Notes under the pieces: model-generated
What the model was told of the DNA's origin: nothing
The model's database searches: none
Seen by the model: the letters and a program-made list of their open reading frames with translations, nothing else
Translations under genes and position numbers: made by a program
In this document: positions 1 through 64,000 of the stretch, piece after piece
Numbering within the stretch: position 1 is the first letter of the stretch
How the letters are laid out: each line of letters starts with the position of its first letter
Source of the DNA: a virus
IMG/VR virus record: IMGVR_UViG_3300017565_000003
Length of the DNA: 64,000 nt
Strand: one strand, 5' to 3'

Positions 1-1
1 T

Positions 2-628
2 AAAAAGAATGGGAATGCTAAAAGAAATAGTATTATCACAGGTATCTGCTTTGTATTATTCGTAATTGGATTATCTTTACCAAGTCCAGCACCAGTAGAA
101 GAGGTATCAGCCGAACCAGAACAGGCAGAAAAAGTTGAAAATGAAGTTGCGGAAGAAGAAGTAGAAGAACCGACTCAAGAAGAAATTGATGCAGAAGAGC
201 AAGCCAAGAAGGAACAAGAAGAACAGGCTAAAAAGGAAGCAGAGGAACAAGCGAAACTAGAAGCTGAACAGAAAGCAAAAGAGGAAGCCGAAGCTAAGAA
301 AAAAGCAGAAGAAGAAAAAGCTAAAGAAGAACCAGAATTATCTGCCTCACAACAAAATGCTATTCGTCAAGCTGAAAACTATATTTCAATAATGGCATTC
401 TCAAAAACTGGATTGATTAAACAATTGGGATTTGAAGGATACACAACAGAAGAATCAACTTTTGCAGTTGAAAACATTGAAGTTGATTGGAGAGAGCAGG
501 CGGTAAAACATGCCGAGAACTATAATGATACAATGCCTATGTCAAGACAAGGTTTAATTGACCAACTAATGTTTGAAGGTCATTTAGAAAGCGATGCAAC
601 TTATGCCGTTGATCAGCTAGGACTATAA
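2..628 (+). CDS. Ltp-family surface protein (putative superinfection exclusion), 5' partial
   Basis: Frame open from nt 2: hydrophobic segment (IITGICFVLFVIGLSL), E/K/A-rich stalk, two Ltp-type repeats (NAIRQAENY..MAFSKTGLIKQL.FEG and QAVKHAENY..MSRQGLIDQL.FEG). Confidence 0.8.
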   Translation, partial: KKNGNAKRNSIITGICFVLFVIGLSLPSPAPVEEVSAEPEQAEKVENEVAEEEVEEPTQEEIDAEEQAKKEQEEQAKKEAEEQAKLEAEQKAKEEAEAKKKAEEEKAKEEPELSASQQNAIRQAENYISIMAFSKTGLIKQLGFEGYTTEESTFAVENIEVDWREQAVKHAENYNDTMPMSRQGLIDQLMFEGHLESDATYAVDQLGL

Positions 629-639
629 TTAACAATTCA

Positions 640-672
640 AAGGTGTAGTAAGTGCATCTTATTACACCTTAT
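640..672 (+). terminator. Stem-loop after the ltp-like gene
   Basis: AAGGTGTAGTAAG...CTTATTACACCTT inverted repeat. Confidence 0.55.
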
Positions 673-854
673 TTAAAACAATTTGGAGGAACTGACACAT
701 GTATTTATTGAAATGGACTGATGACAAGGGAACACCGAGAAGTTTTGTTGCAGAGGGTTATATAGAACGACTGGTCATTGAGGAAAAGTTAGATGAATTT
801 AAGTATGTTTATACTGTAGATGTTTTATAGATAAATTTAAATAGGAGATGATTA

Positions 855-1175
855 TTGATGAGTTTGCTAAGTAAGAAACAGTCAATTGGATATATCCTTA
901 GATCATTTTCCGAAACAGATTTCCTAACAGTTAAAGATTTCTTAGAAGCAATTTACATTACACTATACGTACATGCGGATATTGATGAATTAACTATTGA
1001 TGATACGCTTGAATTAATGGATAGGATCACATTAGAGATGAGTTTAAGTATGAATGAACATATCCAGGTTAAAACTTATCTAGAGAGGAATTTAGTTAAC
1101 TACACTTATTATCAAGCTGAGAAGTTTTATGATGAATTTGTTACAGATGAGATTCTGAGGAAGTTTTATAAATAA
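855..1175 (+). CDS. Hypothetical phage protein
   Basis: 106 aa ORF with AGGAG RBS. Confidence 0.6.
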   Translation: MMSLLSKKQSIGYILRSFSETDFLTVKDFLEAIYITLYVHADIDELTIDDTLELMDRITLEMSLSMNEHIQVKTYLERNLVNYTYYQAEKFYDEFVTDEILRKFYK

Positions 1176-1254
1176 ATTTAATTATTATATGTACAAATAA
1201 AATTAATAGTGGTAAAATATAGATAAGTAATCAGGGGAGGAGTAAATTAACAGC

Positions 1255-1698
1255 ATGAAAAATAATTTGTTAACAGTCAGAGAATTAGCTGAAGTAATTG
1301 GGTGCGATAATAATACAATTTACTCCTATACACTTAAAGGACTTCGTTACAAAGAAGTGTTTGTAAAAGGTGAACAGAATACAACTAATAGAAGTATTAA
1401 GATGTTTAGCAAAAGGAAGTCCTTAGAGTGGATAAGGGCTAATGCTAGATCCAAGTATTCTAACATAGCAGATGAAATAATTAATACTACATACAATAAA
1501 GCAGAATATGAAAAAGCAACAGGAATTAAGAAGGCTGCTAAGGACTTGGGATTAAAATTAAGTGATATTGCAATTATGTTAGGAGTAAGTAAGTCAGCTA
1601 TTTCAAAGTGGATAGCAGGAGATAGGCCAATACCGGAAAATAGATTAGAAATGTTGATGGATATTTTGAAGAGTGATAAAGATGAATTATATAGTTGA
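1255..1698 (+). CDS. Dual helix-turn-helix regulator (N-terminal excisionase/MerR-like HTH, C-terminal Cro/C1 HTH)
   Basis: LLTVRELAEVIGCDNNTIYSY and LSDIAIMLGVSKSAISKWIAGDRPIP motifs; GGAGG RBS. Confidence 0.75.
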   Translation: MKNNLLTVRELAEVIGCDNNTIYSYTLKGLRYKEVFVKGEQNTTNRSIKMFSKRKSLEWIRANARSKYSNIADEIINTTYNKAEYEKATGIKKAAKDLGLKLSDIAIMLGVSKSAISKWIAGDRPIPENRLEMLMDILKSDKDELYS

Positions 1699-1936
1699 GG
1701 AGGAAAATAAATAAAGAAATATATAATATGGGAAAATGCGAACGGAAGCACTAGTAGTCCAGAGCATACGCATTATGAGTATGAATTAGGAGAAGTAATT
1801 AAGGTTAATAGTAGTGATTTGTATAAGTGTAAAAGGAAAGAATCTAAAGATGGTAATTTATATCAATACTTTAAACAAGGTATAGTAACTTATAATTATG
1901 ATTATTAAATCTAAATATATAATATCTTTCTTATTA

Positions 1937-2029
1937 AATAACCTTCTAGGGAGAGCGTTGTGTACTCTCTGTGTGTTTGCTTGACTACATAGTAGGGATT
2001 GCAGTCCCTGCTTTGCCTAGAGGGTTATT
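1937..2029 (+). ncRNA. Candidate structured RNA (multibranch)
   Basis: 14-bp closing stem 1937-1950/2016-2029 enclosing two hairpins; mismatches become G-U pairs on the + strand. Confidence 0.45.
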
Positions 2030-2086
2030 AAAATGAAAGAATTTAACACTAAATAAATATTATATTTTAAACAAAGGAGAGCAGAA

Positions 2087-2269
2087 ATGAATAATACAGG
2101 ACTTAAAGATAAAAACGGCAATGAAATTTACATCGGATCAAAAGTAATGCTTCAAGGTAATGAATATGACGTTATTATCAACGATTTCAACAAGAGAATT
2201 GCAGTTGATAGTGAATTAGGTCAAGGATGGTTGATTGATGTTCATAATGAGTGTGAATTAATTCAATAA
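2087..2269 (+). CDS. Short YopX-like protein
   Basis: TGLKDKNGNEIYIG motif. Confidence 0.65.
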   Translation: MNNTGLKDKNGNEIYIGSKVMLQGNEYDVIINDFNKRIAVDSELGQGWLIDVHNECELIQ

Positions 2270-2299
2270 AATGCACGTTAGATTCAGAATTTAAGGAGG

Positions 2300-5200
2300 A
2301 TGCAAATCATGTATTTAATATTTGATAAGAAAGATAAGGAAGTTATTGTAACAAAGGATTATGAAGTTTACCAAAACCAATTGGAGTCACTAGGATCTCA
2401 CTCAGACTGTAATTATTTTCACATGATGTCTGTTAACAAAGATGAATTAAATGAGTTTACAACAAAAACAAAATTTAAATCCTATGTAAAAGTATATTTA
2501 TAAACTATATACAAAATGAAAGGAAAAAACATATGAGTAATTTAATTAAAAAAGAAAAGCTACTGTTGGAAATATTGAGTGATATTGTAGATATAATGGA
2601 TTCTGATGTGGGAGATAAAGATTATATTCGTACTAAAATCGAAGAATTAAAAGAACAATTAGAATACGCATCAATATAAAATCTAGGATTTAAACAGTTA
2701 ACAAATCACAACAAATCATAAAATAATCTGTAATTTTGCAACTTAACCAGGCACTATCCCATGTAATCATCATAGTATACAGTATCAAGAACAAAGGGAG
2801 TTGCTTAAAGATGAATTTAACACTTAAATATGATTGTGAAATTACAGAATATATGGTTATTCCAGAGGGAACTGAAGTCAAACTATATGGGGATTGGAAC
2901 GAATACGATGGATTTACGGCCATTGAATACCAAGGTGAAGTCTATTACTTAAATGATCAATATTTTGTAGAAGTTCCGGTTGCTGCTTTGTGATAAACTG
3001 TAAATAATAATCATTTTAACTTGAATACAAGGAGGAAATTAAAATGGACTTAAAAATGAAGAATGATCTTATTGACGAAATTAGATTTTCTATACCTAGT
3101 AAAAGAATGCTGGAGGTAACTAATAATCTTGCGGTTAGAAATCCAAATAATGATGAATTAATTTATTTAAAACAACGACCTAATTTCGAAGATACTCCTT
3201 TGTCAGAGTATATTGAGTATAATGAACATCATGATATGTATTATGAATATGAAGAATTGTTAACTAAGTCTGTAATAATTGATAAATCATTACTTAGACC
3301 AAGAGGAAGAGAAGCTTTGGAAAAGTTAAAATAAAATAAAAGAAATGATTTATCTAGAATAGGGGAATTGAGAAAATGTTTTTTATTATATTAAATACCC
3401 TGTTAATTCTTTTCGCTGTGTATTTAATAGTTGAAGTAATAACAGGTAATCCTAAAGACTATTTTTATTATGATAAGGAAACTGGTGAGATCAAAGAAAA
3501 GAAAAAGAAGGTGTTGACTACTGTTTTACCATATTTAGTCTTTGTTGCCTTCTTCTCGCTTATTGTCCAGGGAGTATTTTAAATTAGTTTTAAAGGAGAT
3601 GATTTAATTGACTAATTTTGAATTATGCAATCAGGAAGAAGCAACACATGTCAGAATTACTAATAAGTCAGATGCCAAACTAGTAGATGTAACCTTCGGA
3701 GAAGTCTATGAGTATAAATTTGATGACTCGGAAGATGAGATGACACATTTCCTTGAGAATGATAAAGGTGAATTACTATATGATTTTGAGGTAATTTTAA
3801 GTTGTGAATACTTGAAAGAGATTAATTAAAATACTAAGGAGTATCCAACATGAAAGAACTAGATGAACGACAAAAAGCATTTATTGATCTTTGGAAAAGT
3901 GGACACAGATTTCTAACAGAAGAAGATATGAAAAATAGAAATCATGGAATGTACAAAGAAGAAGCTGGATTTTATGAGGGAATGACAATTGAAGGAATGA
4001 AGTATCTAGCTAGAAAAGGTGATCTGACTGTAGAAGGTTTGAAATTCACTGAGGAAGAATTAGAAATATTCTTTAGTGTTATAAAATTCATGAGACAGTT
4101 TAAATAAAAGTCTGATTTTATACCAAAATAAATCAATATATAGTGTGTGTTTTGATTAAACAACACTATATGTAGTGTGTTATTTGAATGGGAGGTATAT
4201 ATTTATGAAAATTAATATAATTGAAGGCAAACATACAGATGAAAACATACAAAAATCGTATCAATATATAGTAAATCTATTTAGAAAAGAACAGATTGGT
4301 AAGGAAAGTCAGCCTAAAACCTAATTTTATACTTTTGAATGATTTTTAACCAGGTGTTATATTATCCTCAAACAAATAAAGGAGTGATTACTATCAACGC
4401 AAATATACCGTTCATTCTGTTTTATGAATTAGAAAAAGATGACTTAAACAATATAGTCAACCTATCTAACAATTTAATTATGTTTGATAGACAGTTAAAA
4501 GAAATAGAAGATAAATACTTCTTAGATTTGCGTAATATGAGTTACTGTGAAGTTGTAGAATTTATTGAAGTTCTGGATCAAAAATTGTTTGAATTAATTG
4601 AATCAAAGAGTGCGTAAGCTGCACTCATACATAATATAAATAAACTTAATGTAAGGGTGGTATAAAAAATGGAATTAGCGAGAGTTGAAACAGCGTTTTA
4701 TAAAACATTTAAAGAAAAAGAACACCTTATCCAGCAATTGAAACGTAAATACGATGAAGTTAAACTAACTTTCTTAGAAAATATGATCATTTATCAATAC
4801 TATGAAAAGGCTGAACACGAGTAAATATAAGTAATTTTAATCGAATTATGTACAAGGCACGAGCTTTAAGAAAAAATGTAGAATCTTAGGCTTATTTGAA
4901 TATGGATTTTTATAAATAAATTTAATATAAACTATTGTATTTTTGTTGGTTGTTGTATATAATAAGTTTGTAAGGTAAAAACAACCAACGGAGGAAACAA
5001 TTATGGAATTAAAAAAGGTGGTGGGTACAAATGTAACCCATATAGCAGAGGCAAGATACAGAAACTTTACTGGAACTAACTTAGCTATCGATGAATCATA
5101 CATAGCAAAACCAGCAGCCAAAAAGAAAACTCCAGAGGATATTCGTAAAGGTATGATTTCTGGCTATATGAAGATGTTAAGTAACTTTAATTGATAAATA

Positions 5201-5552
5201 AACTATTCATTAATAATTAGGTGGTGTAATTATGTTACCGGATATCATTGATTATCTTGAATTGGATCAGATGTCAGAAGATGAACTGTATAGCATGAAG
5301 AAAGAACATAAGATGAGAACATTAGACAGTTTAAAGAAAGTTATTTATAACAACATACATAGATTTGAATTAGCTCAGATTGAGGAATATAGAGATTATT
5401 TATTGCAGCAGGTAGATGAAGAAATAAATGAGATTGATTTCTATAGTGTACATACTAGTTATACATACGCAGAGCAACAATATAAAGAGTTTTTAAATGA
5501 TTATAAAAGTAAACTTAACTATTTATTTAATGAGTTTTTGTGTTATAGTTAA
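2300..5552 (+). other. Array of small hypothetical phage ORFs (2300-2503, ~2808-2993, 3044-3334, 3376-3582, 3608-3829, 3850-4107, 4205-4324, ~4393-4617, 4669-4824, 5003-5194, 5232-5552)
   Basis: Co-oriented ORFs each with a purine-rich RBS; no recognisable family. Confidence 0.65.
4131..4178. promoter_or_regulatory. Tandem NrdR-box-like sites
   Basis: CAATATATAG (4134) and CTATATGTAG (4166), 32 bp apart, matching the acaCwAtATaTwGtgt consensus. Confidence 0.65.
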
Positions 5553-5788
5553 TTGAAATAGAAAAGGAGTGAAATCTTGGTGAAATTCTTAAAGAGTTTA
5601 TTTAAAAGAAAAAAGAAAAGAGAAAATGAACCATCATTCGAGCAATTCCAAAAACTCGAAGGTGGTTACCTGTATAAAACTTCTGACGGAGACTGCATGT
5701 TATTTAAGAGTAATGATAAGTCGTAGTTTAAAGGAATTCAATATGAAATTAGGATTTCATTTAAATAAATTTAATAGGAGGAATAAAG

Positions 5789-6241
5789 TTGATTAAAATT
5801 ATTGAAGGAGATATTTTAAAAGCAAGTGAAAATATAATTGGGCATCAGGTAAATTGTCAGGGAGTAATGGGAGCCGGACTAGCTAAACAATTAAGAGATA
5901 ATAGTAAAGTGCTCTATAATAACTACCGATCTCTATGCAATAGAGCTAATCCATATGACTTATTGGGTACTGTTCAGATAGTCTGTGTTGCAAAAGATAA
6001 GTATGTAGCTAATATTTTCGGACAATTAAACTATGGTAGGCAGAAGCTAAGATATACGGATTATGATGAATTACGAAAGGCATTGGAGGATCTAAAGAGG
6101 ATAGCAATTAAGGAAGAATTGTCAGTTGCTCTACCTTATGGAATCGGTTGTGGTTTAGCTGGAGGAGATTGGGACGTTGTAAGCTCAATAATCAAGGAAG
6201 TATTTAGTAACTTTGATATAACGTTATATAAGTTTAATTAA
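5789..6241 (+). CDS. Macro domain (ADP-ribose binding/hydrolase) protein
   Basis: GDIL, HQVNCQGVMGAGLA, ALPYGIGCGLAGGDW motifs. Confidence 0.9.
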   Translation: MIKIIEGDILKASENIIGHQVNCQGVMGAGLAKQLRDNSKVLYNNYRSLCNRANPYDLLGTVQIVCVAKDKYVANIFGQLNYGRQKLRYTDYDELRKALEDLKRIAIKEELSVALPYGIGCGLAGGDWDVVSSIIKEVFSNFDITLYKFN

Positions 6242-6276
6242 AACAGAAATTGTATCCAGAAAGGAGTCTATAACAG

Positions 6277-8156
6277 TTGCAAGTAAATGATACGGTTTAT
6301 TACTGGAAAGATAACTTACTTGAAGAGGCCTCTATATTTATGTTTGGTGGAGATAATCAAGTTTTACTAGATAACTATGGAGAATGGGTATTAAAGTACA
6401 GATATGAAATAATACACATAACAAAAATGACTGATAAAGAATGGAAGTATGTAAATTTGTAAGAAATGAATCTGTTCTTTGGAAAATGATTAAAGAAGGG
6501 ATGTGAATTTAAGTAGGTAAATTTGAAAAAGGTCAATTAGTTTATAGTGGTCATACAGGAGATAGATTATATAAAGTAATAGGATATAATGCAGGCGGTG
6601 GTATAATTTTAGTACCGATGGATGTTGAGGATAAATTTGAAAATCGCATAATTCTTGGTGTTGACTGTTGGATTTATGCAAAAGAGGTGAAATAAATCAT
6701 GGAGAATATAGACCAATTTAGAAAAAGAGTAAATAATCCTAGATTAGTTGAAAGTGGAACTATACGAAATAATTTTAATTACTTGCTAGATGAGATTGAA
6801 AAACTCGAAGAAATTAAAATGAAAAATATTGAAGTTATTACAGATTATGTAATAGAGAATCAAATATTACTAGAGCAGAATAAAGGACTATTTAATTTAA
6901 ACCAAAGACAAGCAGAACGAACTGGTACTCTGTTACAAGCTATTAAACAAACTATAGAGCATTTGGAACATCCTAATAAAGAAGAAAGCATCGATGAGTT
7001 AAAAGACGGTTTAGTAGGTTATTTAAATGGTGTATTAGAAGGGAATTGGTGAAAAAATGAGAAAACAAATAAACTATACATTTGATGAACAGGATTACAA
7101 AGAAATGAGAAAACTTATTGAAAATGTTAAGGATTATTTTAATAATGAAAATGACTACAGAGATGCAAAGTTTTCAATCAATCGAATTTCCAAGATTTTT
7201 AATCAAAGATCCTTTGACTTATACAGACCCGTTTTAAAAGAAATAATTAAAGTTTATGAATACGGTCAAGAAGACAATGAAGGAGAAATAATGATAGAAA
7301 TTGAAGATACCTGCGATTTAATGTATGAGATTGCAAAGAAGGGATTGAATGAATATGAAGTGTAATGAGTGACTGCTTAGACTACATAAAGGATGGGAGG
7401 AGTGACGAAATGACAGTGCAGGAATTAATCGATGAGCTAATTAAAATTGATGACAAAACACAAGAGGTTGTTATCAATGATCATTTTACAGTGAGTGAAG
7501 TTGTAAACTTTGAAAGTGCTAGAGTGTTTATACTTTAAAAATGGAGTGATAAAATGAATAAATTAAAACAAATTAAAAAAGAACGTGAGTTTGTTCCAGA
7601 TTTTATGTATATTCAAAGTTTAGAAGATTACTGCGAAAAACTAGAAGAAAGTTACAATGAATCTTTGAAAACAATTAAGCGTAGAACAAATAAAATGCTT
7701 AACTTTCAAAATCAACTAATTGAGGAAACAGAGGAAAATGAAAGATTAAGAAAAGAAAAAAGACATACGTATGTAACAATTGAAGGAGAACAAAGTGACA
7801 TAGCGAAAGACTTAAAGAAATTCATTATTGAGAATGATAGTCTAAAACAAGATGTTGATCGTTTAAATGAACAAATTAATCAATGTAAATTGAAATTAAA
7901 TGAACACTATGAGAATATGATTAAAATTCATGATGACGAAGTTAGAGATGAAAAAATAGCTCGTAGTTCAGATGGATTTATTGATTCCAGAGTTTATGAA
8001 CATGGGAAATATGTTGCTTGTTGGATTAAACTTGATTTTGAAAAAATGCTCAAAGATATGGAATTAGATATTAGCAATAAACAGAGATCAGACGAACTTG
8101 TTGAAGAAGGTATCAAGATTTATATAGACAATATTAAAAGACAAAAGGGAGAGTGA
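6277..8156 (+). other. Small hypothetical and coiled-coil phage ORFs (6277-6462, 6699-7052, 7057-7365, 7554-8156)
   Basis: ORF track plus RBSs. Confidence 0.6.
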
Positions 8157-8160
8157 TTGT

Positions 8161-8916
8161 TTGATAGAAGTAAATAAAATATATAATGAGGATTGTCTTG
8201 AAGGTATGTTAAATATTGACGATGAGTCGATTGATATGATACTTTGTGACCTTCCTTACGGTGTGACAGCACGTAATAAATGGGATCAAATAATTCCTTT
8301 TGAGCAGTTATGGGAGCAATACAACAGAATTATTAAAGATAATGGTGCAATTGTGCTTACTGCAGTTAAACCTTTTTCAGCAATGTTAATTATGAGTAAT
8401 CCTAAAATGTATAGGTACGATATTATCTGGAGAAAGAATAAAAGCACAGGATTCTTGAATGCTAAGAAAATGCCACTTAGACAACATGAAGAAATATTAG
8501 TTTTTTATAAGAAAACACCTACATATAATCCGCAAAAGACAACTGGACATAAACCAGCGAATAGTTATACTAAACATACAAGTGATGGAACTAATTACGG
8601 TAAGACAAAAACTGGAATCAGTGGTGGAGGTCAAACTGACAGATATCCTACAAGTGTTTTGGATATAAAAGTAATGAACAATGATGATCCAAATAAATTT
8701 CATCCAACACAGAAACCCGTTGAATTATTTGAATGGCTAATAAAAACTTATACGAATGAAGGGGATCTAGTATTAGATAATTGTATGGGAGCAGGTACTA
8801 CTGCTATTGCTGCCAAACGAACGAATAGAAAATGGCTAGGGTTTGAAACTGAACGTGAATATTTTGAACTTGCTAATAAGAGATTAGATAATATAAAAGT
8901 AAACTTATCATTTTAA
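8161..8916 (+). CDS. N6-adenine/N4-cytosine DNA methyltransferase (beta class)
   Basis: DLPYG catalytic motif N-terminal, HPTQKP, VLDNCMGAGTT SAM-binding motif. Confidence 0.9.
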   Translation: MIEVNKIYNEDCLEGMLNIDDESIDMILCDLPYGVTARNKWDQIIPFEQLWEQYNRIIKDNGAIVLTAVKPFSAMLIMSNPKMYRYDIIWRKNKSTGFLNAKKMPLRQHEEILVFYKKTPTYNPQKTTGHKPANSYTKHTSDGTNYGKTKTGISGGGQTDRYPTSVLDIKVMNNDDPNKFHPTQKPVELFEWLIKTYTNEGDLVLDNCMGAGTTAIAAKRTNRKWLGFETEREYFELANKRLDNIKVNLSF

Positions 8917-8918
8917 CA

Positions 8919-8966
8919 TAATACATATAGTGTTATTTAACATTACTTACATACTACATATAGATT
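8919..8966. promoter_or_regulatory. Tandem NrdR-box-like sites
   Basis: ATACATATAG (8921) and CTACATATAG (8954). Confidence 0.5.
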
Positions 8967-9018
8967 TAATTTAATATAAAATGGAATTTTTATTTGAAAT
9001 ACATAGCAGGGGGAAATC

Positions 9019-9291
9019 ATGAGAGATCCAGAAAGAATTGAACGTATAATAAATCTAATTAAGAAGATATGGTCTGATCATCCTGATTACAGATTTAATC
9101 AACTGATACATAACTTATCGTGGGACTATAGTGACAAAAATAAGGACTATGGAAAAGACTATTCTTATAGTAAGTGGGAAACTGAAAAAGGAGTACATTT
9201 CAACAAAGATGTAATTGACGTAGATTTATTCCATTTAGAAGATGACAAGTTTGAAGAATATTTGCAAGACTTTATTATAAATTATAAATAA
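9019..9291 (+). CDS. Conserved phage protein (MRDPxRI..IW..PD.RF.QL type)
   Basis: Recognisable N-terminal motif. Confidence 0.6.
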   Translation: MRDPERIERIINLIKKIWSDHPDYRFNQLIHNLSWDYSDKNKDYGKDYSYSKWETEKGVHFNKDVIDVDLFHLEDDKFEEYLQDFIINYK

Positions 9292-9316
9292 ACTATACAT
9301 AATAGGAGTGATATAA

Positions 9317-9517
9317 ATGTATGTAATTAAAACAGACAAAGGATATATAAAAGGTACAGTTAGAAGTGGATTCTCATTTACTACAATGGCTCATGCAAGA
9401 CAATTTGACCGAATTGAATTATTAGGTAAGTTTGATCCAATTGCAGCAGATTTAAAAGAACATTATGACTGTGGGGAAGTTGAAGCTGAAGAACATGGGA
9501 AAGAGGTGGGAGTGTGA
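9317..9517 (+). CDS. Hypothetical protein
   Basis: AGGAG RBS, 66 aa. Confidence 0.6.
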   Translation: MYVIKTDKGYIKGTVRSGFSFTTMAHARQFDRIELLGKFDPIAADLKEHYDCGEVEAEEHGKEVGV

Positions 9518-9710
9518 TTATAAATTTTACTAAAGAAGAAATAGAAAATCTTGAAAATACTACGATTTTACAACTAGCGATGCAATTAGAAGATGGTTTA
9601 GTGCATTTAGACAATTTAAATCCAGATATGAGTGTCTTAGAATTTATTAAATACTATCTAAATAAATAGAAGATTTCGTTTAGAAAACTATTAAAAAAGG
9701 GGCGTTAATA

Positions 9711-10427
9711 ATGAAGATATTAAAATTAATCAAGCAAAAATACGGTAATTACTTTGTAGTATTTGATGAAATACCGGAAATCACTTACGAAAAAATAGGT
9801 AATAATTATATCGGTTCAGCTATCAATTCAAATGGTGATATAATCGCAAGTCATTTTTTAAAAAGAGAGTCTTTTGGTGATGCGTTTGGAGGTAGAGAAA
9901 TCACATTAAAAATGAAAGATGGAAGTGTAAAAAAGATAAAAGATTATTGGTTTGATCACGGTTCATATAAAGGTCATGGTGAATTTGTGGGTATTGGAGC
10001 AGGAACAATTGAAGAATTACAAAAGTGCTACGTTTATTTCGGTTACAACATTAATAAAAATACCTTCGAAAAAATGATGGATGAATATCTTACATACGAA
10101 AAGTTGTATGATTATAAGGAAGTTGAAGAGTGGTGTAAATTACAACACGAATGGCATGACGTTATCGTTAACGGTAAGAATATCCCGTACATGATGAATA
10201 AATATGGCGAAATGGTTGAAAAAGAATCTAAAAAAAGGGCCTATCCAAGAAGGAACGTATTACGAAGAGTTAAGGGGAGTTTCAAGCAGCAGGTTTATTT
10301 CAGATTTAGTTATAACGAAAACGAAAGACTGATAAAAATTGATGCGAACTATCTTGATACATTAAAAAACACACTACCTTATACAGAAAAAGAAATCGTT
10401 GAAAATTGTAAAATTCCTACTTATTAA
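9711..10427 (+). CDS. Hypothetical protein
   Basis: 238 aa ORF flanked by boundary repeats at 9663 and 10437. Confidence 0.7.
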   Translation: MKILKLIKQKYGNYFVVFDEIPEITYEKIGNNYIGSAINSNGDIIASHFLKRESFGDAFGGREITLKMKDGSVKKIKDYWFDHGSYKGHGEFVGIGAGTIEELQKCYVYFGYNINKNTFEKMMDEYLTYEKLYDYKEVEEWCKLQHEWHDVIVNGKNIPYMMNKYGEMVEKESKKRAYPRRNVLRRVKGSFKQQVYFRFSYNENERLIKIDANYLDTLKNTLPYTEKEIVENCKIPTY

Positions 10428-10473
10428 AAATCTAAATAAAAGTACAATTTTATCTTAAATAAGGTTAATTTAG

Positions 10474-10577
10474 AAAACTAAGCAATATCAAGGGATTCCA
10501 TAAAAACGCCTTAGAAACCTTGTTATATCAACGTTTATCAAGTCTATATTTAAGAAATGGCTTAAAATCAACGAAAA
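10474..10577. repeat. Three 24-bp quasi-palindromes with exact 40-bp period
   Basis: AAAACTAAGCAATATCAAGGGATT (10474), GAAACCTTGTTATATCAACGTTTA (10514), GAAATGGCTTAAAATCAACGAAAA (10554). Confidence 0.7.
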
Positions 10578-10712
10578 TCATAAAAATGACCAAAAATAAT
10601 TAAGATAAAATTCGTATTTTAATTAAAAAGAAGGTCTCTAAAGACCTTAGACGAACTCTCACCTTAGTTTATATTCTGGATATAATATGACAAGAAAGAA
10701 ATTGTGCTGTGT

Positions 10713-10829
10713 TTAGACTAATTTTTGGTTTATTTTTCTCAACATAAAGATTATATAAGCACTAAATGAGCTGGACATAATTAGACTTAAAACTCCTAGG
10801 TAAATTAAAATTCTAAATTGTTTATTCAT
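10713..10829 (-). CDS. 38-aa single-transmembrane peptide, type I toxin-like
   Basis: MNKQFRILIYLGVLSLIMSSSFSAYIIFMLRKINQKLV; AAAGGTGA RBS; hairpin plus U-run at 10625-10648. Confidence 0.55.
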   Translation of the reverse strand: MNKQFRILIYLGVLSLIMSSSFSAYIIFMLRKINQKLV

Positions 10830-11309
10830 TAATTTCACCTTTTCCAAGTTAGATAACTATATTGTTCACTAAGTAGTGAATTATTATAAGTAAAAACAAA
10901 TTTATTAATACACTTCTAAATTTAGTTAGTAAGAAATATCTTATATTAACTAAGTCTAAAGGAGTGTTTTTTTATGTTGGGAAAAATGAGTTCAAGAGTG
11001 TATTAACAATTATCATGTAATACGTTTCAAAAAACTTTGACTTATAGCAGTAAAAATACTATTATAAATCTAAGGAATAAATTCAAAAAAAAATTTACTG
11101 TTATTCTGACGGTTCAGTGTGTCCAAAATGCCATAGAAAAGTGCATTAAGTATTGAACTTTAATAGTTTTAGATATATAATTCAGAATATATACTATAGT
11201 CAATGGATAGAATGATACTAGATACTTAATAATTTGGGTTTACTTCAAAGCCAAATTTCAATTAGATACTTTCTAATCCACCGTTTACTTAAACTAATTT
11301 ATTGCAAAT

Positions 11310-11342
11310 AAAAAAGAAGCAGAGCTGCAACTCTACTTCTTC
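11310..11342 (-). terminator. Rho-independent terminator of the 11360-11569 gene
   Basis: GAAGTAGAG-TTGCAG-CTCTGCTTC followed by U-run on the - strand. Confidence 0.7.
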
Positions 11343-11359
11343 AAGAGATAATACAAAAA

Positions 11360-11569
11360 TTACTTAGCAGGAGTTAGGGTTGAATCGATGTCCAATGCAA
11401 AAACATTAATATCAATTCCTAATTCCTCACTGATTTGCTTCATGAAGAAAGGATCTTCAGCAAGAACACTTGATAAGAGTGATTCGATTTTTAAAGATAA
11501 TGCTTCAAGGTGGTCTTGAGATAACTCTTCCTTCAGGGTAAATAGTAGGTTTAGCGGCAATTTTGTCAT
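11360..11569 (-). CDS. Hypothetical 69-aa protein
   Basis: AGGAGG RBS, own promoter and terminator. Confidence 0.75.
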   Translation of the reverse strand: MTKLPLNLLFTLKEELSQDHLEALSLKIESLLSSVLAEDPFFMKQISEELGIDINVFALDIDSTLTPAK

Positions 11570-11617
11570 GATCTGATCCTCCTGGAATGTGTTTGCATAC
11601 GAAAATATGCTAGTCTA

Positions 11618-11673
11618 ATAGTAATGGTATACGTTAGAATTGTCAATCAATTTAAGACTAATACTATTCGACA
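11618..11673 (-). promoter_or_regulatory. SigA promoter with upstream Spo0A box
   Basis: TTGACA-17-TACTAT (11646-11618); TGTCGAA at 11673-11667. Confidence 0.65.
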
Positions 11674-11780
11674 GTTATTTTATAAATAAACTTAATTGTT
11701 TTACTTGATTTTATTTTACTTTAGTTTATGACTGTGATAAAATAAATTATATGTAAACTAAATTTATAAGAGGTGTTTAT

Positions 11781-13310
11781 ATGACTATTCTTGATAAAGA
11801 AATTGAATTTCCTGTAGCGAAAAACATTGAACATCTTGAGAAGCTTAATTATGAGATCCCTAGATACATAGATAATCAAGGTAGGAATAAAATTAGGAAA
11901 GGTACAAAAATTAAAATAAATGTAAAGGATATCCCTAATGGAAGCAGATTCCTTGTAAGATTTAAATGTGATTACTGTAACGGAGAAAATCAAATATCCG
12001 AAAGTGATTATTTAAGACCTTATTACACCTTGATAAATGGGAGACAATTTATTGAGAAAGACTGTTGTAACAATAGAGAATGTATTAATAGGAAAACCAA
12101 AGAAATAAAATCAAATAATCCTATTCCTGTAGAGAAGTCTTTTGGAGGAAAATACCCACTTTTGATAGAAGAGTGGAGTAAAGATAACAATAAATCACCT
12201 TTTGAGTATGGACATGGAAGCTTTGAAGAGGTCTTGTGGGATTGTTTTAAATGTGGTAGTGAGTACGAAATGAAAATCAATCATAGAGGATATCATAATT
12301 GTGGTTGTCCATATTGTGCCGGTAAGAAGGTTAATCATACAAATTGCCTGTGGTCAACTCATCCTGATATTGCAAAACTACTAAAAGATTCTCAAAGAGG
12401 TTATGAAATTACTGCTGGATATTCGGGGAAAGAAGAATTTAAATGTGCTTCTTGTAACTTTTCTGAACTCAAATTCGTCCAGAATATAGTTAAAAGGGGT
12501 TTATCATGTCCTGTATGCTCAGACGGCATCAGTTACCCTGAAAAGTTTGTATTCAACGTTCTCAACCAACTAAAGATTAAAATAGAAAGACAGAAAGTAT
12601 TCGAATGGTCGAAAAATATCTATTGTGAAAATGATAGTCTTAATGGTATTAAAAAATATGATTTTTATATTCCACATTTAAATTGTATAATCGAAACACA
12701 TGGTGAACAGCATTACTTTATAAGGGATAGAAAATTTGAAAGAGATGGACAAATTGAACAGGAGAATGACGCATTAAAAGAAGATCTTGCATTTAAAAAT
12801 AAAATAAATCATTATGTTATTTTGAACTGTTCAATATCTAGTCTTGAATTCATTAAAGATAGTATTGTGAAAAGTGATCTGAATCAATTGTTAAACTTGA
12901 AAGATGTCAATTGGGAAGAATGTCATTCATACGCTATTTCATCTTTAGTTAAGTTGGCATGTTCTCTGTGGAGAGAACAAAGAAGTATAAATGATATCTC
13001 TAAAATAATAGACGTTGATAAAGCTACAGTCAGGAGATATTTGATAAATGGAAGTGAAGTTGGATTATGTGATTATAACGGAAAAGAAGAAGGGGATAAA
13101 ACACGTAAAAATAACTTGAAGAAGATAAATGAAATAAATAAAGTGCGGATCATTCAACTAACAAAAGAAGGGGAATTTATTAGAGAATGGGATAGTGTTA
13201 AGGATGCGCAAGGACACTATAAAATAAATAATATCACCGCAGTGTGTAGGGGGAGACAAAAAACAGCAGGCGGGTATAGATGGGTATATAAAAAGGATTA
13301 TATTTTATAA
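11781..13310 (+). CDS. Zinc-ribbon repeat / PD-(D/E)XK-like nuclease / NUMOD1 protein (putative homing endonuclease)
   Basis: Repeated CxxC..CPxC zinc ribbons, YDFYIP..IIETHGEQH, C-terminal IREWDSVKDA..ITAVCRGRQKTAGGYRW. Confidence 0.75.
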   Translation: MTILDKEIEFPVAKNIEHLEKLNYEIPRYIDNQGRNKIRKGTKIKINVKDIPNGSRFLVRFKCDYCNGENQISESDYLRPYYTLINGRQFIEKDCCNNRECINRKTKEIKSNNPIPVEKSFGGKYPLLIEEWSKDNNKSPFEYGHGSFEEVLWDCFKCGSEYEMKINHRGYHNCGCPYCAGKKVNHTNCLWSTHPDIAKLLKDSQRGYEITAGYSGKEEFKCASCNFSELKFVQNIVKRGLSCPVCSDGISYPEKFVFNVLNQLKIKIERQKVFEWSKNIYCENDSLNGIKKYDFYIPHLNCIIETHGEQHYFIRDRKFERDGQIEQENDALKEDLAFKNKINHYVILNCSISSLEFIKDSIVKSDLNQLLNLKDVNWEECHSYAISSLVKLACSLWREQRSINDISKIIDVDKATVRRYLINGSEVGLCDYNGKEEGDKTRKNNLKKINEINKVRIIQLTKEGEFIREWDSVKDAQGHYKINNITAVCRGRQKTAGGYRWVYKKDYIL

Positions 13311-13447
13311 TGTAGTCCTTTTTCATTAATAAATTTAATTATTATTTGTTGACTGTTTAGTGTATTATGTGGTAAACTATGGTTAATAAAGAAGGGAACA
13401 ATATACATAAATAAACTTAATGTGAATATAATTAATTCTAAAAGGGG

Positions 13448-14497
13448 ATGATGGAGATGTTGACAAATGTTATTCAAATGACTCCACGAGGCGGAGATCC
13501 GAATGTGCTTGATCAAATAGAAAGATACTTACAGAACAAAGGAAACAAAAGTGAAAGAACAAAAGAGTCTTACGCAAGAGATATAAAAGAATTCTTTAAA
13601 GAAATAAGAAAAAAGGAAATTAGTCAACTATCAAGAGAAGATGTTCAATTAAAAATTGATGACTTTGAGGATTTTATTAATAAGAAATTGGACGAAGGCC
13701 AACTTAATAACAAAACGATTAACAGATGTGTTGGCACAGTAAAGACATTGTTAAAGTATCTTAACTCCAAAGGGATTGTAGATGATATATCCTTTTTACT
13801 TAATGGAAGCATTGTTAGATTACCTGAAGTTAAAAATAAATATGGAGCATTAACTGTAGCTGAAGTGAATGAATTGGCAGAATTAGCTCTACACGAAAGA
13901 GAAAAAGGAGAGATTAAAAGACTGTACTTTCTTTTTCTACTTGAAACGTGTGCAAGGAAAACAGCAGCGATGAATATGAAGTGGTCTAATTTTACTGAGA
14001 TCAATGAAAATGATGTTACACTAAGATATATAGATAAGGGCAATAAAGAATTTAAAATTAAGATAGCAAGATGGCTTTATAATGAATTATTAACCCTAAA
14101 AGTAGAAGGTGAGGAAAGAGTATTTAATCTTTCTGAAAATGCAATTCAAAATTCATTTACAAGAATAAAAAAGAAAATGAATATTAGAGAAGAGAGAAAC
14201 ATTGTTATACACAGTATACGTAAATGCGGTGCAACGTTTTTATTTTACAAGACAAATAACATATTGTTTGTTCAAAAGGTTCTTGGGCATACGAATGTAA
14301 ATGTAACCCAAGATTACATCGATGTTCAAGACTACGGTGTAATTGGTGCGGTGTCAACAGCGGGTGAAGTAGGAGTAGAAATCATTAATGAAGTTTCTCA
14401 TGAAGAGTTATTAGCTGCTATAAATTCTTTACCGAAAGACAATCAGCTTTTACTAGCTCTAAAAATCCAAGAATTAAATCAAAACTTGTCACAATAA
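13448..14497 (+). CDS. Tyrosine recombinase-fold protein, YopP/SroD-like
   Basis: N-terminal SAM-like domain; catalytic R (TCARK), K (DKG), HSIR, LGH, Y (QDY); first gene of yopP-Q-R-like operon. Confidence 0.8.
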   Translation: MMEMLTNVIQMTPRGGDPNVLDQIERYLQNKGNKSERTKESYARDIKEFFKEIRKKEISQLSREDVQLKIDDFEDFINKKLDEGQLNNKTINRCVGTVKTLLKYLNSKGIVDDISFLLNGSIVRLPEVKNKYGALTVAEVNELAELALHEREKGEIKRLYFLFLLETCARKTAAMNMKWSNFTEINENDVTLRYIDKGNKEFKIKIARWLYNELLTLKVEGEERVFNLSENAIQNSFTRIKKKMNIREERNIVIHSIRKCGATFLFYKTNNILFVQKVLGHTNVNVTQDYIDVQDYGVIGAVSTAGEVGVEIINEVSHEELLAAINSLPKDNQLLLALKIQELNQNLSQ

Positions 14498-14604
14498 GTC
14501 ATATAAATAAATTAATTAGAAAAATTAAGCAAACTTGTTTACAGAAGTATTCATAAATACTAAAATGAGAGTAGACATTTAAAAGTCATAGGAGTTGATA
14601 CAAG

Positions 14605-15951
14605 TTGGATACGCAAATAAAAAAAGATAAAAGTGAATTTATCAATGATCTTCAAGAAGTGTTTACACAAATTAAAGACAACAAGAAAATTACAGATAAA
14701 ATAAAAACTAACATGATGAAAGTATACAAAACGTTACCTGGTCGAGCACATGGTTATATTCATGGCATAGAAGCAATGAGAGAAGAAGACATTCAATACA
14801 TTGCACTATTGGCAGAACAAACTTATATAGTTACAGGTAAAAGTTTGTCTAATCCTTTAAACACATTAACTGAGCGAGAAATGAAAGAAATTAAATCTAA
14901 TTGGGAAGGTTATCAGTCAAAACAAGAGACTTTCCCTTATACTTTCAAGAATGTAATTAAAATAGCTGATGATGATTTTATTTGTTCAGTTGAAGCGAAA
15001 GATATTAACTACCTTTTTCTTAACGGGTTACTTGAATATAACCCAGAGACTCAACGTGAAGGTCGACAAGTAAAGAGCAGAGATAGTGAAGAGATTATAA
15101 CAGTTCCCAAAGTAATTGAGAAAAACGTAAAAGAAATGGTTGAACTATTAGAGAAAAATGAAATTATCAGTTCTATGATTACTTTCAATGCAAGATTAGG
15201 TACATCGGACAATGAATTAGGTGAGTTAGTTTACAATGAAGAAAATAAAACTTTAACAGTAACAGAAGGTACATTATTAGATGTACTAGATGGATTCCAC
15301 AGGATTAATGCCATAAGTAGAGCGCTAAGAAAAAACCCAAGTATTAATGCAATGTTCAAACTAAATATCTTAAACTACAACAAAAAGAGAGCTATAAAGT
15401 ATTTCTCCCAAATGAACAAAGGTCAAAGTGTTAGTGAATCTCACCTTAAGAAAATGTCTGAAACAAGATATGGCGACTTTATTGCCAAACAAGTACAAAG
15501 TAGTAGTCAATTGAGTGGTAAAGTTGCAGCAGGAGATCATATTTCACCTAACTCAGACTTATTAGTTACATTTAATACACTTTCTGATTCTATAGATGAA
15601 ATATTCAAAGTAGAGGATAGATCAACTGCTTTAAAAATTTCAGAGTATTTAACTGAATTTATTGATACATTATTTGATTGTTATCCAGAAGAATTCATTA
15701 AAGACATAGCTAAACAAAGAGAGAAGTCTTTAATGGGAAGTAATTCGTTTTTTAACGGATACATTAAACTTGCGAAGAATATGTATGATAATAAAATTAA
15801 ATTGAGAAAATTACCTAGTATACTAAATCAATTGGATTTTTCTAGAGATAATAAATTTTGGCAGGAAATAAATATAGTTGATTCGAATCAAAGAATTAAA
15901 TCAAATGCTAAAAGAGTAATTATTAGCGTATTCGATAAATTAGAATTGTGA
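14605..15951 (+). CDS. ParB/DndB-like protein, YopQ/SroE-like
   Basis: YNPETQR and VLDGFHR motifs; synteny between two integrase-fold genes. Confidence 0.75.
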   Translation: MDTQIKKDKSEFINDLQEVFTQIKDNKKITDKIKTNMMKVYKTLPGRAHGYIHGIEAMREEDIQYIALLAEQTYIVTGKSLSNPLNTLTEREMKEIKSNWEGYQSKQETFPYTFKNVIKIADDDFICSVEAKDINYLFLNGLLEYNPETQREGRQVKSRDSEEIITVPKVIEKNVKEMVELLEKNEIISSMITFNARLGTSDNELGELVYNEENKTLTVTEGTLLDVLDGFHRINAISRALRKNPSINAMFKLNILNYNKKRAIKYFSQMNKGQSVSESHLKKMSETRYGDFIAKQVQSSSQLSGKVAAGDHISPNSDLLVTFNTLSDSIDEIFKVEDRSTALKISEYLTEFIDTLFDCYPEEFIKDIAKQREKSLMGSNSFFNGYIKLAKNMYDNKIKLRKLPSILNQLDFSRDNKFWQEINIVDSNQRIKSNAKRVIISVFDKLEL

Positions 15952-15962
15952 GGTAACTAAAT

Positions 15963-16937
15963 ATGGCTGAAATGTACAATGAAGAAATTAAAAGAGAATT
16001 TTTAAAAGAATATCCAGAAAAAACTGCTGAGACATACAGTTACGTTTTTGCTAGAAGTAAAGATACAGAAGAGGTTATTGGGAGAGACTTATATACATTT
16101 TCAACAGATGAGATAGTAGACGTTTTAAAAAACTCTAATCACACAACTATAAATGCACTTAGACATACTTGGAATATTATAAAACTTTATTTAGATTGGT
16201 CTGCAAGATATAGAGGAAATAGCATTAATCAAGCAAAAAATATACCTATGGATGAATTAAGAAATTATCTAGACACGACTAAGAAACTATATTTAAATGA
16301 AGATGAAATAATTGATATTGAAGATAAAGCAGCTAATGCACAGGATATAGTTGCGGTTAGACTGATGTTTGAAGGCGTTGGAGGATTCCAAATGTCTGAA
16401 ATTTGTAATTTAAATTATAGTGATGTGGATTGGAACAATAATATATTAAAACTTAGAGATGTTAAATATGGTGAAAGAGAAGTAAAAGTAAGTGATAGAT
16501 GTATTTCGATTATGAAGAGTGCATATGGTCAACAAGTATACCTAAAAGGTAATGGGGAATCTAACGCTAGAAACCCAGAAGCACCTTTGCAAGAATCAGA
16601 CTATATAGTGAAAAATATTCAAACAGGATTAAATAAAAACTTTGATGGTGTAGATCGACATACTATGTATAGAAGAATTTCTACTTTAAGTGAATCGTTC
16701 AATTTACCATATTTAACTCCGAAAGGAATAGAAAAATCAGGTCAACTGTATATGGCCTACAAGTTATACAAAGAATCTGGAAAGTTAGATAATGAAGAAT
16801 TAGAAAAGATTGCAGAAAGATTTAACATGAGAAAAGTGAAGATTAACGGAGCTTATAGATACAATTTTACAACTATGAGAGAATATATAAACTTAGATAA
16901 CATAAATGATTTATATCCTACAGAAGAAACAGTATGA
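15963..16937 (+). CDS. Integrase-fold master repressor, YopR/MrpR/SroF-like
   Basis: MYNEEIKREFL start, L.FEG..G..MSEI.NL, LTPKGIEKSG; catalytic R and HxxR lost. Confidence 0.8.
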   Translation: MAEMYNEEIKREFLKEYPEKTAETYSYVFARSKDTEEVIGRDLYTFSTDEIVDVLKNSNHTTINALRHTWNIIKLYLDWSARYRGNSINQAKNIPMDELRNYLDTTKKLYLNEDEIIDIEDKAANAQDIVAVRLMFEGVGGFQMSEICNLNYSDVDWNNNILKLRDVKYGEREVKVSDRCISIMKSAYGQQVYLKGNGESNARNPEAPLQESDYIVKNIQTGLNKNFDGVDRHTMYRRISTLSESFNLPYLTPKGIEKSGQLYMAYKLYKESGKLDNEELEKIAERFNMRKVKINGAYRYNFTTMREYINLDNINDLYPTEETV

Positions 16938-16945
16938 TTATATAC

Positions 16946-16975
16946 TAGCTAATCCCCCATTCGGGATTAAGCTAC
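16946..16975 (+). terminator. Stem-loop after repressor operon
   Basis: TAGCTAATCCC-CCATTC-GGGATTAAGCTA. Confidence 0.55.
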
Positions 16976-17113
16976 TACATAAAAGTAAATTTAATTATAA
17001 TTAAGTGTTAAATAGTATCGAGAAAAGATATATGGTAAATGTATCTAATTAGGACTATTAGCCTGTGTTCTCGCTAGTCTTTAGCACCTAATCTCTGTTT
17101 TCGACAAAATCTG

Positions 17114-17251
17114 TCAAAGACAGGGTGTGTATTTTGTAGTATTATGATTACATAGCTCAAGAAGAAATTCACTGAAAAGTGAATCGAGAGGCACTATGGG
17201 AACGAACCCATAGCCAATACTACCTATAAGTTCGATTTCAACTTCAATCAT
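17114..17251 (-). CDS. Putative 45-aa protein (not in ORF track)
   Basis: MIEVEIELIGSIGYGFVPIVPLDSLFSEFLLELCNHNTTKYTPCL; AGGAGG 8 nt upstream; TGGTACAAT extended -10 near 17303-17312. Confidence 0.45.
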   Translation of the reverse strand: MIEVEIELIGSIGYGFVPIVPLDSLFSEFLLELCNHNTTKYTPCL

Positions 17252-17392
17252 CGGACTAGCCTCCTAGCCTTTAATGCCCAAGGAAAACATGCAACACTTA
17301 GTAATTGTACCAACTTTTACTAAAAAATAAAAGTATCTTTTTGTACTAGCAATTTTGATTTAAATTGGTTATAATTAGAATACGAACAAAAG

Positions 17393-17406
17393 GGAACAAA
17401 CGTTCT
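17393..17406. promoter_or_regulatory. LexA (SOS/Cheo) box
   Basis: GGAAC-AAAC-GTTCT, just downstream of TATAAT at 17370. Confidence 0.7.
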
Positions 17407-17464
17407 ATTTTAATTTAACATATAAAAATAGAACTCCTTAAAACGGAGAGAACAGGGGAGATTA

Positions 17465-17743
17465 ATGAAGTATTTATTTCAGGGTGGAGTCACATTGGAT
17501 TTCTTTTGCATGGTTGGAGGTGAGAATGCAGGGAAAGCAGAATATAATTTCCACAATGTAATTGATGTTAATAATTTGCAGGTACAGGGAATTTTGGTAA
17601 AAGGATCTGACGGTAAACTACATATGTTAGGTATCGAAGATTCTAATCTAGAAGTTGATTCAGTAGTTGAAGTTGACGAAGATACACCTAAAAAGTATCG
17701 AGACTACCAAGTTGGGAGCTTAGTAGTCAATACGATTGTTTAA
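17465..17743 (+). CDS. Hypothetical acidic protein, probably SOS-inducible
   Basis: GGGGAG RBS; LexA box upstream. Confidence 0.7.
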   Translation: MKYLFQGGVTLDFFCMVGGENAGKAEYNFHNVIDVNNLQVQGILVKGSDGKLHMLGIEDSNLEVDSVVEVDEDTPKKYRDYQVGSLVVNTIV

Positions 17744-17823
17744 GTAAAACTTATGTATGTTGTAATCTCACTTACAAGTTTAATTCTAATGATGTTGAGA
17801 TAAGTTATCAACGAAAAGTTGGT

Positions 17824-17907
17824 TTTCGGCATCACTACAAAACACCGCAAAATGTACACACGAAAATTTGTAGTGGTTTTGCGGTAGTTAGTAAAAAAGA
17901 ACTACAA
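17824..17907. promoter_or_regulatory. Cluster of ComA-like half-sites upstream of the comX-comP operon
   Basis: TTTCGG 17824, CTACAA 17835, CCGCAA 17845, TTGTAG 17868, TTGCGG 17879, CTACAA 17902. Confidence 0.4.
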
Positions 17908-17991
17908 AACTATTAAAATCTTATTTTAAAATTAACTAATCTATAGTAATATTAATATAATCCTATAGATTGTAAGAAGGGAATATTTCTT

Positions 17992-18162
17992 ATGAGAATA
18001 GGTAGAATAATAGCTCATTTAATCAATAATGAGGAAGAGACAGTAGCAATATTGTTTGGTATGGCATCTTTACTTAATGTTGATGAAGATGAGTTAGAAG
18101 CAATAAAACAAGTTTTATCCTATGATCCAAAATCTTATTTAATGGAGGAATCGTTAAGATGA
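17992..18162 (+). CDS. ComX-like precursor lacking the C-terminal Trp (56 aa, not in ORF track)
   Basis: MRIGRIIAHLINNEEETVAILFGMASLLNVDEDELEAIKQVLSYDPKSYLMEESLR; ComX leader pattern; AAGGGA RBS; ATGA overlap with next gene. Confidence 0.65.
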   Translation: MRIGRIIAHLINNEEETVAILFGMASLLNVDEDELEAIKQVLSYDPKSYLMEESLR

Positions 18163-18323
18163 ACAAAGTAATTGAACATTTATTGAGCAATCCGCAAGAA
18201 GCCTTAGCTGTAGCAGAAGGTAAAGCAATGCCAGTAGAACGCTTAAGTGCAAAAGAACTTTTACAAGTTGTAAGAACTGTAAGCACTGAAAAAGGTTCTA
18301 ACTTTATGAAATACTGGGGTTAA
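18159..18323 (+). CDS. comX: ComX pheromone precursor (54 aa, not in ORF track)
   Basis: MNKVIEHLLSNPQEALAVAEGKAMPVERLSAKELLQVVRTVSTEKGSNFMKYWG; ComX size and leader pattern, near-terminal Trp, GGAGG RBS, directly upstream of comP. Confidence 0.8.
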   Translation: MNKVIEHLLSNPQEALAVAEGKAMPVERLSAKELLQVVRTVSTEKGSNFMKYWG

Positions 18324-18330
18324 TGGTTAA

Positions 18331-20619
18331 ATGAAAGAGAGAAAATGGTTTAACTTATTTACAGTGTTAATCGTGGCTGCGGTCACTTTAACACTGTATT
18401 TTTCTTATATAATACTAAATTATGATTATATCGGTGCAATGGCCATAATTGAAGATGATAAAGTTACTATTGGAGCAACTGAGCCCCTTACATGGTCATC
18501 TGATAATTTAAATGTTGGTGATGAAATACTTTTAGTTGATGGAAAAGATCCTCTAGAAAATGCCATTATTCAAAAATGGAATATGCTTGAACAAGTAAAG
18601 CATTTAGAGGTTCTTAGTATAGATGGAACAAAAGAAAGCCTTATAGTCGAAGGTAAGTTTGATGGACAAATAGTATTTCACTTTATTGTCCCAATAGCTA
18701 TTTTGATTTTAAGTTTATATTGTAGTTATCTTATATATAAGAGTTATAGAAAGTCAGAGAATTCTGCTGAATCAGCATTGCTGTTAATAGCGTTTTTACT
18801 AACATTTTCTTTAGCTTATATGTGTGGGGGAGCTTCAGCAAGAGGAGATTTATTTTCAAGAACTCTTGTTGTCCCTTTATTACTAGCAACCCCAATACTT
18901 TATTTGCAATTTATGCGAAGATACTATGAGGAAATGAATACTAGATGGTTCAGTAAGTATTGGATATGGGGATGTTATGTACTATTACCAATCAATATAG
19001 TTCTGAGTCTTCTAAGTGGATCTATTAGTTTACCTGGTACTTTAGTTAAACTTATTAACCTTTCAAGTGCTCTGATTGTATTCTTGTTATGCGGTGTTTT
19101 AATATTAACTGGGTTAAAGAAAGTAAAATACAAAACGCAAAAATATATGATAAGAGTATTACTTTTATCTAATATTCTTGCTTTTGCTCCTTTTGTTCTA
19201 TTGTATGTTTTACCATTCGTATTATTTAAAATTGAGATTGTTTCACCTGCATTTCTTACTGGATTCTTGATTATAATACCTTTTTCATTAGTTTATCAAT
19301 TCTTAGCCACGAAAATTTACGATATTGAATTTATTGTTGGTAGGTTTAAGTATTACAGCTTATTAATAACAGTTCCATCCATAATAGCAGTGGCAATTAC
19401 AATGACTGTAGCAACAACCAATTCTACCGTATTCTCTATTAGAATGTTCCTTGTGTTGTTTGGCGTAATGTTTGGAACGCTGTATCTAAAAGAAGTGTTG
19501 GACTACAGATTTAAGCTGAATAAAGTATCTGAGAAAGCAAATTATCAAGACAGGTTGACTGCTTATACTAGAAAGATAAGGGTGGCAAGAAATATCGAGG
19601 AAGTTTCAACTTTACTAAAACAGAATATTACTGACACTATGCTTGTTACCAAGGCGCACAGAGTAAAGTATGATAAAAGCAAAGGAACCTATAAGAGCAA
19701 TACATTCTTGGAGGTTGGTAATGAAGATTATCAACAAGTCTTTAATCAAGCAACTAAAACCCTCGGAGAAATTGTTGAACTAGATAATGGATTTGTTTTA
19801 AATATAGGGGAAACAAGAGGGGATGTTTATTTAATAATAGCTTTATCAGATATTAACACTCCTAAATTAACAAGAGATGAAAAGCAATGGTTGAACAATT
19901 TGGCCTATTATACAAATGTGACTCTTGAGAACTTCATTAAAATTGAAAACTTAATGGATAATCTGGAGGAGCTTGAAAATAATCCTATATGGCTTAATAA
20001 GATTGTTTTTAATCTTGAGGAAAAGCAGCGTTCTAGTTTAGCGAAAGATCTACATGATGCCGTACTACAAGATTTAATTGGATTGAGAAGAAGGATGGAA
20101 ACTCTCTATTTAAAACGAATTCCTACAATGGATGAAGAAACTGAAAGAGAGATCAATAGCTTTATTGTAGGTATGACTGATGCAATTGAAACAACTAGAA
20201 AGACATGTAACGAATTAAGACCACATTTATTATATGATCTAGGCATTGAAAAAGCTTTGAATAAGCTTGCAGATGAACATAATAAAGATGGTCAAAACGT
20301 CATTCTTACAACAAATAACCTAGATAGTTCAATTAGCGAAGAAGTACAATTAAATATTTATAGAATTGCACAAGAACTCCTTAACAACGCAGAAAAGCAT
20401 TCTTTTGCTAAAACAGTTAGATTAGTTGCTGTTAAGATAAAGGAAAAAGTTGTACTTCACTATGAGGATGACGGTGAAGGTGAAGATTTAGAGTATATTC
20501 TTAACAAAGAGGGAAGTATGGGACTGTCCGGTATTAGAGAAAGGGTTCGCATACTTAATGGTGATATTAAAATAGAGACAGAGCCAGGACAAGGATTTAA
20601 AGTTATAGTTGAAATTTAG
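18331..20619 (+). CDS. comP: ComP-like sensor histidine kinase
   Basis: 762 aa; N-terminal TM, PDZ-like loop (LNVGDEILLVDG), polytopic TM region, HisKA_3 H-box KDLHDAVLQ, N-box ELLNNAEKHS, EDDGEG, GSMGLSG. Confidence 0.88.
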   Translation: MKERKWFNLFTVLIVAAVTLTLYFSYIILNYDYIGAMAIIEDDKVTIGATEPLTWSSDNLNVGDEILLVDGKDPLENAIIQKWNMLEQVKHLEVLSIDGTKESLIVEGKFDGQIVFHFIVPIAILILSLYCSYLIYKSYRKSENSAESALLLIAFLLTFSLAYMCGGASARGDLFSRTLVVPLLLATPILYLQFMRRYYEEMNTRWFSKYWIWGCYVLLPINIVLSLLSGSISLPGTLVKLINLSSALIVFLLCGVLILTGLKKVKYKTQKYMIRVLLLSNILAFAPFVLLYVLPFVLFKIEIVSPAFLTGFLIIIPFSLVYQFLATKIYDIEFIVGRFKYYSLLITVPSIIAVAITMTVATTNSTVFSIRMFLVLFGVMFGTLYLKEVLDYRFKLNKVSEKANYQDRLTAYTRKIRVARNIEEVSTLLKQNITDTMLVTKAHRVKYDKSKGTYKSNTFLEVGNEDYQQVFNQATKTLGEIVELDNGFVLNIGETRGDVYLIIALSDINTPKLTRDEKQWLNNLAYYTNVTLENFIKIENLMDNLEELENNPIWLNKIVFNLEEKQRSSLAKDLHDAVLQDLIGLRRRMETLYLKRIPTMDEETEREINSFIVGMTDAIETTRKTCNELRPHLLYDLGIEKALNKLADEHNKDGQNVILTTNNLDSSISEEVQLNIYRIAQELLNNAEKHSFAKTVRLVAVKIKEKVVLHYEDDGEGEDLEYILNKEGSMGLSGIRERVRILNGDIKIETEPGQGFKVIVEI

Positions 20620-20648
20620 GAGCTGCTTATGCAGTTCTTATTTTTTTG
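20619..20648 (+). terminator. Rho-independent terminator after comP
   Basis: GAGCTGC-TTAT-GCAGTTC followed by T-run. Confidence 0.75.
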
Positions 20649-20668
20649 GTTAAATATGAAAATAGTTG

Positions 20669-20697
20669 TTTACAAAGATAAACTTATCTATTATTAT
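20669..20697 (+). promoter_or_regulatory. SigA promoter with palindromic operator in the spacer
   Basis: TTTACA-17-TATTAT enclosing AGATAAACTTATCT. Confidence 0.7.
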
Positions 20698-20885
20698 ATA
20701 GTTAAGAAGTTAATAAAAGGAAGGTTTTATCTTAATTTTCTTCGTGGAAAACGGAGGAAATGGAAGTATACGTGAGAATGAGGGAGGTGTGAAATGGATT
20801 TTAATGATATTAGAGAAATTGTAGATCCTGTTGAAGGATTGTGTTATGAAAATATTGAAAACATTAAAAAGAGAGAGGGAACGCA

Positions 20886-21104
20886 ATGAATCAAGCGATA
20901 GGTAGATATAAAGTTTTTTATAAAAGTCCTAAAGACACTAACCAGAGACAAAATGGTTCGTATGAAAATAAATTGCTTATATTCGAAGGGGAAATAGAAA
21001 ATTTTGTTACAAACGGAAATAATTTATGTGCTTTTAGAAATGAGGAGAATGAAGTATTATTAGTAAATTTTGCAGATATTGTTCAAATGTCGCCTATCAG
21101 TTGA
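20886..21104 (+). CDS. Hypothetical protein
   Basis: GAGGGA RBS. Confidence 0.6.
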   Translation: MNQAIGRYKVFYKSPKDTNQRQNGSYENKLLIFEGEIENFVTNGNNLCAFRNEENEVLLVNFADIVQMSPIS

Positions 21105-21169
21105 GGTGAAATCATGATATATCCATTTAGAAGAAGATGTTAATTTATTTGAATTAGGGGTGTGAAATA

Positions 21170-21568
21170 ATGAGTAATAAAGAAGTTAAGTACAGAGCTT
21201 ATATAAAAGAAACTAACCAAGTTGTAGATGTGGAAGCTATTTACCTTGCCTTGGGTTCTCAAAGTGGGAAAGATATAGTCGCTTTAGGAAATTGGTATTC
21301 GATTGAAGAGGTTGAGTTATTACAATTTACAGGATTAAAAGATGAGAGCAATAAAAATATATATGAAGGAGACATTGTTTGCGAAACTTATGAAGGTGTT
21401 CGTGATATAGGATTGGTGTATTTTTCTGAAGGTATGTTTAAAGTTAATTTTCAGAGTACTGAGGATTTTGCTTTATCAGGATGCGACTTAGAGCAAACAG
21501 AGGTAATTGGGAATGTATTTATGGAAAAAGAGAAGTACAAGGATTTATATGAGTTTTATATTTTGTAA
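21170..21568 (+). CDS. yopX: YopX family protein
   Basis: KYRAY, QFTGLKD..KNIYEGDI, EVIGN motifs. Confidence 0.85.
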   Translation: MSNKEVKYRAYIKETNQVVDVEAIYLALGSQSGKDIVALGNWYSIEEVELLQFTGLKDESNKNIYEGDIVCETYEGVRDIGLVYFSEGMFKVNFQSTEDFALSGCDLEQTEVIGNVFMEKEKYKDLYEFYIL

Positions 21569-21858
21569 GGAAAAAGATGCTATAAATTTACTAAAGGAAG
21601 TAAATTTATATAAAATGTGAGATTTAAAGAGAGGTGAGATACATATGAAAAACCTATTCAAAAGAAAAAGATGTTTTCAATGTGGTGAACCATTGAGACT
21701 ATTCGAAAAGTTGGACTTCTGTAGTTATGATTGCTGTAAGCTTTATAGGCAGATTGAAAAAGAATATCTTGAATCAAGAAAGAAAATAAAATGAAATCTG
21801 ATTTTTAATTGAAGATGATTAAGCAATTGAATAGTCTACATATATAAGTTAAATTTCC

Positions 21859-21992
21859 TTTACAATACATCTCATTTCTTCTATAATAAATATAGATTTA
21901 CTTTTGGAGTCTGCTAATTAAAAATTAGCAAAACTATAACTGAACATATTGTTTTTAAGTGCTGGTCTAGTAGGATAGATCAGTTCTTTTTG
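21859..21992 (+). ncRNA. Candidate ~100-nt sRNA with own promoter and terminator
   Basis: TTTACA-17-TATAAT (21859-21887), hairpin TGCTAATT/AATTAGCA, terminator GCTGGTCTA..TAGATCAGT plus T-run; no ORF. Confidence 0.45.
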
Positions 21993-22022
21993 TAAAAATG
22001 CTGAATAAATTTTAATTTTCCA

Positions 22023-22051
22023 TTTACAAAGCTAAACTTATCTATTATAAT
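22023..22051 (+). promoter_or_regulatory. SigA promoter with operator in the spacer
   Basis: TTTACA-17-TATAAT enclosing AGCTAAACTTATCT. Confidence 0.75.
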
Positions 22052-22183
22052 TAGATTATAAATTTAATGAGGTGGTAAAAATATGTTAAAGGTGAAAAAA
22101 TAAACTTGAGAAGTTAGTAAAAACTACTCGAAATCAAGGTAATACGGATGATCAATTACAGCTATTTATCAAAATTTGCTTAG

Positions 22184-23087
22184 ATGAAATTATATGAAAG
22201 GAAGATGTCCATGTTTAATGGTAAGACAATTGTCAAAACAGAGATTTTGGATAAATTTGAAGATTATATAGGAGGAGTAAAATTATATTTTGAAGATGGA
22301 GATAGTCTAGTAATAGCTTCAAGTCGTACAAACGGTTTAATTTTTGCTAGTTTTGACAATAAAAGCAAAAAGTTTTCAAAGATTCATGCAGACAATATTG
22401 ATTAATAAAAATTGAAATTTAAAAAGGAGAGCAACTAAAATAATGAGAAAAAGATATTGGTTATTTACATGGGACACTTATTATCCAGCAGGTGGGACTG
22501 CACAAGTTGAATTAAAATTTGACACTATTGAAGAGATTGAAGAATGGGTTAGCAATCAAAAATACTTTGATGAATGGGCTGAAATTTTAGACTTAGAAGA
22601 TGGACTATCTTATTTCTCTCATAAAAGAGTCAATGACAAAGAAATCTTTAAGAAATGGATAGATAGTTTAAACATAAATTAATTAAATTCCTGATTTTTA
22701 GTTTGGAAGGGTGAGGAAATGGAAATCAATGCAGAAGCTTATTTACGATATAGACATGGTGAAGCAATTACAACAGGCTGGGAACGACTAGAGATTGTTG
22801 TGAAGTTCAAGGAAGGTAAAAAGTTACTTAAAACTAAAATTATCAAAACTTTAGCGACTACATATAATATTAAACATGGTAATGATCCTTATTGTTCATA
22901 TGGCAACTACCTGGAGGATGTAAAGAGAAAGATTACAAATAAAGATTACTTACATATGGCAGTGGAGACTATCGTGAAAGAACATATCGTGAATAAAGAA
23001 AATAATACAAATGAAGGTAAGAAGAAAACAGATATTATAAATCTTGTAAGCAACATGGAGAAAATTAAAGTTAAAGTCAAACTTTAA
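22184..23087 (+). other. Three hypothetical ORFs (22184-22405, 22443-22682, 22719-23087)
   Basis: ORF track; boundary repeats at 22406 and 22684. Confidence 0.6.
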
Positions 23088-23132
23088 TAATAGATGTTTA
23101 TTTTAAGAAAAATATACGGAGGTTTAGTAATA

Positions 23133-23732
23133 ATGGTTGCATTAGACGATAAGACGGGTGGAGTACAATTTGGCAAGTTTGATAAAGGGAAAGATTTGTC
23201 AATGGCAATAAGAAAATACATAAAAGTAGATTTAGATGATTTATTCATTATTTGTATTGGTACTGATAGATCTACAGGGGATAGTTTAGCACCTTTAGTC
23301 GGCTCAATGTTAACTGAAAAGGGATATAAAAATGTAATTGGAACAATTGATGATCCTGTTCATGCAGTAAACCTAGATGATAAATTAAAACTTATTCCTG
23401 AAGGGAAAACGGTATTGGCAATTGATGCAGCCCTTGGTAAACTTCATAATGTAGGCAAGCTACACTTTAATAAAGGTAGTTTATCTCCAGGAGCTGGAGT
23501 AGGAAAGGAGTTAACAAATGTAGGAGACTTTAATATTCAAGGTACTGTAAACGTTAGTGGTCATATGGAGTTCTTAGTAATACAAACTACAAGGTTGAGT
23601 TTGGTAATGAGAATGGCTAAAGATATTGCATTTGCAATTGAGAATGCATTCACGTTACCTAATACAAATAAGGTTTACAGATTACCCAATAGATATAACA
23701 AAGGATTTAAAGCTGTCTACTCAATGAAATGA
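23133..23732 (+). CDS. yyaC: YyaC-family (GPR-like) spore protease
   Basis: CIGTDRSTGDSLAPLVG, GTIDDPVHAVNL, AIDAALG; GGAGG RBS before ATG 23133. Confidence 0.85.
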   Translation: MVALDDKTGGVQFGKFDKGKDLSMAIRKYIKVDLDDLFIICIGTDRSTGDSLAPLVGSMLTEKGYKNVIGTIDDPVHAVNLDDKLKLIPEGKTVLAIDAALGKLHNVGKLHFNKGSLSPGAGVGKELTNVGDFNIQGTVNVSGHMEFLVIQTTRLSLVMRMAKDIAFAIENAFTLPNTNKVYRLPNRYNKGFKAVYSMK

Positions 23733-23753
23733 GAATTAGATTCAGAAAGGGGA

Positions 23754-24518
23754 TTGCTTTTGGGGGCTAAATTAACTCAAGAAGAAAAGAAACAGAGAAG
23801 TGAAGATAGGAAGAGAAAAAAATATAATAAAACTCATAGATTAATTAATAACGTAGATTATAAAATCTGTAGCATATGTGTTAAATGGATGCCTTCAACA
23901 GAAGAGTATTATTATAAGAATAGTAAGAATAGTATTGATGGGTTATATCCTTATTGTAAAAAATGTGCTGTTCAAAAGGCTTATAAATGGGCAGAAGAGA
24001 ACCCAGAAGCTTATACTAGAGCTATTAGAAAAAGGGATGCTAAAGTTGAAGAAAAAATTAAGAAAAGAAAATTGAGTGAAAAGAGAAGAAAAGAAGGAAA
24101 ACAAAAGGAGTGGCAACGAAATAATAGAGATAAGACAAGAGTCTACAATCTGTATAGAAGTATGAATAAAAAACATGAAATTTCTGAAACAGAAAGAAGA
24201 AATTGTAAGGAGTATTTTAACTGGTCATGCGCATACTGTGGAGTTACTGAAGAGGAATCTTTAAATATATATGGAGAAAGACTACACATGGATCACGTAG
24301 ATCCTAATGGAGCGAATGATTTGAGTAATAACATTCCTGCTTGTAAATCATGCAATTCAAAGAAATACACAAGCAGCTTAGAGGAATGGTATAGTAATGA
24401 CAATCCATTTATGAATTATTTTTCAGAAGATAGGTTGAATAAAATATACAATTGGCTAAATAGTGATTATGAAGTATACATAAATAAACTTAATAAAGGG
24501 GATGGGAGAAATGTTTGA
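23754..24518 (+). CDS. HNH endonuclease with N-terminal zinc finger
   Basis: CAYCG..MDHVDP..NNIPACKSCNSKK. Confidence 0.85.
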   Translation: MLLGAKLTQEEKKQRSEDRKRKKYNKTHRLINNVDYKICSICVKWMPSTEEYYYKNSKNSIDGLYPYCKKCAVQKAYKWAEENPEAYTRAIRKRDAKVEEKIKKRKLSEKRRKEGKQKEWQRNNRDKTRVYNLYRSMNKKHEISETERRNCKEYFNWSCAYCGVTEEESLNIYGERLHMDHVDPNGANDLSNNIPACKSCNSKKYTSSLEEWYSNDNPFMNYFSEDRLNKIYNWLNSDYEVYINKLNKGDGRNV

Positions 24519-24810
24519 TCCTAGAGTCGAGAGTAAAGCACATCATATTTGTCACGTTGTAGGTGAGAATGAGGGAATAGTGTTAAGTGATAAGTCCAGG
24601 TATGACATATTTTCAACTGTTAGAGATGCAGTTGACTATTGGAAGGGATTATATGACAGGTCAAATAAGAAGAATTATGAAGGAAAATATAAAGAGGTTG
24701 CAATATTTATAAGAAAATATCCACATGCTACAGGTAAAGATATACAACAATTCATGCTTCAATTAGATATGAATGGAGTAGAAAACTGTAGAAACATAAT
24801 ATTAAAATAA
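24502..24810 (+). CDS. Hypothetical protein
   Basis: ORF track. Confidence 0.6.
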   Translation: MGEMFDPRVESKAHHICHVVGENEGIVLSDKSRYDIFSTVRDAVDYWKGLYDRSNKKNYEGKYKEVAIFIRKYPHATGKDIQQFMLQLDMNGVENCRNIILK

Positions 24811-24823
24811 ATACATAAAGTTA

Positions 24824-24852
24824 TTGACATAAGTAAACTTATCTACTAATAT
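24824..24852 (+). promoter_or_regulatory. SigA promoter with operator in the spacer
   Basis: TTGACA-17-TAATAT enclosing AAGTAAACTTATCT. Confidence 0.7.
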
Positions 24853-25665
24853 TAGTAATATAAATAAATTAATCTATTTTAGAGAGGTGAGGATATGGAA
24901 GAGGAAAAGTTAGTCAAAGCTGCAATTAGAAAAAAAGCATACTTTGATCTAGGATCATTGAATGAAGAGAATTTACTGAAGGCAGCAAGCTATATTGATG
25001 GATTATTGGAACAGCAAGAATACATAACAGAAACAGATATAAAGGTTGGAGAATAAAAAATGTTTGCAGATAAGAAAATACAGAAGATATATGACAGCTT
25101 AGAGAGGTTTAAAAGTAATTATGAATCCGGTAATAAATTAGCAGCAGTTGGTGATTTAGATTTTGTAAAGGAAAATGCACAAGAAGCGATTTATATAATA
25201 TTGGCCGAGATGAAGGATGAAGGTAAGTAGAGAGTTGATGGAAATAGTGAAGTAAGGAGAGGTTTTTATGCCTGATTTTAAACCAAAAGCAAAAGAATGT
25301 GAAGATCATCTCGAGGATTCTATCTATTGGATAGAAAAAACTAAGTATTGTAGTGACTGTGGGAAAGAAATAAAAACAATAACTGATGAAAATAAGATAA
25401 AAAGAACACATGATATTGGTGCATAATTAACTTACAATAGTCTGACAATCAACAAAATAGTAAAGGAATGAACAAGATGAATATGTATTTAATCACTACC
25501 AAAAATGGAACATATATATCAATCGGAAATAAAGAAACTGAAGCTAAAACTAATTTCACTTTGGAATTTCCAAGTGAAAAAATTCGTGAAATAGAAGAAT
25601 TAGAAGGAAAAGCTTTACAGGTTTTGATTTTAAGTTAATTCACAATTCAAGTAAAAACAGAAGGA

Positions 25666-25872
25666 GTGGAAACTTTGAAAATAATAACAAAAGATAACTT
25701 TAACAGAGATTTATTTACAGAAGTAGTTGTTGCAGAAAACGTCAATGAGTTTATAGGGAGTCAACTAGTAAAAGAATGGAATAATAAACACTGGAACGAA
25801 CATTCTGATTTTTATTTGGCATTAGTTGAAGATGAATATCAGTTATATGATGGATATGCTGGTTTGTACTAA
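25666..25872 (+). CDS. Hypothetical protein, paralogue of 32920-33117
   Basis: KIITKDNF.RDLFTE..AENVNE.IG..LVKEWN.KHWN.HSD shared. Confidence 0.75.
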   Translation: METLKIITKDNFNRDLFTEVVVAENVNEFIGSQLVKEWNNKHWNEHSDFYLALVEDEYQLYDGYAGLY

Positions 25873-25904
25873 TTTGCTTAGGTGTGAAACATTTTCGTAA
25901 TTTT

Positions 25905-25928
25905 AAAACGTTGAAAATAAAGGGTTTT
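25905..25928. repeat. 24-bp quasi-palindrome, 28 nt before a boundary repeat
   Basis: AAAACGTTGAAAATAAAGGGTTTT flanked by TGTGAAACA/TGTTTCACA. Confidence 0.6.
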
Positions 25929-25990
25929 ATGGACTATGTTTCACAAGAATTTAAGATAAAATTAAAATTTTACTTAGAAAGGGGAATGAA

Positions 25991-27770
25991 ATGGAAAACA
26001 TAAAAAATATTTTAGCTGGCGCTGCTTTATTTGGATCAATTGGATTAGTTGGATATTTAGCGTCTAAACTTCCTGTCATAGTCTACAATTATCTATTCTA
26101 TGCTGTTTTAGCTATAATAGCTATCTTGTTATTATGGGCATTTGGAAAATTGGTTAGATTAATGTTTCAATGAAGGTTGTGTTTTATTATAAATAGAGAT
26201 CGGTAGATTGATAAACTATTAATAAATAGTTAATATGGAAACTGTAGGTAATTAGTTATAATAAGGAGGGAAACGTTATGAAGGAAAGATTTAATGTGAT
26301 TTCAAAACTGGGGACAGAATATATTGTTCAACCTACAGTTTTAGAGGGAAAAGAATACTTTGTTGTCCTTTGGAAGAATGAAGAAGGGGAATATTCTAGT
26401 GATGTTCAAAGTAAAGAAACAGTTGATGAACACATCAAGGATGGTTCTTGGAAGGTTAAAGAGTAAGCCGTTTTAAAGGGGATGTGACATGCTCATTCCC
26501 TGAGTATCTATATAAGTAAACTAAATATAATGAATAACTTATCTAGAAAGTGGGGAGAGAATGAAACAACATATCAAACCAGAGCAATTTAAACAGATGG
26601 ATGACATAGATGCAATGAGATTATTTGATTTAGTTCCTAGAAGCGATTGGTATAAATACCATCATAAAAAAGTAACAATTGGAAAAATGATTGAGTTATT
26701 ACAAGAAAAGGATAAAAATAGTTTATCGAAAATCTTACTTGGTTACCAAGATTATTTAATACATAATGTAGAATACAATTTGTGCGATAAGTTATGGGAG
26801 CATGTAAAGTATTTAAAATAATTCTTTGAACTAGAAAGGAAGTAGCACATATGGGCTTTTATGATTTATTAAAATCGGTAAGAAATGACGTGCGACAAGG
26901 TACATATGAACGAGAAGAAATACTTCTGCTATGTGATGAAGTAGAAGAATTATTAAATAAATTTGGCCAAAAGAATAAATTTAAAAACTTAACACCCAAA
27001 GATATGCAAGAATCTATGGAAGCAAGGGATAGAGCATGGGGAGAAGATTGAAAAAATATATTTTTAAGGGAGTGATGAGATGGAGAAAATACTTGAACAT
27101 ATTCTATCCAATAAAGATAAAATTATTAAGTATGGGCTATTAGATGAAAAGTTGTTGTTGGAATTAAAAATGACCACCTCACTCTATGAATATATTGAAG
27201 TTGTAACAAACTGTTACGATGGTGAGGAAAATCCATATAGATGCAATTGGACTGATATCGAAGGTTTTGGGTATGGTTGGGCATGGATGCAGTACGAAGA
27301 AAAAGACTGGCATAAAATGATGGGAAGACTTGTTTGCCAAGAAGCTGACTCATTGTCAACTGTTATGGATGACACTCTATATTTTGTTTATGAAAATTCT
27401 CAAATAAAAACTTATCATTTTGTTACATTGAATGGAGATAGAACAGATGTTTTGATTGGATTTTCTAATGAGGAAATGTACTTTTAGAATTTATATATCA
27501 AAAAACATAGAAAGGATGGACAATATGTCAGATAAAAATAAACTATTCTTATCTACACAAGAATGGCACTATACATGTGGAGACGGATGCTGCGATGACT
27601 ATGGTGAGAAGGTTTTAGTTAATGGTGAAGATATTAATGTAGATTTACTGGACGAACCTAAGCATGTAATTAAAAAGATATTAAAACATTTAGGGTATGA
27701 TATGGAATGGGAAGAATTAGATTTTGATAGAATTGATTTAAGTGCATGTCAGGATGATTCAGATGATTAA
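25991..27770 (+). other. Small hypothetical ORFs (25991-26173 two-TM, 26278-26466, 26561-26821, 26851-27051, 27080-27487, ~27516-27770)
   Basis: ORF track with RBSs. Confidence 0.6.
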
Positions 27771-27963
27771 ATACATACGATACATAATTGATACTGTAGG
27801 ATTTAATTATTGGTATAAGTGGTGGCTAGGTTCTGATATTAGTTTGTTTGATAATTGTAGCTGGGCAGCATATAAAAGAAATAGCGAATTATAAAAATAA
27901 ATTTAACATAACTATTGATTAATAAAGATAAATTTAATATAATTATAAATGAGGAGGTAGGAA

Positions 27964-29202
27964 ATGAATTATCAATTTGAAAAGAATAAGTTATACGCAT
28001 ACTTAGGTAGTGATTTGGTAGACGCATTAAAGCATTACAAGGCATACATAGCAGGTGGAACAATTACAAGTTTGTTCTGTAATAGAGAAATCAATGATAT
28101 TGATGTTTATTTCAGAAGCGAAGATGATGTGATTAAATTCCTTATAGATATTTGGGATGAACAAAAGTGGATAGTTACTCAAACTAAAAAGGCAACACTA
28201 TTAGTGTATGGAGATGTTAAAGTACAATTAATACACTTTGACTATTTTAAAAGCCCTCAAGATATATTCGACACATTTGACTTTACTGCATGTATGGGTT
28301 GCTTTGATTTTTCAACAGAAGAATTTATACTCCATGAAGATTTCCTTAAACATAATTCACAACGATTAATAAAGTTTAACAGCAGCACAGCTTTTCCAAT
28401 TGTATCATTATTACGTGTTCAGAAATACCAAGATAAACGTTATTACATATCAAAACCAGAGTTTATTAGAATAATACTTACTTGTATGAACTTAAATATC
28501 AATACATTTGCAGAGCTGAAGGATCAGCTTGGAGGTATGTACGGCATTAATTATGACAAGTTGTTTGAAGATGTAGATGAAGAAGAATTTGATTTGCAAA
28601 CAGCCATTGATAAAATAGCAAATATTACATTAGATGAAGACTATTTCAAAGAACCTGAACCGGTACAATTTACAAACTTAGAGGATATTCTTGACAACAT
28701 ATCAACTAAGCCTATGAAAATCTTAGAAGTAAACGATAATACATATCGAATTGGTTATGATGGCCTTTTAACAAAAATTAAAGAAAAACCAGATAACTAT
28801 GAATTAATTAATACATATGAATTCTTTTATAAAAATAAATTTTACAAATATGTTAAAAAGGATAATGAGAAGTATTTTAGCTTTTACAATCCAAAGTTTG
28901 AATACAGAATTGGTGAAGAAGTAGTAGCGGAAGGAAATAGTGGTGGTTCGGGTTATTATAATCACGGTGGCAAGCTGCACTTCAATGAGAAGATGGATAT
29001 TAGTAAATCACCATATAGATTCCACACTAATGCAGTATTAATTGAAGTTGAGGTTAAGCCGGAAGATTTCATTGATGTAGATGGACATGTATTAACTAAG
29101 AAGTGTCATGTGATTAGAGAAGTGCCAGAGGAAGAATGGGAAAAGTTTAATCAAGTTGAAACTAAGATGGAAGATTTAACTTCAGGATTTAGTCTAAGTT
29201 AA
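27964..29202 (+). CDS. Nucleotidyltransferase-fold protein (pol beta superfamily, CCA/polyA-like head) with extra C-terminal domain
   Basis: IAGGTITS..INDIDVYF and FDFTAC motifs. Confidence 0.65.
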   Translation: MNYQFEKNKLYAYLGSDLVDALKHYKAYIAGGTITSLFCNREINDIDVYFRSEDDVIKFLIDIWDEQKWIVTQTKKATLLVYGDVKVQLIHFDYFKSPQDIFDTFDFTACMGCFDFSTEEFILHEDFLKHNSQRLIKFNSSTAFPIVSLLRVQKYQDKRYYISKPEFIRIILTCMNLNINTFAELKDQLGGMYGINYDKLFEDVDEEEFDLQTAIDKIANITLDEDYFKEPEPVQFTNLEDILDNISTKPMKILEVNDNTYRIGYDGLLTKIKEKPDNYELINTYEFFYKNKFYKYVKKDNEKYFSFYNPKFEYRIGEEVVAEGNSGGSGYYNHGGKLHFNEKMDISKSPYRFHTNAVLIEVEVKPEDFIDVDGHVLTKKCHVIREVPEEEWEKFNQVETKMEDLTSGFSLS

Positions 29203-29253
29203 ACTTACCATCTCAAGTAGACAGATATTATACATAGATATGAGGTGAAATAA

Positions 29254-29472
29254 ATGAAGGTTTATTTGGTTGAATTGGATAACGGTCTAAGTTTTGAAGA
29301 TTATTATTCCTGGATAGAAAAAGCTTTTACTACCTACAGAGGAGCTTCTCAATGGTTAATCGATGAAGGATTTGAACCACATCTTGAACACGACATATAC
29401 GGTGATCTAGAGTTGAGTTTTTCTACAGAAAATAATGATGCGAAGATAATTGAAATAGAAGTTAGTGAGTAA
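29254..29472 (+). CDS. Hypothetical protein
   Basis: GAGGTG RBS. Confidence 0.6.
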   Translation: MKVYLVELDNGLSFEDYYSWIEKAFTTYRGASQWLIDEGFEPHLEHDIYGDLELSFSTENNDAKIIEIEVSE

Positions 29473-29507
29473 TAGTTAAGTTAATATAATCTTATTGGGA
29501 AGAGAGA

Positions 29508-30308
29508 GTGGTAGTTTTGTTAAATAGTCCGATTTCATGGGTGGGAGGAAAACATAGATTGAGAAAACATATTATTCCTTTATTTCCAGAACACACTTGC
29601 TATGTAGAGGTGTTTGGAGGAAGTGGTACAGTTTTATTTGGCAAAGAACCTTCGAAGGTTGAGGTTTACAATGATAAATTTGATTTATTAGTAAATATGT
29701 TTAAAGTATTTAAAGATAAACATGAAGAATTTCTAAAGGAAATTGATTTAACTCCTGTTTCAAGAACAATATTTAATCAATTCAAGATGGATTATTACAA
29801 TCCAGGTGATTTCAATGATGTTCAGAACGCTGTTAGATTTTATTATTTATTGAGAGCTGGATTTGGATCAAGTTTACCTGACATGGGTGGAAGTGGATTT
29901 GGAATACGTACTGAAAGTATATCAAGACTAAATTTGAATAAGGTTGAGAAAGATGTTAGAAATACATATGAACGTATCAAGCGAGTATTCATTGAAAACT
30001 TGGATTTTGAAGAATTGATTAAACGATATGACAAAGAGTATACATTATTTTACTGTGACCCTCCATACATAGAAAGCCGAGAATACACATTGAAGTTTGG
30101 TGAAGATGAACATAAAAAGTTGTCAGATAAACTACATAACATTAAGGGTAAATTTATCTTAAGTATAAACAATCATGAATTAGCTTACGACTTATATAAA
30201 GATATGAATATATTAGAAGTTAATCATAACTATTCAATGCGGAAAAACACACATAACACTGACTGTAAAGAATTAATTATTACTAATTTTGAAACACAGG
30301 CAAATTAA
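29508..30308 (+). CDS. Dam-like (D12 class) DNA adenine methyltransferase
   Basis: SWVGGK, YVEVFGGSG, YCDPPY. Confidence 0.9.
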   Translation: MVVLLNSPISWVGGKHRLRKHIIPLFPEHTCYVEVFGGSGTVLFGKEPSKVEVYNDKFDLLVNMFKVFKDKHEEFLKEIDLTPVSRTIFNQFKMDYYNPGDFNDVQNAVRFYYLLRAGFGSSLPDMGGSGFGIRTESISRLNLNKVEKDVRNTYERIKRVFIENLDFEELIKRYDKEYTLFYCDPPYIESREYTLKFGEDEHKKLSDKLHNIKGKFILSINNHELAYDLYKDMNILEVNHNYSMRKNTHNTDCKELIITNFETQAN

Positions 30309-30344
30309 ATAAAAGGAACATTTGATCGAGAAAGGAGAGTCTAT

Positions 30345-32886
30345 ATGAAACTATATAGAGTCGATACAGATAGATGGAGCAGCAAAGAATTTTCTGATTT
30401 GAAAGAAGCTGAAAATAAATATGAATACACAAAAGATCAGGAAATGGGAGAAGGAGTAGACGAAGATAGCTACGTACAATTAGTGTGTAGTGAAGATAAT
30501 TTTGAAGACTATGAAGTAATTAAAATAGCAAGAGTTGAAGTTGATGAAGAAAGAATGAAAATTAGTACACCAAAAGATGAAGGTTATGATTGGGATTATT
30601 GGGCTAAGTGGAAGGAATACACTGAATGAAATACATAGAGAAACATTTTGTGGGCTTTGTCATTGATTTCTTCGTAGGATTGAGTTATGCGACTATCTGC
30701 TGGATTTTAAAATCAAGTTAAAAGACAAGTTTTAACGTTTGAAAGGGGAGAGAAGATGAAAGAAATAAAGATAAATTTAACTAAAAAACAAGAAAGTTTC
30801 CTTAAAGAATTTGCTGAGAAACACCATGAAGGAGCACATGATAACCATTGTACTTGTGATCCACTACATATAGTTGAAACAAAGAGATATAATTACATTC
30901 CATACAGTAGCGATTTAACAGGATATTATGATGACGACACGCTTACTTTTACATATGATCAGGATTATGAAGTTTGGTGGAACGATGAAACTGAATTAAT
31001 CAAAGACTATTACATTGATTGTAAGGAAGAGGATTGCCCAATCGAAATAAAACCTTTTAAAGAAGTGAGTTACACGAATTTCACAGGAGTAGATGGTGAA
31101 GAAGATCTAATAACAGAATGGCATGAGTATTTTGAAGCATACGGAATCAAATGGCATGCAATGGCCTGGAGAGAATATCATTGGGAAAAAGCAGCGTTCT
31201 TCTTTATTAGAGATGAAGCAAAGCGTTACATAGAATACCAGAGACATAATCTGAGAGAACCTAGAGTTTATACATACTCCCCTGGTTATGCAAATTACGG
31301 TGACTTTGTTCCATTTAGAGATTTATTGATGAGTATCGGTAAGCAGTTGAACAAGGAAGGGGAAATCAATGAAGACTAATATTTTCATGCCGGAGAAAAT
31401 CAATGTTGGATTTCAAAAGAGAGATAGTACATACACTGGTAAATTGGCATACATAATTTATTTTGATGAAAAAGGAAATCTGCGAAAAGAAACCTCTTGG
31501 AACAGTTGGAGAGATAAATCAATTGACAATGAGATACATGAAAATGTTCCAACTTCAGGATTTGTTTTAAATAAGAAAGCAGGTGGATATAGCACCGGTT
31601 GGAATCACAGACAAACTTACGTAAGGGTTTATGATCCAAGAGGATTTGAATTTGAAATTACAGTCCCCAACCTTTTATATATACTTGAAAATGCAACTTC
31701 GACTAAAGGAAAAGGATTAGAGGGTGACTTTGTTTATGGCTGGGATGGTAAGGATTTAGTTTTAATTCCCACTGAATCACCAGACTATAAAGAGATTACC
31801 AGTTGGAATGAAAAGGTTCATAGTCAAATTAAACTTAAAGGTAAAGATTTAATATTAGGTGCAACATATCTAACTAAAGATAATGAGGAATGGATTTATT
31901 TAGGTAGATATGATAAATGGGAAACTGATTACGACAATAAGTATATAAATGATGAGGGGCATACTGTATATCCTGATATTACAAAAGGCAAAGCGTATTT
32001 CTTTAAAGATGAAAGTAGATACGGTGATGGGATAACAACAATCAAGTCATTAAATAAGTTCATTGGAGTTGTTTCAGAAGAGTGTGTTGAAAACTTTGCC
32101 GACCTAATGGATAAAGTAGAAAGAAATACATATTATTCACCTATTGATCACACCAAAGATGAGTATTTACCTTATACCCTTGAAGAATTTAAAACTAAAT
32201 TCGAGATCAAAAGTTGGGATGTTAGTTTTTACACTCCAGATGGAATTTCAATAAAAGTTAACAGAGAAAAATATGGCACTTCAACAGATAATTTAAAAAT
32301 TGAAAGAAAGGTTGAATATCAGAGAGAAGGATATTGGCGTTCAACTTATACAGATTGGAAATATGAATATGAGGAAGTTGGTAGTGTAGAAGATTTGTTT
32401 GAAAAATACAAGCCACATTATTTAAATAAATACTTAGCAAACGGAAAATTATATCGGGAGGGAAAATAATATATGAGTAATTCAAATGATCAAAGAATAC
32501 TAGAATTAAAGAAACAAATTGAAGCTAAGAAAGAGAAGCTAGGAAAGACAACAAGATTTTCTCCAGTGACAAATTGTTCATTAGAGTTAGATGGAGATAG
32601 ATATAACATCCAGGCCTTAAATAAAGAACAGTTAATCATGCTTATGGTTAAATTAAATTCTTATCTAATTTCTGCAAAAGCATTAGAAGTAGCTGAAGAT
32701 TTCGCTATCAGTGGCTATCATGTTTCAGACTGGATAGGAGATATTCAGGATAAAGTTGAAATCTTAGCAAGAAAAGATGAGGAAAAGCAATTGAAATTAA
32801 TGGAAAGTAAGTTAACCCAGTTATTATCTGAGCGAAAAAAAGTTGAGCTGGAAATTGATGAGATTGAATCATTGCTGAAAGATTAA
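30345..32886 (+). other. Hypothetical phage proteins (30345-30629, 30756-31379, 31369-32469, 32473-32886)
   Basis: Long co-oriented ORFs, last three translationally coupled. Confidence 0.7.
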
Positions 32887-32919
32887 GTTAAAAGCAAGTT
32901 TATATAAAGGAGGAGAAAC

Positions 32920-33117
32920 ATGAAGATAATTACAAAAGATAATTTTTGCAGAGACTTATTTACTGAACAAGTTATTGCGGAAAATGTTAACGAGGTTATT
33001 GGTAAAGAGTTGGTAAAGGAATGGAACGAAAAACATTGGAATCAACACTCTGATTATTACTTAGCTTTAGTTGATGATGAATATGAGCTATATGATGGAT
33101 ATGCTGATTTACTATAA
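32920..33117 (+). CDS. Hypothetical protein, paralogue of 25666-25872
   Basis: High visual identity; flanked by boundary repeats at 32889 and 33115. Confidence 0.75.
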   Translation: MKIITKDNFCRDLFTEQVIAENVNEVIGKELVKEWNEKHWNQHSDYYLALVDDEYELYDGYADLL

Positions 33118-33153
33118 AACTTACTATTTAACTAAAAGAAAAGAGGGAGTAGT

Positions 33154-33798
33154 ATGAAACTTAAACCAAGGTACTATAAGTTTCTGCTCAAAGCTCTCAT
33201 AGGAATTGTACTTTCATTCACACTACTAACTACGTACCGAGCAGCAACATCGGAAAACGAAATTGCACCAACTAGAATTATCCAGCATGATGGACAGATA
33301 TCTAATTCAGAATACATAATTAGCAAGGAATTAATCTTAGGAAAACTTCAGTCAAAGAGTGAAATCGTCTCAGTTGAACAAGAAATTAATAAGACAGATA
33401 CTAAAGTAGATGATGGATTCTTTGGCACAAGGTCGACAGAAATGAACGTCAGTGGTACATATAAAATGGGAATTAGCGTTGAGAACATACATATTACATA
33501 CATAGATAATGACAGTAAAACTGTTTACATAGAGCTAGGAAAACCGGAATTAATTAGCCTTGAGATTCCTTATAGCGAAGTTGATGTAGAAAAAGTTAGC
33601 GGTTGGCTTCGTTTGAGCATGTCAGAGGAAGAAACTAAAAACTTTTATAAGACAGTACATAGCAATATCAAGAAAGAAATACTTAACGACAAAGAAATAA
33701 TGTCACAAGCCAATTTAAACAATCAACGTGTTATCAAGGAATTGATTATCAATCTACCAGGCGTAGAGCAAATTGTTTTCTCGGAGGTGCTACGATGA
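33154..33798 (+). CDS. Membrane-anchored DUF4230-like protein
   Basis: N-terminal TM; GTYKMGISVENI..VYIELGKPELIS pattern. Confidence 0.6.
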   Translation: MKLKPRYYKFLLKALIGIVLSFTLLTTYRAATSENEIAPTRIIQHDGQISNSEYIISKELILGKLQSKSEIVSVEQEINKTDTKVDDGFFGTRSTEMNVSGTYKMGISVENIHITYIDNDSKTVYIELGKPELISLEIPYSEVDVEKVSGWLRLSMSEEETKNFYKTVHSNIKKEILNDKEIMSQANLNNQRVIKELIINLPGVEQIVFSEVLR

Positions 33799-34190
33799 AC
33801 TTTAGAGAAGAAGTAAAAATGGCAGTCGAGGAATCATTGAGAGGGTACGGTGCTTCTGAATCAGCAATTAGATTTGCTTTAATCGGAGTTGATACAGGGT
33901 TCTCTGCGGGGACATTAAATGACTCTGAAAGAGAAGTTCAAGTTGACATGTTAAAGGCACTATTAAATACAGAAACAATTAATTAAAAGTAAACTAAACA
34001 GTTTTAAAAGGAGTTAAAATGGAAGCGAGTAAGTGCTATGAGTTATTGCAGCAATATGATAAATGTGAAGATTGCCAGACTAAGGATCTTACTGTAGACG
34101 TACATGGAAATGTGTTTATACGAAGTTGTAAATGTGGTTGGAAGATTGAAATTAAAGATAAATGAAAAGTTTGTGAAATTTGAAGTCTGA

Positions 34191-34214
34191 AAAACGTTGA
34201 TATTGTTAGGTTTT
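34191..34214. repeat. 24-bp quasi-palindrome, 28 nt before a boundary repeat
   Basis: AAAACGTTGATATTGTTAGGTTTT flanked by GTTTGTGAA/TTCACAAAC. Confidence 0.65.
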
Positions 34215-34260
34215 AAAATTGAATTCACAAACTAAATCTAAATAAAAACATACTTTTATT

Positions 34261-35087
34261 GTGAAAGGAGATTATTTATTGGCATATAAATATACCAGTC
34301 CATTAGAAAAAGGATTTCATAAGTTTAAATTAACCAAAAAGCAGCACAATGACATCTTTAAATACCGCAAGATAAGATGGACAGATGAATACGAATATTA
34401 TTACAATGATAATTCAATTCTTCTACATAAATTTTATAGCTGGAGAATTGTGGCTCTGTCTACCGTATTATTTCCGGTAACAATTTTCCTTGTTGGAATT
34501 CTTAATATAAAAGAAGCGTGGAGAGACTTGATCAAACTGTATAAGCAGAAAGAGTCAGGATCATTTGTAAGTGAAGTAATATGGAGTAAGGATGAAAAGT
34601 ATCAACAGGTTTTAAAGGCTATGATAAAAAACTTAAAAATAATATAAATAAATTTAACAAATAGGGTTTACAAAGATAAATTTATCTATTATAATCAGTA
34701 TATAGTCAGTTAAGGAAAGGAGTTGAGAAGTTGAAAACAAAGGTTTTAAAATTAACACAAGAGGCATTTAACTACTATAGAGAAAACACCAATGAGCGAA
34801 ATAAAAACATTACATATGATCAAGCTTGTAAGAAGATTAGTAGAAACGTTTTGTTAGCTAAAGAAGTTAAACTGCGAGACAAGTTTCAGAGATTGACAGG
34901 AATGAAACTTTATCATTATGGCAACTTGCATATTTATCTTAGATGGAACAGAGTAATCAAGCTAGTTAATCATAAAGGTGGAAAACATTATGGTGGCTGG
35001 CAGCAAGATATTATGAAACATATTGAACTAAGTGAACAATTAGGAATTGAAGATAATAAGTACAGCAAGCAGTTAAACTTTAATTAA
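34261..35087 (+). other. Two hypothetical ORFs (~34279-34647, 34731-35087)
   Basis: ORF track with RBSs. Confidence 0.6.
34667..34695 (+). promoter_or_regulatory. SigA promoter with operator, upstream of the replication block
   Basis: TTTACA-17-TATAAT enclosing AGATAAATTTATCT. Confidence 0.75.
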
Positions 35088-35243
35088 ATTATAACACAAA
35101 TTTTAAGGAGGTGAGAGCATATCGACATTAATAAATCACCACCAGGCTAGATACAATTAGCTTTTTACCTAGAACACATACAAGTAAAATTAATTATTTA
35201 TAATATAAAAATACAACGGATATTATTAGGAGGAAATACATAT

Positions 35244-36491
35244 ATGGCAAGATTATATAACTCATTTGAATTCATCGGTAACATCAACATTCCAAAGGAT
35301 AAAAGTAAATTCCATGATGTACGTGAGAGTGCATCTGGTTGGGTAGGACACCGATTAAACTTTGGGGTACAAGAATCAAAAACAAACAGCGCATTTGTTG
35401 AGTTGTACGGTGGTTATTCTAAATCAAAGCCTAACAAAGTGTTTACATTCAGTAAAGGAACTGAAAGCGAAAAAGGATCTAAACTTGAGATTCCTTGGGA
35501 TGAGCGTTTAAATCCTGAGACACTCGATATGGTTGCTGACTTCAAAAAGATTGTAGTTGATTTAACGACTGACTTTGAATTGAAAGAAGAAGTTAATCAG
35601 ATCCTTTATCAAATTAGAAGTCTTGAATACCAAGATAAATTAACTCCTGAAGACCAAGAAAAATTATCTTCATTAAAAAAGGAATTAACTGAAAAAGCTG
35701 CTGACCGTCATGAATTCATACATAACTATGATGCAATTGAATTCCTATCTAGCAAACTAGAAGATTATAAGGAATATAAATTTAGATTAACTGGTAGTCT
35801 TGACCTAAGTGCGAATAAAGGTAAGTTCTACCGTAAGTTTAATCCAGAATTAATTGAAATTGTGGAAAATGATACACCTTCGCAACTAAGATCAACTATG
35901 GATATCTTCTTTACTAAAGATGCTGTAGATGACAAAGACTTCAATAAAGAAAAGAAAGTTTTCATTGATGGATATGTACTTGGTTATGACAGTGGAGTTA
36001 AGAAAGATCAGTTCTTCCCAATGCAATTTGTAATCAATGGTCAGAAGTTAGACTTTGAAAATGAAACTCATGTCAAACGTTTTGAATTCCTTAAAAATAA
36101 ATTTAATGTAAAAGGTAAAGGGGTTTACCATCTTCAATGGTTAGTGAATATCTTCCGTGGAGCTGATACGGTAGAGTTTACTGAAAATGATTTAACACCT
36201 CAACAAAAAGAAGCAATTGAATTTGGATTTAATAAACTAGAAGATTTTGCTCCAAAAGGTGGAATGCTTGGGGAAACAGTTTACGAAAATCGACTAGTAA
36301 AACCAACTCTTGAGTTAATTAATGATGCTAATGACTTCAGAGAAGGTGCAGTTGAATCTACATATGAGCTAGACGATTTAGACTTTACATTTGCAGAACC
36401 ACAAAGTAAACCTGCTGAAACAGTTGAAACTAAAACTGAAAGTACTCCTAAAGTAGATATCGACAAAGATTTAGATGACTTGTTTGCATAA
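35244..36491 (+). CDS. Putative single-stranded DNA-binding protein (YorF-like position)
   Basis: First gene of replication block; acidic C-terminal tail DIDKDLDDLFA. Confidence 0.5.
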   Translation: MARLYNSFEFIGNINIPKDKSKFHDVRESASGWVGHRLNFGVQESKTNSAFVELYGGYSKSKPNKVFTFSKGTESEKGSKLEIPWDERLNPETLDMVADFKKIVVDLTTDFELKEEVNQILYQIRSLEYQDKLTPEDQEKLSSLKKELTEKAADRHEFIHNYDAIEFLSSKLEDYKEYKFRLTGSLDLSANKGKFYRKFNPELIEIVENDTPSQLRSTMDIFFTKDAVDDKDFNKEKKVFIDGYVLGYDSGVKKDQFFPMQFVINGQKLDFENETHVKRFEFLKNKFNVKGKGVYHLQWLVNIFRGADTVEFTENDLTPQQKEAIEFGFNKLEDFAPKGGMLGETVYENRLVKPTLELINDANDFREGAVESTYELDDLDFTFAEPQSKPAETVETKTESTPKVDIDKDLDDLFA

Positions 36492-36556
36492 AAAGAAGGG
36501 GATTTCCCCTTCTTGTAAGTAAAATAAATTAATTATTAAGAGGAGAGATTTATAAT

Positions 36557-38698
36557 ATGGGTAGAAAATTTGGTAAAAAGAATGTAATTAAAATTGATCC
36601 ACTTGCTTATAACGTTGGACTAATTGGAGAATCGGGAATTGGTAAAACAACATTAGCAGTTGAATATTGCGAGCAATTAGCAGGTGAAGATGGATACATT
36701 TTAGCTAACATTGGTAAAGAAGATGGTGTAGATGCTATTCCAAATGCTATTTATGAGAATATTCCTGACTGGGAGACTTTTGAAGAGTTTGTGGAAGATA
36801 TTGTTGAAAATCGTACAACAGATTACAAGGATTTAAAAGTAGTTGTATATGACACTATTGATGAGTTATTCCGTATTGCAGAACCGGAAGTGATTAGATT
36901 ACATAACAAAGCACATCCTGATAAGAAAACTACTTCAATCAAAGCTGCATTTGGTGGATTAACCTTAGCTATATAAGTCCACATATATCAGTAATGGTAT
37001 ATTAGAAAACTTTGTGAACTGTGATTGCAAGCAGGTGTCTATTTAACGATTAGTAACAGTAGGAAATGACTGCTAATAAATAGGCTAACAGGGGAAGCTT
37101 AGTCGTTTAGATATGCTAATCCTGTGGTAAGCATGTTTGATTAGAAATAAATTTAATGGAGGTGGCTAGTTTGCCACGAAAAATAGATGTTGTTATAGGA
37201 GATAAATTTAACAGACTAACGATAATTAAAGATTTGGGGAAAAGACAGGTTGGATCTAGTGGTGAATATCAATATGTATTAGTTGAGTGCGAGTGTGGAA
37301 ACAAACGAGAAATGTCATTTAATGATGTTCGCCAAGGTCACAGTAAGTCTTGCGGTTGTTACAACGTTGAGAAAATTAAAGAAAGAATGACTAAACACGG
37401 TCATTCGAATACAAGATTATATCGCATATGGAAAGATATGAGAAGACGTTGTAATAATCCAAGTAGAAGGAATTATCCAGACTACGGTGGAAGAGGTATT
37501 GAGGTTTGTAGTGAATGGAATAACTTTCAAAGTTTCTACAACTGGTCATTGGAAAATGGATATGAAGAACATTTGACTATTGAAAGAAAAAATGTTGATG
37601 GAAATTATGAACCTGGTAATTGCGAATGGATACCTCGTAAGAAACAGAATGGTAACACTAGAAAAACTAAGCATTTTAAAGCCATTTCCCCAAATGGTGA
37701 AATATATGAAACTAAGAATGTTCGTGAATTTTCACGAGAACATAGCTTAGACAGGAATGAAGTTAGTAACTGTTTGAATAACAAAAGAGATACATATAAA
37801 GGTTGGAAATTTGAATTAATATAAATAACATCTAATCAAACATGAAACTCAAGAGACTATCGAAAGGGTAGCTGAAAAGCGAGTAACCGAGTAGAGTAGG
37901 GTGGATTTTGCTACCACTCGAAGTGCAAAGTATCCCAATGGGATAATGATATAGTCCATGTCCATTAGAAATAGTGGGTAACATGTTATGGCTGGAGAAG
38001 ATAAAGCTATTGAATTAGTATTAGAAAAGATTTGGGAACTGAAATCAGTTGGTGTATCAATGATGATTATCGGACATACAAAACGTAAAAATCAATCAGA
38101 CGTTGCAACTGGTGAAGAATACGAAACACTTACAGCAAACTTAACTAACCGTTACTTCAATGCAATTAAAACTAAATTACATATTCTTGGTGTAGCTTCG
38201 ATTGATCGTTCCATTGAAAAACAACGTATTAAGCAAAAAGTTGGTGCAGACAAGATTGTTGGTAAAATTACAGGCGAAAGTCGAATTATTACATTCCGTG
38301 ATGACAACTTTAACATTGACTCTAAATCACGTTTTAATGAAATTACACCACAAATTGATTTAGATGTAGATCAGTTTAAAGAAGCTGTGGAAGATGCTAT
38401 CAAGAAAGCACATTCTAAACAAAAAGGTGCTAAATCTTTAGATGAGACTAAACAAGAACAACAAAAAGCTAAAGAAGTAGAAATTGAAAAAGTTGTTGAA
38501 GAAACTAATCGTACTAAAGTCAATGCTGAAGAGAATGAAGAGTTAATTGAAGTGATTCAGAATAAATTTGCGAGTGCATCAGATGATGTAAAAGTTAAAG
38601 TAAAAGAAATTATGACTGAATATAAATTCTCATCCTTCAAAGATCCAGAAACTATTTCAACTGTTGCCTTACGTAATATCGTTGAATTAATAGGTTAA
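36557..38698 (+). CDS. P-loop AAA ATPase (YorG/Sak4-like), spliced: join(36557..36959,37986..38698), 371 aa
   Basis: Walker A GESGIGKT, Walker B VVYDTID; splicing restores KAAFGG-F-MAGEDKA. Confidence 0.8.
36960..37985 (+). ncRNA. Group I self-splicing intron
   Basis: P1: exon GUGGAU pairs with GUCCAC (36977-36982), U-G at splice site; P7 GACUAU/AUAGUC; terminal G 37985; ORF in a loop closed by CATGTTTGATTAGA/TCTAATCAAACATG. Confidence 0.85.
37156..37824 (+). CDS. Intron-encoded HNH-type homing endonuclease (start may be TTG 37171)
   Basis: RLYRIWKDMRRRC..YGGRGI.VC.EW..LTIERKNVDGNYEPGNCEW. Confidence 0.8.
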   Translation: MEVASLPRKIDVVIGDKFNRLTIIKDLGKRQVGSSGEYQYVLVECECGNKREMSFNDVRQGHSKSCGCYNVEKIKERMTKHGHSNTRLYRIWKDMRRRCNNPSRRNYPDYGGRGIEVCSEWNNFQSFYNWSLENGYEEHLTIERKNVDGNYEPGNCEWIPRKKQNGNTRKTKHFKAISPNGEIYETKNVREFSREHSLDRNEVSNCLNNKRDTYKGWKFELI

Positions 38699-38757
38699 TA
38701 ATTTTATAGGGGAGTGTTAATTCATTCCCCTTTTATTTATAAAACGGTGGTGAAATT

Positions 38758-39297
38758 GTGGCTAGAAAAGTAGTGTGTAAGATATGTAAAACAAAAGGTG
38801 AATCAGATAAGTTCTACAAAGTGACTGATGAAAAGGGTAGGAATTCTTATTATTGTTCTCAAGAGGAATATGAAAACTTGATTAATGAGCGATTGAAATT
38901 CAAGAATTTAATGGAATACGTAGCAGTAGAAATTCTTGAATATGAAGATGGTCAAATTGTTCCTCCTTCAATGGTGAAGAAAATAACTAAACTTAATGAG
39001 TTTTATGATTACGATGTGATTCATGAGTGCTTCAAAGTGAATAAAGAAACTATTCAGTACTGGATTAAGGTTAAAGATTTCTCTAGTGAATATGGAATGG
39101 CTAGTTATACTATGAAAATTATAGAGGGGAGTATAAATGACATCTATAACAAATGGAAGTTTAAAAAGCAGCAAGAAGTAAAACAAGAAAATACTTTAGT
39201 AGATTTGAGTTACATTGATCAAATTGAAGATAAACCAACAATTAAAACTAATAATGATACAGGAATCTTGTCATTCTTAGATGAGGAGGACATTTGA
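38758..39297 (+). CDS. YorH-like protein (possible helicase loader)
   Basis: N-terminal CxxC; position between AAA ATPase and helicase. Confidence 0.5.
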   Translation: MARKVVCKICKTKGESDKFYKVTDEKGRNSYYCSQEEYENLINERLKFKNLMEYVAVEILEYEDGQIVPPSMVKKITKLNEFYDYDVIHECFKVNKETIQYWIKVKDFSSEYGMASYTMKIIEGSINDIYNKWKFKKQQEVKQENTLVDLSYIDQIEDKPTIKTNNDTGILSFLDEEDI

Positions 39298-40272
39298 TTG
39301 GAGTATCGTGGAATTGAATTATCAGACAGTGTAAATTTATTTAATAAGGATAAACGATCTGGAACAATTAATCAAAGGATAAAAACTAGTTTGGACAAAT
39401 TAATTGATTTATTAAATGTTAATAATCACAAAATCCTAAGTGTATATTTTGGTGAAGATACTAAAATATTAATAGATTTCAATTGTGGTCATGAATCACA
39501 TTGGATTTCACCATCAAAGTATAAACTAGGAAGAGGTTGTCCAGGGTGTGGTAATTTGATTATTTCAGAAAAACAAAATAAACGAGCAAAAGATAAATTT
39601 ATACTATTAGTTGAAAATAATGGACATTTACTTTTAAGTGAGTATATTAATGCTAAATCAAAAATTCTTATAGATTATAATTGTGGACACAAACCCCATT
39701 GGGTTACACCAAATAACTATAAAAAAGAAAACGGAAGTGGATGTCCTAAGTGTTCTGGAAAATGTCCAGAACAAGCAAAAATAAATTTAACTAAATTAAT
39801 AGAATCAAATGGACATGAATTGTTAAGTAATTATGAAAACGCAAATACTAAAGTGCTGATTGAATTTAAATGTGGTCATAGTCCTTATTGGATTTTACCA
39901 AATGGGTATAGAAACGGACGAGGATGTCTTTTGTGTTCAGAATCGAAAGGAGAAAAAAGAGTGAGGGAATGGTTGATTACTAATAACATTCAATTTGATT
40001 CACAAAAAGAATTCGAAGGATTAATGGGTGTTGGGGGAGGGAATTTATCTTATGATTTTTATTTACCAAAACAAAATCTATTGATTGAATATCAGGGTGA
40101 ATTCCATGATGGTACTGCTTTTCAACAAACTGATGAGGAATTTAAAATCCAACAAGAACATGATCTTAGAAAGATGGACTATTCTAAAATAAATAACATT
40201 GAACTACTAGAAATTTGGTATTGGGACTTTGATAATATTGAAGAAATACTTAAACGTGAATTAATTAAGTAA
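39298..40272 (+). CDS. Free-standing zinc-ribbon repeat endonuclease
   Basis: Three CGH..W..GCPxC repeats; SKGE..YDFYLP..IEYQGEFH. Confidence 0.75.
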   Translation: MEYRGIELSDSVNLFNKDKRSGTINQRIKTSLDKLIDLLNVNNHKILSVYFGEDTKILIDFNCGHESHWISPSKYKLGRGCPGCGNLIISEKQNKRAKDKFILLVENNGHLLLSEYINAKSKILIDYNCGHKPHWVTPNNYKKENGSGCPKCSGKCPEQAKINLTKLIESNGHELLSNYENANTKVLIEFKCGHSPYWILPNGYRNGRGCLLCSESKGEKRVREWLITNNIQFDSQKEFEGLMGVGGGNLSYDFYLPKQNLLIEYQGEFHDGTAFQQTDEEFKIQQEHDLRKMDYSKINNIELLEIWYWDFDNIEEILKRELIK

Positions 40273-40288
40273 AGGAATGTGATTAGGA

Positions 40289-41755
40289 ATGAAACCACTA
40301 GATAGTTATCCTCCAGAATTGACAGCACAAAGAGATCACATGGAAGCAAATTTCATATTCTGCTTATGGAAAAATCCAGAATTATTTTCTGATTATGAAA
40401 AAGAAGTGAGAGCAGATAGAGATTTATTAACAGAAGACGGACGCTTCTATTATTCTCTTGCTTACGAGATGTACAAATTAGGATATAAGAGTTTTGATGA
40501 CGCTAGTATCTTCAGTTATGTTGAAGGTAAAGAAACTCTTAAGAATGGGTTTACCAGAAGGGGTGGTTACAAAACTGTTGATGAAATAAAGAGGATATTG
40601 AATGAGGAGAACATTGAAACTTATTACGATGAATTAGTTAAATTTAATATGCTTCTTAAACTACATGACAAAGGATTTAATGTAGTTAATGAGATTGATA
40701 AGTTTAAGAAAATGACAAGTGTTCAACTGTACGATTACTTTGAATACCAGTTGGACAATGTATTCTTAAATCGTGGAAATGGTGTAAAAATTGAGGACTT
40801 AGACTTTAATGATGACTTCATAGAAGCTTGTGATGCTGGAGAGGAAATGGGATTAAGTTATGCGGCAGCATGTCCTTTATTAAACTTTCACACTTTAGGT
40901 TTACATAGATCAAATGTACAAATATTTGCAGGATTTAGTGGAACTGGTAAGACAAGTTTTTGCATTAATTCATACATATTATCAATACTTGATCAAGGTG
41001 AAAACGTTACAATCATTGCTAATGAGATGAATAAACGATCTTGGCAACATATATTAATGGCCACAATCTTGAGTCAAAAGTTAGATTATTATGGTCTACC
41101 ACGAAAGAAGCAGAAAATGGGTAATTTAGCAGCTGAACAAAAAGAGAAGATGGAAGAAGCTAGAGAATATTTTAACGAACACTATAAAGGTAGGCTCAAA
41201 TTTGCAAAGATATATGATTACAGTACTGAAGATGTTAAAAAGATCATTAGAAAGATGGCTAAACAAGGTTTTAAATATGCGTTGTACGACACTTTTAAGA
41301 GTGAGGATTCATCTTCTGCACAAATGACTGGTGAATTGATTGAGTCGTCTAAACAATTACTTCAGGTGGCTGAAAAAGAAGATGTAGGAATTATCATAAC
41401 AATGCAGTTGGCAATTTACATGGAAAATACACGATATCTTACAGCAGCATGTTTATCTGGTGCAAAAGGAGTTAAAGAAATTGTTTCCGAATTAGTATTG
41501 ACTAGACAAGTTTGGGAGGATGAATTTAACGGGGAGAAGTATGATATCAAGCCATATAGATACAAGAAAGATTCAAATGGTAAATTCACAAAAATAAAAG
41601 AAGAAATTACATTAAAGCATGATAAAAAGTATATGATTCTATTCTTAGATAAAACAAGGAATGATGAGGGAGATACCACACTGCTTTATCAGTTTGATGG
41701 TGCTTGGAATAAATGGACTGAAATAGGTTATTGTACACCAAAGCATCAACGGTAG
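40289..41755 (+). CDS. DnaB-like replicative helicase (YorI-like)
   Basis: Walker A GFSGTGKT, IANEM, LYDTFK, TMQL, DKTRN. Confidence 0.85.
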   Translation: MKPLDSYPPELTAQRDHMEANFIFCLWKNPELFSDYEKEVRADRDLLTEDGRFYYSLAYEMYKLGYKSFDDASIFSYVEGKETLKNGFTRRGGYKTVDEIKRILNEENIETYYDELVKFNMLLKLHDKGFNVVNEIDKFKKMTSVQLYDYFEYQLDNVFLNRGNGVKIEDLDFNDDFIEACDAGEEMGLSYAAACPLLNFHTLGLHRSNVQIFAGFSGTGKTSFCINSYILSILDQGENVTIIANEMNKRSWQHILMATILSQKLDYYGLPRKKQKMGNLAAEQKEKMEEAREYFNEHYKGRLKFAKIYDYSTEDVKKIIRKMAKQGFKYALYDTFKSEDSSSAQMTGELIESSKQLLQVAEKEDVGIIITMQLAIYMENTRYLTAACLSGAKGVKEIVSELVLTRQVWEDEFNGEKYDIKPYRYKKDSNGKFTKIKEEITLKHDKKYMILFLDKTRNDEGDTTLLYQFDGAWNKWTEIGYCTPKHQR

Positions 41756-41763
41756 GTGAGCAT

Positions 41764-42786
41764 ATGGATGTTTATACACTTAAGAATTACATAATGAGTA
41801 AACCGGATTATATAGAGTTAATTCTCGAAAAAACTGGATTTTATTATATAGAGTATAACAAACGAAAAGGGGAATATAGATGCGCTAGAGAAGAAGGGAG
41901 GAACCCTACTTCTGTTAGAGTTGACAAACATACTTTATCTGCAACTTGTTTTTCAACTAACTTAAAAGGTGATCTAATCACTCTAGTTCAGGGTAAATTA
42001 AACACTTCTTTTCCTAAAACAATAAGGAAAATTGCTGATATTGTTGAGTTTAAAGATGTTGAAAAACAAGAGGAATATACACTACCGTTTGGTGGTTTTT
42101 ATAAGAAGATTGCTAAATTAAAAGATGATGACTATCTTGATGTTGAAACTTATTCTGACAATATCCTAGATCGTTTTGAAAAAATTCCTAATATGTTGTT
42201 CTATGAAGATGGTATCTTACCTCAAGTTCAACGAAGATATAACATTGGGTACGATTCAACTACAACTAGAATTAGTGTTCCCTGGTACAGTTTAGATGGA
42301 AGAATATGTGGAGTTATGGGGAGGTTGAATAAAAGGGAAGTGTCAGAAGATGAAACTAAATGGTTTCCGATAATTCCTTTTCCAAAATCAAAAACACTGT
42401 ACGGATTTATCGATAACTATAATTCCATTCAAGAAAAGTCTATTGTAATGATTGGTGAATCTGAAAAGCACAGTTTACAGCTATCAAGTAAAGGATTGAA
42501 TGTGGGTATTTCATTGGGTGGAAGTTTCATGAGTGAAGTTCAAGCGAATCACATTAAGTCACTGTTTCCAGAAAAGATAATTGTCATGATGGATGAAGGA
42601 CTTGAACAGGATCATAGCTACGAAATAGCAAAACAATTAAAGTCAGATAAATATTACAAGAATAAAGTAGGATACATATATGACAAAAACAATCTTTATC
42701 TACAAAAGGATAGTAAAATCGCTCCTGCTGACTTAGATAAGGATACATTACAGAGGTTAATTAGGGATTGTACAATTTGGATTTAA
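41764..42786 (+). CDS. DNA primase (YorJ-like, TOPRIM)
   Basis: GVMGR, IGESEK, MMDEG; follows helicase. Confidence 0.75.
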   Translation: MDVYTLKNYIMSKPDYIELILEKTGFYYIEYNKRKGEYRCAREEGRNPTSVRVDKHTLSATCFSTNLKGDLITLVQGKLNTSFPKTIRKIADIVEFKDVEKQEEYTLPFGGFYKKIAKLKDDDYLDVETYSDNILDRFEKIPNMLFYEDGILPQVQRRYNIGYDSTTTRISVPWYSLDGRICGVMGRLNKREVSEDETKWFPIIPFPKSKTLYGFIDNYNSIQEKSIVMIGESEKHSLQLSSKGLNVGISLGGSFMSEVQANHIKSLFPEKIIVMMDEGLEQDHSYEIAKQLKSDKYYKNKVGYIYDKNNLYLQKDSKIAPADLDKDTLQRLIRDCTIWI

Positions 42787-42798
42787 GGAGATGATGGA

Positions 42799-43881
42799 TT
42801 GAGAGCTGAAGATAAATTACAGGAGTTAAAAGATGCTGGAATTAAAGTGTATTCATTTTCTAAATTAGGCTCATTCATTAATTGTGAATTTGAATATTAT
42901 AATAGCTACATTCTCAAGAATCGAGGTGTAGAAAATGTCTATACGTTATTGGGAAGTTGTATACATAATAATTTAGAGGATATTTACAGTGGAAGTGGAG
43001 ATAAATCATCTTTTAAAACTAACTATACAGATAAATTAATCGAATTAGAAATGTCGGGAATTACCTTTCCCAATGATAAGATAGGTGACAGTTATAAAGC
43101 TGATGTACTTCATTTTGTTGAAAACTTTAACAAACTTAATACTAAAATGATACAGGAGCAATTGATCGTTTTTGAAATAGCAGATGGAATATGGATGCAA
43201 GGTTATATTGATGCAATTATTCCAAGTGAAAAAGGTAATCCATTCGTTAATATCATTGACTGGAAAACATCGAGTAAATTCTCAGGTAAAAAGTTAAATG
43301 AAGCAGGAAGACAGTTATTAATGTATAAGATTGGCCTTGAAGCAACTACAAATAAGAAAGTGGATAAAGTCATGTGGTGTATGGTTAAATACATCAATGT
43401 TTGTAGTATGCAAAAGAACGGTAAAGTTAAAAAGAAAATGTGTAATCGTGGAAAATGGGTTAAAGAACTTACAAAGCAATTGGAAAAAGATTTACATACA
43501 TTGAGTATAGATGAATTTGAACTTGAGTTATTACTAGACAAAGCAATTAGTGATAACAATCTCGAATCTTTACCAAAAGAAATTCAAGATAAATACTGGT
43601 TGGAAGATTGTTATGTGGAATATGAGATTACTGATGAGAAAGTTGAAGAATTCAAAAAGCATGTAGTTGATACTGTCAATGAAATCGAAAATAAGGATAA
43701 AGAAAATGAAGATGTTTGGGAAGCTGTTGAAATAAGTAAATTTAACTCATTTTATTGCAGCACTCTATGTGGTCATCGAAAAACGTGTAAACATTACAAA
43801 AAGTTTCTTGAAGAAAATGCCGATGGATTTGATAAAAAGGACAAGAAAAATGAAATTGACTTTGATGACTTGTTTAAATAA
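42799..43881 (+). CDS. PD-(D/E)XK RecB/Cas4-like exonuclease
   Basis: YSFSKL..C, GSCIH, GYIDAI..IIDWKT, QL..Y, C-terminal CSTLCGHRKTC. Confidence 0.85.
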   Translation: MRAEDKLQELKDAGIKVYSFSKLGSFINCEFEYYNSYILKNRGVENVYTLLGSCIHNNLEDIYSGSGDKSSFKTNYTDKLIELEMSGITFPNDKIGDSYKADVLHFVENFNKLNTKMIQEQLIVFEIADGIWMQGYIDAIIPSEKGNPFVNIIDWKTSSKFSGKKLNEAGRQLLMYKIGLEATTNKKVDKVMWCMVKYINVCSMQKNGKVKKKMCNRGKWVKELTKQLEKDLHTLSIDEFELELLLDKAISDNNLESLPKEIQDKYWLEDCYVEYEITDEKVEEFKKHVVDTVNEIENKDKENEDVWEAVEISKFNSFYCSTLCGHRKTCKHYKKFLEENADGFDKKDKKNEIDFDDLFK

Positions 43882-43913
43882 TAAGTGAATTATACATAAA
43901 TTGAGGTGATGAT

Positions 43914-44444
43914 GTGGAGGAGATTTGGAAAGACATTGAAGGATATGAAGGTCTTTATCAGGTTAGTAATTTTGGCAGGGTTAAATCATTGAATAGAATC
44001 ATTGATAAATACCATCATGTAAAAGAAAGAATATTAAAACATCAAATTGACAGAAAAGGTTATCATACTCTTATGCTATCAAAAGATAATAAACAAAAAA
44101 GGTATGAAATACATAGATTGTTTGGGTTGACATTTATTTCTCAAGAATGTGAATGTTTCAATCATAAAGATGGTAATAAAGATGACAATAGTGTTAGTAA
44201 TTTAGATGCAGCAACTTTTTCAGAAAACATCAATCATGCTGTTGATATATTAAAAAATCATGGAAGAGCATTATGTGTAACTATAGAAGACAAAGAAGGT
44301 AAGAAGTTTGAATTCGGATCTATGAGTAAGGCTGAAAAATTCTTAAATAAGAGTTCACATTGGTTAAAATGGAGACGAAATAAATATGGTAACAAGTTTG
44401 TATATGAAGATTTTAAAATAGAAATAAAGGGGAAGTCTTCGTGA
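43914..44444 (+). CDS. NUMOD4-HNH homing endonuclease
   Basis: EIWKDIEGYEGLYQVSNFGRVKS, IHRL, NHKDGNKDDNSVSNL. Confidence 0.9.
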   Translation: MEEIWKDIEGYEGLYQVSNFGRVKSLNRIIDKYHHVKERILKHQIDRKGYHTLMLSKDNKQKRYEIHRLFGLTFISQECECFNHKDGNKDDNSVSNLDAATFSENINHAVDILKNHGRALCVTIEDKEGKKFEFGSMSKAEKFLNKSSHWLKWRRNKYGNKFVYEDFKIEIKGKSS

Positions 44445-46225
44445 GAAAAATATTTTATGATTTCGAGGTTCTTTCAAATCTTAAAACTGCTACTGGTCAA
44501 TCTTTTTGGCTAGTAGTGTTAATTGACTATGATAGTGGTAAAGGTAAGGTAATTGAAAATGATTTAGACATGTTAAAAAAATACTACAATCTTTTTAAAA
44601 ATGATGTATTCATTGGATACAATAGTAGACAATATGATCAATATATTTTTAAAGGATTACTATTGGGAATGGACGCAGGTTATATTAATGATAGGCTAAT
44701 AGTAGATGGAATCAAAGGTCACAATATTGTAAAAGATGCTTGGAAAATTCCTTTTAATAATTTCGATGTAACTACTGGTTTTCATAGTTTAAAACAATTG
44801 GAAGGATTTTTAGCAAGTAGAATTAAAGAATCGTCAGTGCCTTTTACCATAGATAGATCATTAACAGACCAGGAGATGCAAGAAATTACAGACTACTGTA
44901 TATACGATGTAAAACAAACAATTGAAGTTTTTGACAATAGAAAAGAAGAATACGAGAGTCAATTATCTTTATTAAATGCTTTTAATTTGGATATGAAGTA
45001 TTTCAATAAAACTAAAGCTCAATTATCGGCACATATTCTTGGAGCAGAAAAGCATCCAAATAGGGGAGATGAATTTGATTTTAGTTTCCCTGATACTTTG
45101 AGGGTTTCAGAAAAATATAAGCATATTGTAGATTGGTACAAAGATCCTGAAAATAGAGACTACAGCAAAAAGTTAAAAGTAGATGTAGCAGGAGTTCCAC
45201 ATGTCTTTGCCTTTGGAGGAATTCACGGTGCTCTACCTAAATATAAAGACGAAGGAATCATTCTATGCTGCGATGTAGCTTCATTATATCCTTCTTTAAT
45301 GATTGAGTATGGATACATTAGTAGAAATGTAAGAGATCCTTTGAAATACACTCAAATTAGGGATACACGTTTAGAGTTAAAACGTAAAAAAGACCCTACG
45401 CAATTACCTTACAAAATCGTACTTAACGCAACGTATGGGGCTATGAAAGATCAATATAACCCTTTGTATGATCCATTGATGGCCAACAATGTTTGTTTAG
45501 CTGGTCAGTTGTTATTACTTGACTTGATTGAAAAAATTGAGCCATATTGTAAACTAATTCAATCAAATACAGATGGAGTTTTCATGAAGGTTGAAAAAGA
45601 ATCTGATATTGATGTTATTAAAGAAGTTGCTAAGGAATGGGAACAGAGAACACGTTTAGATTTAGAATGGGAAGTTTTTGATAAGATCTATCAGAAAGAT
45701 GTAAATAACTATGTAATTATTGATAAAGATGGTAAGTACAAATCTAAAGGCGCTTATGTTAAGAAGCTAAACAACCTTGATTATGATCTACCTATTGTCA
45801 ATAAAGCACTGATTAACTACTTCACAAAGGATATTCCGGTTGCTAATACAATTAACGAATGTGATGAATTAAGAGATTTTCAAAAAATTGTTAAAGTATC
45901 AAGTAAATATAAACATGCATTACATGGTGAAAAGAAGTTACCTGAAAAAGTATTACGTGTGTTTGCTTCCAAGGATGAAAATGCACCAGGAGTATTTAAG
46001 GTTAAATGGAAAGTGAAAGATGGAATTGAACAGGATGTAGCTGAGAAAATAGGAAATACGCCTGAACGCTGCTTCATTAACAACGACAATATTAAAGGGA
46101 CAAAGGTTCCCGATGAATTAGATAAGGAATATTATATAGAGATGGCACAGAAGAGGTTAAATGATTTCTTAGGAATCTCCAATAGAAAGAAAAAGAAGTC
46201 TAAAAAAGATGAGGAAAAAGCTTAA
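44441..46225 (+). CDS. Family B-type DNA polymerase with N-terminal 3'-5' exonuclease
   Basis: FYDFE, GYNSRQYD, YCIYD exonuclease motifs; DVASLYPS, KIVLNATYG, QSNTDG polymerase motifs. Confidence 0.85.
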   Translation: MRKIFYDFEVLSNLKTATGQSFWLVVLIDYDSGKGKVIENDLDMLKKYYNLFKNDVFIGYNSRQYDQYIFKGLLLGMDAGYINDRLIVDGIKGHNIVKDAWKIPFNNFDVTTGFHSLKQLEGFLASRIKESSVPFTIDRSLTDQEMQEITDYCIYDVKQTIEVFDNRKEEYESQLSLLNAFNLDMKYFNKTKAQLSAHILGAEKHPNRGDEFDFSFPDTLRVSEKYKHIVDWYKDPENRDYSKKLKVDVAGVPHVFAFGGIHGALPKYKDEGIILCCDVASLYPSLMIEYGYISRNVRDPLKYTQIRDTRLELKRKKDPTQLPYKIVLNATYGAMKDQYNPLYDPLMANNVCLAGQLLLLDLIEKIEPYCKLIQSNTDGVFMKVEKESDIDVIKEVAKEWEQRTRLDLEWEVFDKIYQKDVNNYVIIDKDGKYKSKGAYVKKLNNLDYDLPIVNKALINYFTKDIPVANTINECDELRDFQKIVKVSSKYKHALHGEKKLPEKVLRVFASKDENAPGVFKVKWKVKDGIEQDVAEKIGNTPERCFINNDNIKGTKVPDELDKEYYIEMAQKRLNDFLGISNRKKKKSKKDEEKA

Positions 46226-46302
46226 ATACTCCTTTACATAATTGTCCATTCAGAATATAATAAAGATAAATTTATCTATTATAAATACAAAGGAGTGATC
46301 TT

Positions 46303-46995
46303 ATCAAGTTAAACAATAAAGATAAACTAATCATACTTATAATATTCGTAAATATAGTCGTAGCAGCATACATACTAACAAATTTACTACAGTCAGATTC
46401 AAAAATTGACGAAAATGAGCAAGAAAATGAAGTCTCAATAAAAGAGAAAATTTATTTAGAGTTAAACGGATGGCTTATAGAACCTTATGAGCCATCTCCA
46501 ATCAATAATCTAAGAAAAGGTCAACAATTAGCATTACAGAACACATTAGATAAATACAAAGCAGCTAGACAAAAACAGGATAGATTAGCAGAGTTAGAAA
46601 GACAAAGGAAACTAGAAGAAGAAAGAAAAAGGAAGGAGGCGGAGAAACGTGAAAAAGCGAAACAAGTTAGCAGGAGTAATCAGAAAGAACGTCAAAGAAT
46701 TAATGCTGTCGTTACCAGTTATACAAATGGCGTAGAGTCAACAGGGAAATCACCTGGTCATCCTGCATATGGAATTACTGCAAGTGGACGAAAAACAGAG
46801 AGAGGTGTAACAGTCGCTTGTCCTCCTTACATTGAACTTGGAACATGGGTAGTTATTGAGAATGTAGGAAAACGAAGATGCGATGATCGTGGAAGCGATA
46901 TTATAGGAAATAGATTTGATGTCTATATGAAGTATTTAGATAATGCTATTAATTTCGGAAGACAAGAACTAGAAGTGATTATACTGGAGGGATGA
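46303..46995 (+). CDS. Membrane-anchored 3D-domain protein (YorM-like), probable ATC start; not in ORF track
   Basis: 230-codon open frame: TM, coiled coil, YGITASG..VACPP..CDDRGSDI.GNRFDVYM; AAGGAGTG RBS then ATC. Confidence 0.8.
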   Translation: MKLNNKDKLIILIIFVNIVVAAYILTNLLQSDSKIDENEQENEVSIKEKIYLELNGWLIEPYEPSPINNLRKGQQLALQNTLDKYKAARQKQDRLAELERQRKLEEERKRKEAEKREKAKQVSRSNQKERQRINAVVTSYTNGVESTGKSPGHPAYGITASGRKTERGVTVACPPYIELGTWVVIENVGKRRCDDRGSDIIGNRFDVYMKYLDNAINFGRQELEVIILEG

Positions 46996-46996
46996 G

Positions 46997-48085
46997 ATGG
47001 GAACCAAGTTAACTTATGAAAGTGTTAAAAGCTATATAGAATCATTTGGGTATAAACTATTATCAGAAGAATATGTAAATTCAAGTGTTAAATTAACCGT
47101 TGAGTGCAATATAGGGCATGAATATAATGTATCGTGGGGCAAGTTCCAATCAGGTAGAAGATGTCCATATTGTTCTAATAGGGTCAAAACAACTAAAGAA
47201 GAGGTTATAAGCAATTTACAGTCTGAAGGCTATAAATTAAAAAGCGAAGAGTATGTAAACAGCAACATTCCAATTTTGATAGAATGTTCAAACGGACATG
47301 AATGGAAAGTTACATATCAAAAGTTTAAACAGGGTAGAAGATGTCCAAGGTGTACAGGTAGATATAGAGAGTATACTGGTCATATTAAATGGAACATCGA
47401 TTTGGTTAAAGCTGAAATTGAGAAAAATAATTATCAGATGATTTCCACTGAATATAAAAACTCAGATTCTCGAATAGAGATGATTTGTGACAAGGGTCAT
47501 GAGATTGAGATAAGATGGGGTCATTTTGCCAGAGGTGTAAGATGTAAACAATGTAGATCGGAAGAACATGCTTATTTTCAAAAACATACTGATGACGAGG
47601 TAGATCAAATTCTCGGTGATATTGGCTATAAGCGACTCTCTGAATATAAGAATAATCATTCTAAACTCAAAGTTAAATGTAATAATGGACATGAGTCAGA
47701 AATGCTTCTTAGCAACATTAAATCAGGCGTAAGATGTAAGTATTGTAGATACTCAAAAGGTGAAAAGAAAATTATTGATTACCTAGATGAGCAGCATATA
47801 AATTACGATAGAGAATACAGAGTGTTTAACGAGGAACTTGATACTCATATGGTATTTGATTTCGTTATTTTTAATAAAGATGGAGAATCCACAAGATACA
47901 TAGAATACGATGGAATTCAGCACTTTGAGGAAAGAGATTTTTTCAGAGAGAGTTTACAAACAATTCAACAAAGAGATAGGATAAAAGATAATTATTGTTC
48001 TAGCATGAATATACCACTTCTAAGAATTCCATATACGAAGTATAATAATGTTGAGGAAGAACTAAATAAATTTATATATAAGTAA
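46997..48085 (+). CDS. Free-standing zinc-ribbon repeat endonuclease
   Basis: Four C..GH..GRRCxxC repeats; SKGE..FDF..IEYDGIQH. Confidence 0.75.
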   Translation: MGTKLTYESVKSYIESFGYKLLSEEYVNSSVKLTVECNIGHEYNVSWGKFQSGRRCPYCSNRVKTTKEEVISNLQSEGYKLKSEEYVNSNIPILIECSNGHEWKVTYQKFKQGRRCPRCTGRYREYTGHIKWNIDLVKAEIEKNNYQMISTEYKNSDSRIEMICDKGHEIEIRWGHFARGVRCKQCRSEEHAYFQKHTDDEVDQILGDIGYKRLSEYKNNHSKLKVKCNNGHESEMLLSNIKSGVRCKYCRYSKGEKKIIDYLDEQHINYDREYRVFNEELDTHMVFDFVIFNKDGESTRYIEYDGIQHFEERDFFRESLQTIQQRDRIKDNYCSSMNIPLLRIPYTKYNNVEEELNKFIYK

Positions 48086-48119
48086 ATTTAATATAAATTC
48101 TAAGGGAGGGTAGAGGCTA

Positions 48120-48317
48120 ATGCCTAAATACTTTACATACGACTTACAAACAAGAGTTAAAGTAAATGATCATGCAATAAAAGGAATGCCTTCTGACGTA
48201 GATAAGGAAGGTGTGATAATCGAACATTTAGACTCCTGGCAATACGATTATTTAGTACTGTTAGACAATGGCTCACTTGGAACATTTAGAGAAATCGAAT
48301 TAAATAAACTTAACTAA
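48120..48317 (+). CDS. YorP-like protein
   Basis: MPKY..G.IIEHL.S..YDY..FRE.ELN pattern; synteny. Confidence 0.65.
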   Translation: MPKYFTYDLQTRVKVNDHAIKGMPSDVDKEGVIIEHLDSWQYDYLVLLDNGSLGTFREIELNKLN

Positions 48318-48482
48318 TGAGGTGGGCAAAGTGTTTACTGTAGGTGAGAAAGTTCAGCTAATACATACCGGAGAACCAGGAAAAGTATTAATGATTGATC
48401 ATCAACATGAACAAGTAGAAGTTGAGTTTGAAGATAATAGCTGTGCAGTTTATAAAATTAATCAGATTGAGAAGGTGGATAA

Positions 48483-48989
48483 ATGACAGTTTACATATTA
48501 GAAGGTAATGAGTGTAATTTTAAAACAACAGTAGCAGAAAAGTTAAGTAAACAAATGAGCATTCCAGTTGTTAAAGGATCTTCATTTGAATTATCACAGT
48601 GTAGTAATGAAGCATTGTTTGAACACTTTAAGCAAATGGCTCAATTAGACAATGTGATTATTGACAGATTTATCTATAGTAATCGTGTTTATGCAACTTT
48701 ATATGAAGACTTTGCAATCTTAACAGATGGGCAGCGTAAAGAAATTGAGGATATATTGAAAGGTAAAACAACTGTAGCATACCTATTCGCAGATGGAGAA
48801 GTTATTAAAGAGCGAATTAGCGAGCGTGGAGATGATTATGTTGATGTCTCTATGGTTGAAAAGATAAATTATACATACATTGGAACTATGTTGGATTCTA
48901 CCTTAAAAGTAGTTTCCTATGATACAGAGGAATGGAATAGTTCAGCAATCGCAGAGGATTTAGCAGATAGATATGAACAAAACGATTGA
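48483..48989 (+). CDS. Nucleotide kinase (YorR-like)
   Basis: ILEGNECNFKTT, IIDRFIYSN, RISERGD. Confidence 0.8.
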   Translation: MTVYILEGNECNFKTTVAEKLSKQMSIPVVKGSSFELSQCSNEALFEHFKQMAQLDNVIIDRFIYSNRVYATLYEDFAILTDGQRKEIEDILKGKTTVAYLFADGEVIKERISERGDDYVDVSMVEKINYTYIGTMLDSTLKVVSYDTEEWNSSAIAEDLADRYEQND

Positions 48990-50052
48990 AAATGTTGAAG
49001 GATTAATTAGAGTTTTTGGAGATAAGATCAAGACAGACAATCACCTACTTCTATTGTATTGGTTACATGTAGACGAAGTGGAGATGGATAAAGAAACCAT
49101 TTCCACTAAGGACTTCTTACAAAATGCAACTAATCCGGCTGATATTATTAATGCGAAAATTATGTTGGATTGTACCAGAGGAGTAATTAAATGAGTTTAC
49201 TAATAGGAGTTATTATTGGAATAGTTTTACGAATGGTATTTGATTGCATAATATCTATGTATAAACATTCAAAAATTAACTAAATATACATTAATTATAC
49301 ATATATTATGAATAAATATACACTAATTTCAACATAAAATGATTGTTTTAAAGAGAGGAGAGAGAATAAATGTCTGAAATAAGATGTAACAAAGTTTCAG
49401 TAATTGTCTACACAGAGAATCCTAAAGAAAGACAAAAGTATTTTAATTTATTCAAATTTATTTTTCAAGGTCAAATAACCAAAGAAATACAATCATCAGA
49501 TAGAAAAGAGTTTGAGACTTATAGATTCAGATTTAGATTTTATCCTAAACTCCAAAGTGCTAGAGGATATAAAGCACATTACGTCTTGAATCTAACACAA
49601 GATATTGAATTTCATCAGTGTGTAGCTTTACCAAATACAAGTATGTTTGACTCATTAAAACGTGATAAACAGTGGCAAGAATTATTTGAAGATATGGGGG
49701 AGTTGTAAGAATGAATTGTGATGAATGTAACTGTTTCACTGAATATTGGACAGAAGAAGATGATGGTAATTTATGTCCTAAATGTTATGCTGATTTAGTT
49801 GGGTTGAGCGTAGAGGAAGTTTGGAGGTGTGTGTAATAAATGTCAATGCTTGATGCTAATGATTGTCAATTGGGCGAAATTTATAAGGATGTAAATTCTG
49901 AAATGAGATTTATTGTAGTTTTAAGAGATGGTAGTAAATGTTTTCAAGTTTTAGGGGAAGAAGATACCTATACAACTCAATTAAATCCTAAATATCATAT
50001 AAGAATACAGGGGGAAATAAATGAAAATCGAAAGAAAATGGTCTATGCCTAA
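48973..50052 (+). other. Small hypothetical ORFs (48973-49194, 49370-49708, 49840-50052)
   Basis: ORF track with RBSs. Confidence 0.6.
49258..49322. promoter_or_regulatory. ArgR/AhrC-box-like sites
   Basis: TGTATAAACATTCA (49258), ACATTAATTATACA (49288), TGAATAAATATACA (49309). Confidence 0.45.
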
Positions 50053-50548
50053 CAGCAGAACATTTAAAATTAAACCTATACATGAATTAATCAAAGGTGA
50101 ATTAATTGAAGGTGTAATTCTTGATCCATTCGCAAATGAAATGTCAATAAAGGAATTAATGACTGACAAACACAAATACATAACCAATGATTTAGATGAA
50201 CAATATGACACAGATTATCACATGGACGCTTTAGAATTCTTGCAGCAATTTGAAGATAATTCAGTTGATATGATACTTTATGATCCACCTTATTCACCTA
50301 GACAAGTAAGTGAATGTTACAAGAATCTAGGTAGAACAGTAAATATGCAAACGACTCAGGCATCTTATTGGGGTAATCAGAAAAAAGAGATTGCTAGAAT
50401 AGTAAAGTCTGGAGGTAAAGTGATTACGTTTGGTTGGAATAGTGGCGGTATTGGTAAGAAGAATGGATTTGAAATACATAAAATATTAATGGTTGCTCAT
50501 GGTGGATGGCATAACGATACGATTTGTACGGTTGAAATTAAAAAGTAA
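50021..50548 (+). CDS. Small adenine-specific DNA methyltransferase
   Basis: ILDPFAN and LYDPPYS. Confidence 0.75.
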   Translation: MKIERKWSMPNSRTFKIKPIHELIKGELIEGVILDPFANEMSIKELMTDKHKYITNDLDEQYDTDYHMDALEFLQQFEDNSVDMILYDPPYSPRQVSECYKNLGRTVNMQTTQASYWGNQKKEIARIVKSGGKVITFGWNSGGIGKKNGFEIHKILMVAHGGWHNDTICTVEIKK

Positions 50549-50605
50549 ATTATACATAACTAAATAAAATAATCGTTTCATTAAAACTTTAAAAGGAGAG
50601 ATTAA

Positions 50606-51628
50606 ATGAATAATAGAATTAAGTTTGCATCACTTTTCACGGGCATCGGTGCACCAGAAAAAGCCTTTAAAGAATTAGGGATTGAATTGGAACATGTTGG
50701 CTTTTGTGAAAATCATGAAGAAACATCAAAGGCCTTCAGCTTTATACATAATTTAGATGAATCTTTAAACTTAGGTGATGTCACTGCAATAGACTGGGAT
50801 AGTGTTCCAGACTTTGATCTACTTTGGTATTCACCACCTTGCCAGTCATTTTCTAGACAGGGTAAAGAGTTAGGCATGGAAGATGAACGAGGAATACTAT
50901 TCTTCGATGCATTAAAAGGAATTAAAGCGAAACGGCCTAAAATTGCAATCATGGAAAATGTCGATAATTTAGCAGGTAAAAAATTTAAAGATGAATTTAA
51001 CATTATGTTAGAGAGACTAGAAGAGTTAGATTATACGAACTATCATAAAGTGTTAAACGCATCTGACTATAACGTTGCTCAAAATAGAAAGAGAATATTC
51101 ATAATTAGCATAAGAAATGATCTCGATATCACATATGAATTTCCAAAAGCTTTACCGTTAACAAATTCATTATCTGATTACCTAGAAAAAGATGCAGAAC
51201 CGACAATTTTACATAATATATACGGTGGATTTAAAGAGAAGTGTGCTAGGGTGTTTAAGAAACATTCACCGACGATTAGAACTGCTGCAGGTGGAGGACA
51301 TATACCGAGTGTTGTTTTAAAGGATAGCAAAAGAATAATCAAAGAAAACAAATTAAATAAGCAAAATAAATTATTTTACATAGAAAAAGACGAATTCTTA
51401 ATTGAGGATGATAAGTATTACTTAGAAAAAGAAGGTGTTCAAGAAGGGAGAGACTATGTTGTAAGTCGCCAAATGACACCGAGAGAAACATTTAGGCTAC
51501 AGGGCTTTTCAGATGAAGACTTTGATAAAGTAAAAGATCATTTTAAAGACACTTTACTGTATAGAATGTCAGGGAATAGTATCCCTGTGCCAATGCTAAA
51601 GGAATTATTAAAACCTTTATTTAAATAA
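50606..51628 (+). CDS. C5-cytosine DNA methyltransferase
   Basis: SLFTGIG, SPPCQSFS, MENV, QNRKR, RLQGF, GNS. Confidence 0.92.
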   Translation: MNNRIKFASLFTGIGAPEKAFKELGIELEHVGFCENHEETSKAFSFIHNLDESLNLGDVTAIDWDSVPDFDLLWYSPPCQSFSRQGKELGMEDERGILFFDALKGIKAKRPKIAIMENVDNLAGKKFKDEFNIMLERLEELDYTNYHKVLNASDYNVAQNRKRIFIISIRNDLDITYEFPKALPLTNSLSDYLEKDAEPTILHNIYGGFKEKCARVFKKHSPTIRTAAGGGHIPSVVLKDSKRIIKENKLNKQNKLFYIEKDEFLIEDDKYYLEKEGVQEGRDYVVSRQMTPRETFRLQGFSDEDFDKVKDHFKDTLLYRMSGNSIPVPMLKELLKPLFK

Positions 51629-51692
51629 ATTATACATAATATAAATAAAATGTTTCTATTAAACAGTGTCAAATAAATTAAGAGGTGATCGA

Positions 51693-52523
51693 TTGAAAAA
51701 GTTAGAAAGTCCGTGTGCTTATCAGGGTGGAAAACAACGATTAGCAAAACAGATAACAGATATTATATTTAAGGAAAATAGCATTAATGCCGAAACTAAG
51801 TTTTATGATTTATGTTGTGGTAGTGGAGCTATGTCAATTGAGTTAATTAGAAGGGGGATAAAGCCAAGTAATATAACAATGTTAGATGCTAGTCCTTGGG
51901 GATTATTTTGGAGTCAAATTGGGTCAATGGATTTTAGCATTAGTAGATTTGTAGATTACATAAATGATATTCCGAAAGATGTTTCTAAAATACAATCACA
52001 TATAAAAGATTTATATAAGCAACCTGCCAATATTGATACTGTTTATAAGTTTTTATTACTACAAGCATCTAGTTTTGGATCAAAAGCAATATGGCTCAAA
52101 AGTGAAACCGAATGGGCTACATCTAGTTTTAGAAGCTATTGGTTGCCAACCGAAACATCTAAAAGAAGAAGTCCGGTTAATCCAATGATGCCAATGCCTA
52201 ATACACTTTTGGAAAGAGTGAGGAACATCAGCTTTCAAATGGCAGGAATAAATGGAATACATAGCAATATAGAACTATTTGATAAATTTAATGATAATTC
52301 AATCATATACATAGATCCACCATACTTAAATACATCTGGATATGGGTATACATTTGATTTAAATAATTACATAAATAAATTAAATAAAAGGATATACATA
52401 AGTGAAGGTTATAAGTTTACTGAAGGTGCATATTTGATGAGTGGTAAACGTGATAAAGGTGGCATTAACGGTAATAGAAAATCATCAAATGAGGAGTGGT
52501 TAAATGTCTATGAAAGAGTATGA
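51693..52523 (+). CDS. Dam-like DNA adenine methyltransferase
   Basis: AYQGGK, YDLCCGSG, YIDPPY; GAGGTG RBS before TTG 51693. Confidence 0.8.
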   Translation: MKKLESPCAYQGGKQRLAKQITDIIFKENSINAETKFYDLCCGSGAMSIELIRRGIKPSNITMLDASPWGLFWSQIGSMDFSISRFVDYINDIPKDVSKIQSHIKDLYKQPANIDTVYKFLLLQASSFGSKAIWLKSETEWATSSFRSYWLPTETSKRRSPVNPMMPMPNTLLERVRNISFQMAGINGIHSNIELFDKFNDNSIIYIDPPYLNTSGYGYTFDLNNYINKLNKRIYISEGYKFTEGAYLMSGKRDKGGINGNRKSSNEEWLNVYERV

Positions 52524-52737
52524 AGTCAATTTCTTAATTAGTGGTAATTATCTAATTGATGCAGAGAATGAAGAAAAGGCTAGAGACATTGTTAATGAGT
52601 TTATTAACGGTCGATGGAAAGAATTAGAGCTACTATTGCAAACTGGAATTAAAGATGATGATTATACAACTGACGTAATTGAAATTTAAATAAAATTTAC
52701 ATTTTATCTTAACATAAATAAATTAAATTAATATGAG

Positions 52738-53469
52738 GTGATCGATATAAGATACTTTGGAGGAAAGGCTAGAATTGCAAAGCCTATAGTTGAATATTTA
52801 AAGTCGATTAGGGAAGAAGGTCAGCCATATATAGAACCATTTGTAGGTGGAGGTTGGGTAATGTCACTCATGGATGGCGAAAGAATTGCTTGTGACAAAC
52901 ATACATATTTAATTGCAATGTACAAAGAAATTCAAAATGGTTGGATTCCACCTACTAATCTTACAAAGGAAGAATATGAGTATATTAAAAATAACAGAGA
53001 TGAAAAACCGTATCTTACTGGATTCGTAGGTTTCGGCTGTAGTTTCGCAGGAAAATGGTTTGGTGGGTTTGCTTCAAGCAAAGATAGAAATTATTGTTTA
53101 AATGCTCATAACTCCATAATGAAGAAGATGGAAACAATGAAAGACGTTAAATTTTATGATTGTGATTATAAAGAAATAAACCCAAAAGGATTATTAATAT
53201 ATTGTGATCCTCCTTATCAGGGAACTACTCAGTATGGCTTAGTGGGAAACTTTGATTCAAATGAATTTTGGGATGTAGTAAGAGAATGGTCAAAAGATAA
53301 TATGGTGGTAGTTAGCGAATATAACGCACCAGAAGATTTTGTTGAAGTGTGGTCTAAAGATGTTAAAACAGATATAAGAAATAAAGATAATAAAAAAGAG
53401 CAACGTATTGAAAAATTATTCTTACATAAAAGTAATTTAAAACAAATTATACATAATGAAACTGCTTAA
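52738..53469 (+). CDS. Dam-like DNA adenine methyltransferase (true start probably ATA 52747)
   Basis: RYFGGK, YIEPFVGGG, YCDPPY. Confidence 0.85.
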   Translation: MIDIRYFGGKARIAKPIVEYLKSIREEGQPYIEPFVGGGWVMSLMDGERIACDKHTYLIAMYKEIQNGWIPPTNLTKEEYEYIKNNRDEKPYLTGFVGFGCSFAGKWFGGFASSKDRNYCLNAHNSIMKKMETMKDVKFYDCDYKEINPKGLLIYCDPPYQGTTQYGLVGNFDSNEFWDVVREWSKDNMVVVSEYNAPEDFVEVWSKDVKTDIRNKDNKKEQRIEKLFLHKSNLKQIIHNETA

Positions 53470-54055
53470 AAGCTATATTATAATCAAAAATAAACTAAAT
53501 TATAAAGGGGATGGATAACATGAACAAGTTCTCGATTGGCGAAAAGGTTGTGGTAACAGGTAAGGAAGGTATTGGGACAGTTAAAACTATTAAGAAAACA
53601 GAATTTATCAACGAGGATCTTAATGTAAGCACTTCGTATGAATACTTAGTACAAGTCGGTGAGTCCTGGAATAAAAAGTGGTATCAAGAATCAAATTTAA
53701 GTTATTATTTAAATGATGAAATCTCAGTAAATAAGGTATTAATTAACGTAAATTTATTACATAATTTAGAGTTTGCTAAACAATTAAAATATGAGAATGA
53801 TAAATTGGAGATAAAAAAGAATGCGAAAAGTTAAGTTAGAGCTACATAATCATAAAGGTGAAGTCGTCAGTGAAGATGAATTGGTTATTTCTGAAGGTGA
53901 TAAGATTATTGTTAGTGTAAATAAGGATGTTACTCAGAAGGAATTCACTGAAATACATAATATTGTTGATAAATTTCTTACAACAGATAGCAAATTACTT
54001 TCATTACAAAATTATGTAGAGCTGAAGATTTTAAAAGTAAAATAATCAACATGTA

Positions 54056-54102
54056 TGTCTATATGTAGTGTCTAACTTAGTCACAACCACTATATATAGA
54101 CA
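54056..54102. promoter_or_regulatory. Tandem NrdR-box-like sites
   Basis: CTATATGTAG (54059) and CTATATATAG (54090), 31 bp apart. Confidence 0.65.
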
Positions 54103-55367
54103 TAAAATTAACATAAAACGAGAGTTTTATTTAAAGGAGATTGATAGTATGAAATTCATTAAAAGTTCTGTCCCAGATGTAAAAGTAGAATCTGCCAACA
54201 GTGATACATTTGAAATTAAATCAATGCAATATTTAGACGAATCAGATGACAGAGTTTATTTAAAATGTGCCGAGTATGTAGAGCAGTTTAAAAGAGGATT
54301 TGTGTGTGACTTGGTGTGCGAATATGAAACTGTTAACGCCAATCAAGAGGATAGTGAAACACAAACTGATAACATTAGAGACTTAGTTTTAGTATACGTA
54401 AATAAAACATATGACAATGAATACGTACCAGTTTTTGAATACATATTTTTCAAATAGAACAGGAGGAAATTAGTGAAGAAGTATTTTGTAAGATGTTGCT
54501 CTCAGAACGATCAGAATATAACACTTAAAATTAAAGCTGAGAGTGAAGACGCAGCAAGGGATGAGGCATATAAAACATATAAAGTTAAGCAAGTATTTAA
54601 TATAAGCGAGGAAACACCAAAGGTTAATTGTGAATGGGGGAGAAAACACTCTTCTCCACATATTATCCAGCGTAAAGGTAAGTATTTGACGGTGTTTTGT
54701 TAATTTATTTGAAAGGGGTAAACTATGAAATCTTACATATCTGAGCATACAAAAGATTCACTTAAGCAGCAGACATCTGTTTCAATAGATTTAGTGGATG
54801 AATTAAGGCGAGCATTTGAAGAGGATAGAGAAGCGATAAAAGATAGTAAATGGCCTGAATACGAAGCATTTATAGATAAGATCCTGGTTAGACTTGAGCA
54901 ATTAAAAGCTGAATTGGAAGATATATAAAATAAAAATAAATTTATCTAATTTAGGTATTTACATAAATAAAATTAACTGTTATATTATTAGTACAGACAG
55001 AAACAACCACGACAAGCTAATAAGAGAGTGAGATACAACACTCACTCTTACTACATACAAAGGGGATAGAGAGTTGCAAAACGTAGTGTTTGAAACTTGG
55101 GCTGTTGTTGGAATGGGATTAGGAGTCTTAGGGTTATGGGGATTAGGAACAATGTTCACTATGGCTATTTTAATAGCTGGCAGCAGAGCAGATGACTTGA
55201 TGTATGGGGAGGATCAATACAATGAACAATCATGAGAAAGTGTTAGAACTTAGACAACAAGAAAAAGAATTGATCAGGCAGCGAGATAATATAGAAGATA
55301 TGTTAGAGGAAATTTACTTTAGGATTGATAAGTTACAAGAAGAAACACAGCGTGAAAAGTTACATAA

Positions 55368-55418
55368 TTGATTAAATGGTTTATCTCGAATATAATCTAA
55401 TATAAGAACAAATATTCG
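55368..55418 (+). promoter_or_regulatory. SigA promoter followed by a near-consensus LexA box
   Basis: TTGATT-17-TATAAT; AGAAC-AAAT-ATTCG at 55405-55418. Confidence 0.55.
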
Positions 55419-56875
55419 GGTAGGTGCTAAATGTGAAGGCGAACGTTCCAGATGAATACGAAGATACAGCTTATGAATATACATATAATAGGTTAATGGT
55501 TGATGTATTAAATAAGAAAATTGCTAGAGCTGAATCAGAAGGTAAAGACAGTTATAAGAATTGGCTAGAAGGTAAATTGAAACAAGTGTTAGCTGAACAA
55601 GGTGAGATGAGAAAGTTTCTAAAGGAACATAGGATCAAGGTAACTGAGATTGAAGAGGTTGATGATTTATTCGTAATGTATAAGATTTTTGTTCACAGTG
55701 AGAATGGTGGATATAAAGAAGGTCACCAGAAGATATGGCGAGCAGCATTAAAGAAAAGATTAGCTGATAAATTAAATGAGTTGTTGAGTTAGCATAAATA
55801 GAAACTTTACATTAAGGAGAGATGATGATGAGTGAGATAAATTTTATCAAAAGAAATGAAAATGGAAAGTTGGAAGTGAACAGAAATGAGTGGTCGATGT
55901 TCAGAAATGGTTTATTATCAATGGCTAGTAACGAAAGGGAATTAGAGTTTATCGGACAACTCGTGGAAGATTTACAAATGGAGTATGAAGAAAGATTAGA
56001 GGAATTTGAAGAATTGCTGTAATTTAGAAGCCAAGGAAATAGTTCATAAACAAACTTACCTACTTTGAAAGGTGGTGAGTGATACGAGTAGACTTAACAG
56101 GGTATGTATGGTTTGCACCGAATATATTGATGGTATTGTACATAGTTGTTTCTTTCCAGTTGATAAAAACGATAGATTAGAAGTCACAGGTCATGAGATG
56201 TGTTTGAGAAATACTATTAGTAGCTGGGATGGTAAGAAGCGTGGACTTGAGGAGACTAAGAGAGTGTTAGGATTGGAGGTTGAGTAGATGAGGTTGCAGT
56301 TAGATGATAGATATTCTATTAGTGCTGACAAGATGAATTTCACATTACATAGATTAGATGATGTTAAAGATAAAGAAACCGGTGAAGTAACTGGACAGAA
56401 GGAGAAGGATATTGGCTACTTTGGGTTACACCTGGATCATGCTTTAAAACGCTATGCAACTGAGAAGATTAGGGACACAGAAAATGTCAATGTTGATGAA
56501 TTGGTTAGTGTGTTAAAAGGCTTAGAAAGACACATTGAGCGAGTCGTTAAAAAAGAAAATATCTATTATGTTCCGAAGGAGGGGAAAGAGTGAGTTGGAT
56601 TGACAGAGACCTACAATCAAAACAGGTATTAGAATCGGATTTAAGCAACCGTGAAAGAGAATTAATTAAGCTGTATGTCAATTGTGCTATCAAAGAAAGA
56701 GTTAATCCTAAACGTTGGCAATACTTTGACGGTATTCAAACAGGGATAGCACAGACATTGAGGCTACTTGAAAGAGAAGATATATGGGATTTAATTGCTT
56801 ATGAATTTTCTTATCATGATGAATTAATATAAATTTCGGTTTTTATCTTAAATAAATTTAATATGAGGTGATTAA

Positions 56876-57562
56876 ATGAGTAATCGTAAAGCAGAAGTGT
56901 TAAATAAGTATCTATACAATCTATCGCAGCTAGGATACACAAGAGATGATGAGAAAGTTAAAGCTATTATAAAAGAAATTGAAACTGAGATGGGATTATT
57001 GACAAATGATCCTTCTGATACAGTTGTTAAGGATAGTAGTAAAGCCTTAGTCATTGCGATAAAAGATTGTTCAGGATCAATGGGATTTTGGGAGAATAAT
57101 GTTGGCAAAGAATATTATGAATTAGCATTACGATCTTTGAAGGAAAAGTATGTTGATATAAAGGAAATTTTTATCAATCATTCAACAATCGCAAATGAAT
57201 CTGAAAAGGAGAAATTCTTTGTAAAATATGAATCAGGTGGAACCATTATGAGTTCTGGATTAAACGCTTTAGTTAATCATTTACATACAGATAGAGAAGT
57301 AATTGTCATTCAAATCTCTGATGGAGATAATTTAAGCTCAGATAATGGTAGATGTGTAAAATTACTTACTGATGAAATTCTTCCTAAAGTTAAATATTTT
57401 AAATACATAGAGACAAATCAATACAATAGACATTCTACTATTCTAAGTGTATCTGGATATAAGAAAATCGAAAACTTTGACAACTTCTCGAAGCTGATTA
57501 TTAAAGCTAAAGATGATGCATTAAAAGGTTTACGATTAGCAGAGGAAATTAATTCAATTTAA
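56876..57562 (+). CDS. YhbH/YeaH (DUF444) C-terminal vWA-like domain protein
   Basis: DCSGSMG, FINHS.IA.E..FF..ESGGTIMSS, SDGDNLSSDN. Confidence 0.75.
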   Translation: MSNRKAEVLNKYLYNLSQLGYTRDDEKVKAIIKEIETEMGLLTNDPSDTVVKDSSKALVIAIKDCSGSMGFWENNVGKEYYELALRSLKEKYVDIKEIFINHSTIANESEKEKFFVKYESGGTIMSSGLNALVNHLHTDREVIVIQISDGDNLSSDNGRCVKLLTDEILPKVKYFKYIETNQYNRHSTILSVSGYKKIENFDNFSKLIIKAKDDALKGLRLAEEINSI

Positions 57563-57905
57563 TTAAAAGATTTACTATATGGAGAAATGAGGTGAGTAAT
57601 GAAGATGACCCTCGAAATATTAGTTGGAATTTTAGCTGTATTTTTCCTTTATATATTAATTGCTATCGTATGGCAGCAGGTTGAGTTAAAGTTTTATGGT
57701 AAAATAACACCTAGAAAACTGGATGATATTATTGCTATTATCTTGGCAATTTCACTATATTTTAATCTGAAATAAATCATAAAAATAAATTTAATTATTA
57801 TATTTACAATAAATTAAACAAGTGTTATATTAAGCCTACCACTTATAAGGAGGTGAGCAATAGTTTTATCGGACTAAAAATTAAATATTAAAGGGGAGAG
57901 AATAA

Positions 57906-58229
57906 GTGGGGAAAGTTAAAAAGTATGTTCCAAAAAGTTTCGTATATTCTGCCAGGGAAGTTACAGATGAAAAGGAAGCTATTTCACAGTATGGTTCAAT
58001 GCCAGTTTGCAGCGATGAAATGATACTTACTGATCTATACGGTAATGAACAACCTGAGTCAAAGGAACACTTACAAGAACGTTACATAGAAGTTGAAATC
58101 GAAGAGGATAAACTGAAAGTTGATAAGGATGAAATGGCCTATCAATATGCAAACTTTTACTTAAACAATACTGAAGATGAGTTATACATAAGCTTCCAGG
58201 AGGAAGTAAGAGAAAGAAATAACAAGTGA
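57906..58229 (+). CDS. Hypothetical protein
   Basis: GGGGAG RBS. Confidence 0.6.
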   Translation: MGKVKKYVPKSFVYSAREVTDEKEAISQYGSMPVCSDEMILTDLYGNEQPESKEHLQERYIEVEIEEDKLKVDKDEMAYQYANFYLNNTEDELYISFQEEVRERNNK

Positions 58230-58307
58230 TGAGAGTTAGAATTGATTAGAATAGTTTATATAAGTAAACTAAACATATAAATATATTAGGAAAGAGTGTG
58301 AAGTAAG

Positions 58308-58529
58308 ATGATTAAAATGTACACTAAAACAGTTTGTCCTAAATGTATGGTAGCAAAAGCCTTTTTTACCAACAACGATGTGGATTTTGAAGTTGTTAAT
58401 TTAGATGAGGATCTAGAGTCTGCTGAAAAATTACGTAAATTAAACTTTATGGGTGTACCAATTGTTGAACATGAGGGTAAGTACTATACAAATACGGCTG
58501 AATTCCAGGAGCTTGTAGACAGTCTGTAA
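58308..58529 (+). CDS. nrdH: NrdH-like glutaredoxin
   Basis: CPKC redox motif, GVP; first gene of nrd operon. Confidence 0.85.
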   Translation: MIKMYTKTVCPKCMVAKAFFTNNDVDFEVVNLDEDLESAEKLRKLNFMGVPIVEHEGKYYTNTAEFQELVDSL

Positions 58530-58903
58530 TGATTGTTTATACATCTAGAACAGGAAACGTCAGGTATATAGAGAGTAAATTAAACTTACCTAGCTGTGAA
58601 ATACATGATGGTTTAGTAACGACTTACCCTTACTTTCTATTTACCTATACAGATGGACTAGGAGATATTCCAAAACATGTTGTTGAGTTTTTAAATATCA
58701 GCAACAATCAACAAAACTTAAAAGGAATTATTGTTTCTGGTAATACAAACTTCGGTGATTCTTTCTGTAAGCCTGCTGAAACAATTAGTAAGTGGTTCAA
58801 CATACCAATCATCAGAAAGATTGATCTAAGAGGGAACAAGGAAGATTTAACAGTCATTAGACAACAATACTACAAACTTATAGAGGTGAATGACAGTAGA
58901 TGA
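58529..58903 (+). CDS. nrdI: Class Ib RNR flavodoxin
   Basis: YTSRTGNV, TYTDGLG, SGNTNFG. Confidence 0.92.
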   Translation: MIVYTSRTGNVRYIESKLNLPSCEIHDGLVTTYPYFLFTYTDGLGDIPKHVVEFLNISNNQQNLKGIIVSGNTNFGDSFCKPAETISKWFNIPIIRKIDLRGNKEDLTVIRQQYYKLIEVNDSR

Positions 58904-60993
58904 AAGAGTATTTAAAGTTAAACAATGAAGTTCTAAACACTTACTCATTAACTGGAAAGATTGATAGAGAAAAAGATGCTGAAGCAGCAAGACGTTATTT
59001 CTTAGATGAAATTAACATTAAAACTGTGTTCTTTCATAATTTAAAGGAAAAGTTGGATTATTTAGTTGAAGAAGGTTATTACGAAGAAGGATTTATAGAT
59101 AAATATGATTTCAAATTCATCAAGAAAATCTTTGACATTGCTTATAAATATAAGTTCCGTTTCCCAACGTTTATGAGTGCTTTTAAGTTTTATAACAACT
59201 ATGCACTTAAAACAAGAGATGGAAAGAACATTCTTGAACGTTATGAAGATCGAGTAGCTATTGTTGCACTATACTTGGCAAATGGTGATGAAAAGTTTGC
59301 TGAAAAATCAGTCCGTCATATGATGGAATCCTACCAGGCAGCAACTCCTACAACCCTTAACTGTGGTAAAAAAGCTCGTGGTGAGTTTGTATCTTGCTTT
59401 AAATTAATGGTTGATGACTCAATGAATAGTATTGCTCATAATATCGGAAATGCCTTACAGCTATCAAAACTAGGCGGTGGCGTGGGCATCTCACTTATCG
59501 ACCTAAGATGTGCTGGTGATCCAATTAAAGGTGTAGAAGATAGAGCGAGTGGCGTAATGCCTGTTGCTAAACTTCTTGAGAATAGTTTCAGTTATGCCAA
59601 TCAACTTGGAGCAAGGGCAGGATCAGGCGTGGTATGGTTAAACATTTTTCACGGTGATATCATCGACTTTTTATCAGCTAAGAAACCAAACGCAGATGAA
59701 AAGATTCGACTTGCAACATTATCAACTGGAATTGTTATACCTGACATATTCTTTAAATTAATGAAAGAAGATAAAGACATCTTCTTATTTAGCCCATATG
59801 ACATTCAAAAGAAATATGGGAAACGTATGTCTGAGTTGTTTATGTCAGATATTTATTATGAGTTACTAGATGATCCAAATGTACGTAAATTAAAGAAAAT
59901 CAATGCACGTAAATTATACACTGAAGTCAAGAAAACACAGATAGAATCAGGTTATCCTTTTGAAATGAATGAGCAGAATGTACATAAAGGTAATCCTCTA
60001 AATAAATTAGGAAAAGTAAAGATTTCTAATCTCTGTACGGAGGTGCTCCAGCTACAAGAGACTTCAGAGATTAACGATTATGATGAAGTTGATTTAATTG
60101 GTCAAGACGTATCATGTAACTTAGGTTCACTTGATATACATAATGCAGTAAAAACTAAAGACTTCGAAGACTTGATTGAAACATCAACTCGATTATTAAC
60201 TGCTGTTTCTGATATGACTAATATTTCAAATGTTCCTTCAGTAGCAAAAGGTAATGAAGAGATGCATTCAATTGGTCTTGGAGTTATGAATACTCATGGT
60301 CATTTAATGGCTAGCGATATTAGATACGGAAGCAAAGAATCGATTAACTTTATTGATGTGTTATTCTCTGCAATAAACTTCTATTCTATCAAAGCATCAA
60401 ACAAGATTGCTAAAGAAAGAGGAATTACATTTAAAGGCTTTGAAAAGTCTGATTATGCAACTGGTATTTATTTTGATCAGTACATTAATACTCCAATCGA
60501 AATTGAGTTTGATAAAGTAAAAAAAGCTTTAGGTAATGTTAAACCAATTACAACTGAACAATGGAAAGAACTTAAAGAGGATGTAATGAAACACGGTCTA
60601 TACCATTCATTTAGACTTTGTGTTGCTCCCACAGGATCGATTTCATACGTGAGATCAGCGACAGCCTCCCTCTCACCAATCACAGAGCGTGTTGAAGTTC
60701 GTGATTACGGTGACAGTAGAACAATCTATCCAATGCCATTCTTAACTGCTGATAACCATGAAGACTATAAAGAAGCATATGAGATGGATATGTATGAAAT
60801 GGTTGATTTATATTCAACTGCACAAAAACACGTTGATCAAGGATTAAGTATGACGTTGTATATTACAGATGAATGGGATACAGAGCGATTGACACGTTTA
60901 TATTATTATGCTTGGTTAAAAGGAATTAAAACAACCTATTATGTGAGACAACGAATGAGAACATTGGAGGAATGTGTTTCATGCTCAATTTAA
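58900..60993 (+). CDS. nrdE: Class Ib ribonucleotide reductase alpha subunit
   Basis: ATPT, VSCF, SNLCTE, SCNLGS, APTGSISY, C-terminal CVSC. Confidence 0.95.
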   Translation: MKEYLKLNNEVLNTYSLTGKIDREKDAEAARRYFLDEINIKTVFFHNLKEKLDYLVEEGYYEEGFIDKYDFKFIKKIFDIAYKYKFRFPTFMSAFKFYNNYALKTRDGKNILERYEDRVAIVALYLANGDEKFAEKSVRHMMESYQAATPTTLNCGKKARGEFVSCFKLMVDDSMNSIAHNIGNALQLSKLGGGVGISLIDLRCAGDPIKGVEDRASGVMPVAKLLENSFSYANQLGARAGSGVVWLNIFHGDIIDFLSAKKPNADEKIRLATLSTGIVIPDIFFKLMKEDKDIFLFSPYDIQKKYGKRMSELFMSDIYYELLDDPNVRKLKKINARKLYTEVKKTQIESGYPFEMNEQNVHKGNPLNKLGKVKISNLCTEVLQLQETSEINDYDEVDLIGQDVSCNLGSLDIHNAVKTKDFEDLIETSTRLLTAVSDMTNISNVPSVAKGNEEMHSIGLGVMNTHGHLMASDIRYGSKESINFIDVLFSAINFYSIKASNKIAKERGITFKGFEKSDYATGIYFDQYINTPIEIEFDKVKKALGNVKPITTEQWKELKEDVMKHGLYHSFRLCVAPTGSISYVRSATASLSPITERVEVRDYGDSRTIYPMPFLTADNHEDYKEAYEMDMYEMVDLYSTAQKHVDQGLSMTLYITDEWDTERLTRLYYYAWLKGIKTTYYVRQRMRTLEECVSCSI

Positions 60994-61940
60994 AACAATA
61001 CGAGGGCATCAACTGGAATAGGCCTACAAGTGAATTAGCAGATGTATTTTGGAAACAACAAACTAAGCAATATTGGTTGGAAACGGAAATTCCGGTATCG
61101 AAAGACCTTCTTAAATGGAAGTCATTTGAGAATCAAGATACATATAGAAAAGTATTAGGTGGCTTAACGCTGCTTGATACTATTCAAACGAATATTGGGA
61201 TGAATGAAATTGTTAAACATTTAGATGACTTACAAGAGAAAGCAGTATTAACTTTCTTTGGTGCAATGGAAGCTATTCATGCTCGTAGTTATAGTTATAT
61301 ATTTACTACACTTTGTTCTAACCAGGAGATTGATGAAGTATTCCAATGGGTTAAGGAAAATGAATATCTACAATATAAGGCCAATAAAATTAGTGAGCAA
61401 TATAAGAGTATCACAGATAAAGAGTCTTTATGGAAAGCAATGTTCTCATCTGTATTACTAGAAAGTTTTTTATTCTACTCAGGATTCTTTTATCCGTTGT
61501 ATTTAGGTGGTCAGGGACTCTTAAAAAACAGCGCAGAGATAATTTCTCTAATTCTCAGAGATGAAAGTATCCATGGGGTTGCAGTTGGTTACTTTGCACA
61601 AAATATATTCAAAGAATTCAACAAAGAGAAGCAAGATGAGTTAAAGTTGTGGGGATATGAATTTCTTCTAGATCTATATGAGAATGAAATGAAATACACT
61701 GAAGATTTATATAGCAATGTCGGCTTATCATCAGAAGTTAAAAAGTATGTGAGATACAACGCCAACAAAGCGTTAGCAAACTTAGGCTTAGATAAAATGT
61801 TTGATGATGAAGTAATTGATCCAATTGTTATGAATGGTATTAGAACAGATAGCGTTACACACGACTTCTTTTCGCAGAAAGGAAATTCATATACAATTGC
61901 TAATGTAAAACCAATTACTGATGATACATTTAAGTTTTAA
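60981..61940 (+). CDS. nrdF: Class Ib ribonucleotide reductase beta subunit
   Basis: GLTLLDT, EAIHARSYS, RDESIHG, HDFFS. Confidence 0.95.
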   Translation: MLNLKQYEGINWNRPTSELADVFWKQQTKQYWLETEIPVSKDLLKWKSFENQDTYRKVLGGLTLLDTIQTNIGMNEIVKHLDDLQEKAVLTFFGAMEAIHARSYSYIFTTLCSNQEIDEVFQWVKENEYLQYKANKISEQYKSITDKESLWKAMFSSVLLESFLFYSGFFYPLYLGGQGLLKNSAEIISLILRDESIHGVAVGYFAQNIFKEFNKEKQDELKLWGYEFLLDLYENEMKYTEDLYSNVGLSSEVKKYVRYNANKALANLGLDKMFDDEVIDPIVMNGIRTDSVTHDFFSQKGNSYTIANVKPITDDTFKF

Positions 61941-62008
61941 TTATTATAAATAAATTTAATTGTATGTATAGAGGGCTTTAGTGTCCTCTATATTAAGGAG
62001 GACTGTTA

Positions 62009-62803
62009 TTGTATAAACTTTATACTACTAATGGATTTGAAGTATTAGTGGATAAGGATATTTATGAAAAATTCAAAGATAAGAAGTTAAACACATCTGG
62101 TAAATCTTCATCACCTTATGTACAGATATATAGAGATGGTAGAAAAATATCCTTGCATAGAATAATTATGAATGCTCCACCAGGTAAGGTAGTTGATCAT
62201 ATAAATCATAATACACTGGACAATAGGAGAGAGAATCTAAGGGTTTGTAGTAACTCAGAAAATTTAGCTAACGCTAGAAAGACTACAAATAGGAAAACAA
62301 CTTCCAAGTATAGAGGTGTATATTATGAAGAAGGTCTTAATGCTTGGGTATCGAGAGTTTACAAAGACGAAAAAAGAGTTTACTATGGGGTATTTAATAC
62401 AGAAGAATCGGCAGCAAATGCATTTAATTATTACCTACTTAAACATTACGGGGAATTTGCACATTTAAATGATGTTCCGTATATGAGTAAGGAAGAGTTT
62501 GAAAGAGAAAGACATATAAAACAAGTGGCTAGATATAAATCTCGATTCAAATATGTAAACTGGGATAAACAGCATGAAAAGTGGAGAGTAGTAGTTAGAC
62601 ACAAGAATGAAAGATTTCACCTAGGTAGGTACATTAATGACGTTGAATGTGCAATCCTTATAAATCAATTTTACATACATAATAACTTAATTGAACTATC
62701 TAAAAAGGATATTGTACCAAAGGAATTAAATATTCTTACAGAAGAAGAACTTGCAACCGTTAATGATGAATTGAAGGAAAAATACTTAAAGCAAATTACA
62801 TAA
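62009..62803 (+). CDS. HNH-AP2 homing endonuclease
   Basis: LHR.IM..VDHINHNTLDNRRENLR; SKYRGV..YGVFNTEESAA AP2-like domains. Confidence 0.85.
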   Translation: MYKLYTTNGFEVLVDKDIYEKFKDKKLNTSGKSSSPYVQIYRDGRKISLHRIIMNAPPGKVVDHINHNTLDNRRENLRVCSNSENLANARKTTNRKTTSKYRGVYYEEGLNAWVSRVYKDEKRVYYGVFNTEESAANAFNYYLLKHYGEFAHLNDVPYMSKEEFERERHIKQVARYKSRFKYVNWDKQHEKWRVVVRHKNERFHLGRYINDVECAILINQFYIHNNLIELSKKDIVPKELNILTEEELATVNDELKEKYLKQIT

Positions 62804-62830
62804 ATAAACTAATCACAAAGGAGACTACAT

Positions 62831-63448
62831 ATGACATATAACAAAATGGATGAACAAATTATCGTAAGTCCTAGATCAACAACATTCTCAAACGAACAAT
62901 TAACATTCCAAGGTGTAAATAGTGATCCTACATCAACTCAACAAATCGTTGCTAATATGGCTTCTGACTATTCAGTGATGCGTAGAGGAGATGCAGAAGA
63001 TAATCCTGAATATAAGCAACCTATCCCTTATTGTGTAATTAAACAAGGTGGTAAAGTATTCGGATATAAACGTTTATCTGGTGGAGGAGAAACACGTTTA
63101 CACAATCAAATCTCATTAGGTGTAGGTGGACATACAAATGATATAAAGGGTTTAGATTTCTATGGTATTATCTCGGAAAATCTTAAACGTGAACTAGATG
63201 AAGAACTTCACATTAACCAGGATAAAATCACTTTACATACCATTGGTTTAATCAATGACGATGAAAATGAAGTAGGTCGTGTACATATTGGAATGTTAGT
63301 TGTAGCTGAGTTAGATGAAGGGGAAACTGTTTCAGTTAAAGAAACTGATCAGCTAGAAGGCGTTTGGTTTACTGTTGATAAGTTAAAGCAGCCAGAAGTA
63401 TTTGAGTCACTTGAAACATGGTCACAGTTTGTAGTAGATATCTTATAA
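62831..63448 (+). CDS. NUDIX-like phosphoesterase (YmaB-type)
   Basis: RRGDAE..YKQPIPY, SLGVGGH, RELDEEL, VHIG. Confidence 0.8.
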   Translation: MTYNKMDEQIIVSPRSTTFSNEQLTFQGVNSDPTSTQQIVANMASDYSVMRRGDAEDNPEYKQPIPYCVIKQGGKVFGYKRLSGGGETRLHNQISLGVGGHTNDIKGLDFYGIISENLKRELDEELHINQDKITLHTIGLINDDENEVGRVHIGMLVVAELDEGETVSVKETDQLEGVWFTVDKLKQPEVFESLETWSQFVVDIL

Positions 63449-63464
63449 AAAGGAGAGATTAATA

Positions 63465-63710
63465 ATGTTCCGAGTTGAAAAACAACTAGACAATCAAATC
63501 ACTATCACACTTAATTCAGAATCAACTTTAACACTACATAGCATCCTAGAATACTTCACACGAGCTGACGATATCGAGGATAAAGCAAATGACACTGAGC
63601 TTAATATGGCTAACACTCTGTCAGAGGAATTATTATATTACATCAAAGATAATCTTAGTGAACAGATTGATTCTGAAGTAATCCAATATATTAACGATTC
63701 ATACAAGTAA
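63465..63710 (+). CDS. Hypothetical acidic protein
   Basis: AGGAG RBS. Confidence 0.6.
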   Translation: MFRVEKQLDNQITITLNSESTLTLHSILEYFTRADDIEDKANDTELNMANTLSEELLYYIKDNLSEQIDSEVIQYINDSYK

Positions 63711-63773
63711 ACTATACATACTGAGAAGGGGTTAATATTTCTCCTTCTCTTTTCAAATGAAAGGGGATAAGGA

Positions 63774-64000
63774 ATGACATACGTAGACGATATTTTTATA
63801 CAGAATGCAGAAGAAATCTTGAACCAAGAATGGGAAGTTGATAACAGAGCTACATGGAAAGACGGTTCTCCTGTTAAGACTAAACGTATTCTACAAGTTG
63901 TAAATAAATATGATTTATCAAAAGGCTTACCTATTTCAACTTTACGTGACATTAATTATACAGCAGCTATAGATGAGATTGTTTGGATATATATGAAAAT
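63774..64000 (+). CDS. thyA: Thymidylate synthase, 3' partial
   Basis: RATWKDG..TK..QVVNKYDLSKG.PISTLR..AAIDEI.WI. Confidence 0.8.
   Translation, partial: MTYVDDIFIQNAEEILNQEWEVDNRATWKDGSPVKTKRILQVVNKYDLSKGLPISTLRDINYTAAIDEIVWIYMK

Follow-up and report, generated by a model that had tools for sequence, protein, structure and literature searches.

A 28-bp dyad-symmetric site at the gene boundaries of SPbeta-like phages, a probable docking site for a protein dimer and joint for gene exchange

Introduction

The stretch of viral DNA analyzed here (64,000 nucleotides, called the window throughout) carries the palindrome TAAAA-N6-TTTTA many times between its genes, and the question is whether this repeat is real and, if so, what acts on it. 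A first-pass annotation, made from the sequence alone, had listed 11 perfect and 20 near copies and had read them as the borders of integron-like cassette arrays.

Results

Copy number and placement in the window

The repeated palindrome of the window is real. The 11 perfect copies listed before are all present, and a twelfth, at 15989, had been missed; dinucleotide shuffles give an expectation of 1.44 copies (maximum 6), which agrees with the previous estimate of one to two by chance. The enrichment over AT-matched background, which had been named as a check, is found in the intergenic DNA (about 10 kb, 28% GC), where 10 perfect copies stand against 0.37 expected under a first-order Markov model; none of 1000 simulated runs gave more than 3. 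The enrichment is confined to the spacing of six bases: arms separated by 4, 5, 7 or 8 bases occur 2, 4, 0 and 1 times, respectively, in the window, and these spacings occur 0-3 times in SPbeta. A 28-bp profile, trained on relatives only and used with a cut-off score of 10, detected 28 sites in the window, compared with 2.0 per simulated window. Fourteen of the 20 near copies passed, those at 5744, 9663, 22406, 22684, 23725 and 32889 being doubtful, and three copies absent from the earlier list were added (marked as new below). The sites, to which no strand is assigned, are listed with their profile scores:

4105..4120, perfect site, spacer GTCTGA, motif TAA = upstream stop codon, score 22.0
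8977..8992, perfect site, spacer TGGAAT, next start 26 nt past the end, score 17.2
10437..10452, perfect site, spacer GTACAA, stop 12 nt before, score 24.0
10606..10621, perfect site, spacer TTCGTA, terminator-like hairpin after it
15989..16004, perfect copy, within the yopR/mrpR-like gene, new, score 13.4
20714..20729, perfect site, spacer GGAAGG, sigma-A-like promoter copy about 20 nt upstream, score 15.3
25957..25972, perfect site, spacer TTAAAA, next start 18 nt past the end, score 18.2
30719..30734, perfect site, spacer GACAAG, next start 21 nt past the end, score 13.1
34243..34258, perfect site, spacer ACATAC, next start 20 nt past the end, score 23.0
49335..49350, perfect site, spacer TGATTG, next start 19 nt past the end, score 19.2
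52691..52706, perfect site, spacer TTTACA, stop 4 nt before, score 23.7
54114..54129, perfect site, spacer CGAGAG, next start 19 nt past the end, score 16.7
2054..2069, degenerate site, half-site TAAAT, score 14.3
2267..2282, degenerate site, motif TAA = stop codon, score 11.0
2677..2692, degenerate site, right arm ATTTA, motif TAA = stop codon, score 11.1
3337..3352, degenerate site, right arm ATTTA, score 15.1
6239..6254, degenerate site, motif TAA = stop codon, score 17.3
21611..21626, degenerate site, right arm ATTTA, score 13.2
21792..21807, degenerate site, left arm TGAAA, score 11.0
26814..26829, degenerate site, score 11.4
30310..30325, degenerate site, strong flanks, score 18.6
33115..33130, degenerate site, right arm ATTTA, motif TAA = stop codon, score 12.8
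35152..35167, degenerate site, directly upstream of the replication block, new, score 13.0
46439..46454, degenerate site, directly downstream of the DNA polymerase gene, new, score 19.2
50565..50580, degenerate site, score 17.2
51646..51661, degenerate site, score 12.4
53467..53482, degenerate site, motif TAA = stop codon, score 12.2
56830..56845, degenerate site, half-site TAAAT, motif TAA = stop codon, score 11.5

The 12 perfect copies each have a spacer of their own, as had been observed, and the 16-mer at 10606..10621 recurs identically in Perkons at 25340. The described placement between the upstream stop codon and the next RBS is borne out by the distances measured for the 28 sites: the TAA of the motif is itself the upstream stop codon in eight, a stop codon lies at most 12 nt away in 13, and the next start codon follows the end of the site by 17-37 nt in 19. 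The copy inside the yopR/mrpR-like gene (15989..16004) may be due to chance or non-functional. The profile scan also upholds the reported absence of the motif within 35.2-46 kb and past 56.8 kb; the two degenerate sites added here, at 35152 and 46439, flank the replication block.

A duplex site rather than a hairpin

Symmetric information extends beyond the arms, to positions -1, -4, -5 and -6 and to the edges of the spacer (K/M), giving an extended, dyad-symmetric site of about 28 bp with the layout 11-6-11, TYTnnA-TAAAA-K-N4-M-TTTTA-TnnARA, and a spacer of strictly 6 bp. The first-pass annotation had recognized the layout of a tyrosine-recombinase core site, with inverted arms and a centre of 6-8 bp. 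The arms of such core sites measure about 11 bp, and the match is completed by the symmetry that continues for 6 bp past each 5-bp arm.

The motif is not a hairpin. The 5-bp stem is unstable (free energy +0.7 to +1.8 kcal/mol), and covariation between the flanks was not found, pairing of flanks within sites being equal to that between sites. In Perkons, the half-sites vary independently (AA/GG/GA/AG = 17/10/11/14), and the mixed TAATA/TAAAA sites of a Lysinibacillus prophage are divided 12 + 12 between the two orientations. Stem energy, covariation and half-sites thus all speak against an attC-like folded hairpin, and the integron-like reading fails on this point. The symmetric 11-6-11 layout is in keeping with a dimeric protein bound to duplex DNA, and most likely it is a phage-encoded dimer that docks on the site.

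Distribution of the motif among phages

The window belongs to a large phage with homologues of SPbeta yopP, yopQ and yopR (= sroD, sroE and sroF). As in the sro/yopPQR module of SPbeta-like phages, the Xer-like, DndB/ParB_N-like and MrpR-like genes adjoin each other, and the trio also occurs in SPbeta, Perkons, E3 and four prophages. Its members in the window are as follows:

13448..14497, plus strand, Xer-like tyrosine recombinase, homologue of SPbeta YopP/SroD (Pfam Phage_integrase, E 1.3e-13)
14605..15951, plus strand, DndB/ParB_N-like protein, homologue of SPbeta YopQ/SroE (Pfam DndB, E 5e-19; 38% identical to yopQ)
15963..16937, plus strand, MrpR/YopR/SroF homologue, recombinase-fold master repressor (PDB 8bj6, E 1.6e-52; Pfam MrpR_N_CB, MrpR_C_cat)

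Copies of the motif number 34 in SPbeta (1.9 expected), and there are 17 in Perkons (13 early intergenic versus 4 late intragenic), 23 in Sophrita (1 in the control), 31 in c-st (control 7) and 30 in E3 (control 7); in IMG/VR relatives, the density reaches 10 per 21 kb. The chromosome of B. rugosus outside its prophage has the motif at the level of the control, with no excess. The motif is, therefore, confined to phage DNA and characterizes a broad family of large siphophages of Firmicutes, among them SPbeta, Perkons, Geobacillus E3 and Sophrita. No close relative of the window was found in the collections searched, and the evidence on junctions given below comes from SPbeta-like relatives, not from the window's own lineage.

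Junctions between related phages

Among the SPbeta-like relatives, 30% of 672 homology-block ends lie at most 20 bp from a perfect site, compared with 1.9% of random positions. The ends cluster at -2 to 0 and at +15 to +17 relative to the motif, the resolution of the junctions reaching the arms only. Breakpoints are held by 68 of the 81 gaps with the motif (84%) and by 100 of 194 gaps without it (52%), which corresponds to an odds ratio of 4.9 (p = 3e-7). The sites are thus associated with junctions in these relatives, where the predicted accumulation of gain, loss and replacement breakpoints at the motif is seen; the 52% in motif-free gaps indicates that gene boundaries recombine anyway.

The order of the 6-base spacers is collinear across 18 loci, and these centres hold their order while the genes between them change: 10 of 20 adjacent spacer pairs hold unrelated contents, of up to eight types. 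The mtbP stretch, which is free of differences between phi3Ts and SPbeta, has a site at each end. Breakpoints at the sites, taken together with the retained spacer order, support cassette-like joints. Because each position keeps its own spacer across relatives, exchange is possible between copies with like spacers, and a recombinase that tolerates spacer heterology, as previously invoked, is not required. Some junctions connect unlike spacers. Where both flanks were co-inherited, the divergence of the spacers (5.7%) equals that of the flanks (5.7-7.4%), so that the centres give no indication of being under selection.

Candidate proteins

The YopP-like protein of the window (13448-14497) retains the full catalytic set R170, K197, H255, R258, H281 and Y290; in SPbeta YopP, a lysine replaces the second catalytic arginine. 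Its best match among solved structures is to the C-terminus of IntI4 only (E 2e-5), and its gene sits within the yopPQR-like operon instead of heading an array. This Xer-like YopP/SroD homologue is one candidate for an enzyme at the sites, and it can tentatively be proposed as their binder. The YopQ/SroE homologue (14605-15951) is a second candidate binder, weakened by Sophrita, in which a DndB/YopQ homologue was not found despite the 23 sites. Clean co-distribution with the motif is seen for no protein: Lactococcus phage 949 encodes a YopP-like protein (28% identical) but shows no N6-specific enrichment, and in c-st, which carries the motif, a close YopP homologue was not found.

Discussion

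The dyad of about 28 bp is probably a double-stranded docking site for a dimer that acts as a joint for gene exchange in SPbeta-like phages. A dimer of a phage protein would occupy the dyad between genes. In the SPbeta group, single genes or small sets of genes are exchanged between two given copies, each of which retains its own 6-base centre through the replacement; the sites thus act as fixed joints for exchange among related phages. Judged from the genome comparisons, the dyad is the preferred end point of homology between phages of the SPbeta group, and the window's own sites are presumably used in the same way. That the strand exchange itself is site-specific, rather than short-homology recombination over the 16-28 identical bases, seems rather unlikely.

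The pdif/dif modules of Acinetobacter plasmids (PMC6449649) are similar in that many 28-bp 11-6-11 sites occur in accessory regions and small gene modules lie between two sites in varied contexts; however, pdif sites resemble the host dif, have asymmetric C and D arms and depend on host XerC/XerD, whereas the arms described here are symmetric and AT-only. Further differences from pdif are that the host chromosome is not enriched, that the phage sites lie between stop codon and RBS, and that the recombinase is only a candidate. The arms also differ from the dif sequence of Bacillus. The PeSL cassettes of T4-type phages (PMC2839356, PMC4122927) likewise consist of a short conserved intergenic motif, repeated in hyperplastic regions, at which close phages differ by inserted, deleted or replaced DNA, but they comprise a sigma-70 promoter and a stable terminator hairpin and recombine by homology. 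The site described here has no stable hairpin, its orientation-independent variants argue against a promoter, and its centre is position-specific.

A purely regulatory role is a serious alternative, albeit not a probable one. The sites would be dispersed operators through which the lysogeny repression module, by way of YopP/SroD or YopQ/SroE, silences or roadblocks early transcription units, and the crossovers would be a by-product of the sole conserved 16-28 bp at gene boundaries and of selection for intact genes. Many intergenic copies on one replicon with none in excess in the host, the presence of the yopP-yopQ-yopR trio alongside the motif, the location of sites downstream of promoters and between early genes, and the early-arm bias visible in Perkons are all in line with such a role, as are the frequent junctions in motif-free gaps, the absence of extra constraint on spacers, and the laboratory hybrid Hyb2, which is consistent with ordinary homologous recombination. 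The sro repressors reportedly bind multiple sites, and SroD is said to be an auxiliary repressor. KorB-OB of plasmid RK2 and the stoperators of mycobacteriophage L5 are short sites present, as here, in tens of copies in the intergenic DNA of one replicon. Stoperators also adjoin stop codons; they are asymmetric and orientation-dependent, unlike the symmetric site. The KorB/ParB analogy points to YopQ/SroE, but the sites of Sophrita exist without a DndB/ParB_N homologue. Furthermore, roadblocking explains neither the frequent stop-codon overlap with RBS adjacency nor why the ends of homology crowd so sharply against the arms. The third member of the module, MrpR/SroF, also reads a repeated intergenic element in this phage family, and does so with a recombinase fold (SPBRE; PMC10516654; bioRxiv 10.1101/2025.11.27.690993). 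However, this box, ATATACATATTWTTTGTATTTGT, present in 9 of 10 ChAP-seq promoter regions, is asymmetric (about 24 bp, or 24-26 bp), occurs in about 10 copies, is bound by a monomer and differs in sequence from the dyad.

An element acting in polycistronic early mRNAs, where it would enhance translation, mark a point of processing or weakly terminate transcription just upstream of the RBS, is very unlikely. The distances to the start codons quoted above would suit it, as would the Sophrita sites, about 3-6 nt ahead of the Shine-Dalgarno sequence. However, in addition to the instability of the hairpin, variants with an A-C mismatch are as frequent as paired ones, asymmetric variants are equally frequent in both orientations relative to transcription, symmetric flanks would be meaningless in single-stranded RNA, and no Rfam match was obtained.

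Still less credible is an integron-like array, in which a spacer-tolerant recombinase would insert and excise promoterless cassettes at folded attC-like sites. Shared with attC/attI and IntI are units of single genes in one orientation, bounded by recombination-type sites, and a tyrosine recombinase gene; the motif at many junctions, the IntI4 match of the recombinase and the junctions that join unlike spacers also speak for this reading. Nevertheless, the sites are symmetric duplexes of 16-28 bp with no stable fold, no compensatory change and no extrahelical bases, and the imperfect single-strand hairpin of attC (R''-L''/L'-R'), conserved in structure over sequence, was not found. The spacers are position-specific and collinear among phages, and inserted gene sets carry different spacers at their two ends, a pattern not left by a circle that inserts at one site. 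Finally, a compositional artefact, to be considered in intergenic DNA of 28% GC and with a motif that starts with TAA like a stop codon, is refuted by the roughly 27-fold excess over the intergenic Markov model, the strict 6-base spacing and the recurrence in many phages.

The joint for gene exchange favoured here can also be conceived in a stronger version, which is improbable at present: SPbeta-like phages would own a dedicated, addressable system of cassette exchange, in which an Xer-like recombinase of the YopP/SroD family acts on the 28-bp dyads. The 6-base centres would serve as position-specific addresses, and co-infecting or resident relatives would swap single-gene cassettes only between equivalent junctions. 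If this were true, the gene order of these phages would stay intact while their accessory genes, including anti-defence genes, are shuffled.

The motif in the window

The TAAAA-N6-TTTTA repeat is a real feature of the window, in which 12 perfect copies were found versus 1.44 in shuffled sequences; one of them, at 15989 inside the yopR-like gene, was absent from the list of the first-pass annotation. The intergenic DNA (10 kb, 28% GC) contains 10 copies versus 0.37 expected under an AT-matched null, so that the comparison with an AT-matched background, on which the annotation had staked its proposal of cassette arrays bounded by this motif, came out in favor of the motif. Spacings other than 6 bases occurred at background level.

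A profile of 28 bp, built from 191 sites that all come from relatives, detected 28 sites with a score of at least 10 in the window versus 2.0 per simulated window. Among the 20 near copies proposed earlier, 14 pass this profile and 6 are doubtful. Two sites added by the profile (35152 and 46439) flank the replication block on either side, and the block itself is free of sites in the same scan, as had been noticed from the sequence; downstream of 56.8 kb, the scan likewise returned no sites. About 25 of the 90 intergenic gaps bear a site, the TAA of the motif is the stop codon of the upstream gene in 8 of the 28 cases, and the distance from the end of the site to the next start codon is 17-37 nt in 19 of the 28. 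Position 5 of the half-site (the 5-base arm) accepts T in nine sites of the window, versus 3.0 expected.

Two perfect sites lie inside a 1.35-kb stretch lacking a long ORF on the + strand (10428-11780), which also contains a GC-rich, terminator-like hairpin after 10621 and has no tRNA or Rfam match. An inverted repeat of 86 bp, the two copies of which (4099-4182 and 8914-8998) are 78% identical, encloses about 4.8 kb; the outer end of each copy holds one TAAAA-N6-TTTTA site, and both copies contain CACTATATGTAGTG-like palindromes. Two paralogous small genes (25675-25872 and 32920-33117) are 79% identical in DNA, with the homology spanning only from the ribosome-binding site to the stop codon and the flanking sites lying outside it.

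A symmetric duplex site

The extended hairpin is ruled out as an explanation of the repeat by two observations: the folding energy of the 5-bp AU stem is positive (+0.7 to +1.8 kcal/mol; 28-nt folds average -1.95 kcal/mol), and in a set of 203 distinct sites, a left flank matched with the right flank of its own site gave no better pairing than when matched with that of another site. The flanks do carry symmetric information, namely, A at -1, T at -4, a pyrimidine at -5 and T at -6, with K/M at the spacer edges, and the core is thus part of a dyad with an 11-6-11 layout.

The two half-sites vary independently of each other. In Perkons, where the half-site is TRAAA, the four combinations occur in 17, 10, 11 and 14 sites, so that this lineage (L035-L037) has 10 TGAAA-N6-TTTCA sites and 25 mixed ones. 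A Lysinibacillus prophage (L045, L059) and one further locus (L026) have TAAWA half-sites, mostly mixed, and favor the combination of one TAATA with one TAAAA half-site, both orientations being equally frequent. That the half-sites are independent and that orientation does not matter speaks against an RNA element, a promoter and a folded attC, and the integron mechanism put forward in the first-pass annotation is accordingly rejected. The pattern fits a predicted protein dimer, the specificity of which would have drifted between lineages.

Occurrence among phages

The motif is a phage-family signature, and the perfect copies were counted as follows.

Perfect copies of TAAAA-N6-TTTTA in phages and related genomes
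SPbeta: 34 copies; 1.9 expected; other spacings 0-3
Perkons: 17 copies, of which 13 lie in intergenic DNA of the early arm
IMG/VR and genome relatives: up to 10 copies per 21 kb; 0.3-0.5 expected
Bacillus phage Sophrita: 23 copies; reversed control pattern 1
Clostridium phage c-st: 31 copies; control 7
Clostridioides phage LIBA6276: 19 copies; control 6
Geobacillus E3: 30 copies; control 7

In one B. rugosus genome, the excess over the control is confined to the SPbeta-like prophage; therefore, the motif is a phage feature and not a piece of a host regulon. The spacer TTCGTA, common to the window and Perkons, was rejected as a sign of homology and is probably a chance match, because about 0.7 such matches are expected and three other prophages lack it at that position. 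The spacers common to Nanhaiella and Robertmurraya prophages are non-syntenic, with flanks devoid of homology, and are thus uninformative.

Probable exchange joints in SPbeta-like relatives

Nineteen loci, among them SPbeta, phi3T, SPR, BUCT082 and Goe12, were compared. Thirty percent of the 672 distinct ends of homology blocks lie at most 20 bp from a perfect site, versus 1.9% of random positions. These ends cluster at the arms' outer edges, with fewer at the arm/spacer borders; crossovers therefore occur within the arms or next to them, and the centre (the 6-base spacer) is passed on intact. When distinct intergenic gaps of at least 16 nt were counted, a breakpoint was found in 68 of 81 gaps with the motif versus 100 of 194 without it (odds ratio 4.9, p 3e-7), and it should be noted that about half of the motif-free gaps are thus also junctions. 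The earlier expectation that breakpoints of gene gain and loss would fall at the motif is borne out in these relatives, and the comparison supports cassette-like joints there.

The order of the centres is identical across all compared loci, and in 10 of 20 pairs of neighbouring centres the DNA between them differs entirely among loci, with six content types between GATCAA and TTTGTC and eight between TATTCC and TTCAAT. Between phi3Ts and SPbeta, the mtbP methyltransferase gene is the only stretch of the compared region free of differences (2473-3876 of L080, the hybrid Hyb2phi3Ts-SPbeta, compared with L081 and L040); it starts at the site with the centre GATCAA and ends 7 nt beyond the following site, the centre of which is TTTGTC, and the DNA outside is unrelated or diverged. 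The centres TATCTC and GATCAA enclose a second methylase, specific to phi3T.

Purifying selection on the spacers, suggested by a looser test, was no longer supported once both flanks were required to be homologous: where both are co-inherited, centres and flanks diverge at an equal rate. The conserved centre "addresses" may reflect no more than recent common ancestry. Moreover, the 16-28 identical bp at a junction could allow short-homology recombination without a dedicated enzyme. In the laboratory-evolved Hyb2phi3Ts-SPbeta, the crossover lies within a 1.4-kb stretch identical in the parents, between two sites, and does not separate the models.

Candidate binding proteins

All long ORFs of the window are on the + strand, its GC content is about 30%, and no Rfam family or tRNA was detected in the 64 kb. 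The closest named phage is the Psychrobacillus phage Perkons (helicase 61% identical); searches of phages, IMG/VR, GTDB genomes and JGI metagenomes yielded no close relative, with the top helicase match at 88% amino-acid identity and core DNA at about 70-78% identity. The SPbeta lysogeny module has counterparts in three adjacent genes:

13448-14497, +, Phage_integrase family protein, at the yopP position
14605-15951, +, DndB-like protein, at the yopQ position
15963-16937, +, MrpR-like protein with MrpR_N_CB and MrpR_C_cat domains, matching the solved YopR/MrpR (E 1.6e-52)

Their order equals yopP-yopQ-yopR of SPbeta (alternatively named sroD, sroE and sroF; PMC10769878) and ORF64-66 of Perkons. 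A 762-aa ORF (18331-20619) contains the histidine-kinase domains HisKA_3 and HATPase_c, an odd cargo for a phage.

MrpR/SroF is excluded as the binder: it reads a different, asymmetric box of 24-26 bp as a monomer, and this box was recovered in 9 of 10 ChAP-seq promoter regions. The case for YopQ/SroE (ParB_N/DndB-like) is weakened by Sophrita, which combines 23 sites with the lack of a DndB homologue. The Xer-like YopP/SroD homologue remains a candidate that would suit the 11-6-11 layout; the window protein keeps all catalytic residues, and the SPbeta protein has K at the second Arg. A YopP-like protein is also insufficient, since Lactococcus phage 949 encodes one yet lacks N6-specific enrichment, and the distribution of YopP-like and YopQ-like genes across the phages compared did not single out one binder.

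Other sequence features

The octamer ATACATAA occurs 28 times in the window versus 8.7 expected, inside and between genes (for example, at 9295, 43892, 50552, 51632 and 53449), and 26 of the 28 copies are on the + strand; this strong bias points to a signal carried by the transcript or linked to the direction of transcription. It contains UACAU, the cleavage motif of B. subtilis MazF; Perkons has a gene for a toxin of the MazF family. A sigma-A-like promoter (TTTACA, 17 bp, TATTAT/TATAAT) is present in three copies (20651-20697, 22023-22068 and 34649-34704), each of which contains in its spacer the palindrome AGATAAAC/TTATCT, probably the operator of a different repressor. At many ribosome-binding sites, an A-rich AAATAAAYTWAAT motif recurs a few bases 5' of the Shine-Dalgarno sequence (for example, at 5760-5775, 27930-27950 and 56850-56865), and SPbeta-like loci carry the similar TAAAAATAAAAT. 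Perkons ORF215 (L037 32124-34697), annotated as an "RNA-dependent RNA polymerase", occupies the position of yonO in SPbeta and probably encodes a single-subunit, DNA-dependent RNA polymerase of the YonO type that would serve the late arm.

Implications

SPbeta has been a model phage for 50 years, yet none of the consulted papers on SPbeta or Perkons mentions the motif; the GenBank record annotates two copies as stem-loops. The primary function of the site may be docking for repression or docking for exchange. If the sites are both docking points and exchange joints, this would account for the preserved collinearity of the accessory arms in these large temperate phages despite the turnover of individual small genes, would provide a concrete target for YopP/SroD or another conserved protein, and would offer ready-made joints for gene swapping in engineered Bacillus phages.

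Follow-up and report, generated by a model that had tools for sequence, protein, structure and literature searches.

Phage communication known in Bacillus-like hosts consists of imported peptides and intracellular RRNPP receptors, as in arbitrium (AimR-AimP) and Rap-Phr. These peptide-communication genes are found on SPbeta-like phages near lysogeny-management genes, and Rap-Phr feeds into host pathways. The only kinase-type communication carried by a phage that was found in the literature comes from phiCDHM1, a C. difficile phage whose agr set combines a peptide-signal gene with a host-derived membrane histidine-kinase receptor. Its agr genes, agrD, agrB, and agrC, include no response regulator as listed (PMC3901668). 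On bacterial chromosomes, the comQXPA locus of Bacillus and Metabacillus has comX directly upstream of comP, and its ComX possesses a leader and a C-terminal aromatic-Trp-X tail. There are also orphan chromosomal cassettes in Metabacillus, found in M. arenae, in a triple array in M. niabensis, and on contig L062. These have the order comX'-comX-comP and no adjacent comQ or comA.

A cassette of this kind is present on an SPbeta-like phage in the window, which is the whole 64-kb stretch of viral DNA that was analysed. Its first gene, comX' (ORF1, 17992-18162, plus strand), encodes a 56-aa, Trp-less paralogue of ComX that corresponds to the leader only. The second, comX (ORF2, 18159-18323, plus strand), encodes a 54-aa pheromone precursor with the C-terminus FMKYWG and overlaps ORF1 at ATGA. 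The third, comP (18331-20619, plus strand), starts 7 nt past the ORF2 stop and encodes an intact 762-aa membrane sensor histidine kinase. A promoter-like site (17932-17961, plus strand; TTAACT, 18 nt, TATAAT), which is a consensus match only, lies 30 nt from comX'. An intrinsic-terminator-like hairpin and T-run (20617-20650, plus strand) overlap the comP stop codon. The arrangement given in the preliminary description of this DNA, two overlapping small ORFs followed by an intact ComP and a terminator, holds in its coordinates, its domains, and its hairpin. The GC content of the cassette is not distinct from that of the rest of the phage.

The genes that precede the cassette are those of an SPbeta-type repressor region. 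A yopP-like integrase (13448-14497; Pfam Phage_integrase), a DndB/yopQ-like gene (14605-15951; Pfam DndB), and mrpR/yopR (15963-16937; PF22822/PF22823, MrpR_N_CB and MrpR_C_cat, E 1e-26 to 3e-34), all on the plus strand, have the yopP-Q-R order of SPbeta (SPBc2). The window MrpR is 34-40% identical to the MrpR of SPbeta and of Geobacillus virus E3. From the end of mrpR (16937) to the cassette downstream of it there are 1055 bp, which agrees with the location first given, about 1 kb downstream of the master-repressor operon. The comX'-comX-comP genes are a transcription unit of their own adjoining these repressor genes. The arrangement was thought to be new, and it is apparently undescribed for phages: a literature search found no description of a phage-encoded ComX or ComP, and ComX is absent from a 2025 review of how quorum sensing enters phage decisions.

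The identity of ORF2 can be judged from two comparisons. Against the Pfam ComX family (PF05952) it scores 17.6 bits, below the cut-off of 25. When compared profile to profile with 12 chromosomal Metabacillus ComX (hhalign), it aligns from end to end, Trp included, at 97.3% (E 2e-11). Its earlier identification as a ComX precursor is thus borne out by the profile-profile comparison and not by the Pfam HMM; judged by its sequence, ORF2 is ComX. Tyr and Trp are found at C-terminal positions -3 and -2, and Y52 and W53 are invariant in the eight cassette ComX. The Trp is likewise at -2 in 27 chromosomal ComX.

ComP has HisKA_3 and HATPase_c domains, both above Pfam cut-offs, and about 10 hydrophobic or transmembrane segments in its N-terminal part, within residues 1-385. 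It is like the chromosomal ComPs in length, membrane topology, and kinase core, and is 41-45% identical over 99% of the length to 27 ComPs that are flanked by comQ and comA. The catalytic residues H575, N685/N686, D713, G715, and G717 are invariant across the cassette-clade ComPs. The phage ComP looks kinase-competent from these motifs.

What separates the cassette from comQXPA is the lack of comQ and comA. The comQ position, upstream of comX, is taken by comX', and the terminator stands downstream of comP in the place of comA. In a tblastn search with host ComQ and host ComA (E<=1), neither gene was found in the 64-kb window, so the reported absence of a prenyltransferase and a response regulator beside the operon extends to the whole window. 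ComA-like sequence was also not found in the flanking phage loci. The cassette is known from two cultured lysogens, Metabacillus sp. Hm71 and Bacillus sp. 7586-K. The Hm71 prophage, on contig C2, contains no polyprenyl synthase or prenyltransferase and no response regulator, and there is no REC or GerE regulator near it. Hm71 has three polyprenyl synthases, located on contigs C7, C4, and C8. The host comQ and comA on which the cassette had been proposed to draw could be located: both lysogens, Hm71 and 7586-K, possess a complete degQ-comQ-comX-comP-comA on the chromosome.

Since the cassette has no comQ or comA, the lysogens have comQXPA, and the Hm71 prophage has neither enzyme class, the simplest reading of the gene content is that the cassette would borrow host ComQ and ComA. 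On balance, the locus is probably a working, phage-inherited quorum-sensing cassette, a cut-down comQXPA that depends on its host for the two missing steps. Host ComQ would prenylate phage ComX at its conserved Trp. After export, the peptide, whose tail is MKYW and one further residue, would be sensed by the phage ComP, which would pass phosphate to host ComA. The resulting ComA~P could then activate the cassette promoter of most sister phages through a candidate ComA-type box. We infer prenylation, export, sensing, and phosphotransfer each from homology and context. For lysogens, the result would be a second, self-reinforcing route into the ComA regulon that responds to a signal common to related phages. 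The phage might benefit by altering the social behaviour of its lysogens (lysogenic conversion) or by feeding the signal into the decision on its own life cycle.

A natural precedent for such an arrangement can be seen in M. arenae, by analogy. In this genome comA follows directly after comQ, and the only ComP is elsewhere, in a comX'-comX-comP cassette. The orphan cassettes of M. arenae, M. niabensis, and L062 differ from that of the phages in having no phage context.

The proposed system also differs from the known phage systems. phiCDHM1 has the processing enzyme AgrB, whereas the ComX-ComP cassette has no maturation enzyme. The signal of phiCDHM1 is a thiolactone peptide and that of the cassette is a presumed prenylated Trp. 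The two also differ in kinase family and in the phylum branch of the host, and a leader-mimic gene is found only in the cassette. Arbitrium and Rap-Phr use intracellular receptors and unmodified imported peptides, while the cassette has a membrane kinase and a signal that presumably needs a host enzyme.

The cassette is not restricted to the window. The synteny of mrpR, a 92-aa ORF, and comX'-comX-comP was found in the window and in six further phage or prophage contigs (L007, L008/L022, L009, L010, L068, and L069). The phage-cassette ComPs are mutually 49-62% identical. In a tree, they form one clade with four ComPs of comQ-less cassettes (SH-aLRT 98), apart from 28 ComPs of chromosomal comQXPA; the M. 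arenae ComP is placed outside the phage clade. The genes are under purifying selection, with dN/dS of 0.04-0.18 for comX', 0.08-0.11 for comX, and 0.07-0.11 for comP; mrpR is similar, at 0.03-0.08. A lineage of SPbeta-like Metabacillus phages passes the cassette on and keeps a ComX/ComP pair under selection while maturation and output are left to the host.

It had been considered that the locus might be a sporadic, decaying capture from a chromosome, a neutral passenger in the phage. Fragments of such genes do exist: a truncated ComP is present in M. litoralis (L052), and in the tandem array of L060/L061 a degenerate ComX remnant precedes one kinase. The synteny survey contradicts decay of the phage cassette, which is intact in all seven phage contigs with ComPs that differ by up to 51%. 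The low dN/dS and the single ComP clade speak against a passenger, as does the conservation of both the comX' partner and the upstream element. A chance capture is therefore highly improbable.

Among INPHARED phages, nucleotide searches with the cassette and with 20 kb of the window gave no match, and a ComP query of the same collection gave kinase-core matches only, at 25-32%. In IMG/VR there were 16 pattern hits, and none of them was a relative.

The pheromone tail of chromosomal comQXPA is hypervariable, whereas that of the cassette is conserved. The phage tail (MKYW and one residue) is unusually constant and is near-identical among phages although their ComPs are only 49-62% identical. This makes it doubtful that the signal and receptor are a private pair, as was initially suggested. 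If the proposed mechanism is true, the bacterial social circuit behind competence and the making of surfactant and enzymes can acquire a second pherotype, defined by a virus.

The region upstream of comX' was explored for sites of control. In six of the seven phages (L007, L008, L009, L010, L068, and L069), there is a ComA-box-like palindrome, TTGCGG-N4-NCGCAA, upstream of comX'. The ComA site of B. subtilis is TTGCGG-N4-CCGCAA with direct repeats at a 5-nt spacer (PMC4797271). The sister-phage palindromes have 1-2 mismatches to this sequence and are followed after 5 nt by an ACGCAA direct repeat. Across the phage loci (127.9 kb), all eight matches to TTGCGG-N4-CCGCAA with at most two mismatches are located 78-176 nt upstream of comX'. 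The Hm71 genome (6.1 Mb) contains five sites with at most one mismatch, and that of the cassette is the sole intergenic one. The palindrome also closely resembles the conserved degQ box of the hosts, where TTGCGG-TATC-ACGCAY or a one-base variant was found in all 14 degQ promoters examined. In B. subtilis, degQ requires ComP-ComA (PMC10581247). Hm71 and B. subtilis have identical ComA recognition helices. The ComA-box-like element in the sister phages may thus add to the reading that host ComQ and ComA are borrowed. No ComA-type box was found within three mismatches near the cassettes of M. arenae, M. niabensis, and L062.

The window phage is different in this region. Its upstream control region (17832-17910, no strand assigned) aligns with the sister-phage palindromes and is degenerate. 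Of the hexamers, one CCGCAA (17845-17850) and one TTGCGG (17879-17884) are still perfect. Three ACTACAAA repeats are interleaved with them and are not dispersed elsewhere in the window phage. A search of the window for TTGCGG-N4-CCGCAA gave no match with two or fewer mismatches. Because the palindrome has been lost and single perfect hexamers are left, ComA control of the cassette may not apply to the window phage.

The palindrome was also considered as an operator of the SPbeta MrpR type. This was rejected; the motif common to the promoters of aimR, yopM, and yopV in SPbeta, taken here to be the SPBRE, is A/T-rich (about AAATACAAAAAATATGTATA) and unrelated. It is doubtful, too, that the palindrome serves as operator for a phage-encoded regulator or for a host regulator other than ComA, an alternative that would replace this one step of the mechanism. 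Many tetrahelical HTH proteins bind palindromes of the TTGCGG-N4-NCGCAA kind, and the window phage lacks both the intact palindrome and the YopS-like HTH gene that is present in L007, L009, L010, L068, and L069. However, the palindrome is also found in L008, which carries a different HTH gene. It is not in the promoter region of the yopS-like gene and is nowhere else in the 128 kb of phage DNA. It agrees hexamer by hexamer with the conserved degQ box of the hosts, and the ACGCAA repeat 5 nt after it has the geometry of ComA sites (PMC4797271).

The first gene of the cassette is not a second pheromone gene. ORF1 scores 18.5 bits against Pfam ComX (PF05952; cut-off 25). In hhalign it aligns to the 12 chromosomal Metabacillus ComX at 93% over 35 columns, the leader only, and to the cassette ComX at 97%. 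The Trp that would be the prenylation site is missing from ORF1 and from all 10 relatives. The name ComX-ComX-ComP that was given to the module is thus wrong for ORF1. The comX' family has only 10 clusters among 5.8 billion proteins, each of them named hypothetical. It appears to be a new small-protein family and may have a natural role in modulating how the pheromone matures.

Recognition of the phage ComX by host ComQ is not assured, because its leader differs from that of the host ComX at the ASLLGV motif. The host-like ASLLxVD leader motif is better kept in ComX' than in the phage ComX. When ComX' of the Hm71 prophage was modelled with host ComQ, the complex scored 0.77, and the best of three controls scored 0.00. 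As a rough guide only, since the alignments used for the model were our own, this mark was reached by 58 of 80 solved complexes and by 2 of 110 mismatched pairs. The model runs had at least 90% contact agreement and a partner pLDDT of at least 76. A sequence search of the PDB found no structures of ComQ or ComX. ComX' is therefore predicted by the model to sit on host ComQ. By mimicking a leader while lacking the Trp, it could dock on ComQ and influence maturation, either as a helper or as a competitor.

A competitor would be of interest if the cassette damps or hijacks the host quorum response instead of signalling. ComX' would then occupy ComQ and lower the output of host ComX, and the phage ComP would soak up the signal or dephosphorylate ComA~P, so that lysogens are kept out of competence or ComA-dependent states. 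The missing acceptor Trp, the well-kept leader motif, and the model of ComX' on ComQ (with the rough benchmark given above) are all in keeping with this. ComP is not known as a strong phosphatase, and its kinase catalytic motifs are all conserved. A protein that jams ComQ would equally stand in the way of the phage-encoded ComX, in which the invariant Tyr-Trp is kept, and comX' is retained in M. arenae, where there is no second ComX to jam. In favour of interference, phage Rap-Phr modules that act on ComA or Spo0A pathways are already known (10.1101/2021.07.15.452460). Interference as the main role of the cassette is quite unlikely. As a working cassette that signals through its host, it would indicate that signalling by a prenylated peptide does not require a linked comQ.

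The location of the cassette raises the question of whether it serves the phage's own decisions. The coupling to lysis-lysogeny that was first put forward as a possibility found no support. It is always beside the mrpR lysogeny-management genes. In the window, neither an AimR-type receptor with a short propeptide nor AimR itself (tblastn with SPbeta AimR, E<=1) was found, and the syntenic aimR slot is empty. The Hm71 prophage encodes AimR (PF22871) elsewhere, alongside the cassette. Because of this, arbitrium and the cassette are independent systems, and the cassette is not a simple substitute for arbitrium.

The partner of ComP bears on the same question. In the DHp, 44 of 57 chromosome-invariant positions are kept in the phage ComP and 47 of 57 in M. 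arenae, which also speaks for a competent kinase. DHp identity is 60% among phage ComPs versus 84% among chromosomal ComPs, and this higher variability could indicate a different or changing partner. ComP might signal to a host regulator other than ComA, or to some factor of the phage, and in this way control lysis-lysogeny or induction. The cassette would then add a second channel of the arbitrium type or, where the aimR slot is empty as in the window phage, form the sole one. The variable DHp, the position beside mrpR, and the empty aimR slot, even with aimR in the Hm71 prophage, are compatible with this, and a tail conserved across phages is expected of a phage-lineage signal. Yet there is no response regulator in the Hm71 prophage or in the window. 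ComA-type boxes in the 128 kb of phage DNA lie only before the cassette and not before repressor or lytic genes, and the cassette has its own promoter and terminator, as in lysogenic-conversion genes. An output of this kind other than ComA is unlikely.

The preferred reading, in which the cassette signals through host ComQ and ComA, can be extended to a take-over of the host ComA circuit. ComA~P would be the on-switch, ComX' would redirect ComQ from the host pheromone to phage ComX, and phage ComP would lock lysogens into a cross-phage pherotype. Where the aimR slot is empty, the device would also replace arbitrium as the density input to lysis-lysogeny. This extension is tentative and, as a whole, doubtful.

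Between mrpR and the cassette, and directly preceding the latter, there is a conserved 92-aa ORF (17465-17743, plus strand). Every phage locus has it in this position, at 40-62% identity and with a dN/dS of 0.15-0.46, and the non-phage cassettes lack it. No match to the ORF was found in Pfam, PHROG, or INPHARED, and it has no informative relatives; its family has just 10 representatives among 1.8 billion proteins. A 371-aa gene upstream in L068 and L010 was considered as a possible AimR and rejected, as it is not AimR. A hairpin is present between the 92-aa ORF and the cassette in L010 and L068.

The cassette contains three genes on the forward strand, comX' (ORF1, 17992-18162, 56 aa), comX (ORF2, 18159-18323, 54 aa, ending in FMKYWG), and comP (18331-20619, 762 aa). 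The coordinates in the preliminary description hold. An ATGA overlap joins comX' and comX, and 7 nt lie between the stop of comX and the start of comP. The kinase has HisKA_3 and HATPase_c domains and about 10 hydrophobic segments within residues 11-384. Since a promoter-like site is present upstream of comX' (17932-17961, forward strand) and a hairpin with a T-run overlaps the comP stop codon (20617-20650, forward strand), the genes form a self-contained unit. Upstream, genes for an integrase-like protein, a DndB-like protein, and an MrpR homologue (15963-16937, forward strand) have the same order as yopP-yopQ-yopR of SPbeta. Elsewhere the window codes for DNA polymerase, helicase, primase, exonuclease, ribonucleotide reductase, methylases, and homing nucleases. 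It represents the early/replication arm of a phage with distant similarity to SPbeta, and no near relative was found in INPHARED.

The kinase shares 41-45% identity over 99% of its length with 27 kinases encoded between comQ-comX and comA on the chromosomes of Metabacillus, Peribacillus, and relatives. ORF2, which had been proposed as a ComX precursor, scored 17.6 bits against Pfam ComX, below the threshold of 25. Profile-profile comparison matched it to ComX from end to end, with the Trp at position -2 included (97.3%, E 2e-11). An aromatic-Trp-X C-terminus is found in 27/27 chromosomal ComX. Judged by sequence, ORF2 is ComX and the cassette products belong to the ComX and ComP families. No report of phage-borne ComX/ComP was found in the literature.

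One gene order recurs: mrpR, frequently a gene for a YopS-like HTH protein, an ORF of 92-95 aa, comX', comX, and comP. Cassette synteny was found in sister-phage loci from an uncultured Metabacillus genome (L007), Metabacillus sp. Hm71 (L008/L022), Bacillus sp. 7586-K (L010), Logan contigs of 74.6 kb (L009) and 157 kb (L068), and a 7.6-kb contig (L069). Identity of the sister phages to the window is 49-62% for ComP and 68-72% for MrpR. In a tree of 45 ComP sequences, all five phage ComPs included (window, L007, L009, L010, and L022) fall in one clade (SH-aLRT 98), apart from 28 chromosomal comQXPA kinases. The clade also contains P0004, P0007, P0008, P0009, and P0010; P0007 and P0008 come from tandem arrays and P0010 from an orphan cassette. 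The dN/dS values are 0.07-0.11 for comP, 0.08-0.11 for comX, and 0.04-0.18 for comX', and are similar for mrpR (0.03-0.08). Recurrent synteny, a single ComP clade, and low dN/dS argue against a sporadic, decaying capture, and the cassette is a conserved phage module. The 92-aa ORF immediately 5' of it (17465-17743) is kept in every phage copy and belongs to no known family, with only about 10 representatives among 1.8 billion proteins.

The cassette had been described as lacking a prenyltransferase and a response regulator, and this was borne out. No ComQ, ComA, or AimR homologues were found in the 64-kb window. The three polyprenyl-synthase genes of Hm71 are all on contigs other than the prophage contig, C2, and no REC- or GerE-type regulator was found near the prophage. 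The cassette is an incomplete comQXPA in which comQ and comA are absent. A complete chromosomal degQ-comQ-comX-comP-comA is present in both sequenced lysogens, Hm71 and 7586-K. We infer that the cassette depends on host ComQ and ComA and that it has a biological pay-off for the phage.

Metabacillus arenae offers a natural precedent for a cassette working in trans. Its comQ is followed directly by comA, without an intervening comX or comP. The sole ComP of the genome is encoded on a different contig, where it belongs to a comX'-comX-comP unit that follows an mnh antiporter operon. In this species the quorum-sensing operon seems to have been split naturally (L055:1369-3050 and L026:9578-12196). 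Related orphan units are found on a small Logan contig and, in the form of a triple tandem kinase array, in an island of M. niabensis and of a relative. The array (L060:5527-13316, L061:2504-10313) has three tandem ComP genes (771-778, 770, and 770 aa), with an intact comX'-comX pair before the last kinase only and a short remnant ending FKYWRRTI in front of the middle one. A KAP NTPase gene and an HTH-like gene (361-366 aa) are also in the island. In M. litoralis SaN21-6, a frameshifted C-terminal ComP fragment of cassette type (L052:10001-10808, 49% identity) lies in a chromosomal setting and is a decayed copy.

The signal had been expected to be a private pherotype, and this was not supported. 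Phage cassettes whose ComP sensor domains share only 30-70% identity have 80-100% identity over the five C-terminal ComX residues (MKYW plus G, V, or L), whereas chromosomal pairs at equal divergence reach only 37-43%. The signal therefore looks common to the phage lineage rather than fast-diverging. In phage ComPs the membrane domain and the DHp are conserved to 61% and 60%; in chromosomal ComPs the values are 65% and 84%. Of 57 chromosome-invariant DHp positions, each phage ComP keeps 38-46 (44 in the window), and M. arenae ComP keeps 47. The output side of phage ComP is under less constraint than the host's. A looser DHp could avoid mixed dimers with host ComP or reflect a varying partner.

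Aligning the region upstream of comX' from five phages gave one conserved element, TTGCGG-N4-NCGCAA. Allowing two mismatches, TTGCGG-N4-CCGCAA has eight matches in 127.9 kb of phage loci, all 78-176 nt upstream of comX'. The 6.1-Mb Hm71 genome has five sites with at most one mismatch, and the four besides the phage box are all intragenic. In B. subtilis, degQ requires ComP-ComA (PMC10581247), and the degQ upstream regions of the 14 Metabacillus-type loci in which degQ was found served as a positive control. In all 14, TTGCGG-TATC-ACGCAY or a variant differing at one base lies about 100-160 nt before degQ (L031, L023, L024, and others) and is followed by a degenerate direct repeat, TTACGT-N5-TTTCGG. 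This box provides a ComA-site model for Metabacillus. The phage boxes (TTGCGG-TATA-TCGCAA, TTGCGG-AGTA-ACGCAA, and TTGCGT-GATA-ACGCAA) agree with it and with the inverted-repeat plus direct-repeat geometry of the B. subtilis ComA site (PMC4797271). Those of L009, L010, and L068 have a second ACGCAA after a 4-5-nt spacer, and L007 has a near-copy, ACGCAG. Hm71 ComA and B. subtilis ComA have identical recognition helices. In the window the palindrome is decayed, with a perfect CCGCAA (17845-17850) and a perfect TTGCGG (17879-17884) among ACTACAAA repeats. Thus, we infer ComA control of the cassette for the lineage; for the window's own phage it is uncertain. Three SPbeta promoters share an A/T-rich motif, which we take to be SPBRE. 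These promoters are reported to be bound by MrpR (PMC10516654), and their motif is unrelated to the phage palindrome, which was rejected as an SPbeta-type MrpR motif.

The reading of ORF1 as a second ComX did not hold. Its profile-profile match to ComX is confined to the leader (93%, 35 columns; 97% against cassette ComX), and Trp is absent from all comX' relatives. The family is rare, with 10 clusters in 5.8 billion proteins, all named 'hypothetical'. In L009 (7617-7778), none of the start codons ATG, GTG, and TTG is available for the conserved N-terminus of comX', and gene callers overlooked the gene. Its frame opens past a TGA, and it likely starts at a rare ATT 9 nt after GGAGG. A complex model of Hm71 ComQ with the prophage ComX' scored 0.77, and the best of three controls scored 0.00. 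That score is reached by 58/80 solved complexes and 2/110 mismatched pairs, counts that are approximate because own alignments were used. The runs share at least 90% of contacts, partner pLDDT is at least 76, and both ComX' helices lie against ComQ residues 224-283. A sequence search of the PDB found no ComQ or ComX structure, so recall of a solved complex is unlikely. The model supports predicted ComX'-ComQ binding. It fits a leader mimic that would dock on ComQ and offer no acceptor Trp, and ComX' may act there as a competitor or a helper. A pure jammer of ComQ is less likely, because M. arenae keeps comX' without any second pheromone to jam. 

The receptors of arbitrium and Rap-Phr are intracellular, whereas that of the cassette is the ComP kinase. 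Among phages, the nearest precedent is phiCDHM1 with its agrD, agrB, and agrC genes (PMC3901668). At 13.5 kb upstream of comP, the Hm71 prophage encodes AimR (PF22871, E 3e-84, 40% identity to SPbeta YopK). Its aimR (L021:10299-11477) lies between homologues of two window genes (4384-4809 and 5235-5543); in the window these two are separated by only about 425 bp (4809-5235), with no aimR. In the Hm71 prophage the cassette therefore adds a channel to arbitrium, and it is possibly the sole one in the window's phage, viewed over 64 kb of a 162.7-kb metagenome contig.

Two other window genes have relatives in L007. A 509-aa treble-clef zinc-finger (DUF4379) nuclease-like gene (11781-13310), immediately 5' of the yopP-like gene, is probably a homing endonuclease, since its 586-aa L007 relative has NUMOD motifs. 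A 412-aa gene (27964-29202) matches Pfam Gad2, an anti-Gabija family, and related Gad2 genes are at similar positions in L007.

Follow-up and report, generated by a model that had tools for sequence, protein, structure and literature searches.

Sequence comparison identifies the 56-aa product of X1, the first gene of a three-gene cassette in a large temperate phage, as a real, constrained paralogue of the pheromone precursor ComX that contains no tryptophan (Trp). X1 belongs to a small family of Trp-less ComX genes that in the loci compared are always paired with a true ComX gene (X2) and a comP gene. The X1-X2-comP cassette lacks a ComQ prenyltransferase and a ComA response regulator, and judging from its distribution it is mobile, passing between large temperate phages and chromosomes. 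As for its role, we tentatively favor action at the resident ComQ, where X1 would be a pseudo-substrate that cannot be prenylated or an adaptor, a reading that we consider possible but put somewhat below an even chance. ComQXPA is a textbook Gram-positive quorum-sensing system. Trp is the defining acceptor residue of ComX, the one that is isoprenylated (PMC4008528, PMC5331326).

The DNA under study (the window) is the whole stretch of 64 kb, and the features of its cassette are collected in Table 1. On re-reading of the sequence, the X1 frame has 56 codons, zero Trp codons and the C-terminus ...SYLMEESLR; an earlier note on this DNA had given the length, the lack of Trp, the C-terminus and a leader string, all of them correctly. 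The same note placed X1 in the position of comQ, which holds for gene position only, as the homology is to comX and not to comQ. The TGA stop of X1 overlaps the ATG of X2. A comparable Shine-Dalgarno-like site precedes the conserved MR[I/L]G start in all homologous loci, including those that start with TTG. Eight metagenomic contigs, of up to 162,659 bp, carry the gene without a single difference, and an Rfam search found no RNA family within positions 16500-21500.

Table 1 Features of the X1-X2-comP cassette in the window.
Feature	Position	Strand	Description or basis
ComA-type half-sites CCGCAA (17845-17850) and TTGCGG (17879-17884), 5' of the operon	17845..17884	+	Sequence
Promoter-like TTAACT-18-TATAAT upstream of X1	17932..17961	+	Consensus scan, 10/12 positions; pattern match only
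AAGAAGGGA, Shine-Dalgarno-like, of X1	17974..17982	+	Sequence
X1	17992..18162	+	56-aa Trp-less ComX paralogue, gene 1 of the cassette
X2	18159..18323	+	54-aa ComX-type precursor, C-terminus KYWG; ATGA overlap with X1, translationally coupled
ComP-type membrane histidine kinase	18331..20619	+	HisKA_3 + HATPase_c, 762 aa
Terminator-like hairpin and T-run, operon end	20617..20650	+	Closes the operon

The likeness of X1 to ComX is beyond chance although weak for the single sequence, and it becomes clear because the family profiles match. Against Pfam PF05952, X1 alone scored 18.5 bits (E 0.0019) and X2 alone 17.6 bits (E 0.0034), both below the gathering score of 25, and BLASTP found no similarity between X1 and the neighboring X2. 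With profiles (hhalign), the X1 family matched 12 canonical Metabacillus ComX proteins over the leader at 94.5% (E 8e-8) and the X2 family at 97.2% (E 3e-11), and X2 matched canonical ComX at 97.1%. HMMs of X1, X2 and canonical ComX recognized one another and no other open reading frame in 514 kb of loci; exactly one ComX was found per canonical locus and exactly X1 plus X2 per cassette locus. Compared with ComX of Bacillus comQXPA (PF05952), X1 shares the length class (56 aa in a class of 52-73 aa), the helical leader I..L..NP / G.ASLL.V and the location on the same strand 5' of comP with only X2 in between. Unlike ComX, it stays under the Pfam threshold, lacks a Trp in about the final 5-10 residues, does not lie directly 3' of comQ, and is followed by a second ComX gene. 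The NCBI pipeline labels the X1 of Bacillus kexueae 'competence pheromone ComX', and a feature search of the ESM Atlas with X1 returned ComX at 0.78, which we take as a lead only. PHROGs and NCBIfam hold no family for X1 or X2. AlphaFold2 predicted the X1 monomer as three helices with a short tail helix (mean pLDDT 74), and this model had no match in the PDB at E 0.001 or better with Foldseek. A division of labor in which X1 keeps the canonical leader and X2 only the core was dropped, as the Metabacillus arenae X2 has ASLLGV and its X1 does not.

A word-based homologue search with the single X1 protein returned only itself. When 1.84 billion representative proteins were searched exhaustively with phmmer, five small proteins proved to be true relatives, and a search by profile enlarged the family to 14 proteins of 43-82 aa, none of which (0/14) contains Trp; two long phmmer matches, P0004 with ankyrin repeats and P0006 with BRC-like repeats, were rejected as compositional. 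The start is conserved as MR[I/L]G..I..HL, TTG-start loci included, and that of one relative (L007) had been mis-called 10 codons short. Amino-acid conservation extends over the first ~44 residues among loci whose ComPs are only 46-62% identical. For pairs with unsaturated dS, dN/dS of X1 was 0.15 (L019-L006), 0.30 (window-L007) and 0.35 (L006-L007), and for the L019-L006 pair the values of X2 and ComP were 0.11 and 0.08. By this measure X1 is under purifying selection about as strong as that on X2. The tails after helix 3 behave differently: they are acidic, hydrophilic and of unequal length, with no residue common to the whole family. A DPKS[Y/F] motif is conserved within the phage clade only, and the ME[E/D/G] in the tails of that clade corresponds to ATGGAGG, the ribosome-binding site of X2. 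Neither Tyr nor any other aromatic residue is conserved among the tails of the 14 members, and in the same loci the X2 tail stays YW[G/Q/T], with YW invariant across the X2 family. Since the X1 tails vary, carry no conserved Tyr and encode in ME[E/D/G] the X2 ribosome-binding site, the comparison argues that the function of X1 resides in its leader. The Trp-less ComX paralogue proposed in the earlier note is thus borne out by profile homology, by its retention in related loci and by purifying selection, including the conservation and dN/dS comparison (0.15-0.35) which that note had called for. Its suggestion that X1 might be modified at another residue such as Tyr we rejected as a family-wide feature.

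The order X1, X2, comP is kept in the window, in seven fetched loci (L006, L007, L019, L059, L008, L023, L014) and on a JGI contig, with stop and start codons overlapping or within 2 nt. At least four related genomes of SPbeta-like phages or prophages carry the cassette. Among these are a phage-like MAG contig with the same upstream recombinase, DndB and MrpR genes (L006), a 157-kb phage-like contig (L059) and L019, on a 787-kb contig of Metabacillus sp. Hm71, which is most simply a prophage because the same phage genes surround the cassette. It also lies in plain chromosomal surroundings, between yneT/plsY and parE/parC in B. kexueae (L008) and in M. arenae (L023); L014 represents a further metagenomic lineage. 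A ComP profile scan of one genome per species gave 30 ComP loci, nearly all from Metabacillus, with canonical comQ-comX-comP in 26/30 and ComX there ending [Y/F]W-x. In a quick, unrooted maximum-likelihood tree with long branches, a branch with an SH-aLRT support of 100% set the six cassette ComPs apart from those of 28 canonical comQXP loci. Elsewhere among viruses, the module had no blastn match in 50,697 phage records, where tblastn with the window ComP met kinase cores only (25-31% identity), and IMG/VR contained no relative of this ComP. In the literature searched, neither a Trp-less ComX paralogue nor a comX-comP pair of a phage came up.

The window belongs to a large temperate phage of Metabacillus type that encodes a DnaB-type helicase, a DNA polymerase, a ribonucleotide reductase, YopX and HNH nucleases, with all large open reading frames on one strand. 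Its nearest named phage is Psychrobacillus phage Perkons, through a DNA segment of 68% identity. Directly 5' of the module (13448-16937) lie genes for a tyrosine recombinase, a DndB-like protein (phrog_5732) and an MrpR-like recombinase-fold protein (phrog_5830). This trio is kept in L006, L019 and L059, where a divergent HTH_3 gene separates it from a 92-aa acidic open reading frame without family match. The latter (17465-17743 in the window) lies directly 5' of X1 in all phage-type loci (L006, L019, L059, L060) and is missing from the chromosomal cassettes.

Neither the 64-kb window nor the fetched phage loci contain a polyprenyl-synthase-like (ComQ) or ComA-like open reading frame, and the chromosomal cassettes of M. 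arenae and B. kexueae are likewise always without adjoining comQ or comA. Each of these two genomes has three PF00348 genes. The third is divergent and ComQ-like, and lies directly 5' of a NarL/LuxR-type response regulator gene and 3' of a DegQ-like gene of 46-49 aa. The ancestral locus is here degQ-comQ-comA, with comX-comP gone and X1-X2-comP on another contig; from the gene content, the native signal-receptor pair looks as if it had been replaced by the mobile one. In both genomes comQ is intact, and invariant catalytic Asp/Asn, FARM and pseudo-SARM columns show the enzyme to be still under selection. The comQ of B. kexueae, M. arenae and Hm71 alike is unlinked to the cassette, and Hm71 combines one canonical comQXP locus with the prophage cassette. 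Since the cassette has neither gene and two chromosomes keep degQ-comQ-comA, it would rely on a resident ComQ and ComA encoded at unlinked sites. Boxes close to the ComA consensus (TTGCGG-N4-CCGCAA, 1 mismatch) lie 147-183 bp 5' of X1 in L006, L019 and L007 and account for 3/5 of such boxes in the 514 kb of fetched loci. With the tandem boxes of L006 (7854-7904) and L019 (3519-3569) and the L007 box (216-231) taken together, the distances span 112-183 bp. Their placement suggests ComA-dependent autoinduction of the cassette in related phages. The window has no full ComA box, and its matches with up to 3 mismatches occur at chance level; after an apparent insertion this phage is left with half-sites only.

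To model the contact with ComQ, we paired the ComQ of Hm71 with the X1 of its own prophage (61% identical to the window X1), each given as an alignment. The pair reached an ipSAE of 0.79 (runs 0.80, 0.76 and 0.79) against 0.02 for the best control, a mark reached by 58/80 solved complexes and 2/110 mismatched pairs. Contacts agreed to at least 91% across runs and partner pLDDT was at least 77. In the model, X1 helices 1 and 3 pack on the C-terminal helices of ComQ (residues 224-231 and 258-283), and the tail PK.FM..I contacts D200, F203, R204 and F207 of the NDFRD pseudo-SARM; the ASLLNV motif of helix 2, which is the best conserved in X1, stays outside the interface. The pseudo-SARM has been reported as the ComX-acceptor-binding motif (PMC10853753). 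Since the PDB holds no ComQ or ComX structure (also PMC13731918), the result is not the recall of a solved complex, but it may only show likeness, because X1 is paralogous to the true substrate of ComQ. On this prediction X1 probably still docks on ComQ; the structural check suggested in the earlier note thus speaks, at the level of a model and for a prophage relative and its lysogen, for binding to a host ComQ. In vitro, full-length ComX is a ~10-fold better ComQ substrate than the C-terminal dodecapeptide, which indicates that the leader contributes to recognition, although it is not essential (PMC5331326). Given that ComQ also acts in vitro on short peptides that lack the leader, docking through the leader may be weak in the cell.

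We propose that a comX tandem duplicate diverged into X1 by losing the prenyl-acceptor Trp while keeping the helical ComX leader. X1 would then be co-translated with the true precursor X2 from a cassette without a prenyltransferase or response regulator of its own, which would use the resident ComQ for the maturation of X2 and the resident ComA for the response. Inside the producer cell, leader helices 1 and 3 would dock on the C-terminal helices of ComQ and place the Trp-less tail in the acceptor site, making X1 a pseudo-substrate without turnover. Depending on relative affinities, it could throttle or tune the prenylation of ComX-type precursors of host and cassette, or help a non-cognate ComQ to accept X2. 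In its effect on pheromone output, X1 may titrate, tune or retarget ComQ. RiPP leader peptides acting in trans and pseudo-substrate inhibitors are related concepts, in that a leader-bearing peptide binds the modifying enzyme without being a productive substrate. For ComQ/ComX, we found in the literature no natural, separately encoded, core-defective precursor paralogue. A point against action at ComQ is that a cassette would gain no obvious advantage from encoding an inhibitor of its own signal's maturation. The earlier note had cast X1 as a candidate ComQ decoy or adaptor that may jam host pheromone production or favor the phage peptide. The decoy or adaptor is still the leading idea, but the phage-against-host framing stands only in part: X1 is no phage invention aimed at the host, because the M. 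arenae and B. kexueae chromosomes keep it with no resident pheromone to jam. A fuller version sees in X1 a dedicated ComQ pseudo-substrate or adaptor that has spread horizontally. With it, the comQ-less comX-comP cassette, which SPbeta-like phages carry and some chromosomes have captured, would commandeer the resident prenyltransferase, switch the pherotype of the cell to its own channel and, in lysogens, suppress host ComX output. As a whole, this version seems rather doubtful to us.

X1 might instead be a second exported signal precursor, whose leader directs processing and export and whose released Trp-less tail, unmodified or otherwise modified, serves as a co-signal or antagonist sensed by ComP. 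Its precursor architecture of conserved leader and variable C-terminal tail, its coupling to X2 and comP, and the DPKS[Y/F] motif of the phage clade would fit such a role. We nevertheless regard it as unlikely, given that the acidic, hydrophilic tails of unequal length share no residue outside that clade and no aromatic, that X2 keeps YW[G/Q/T] in the same loci, that tail conservation is partly that of the X2 ribosome-binding site and start, and that known ComP ligands require isoprenyl-Trp (PMC5331326). If X1 stays inside the cell, its partner could also be something other than ComQ, in which case X1 would be a small regulator in the cytoplasm that acts on ComP or on the ComX-maturing protease or exporter. 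The predicted co-transcription with ComP and inheritance with it as a unit point this way, as does the invariant helix-2 motif left unused in the ComQ model; the ComX protease and exporter are themselves unknown (PMC10853753). The sole interaction modeled, that with ComQ, scored high with clean controls, and we rate a regulator of this kind as quite improbable.

X1 could, finally, have no protein function of its own and be a decaying comX duplicate, kept as an upstream reading frame from which ribosomes reach X2 by translational coupling. In every locus, X2 has its ribosome-binding site and start inside X1 or at its end, and the sub-threshold Pfam score would suit decay. Against this stand the ~44 conserved N-terminal residues at ComP identities of 46-62%, the dN/dS of 0.15-0.35, the retained MR[I/L]G start, the predicted three-helix monomer (pLDDT 74) and the confident ComQ interface, which together make it very unlikely. 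Action of X1 at the resident ComQ thus remains the reading that we prefer.

Phage-borne quorum sensing has known forms in the arbitrium genes aimP/aimR of SPbeta-like phages and the agr genes of Clostridioides phage phiCDHM1. In both, a temperate phage carries signal and receptor genes with their own signal-maturation logic, and the phiCDHM1 agr set, like the present cassette, comes without a response regulator. The cassette differs from them in leaving the modifying enzyme to the host and in adding an extra, non-modifiable precursor paralogue. With the canonical degQ-comQ-comX-comP-comA loci of Metabacillus it shares a genus-level gene pool, ComP at 42-48% identity and the ComX leader motif; in those loci a single comX, ending [Y/F]W-x, follows comQ directly, whereas the cassette has two comX paralogues, no comQ and a ComP of a separate lineage. 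PalQ-PalX-PalP of Paenibacillus alvei is another kinase-linked system with a Trp-prenylated RiPP signal whose leader domain enhances prenylation, but PalX combines an NHLP leader with a C-terminal Trp, the cluster itself includes the prenyltransferase, and no Trp-less paralogue is reported for it (PMC10853753). Censuses of ComQXPA required a C-terminal Trp to call ComX (PMC4008528), which is why conserved Trp-less paralogues would have been missed. If X1 acts at ComQ, it would provide a natural handle on ComQ substrate recognition, where no structure exists, and would show mobile elements hijacking or re-keying host pheromone channels and a RiPP precursor evolving into an enzyme regulator. If the fuller reading, with the resident prenyltransferase commandeered, were true, X1 would be the first natural RiPP precursor paralogue to regulate its modifying enzyme, and phages would gain a ComX-based communication line in place of arbitrium.

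Several loci have features of their own. Between comQ and comA, comX and comP are cleanly absent in B. kexueae (L018, 612-2746) and M. arenae (L057, 988-3050), and the sole comP among the fetched loci of each genome is the unlinked cassette comP. Metabacillus fastidiosus (L042, 3553-7125) has degQ-comP-comA without comQ or comX, and its genome has no ComQ-like third polyprenyl synthase; from this gene content, its ComP/ComA pair may be signal-blind or eavesdropping. The first extracytoplasmic loop of ComP carries a GD.I/V.LV.G..P pattern in the window (18331-18700), L008 (6327-8630) and L013 (2355-2600). Precomputed matches of the B. kexueae ComP to PDZ/PDZ_6 are weak or faint, and Pfam gives none for the window ComP; a PDZ-like module that binds C-terminal peptides would, in a sensor, fit a ligand ending in YWG.
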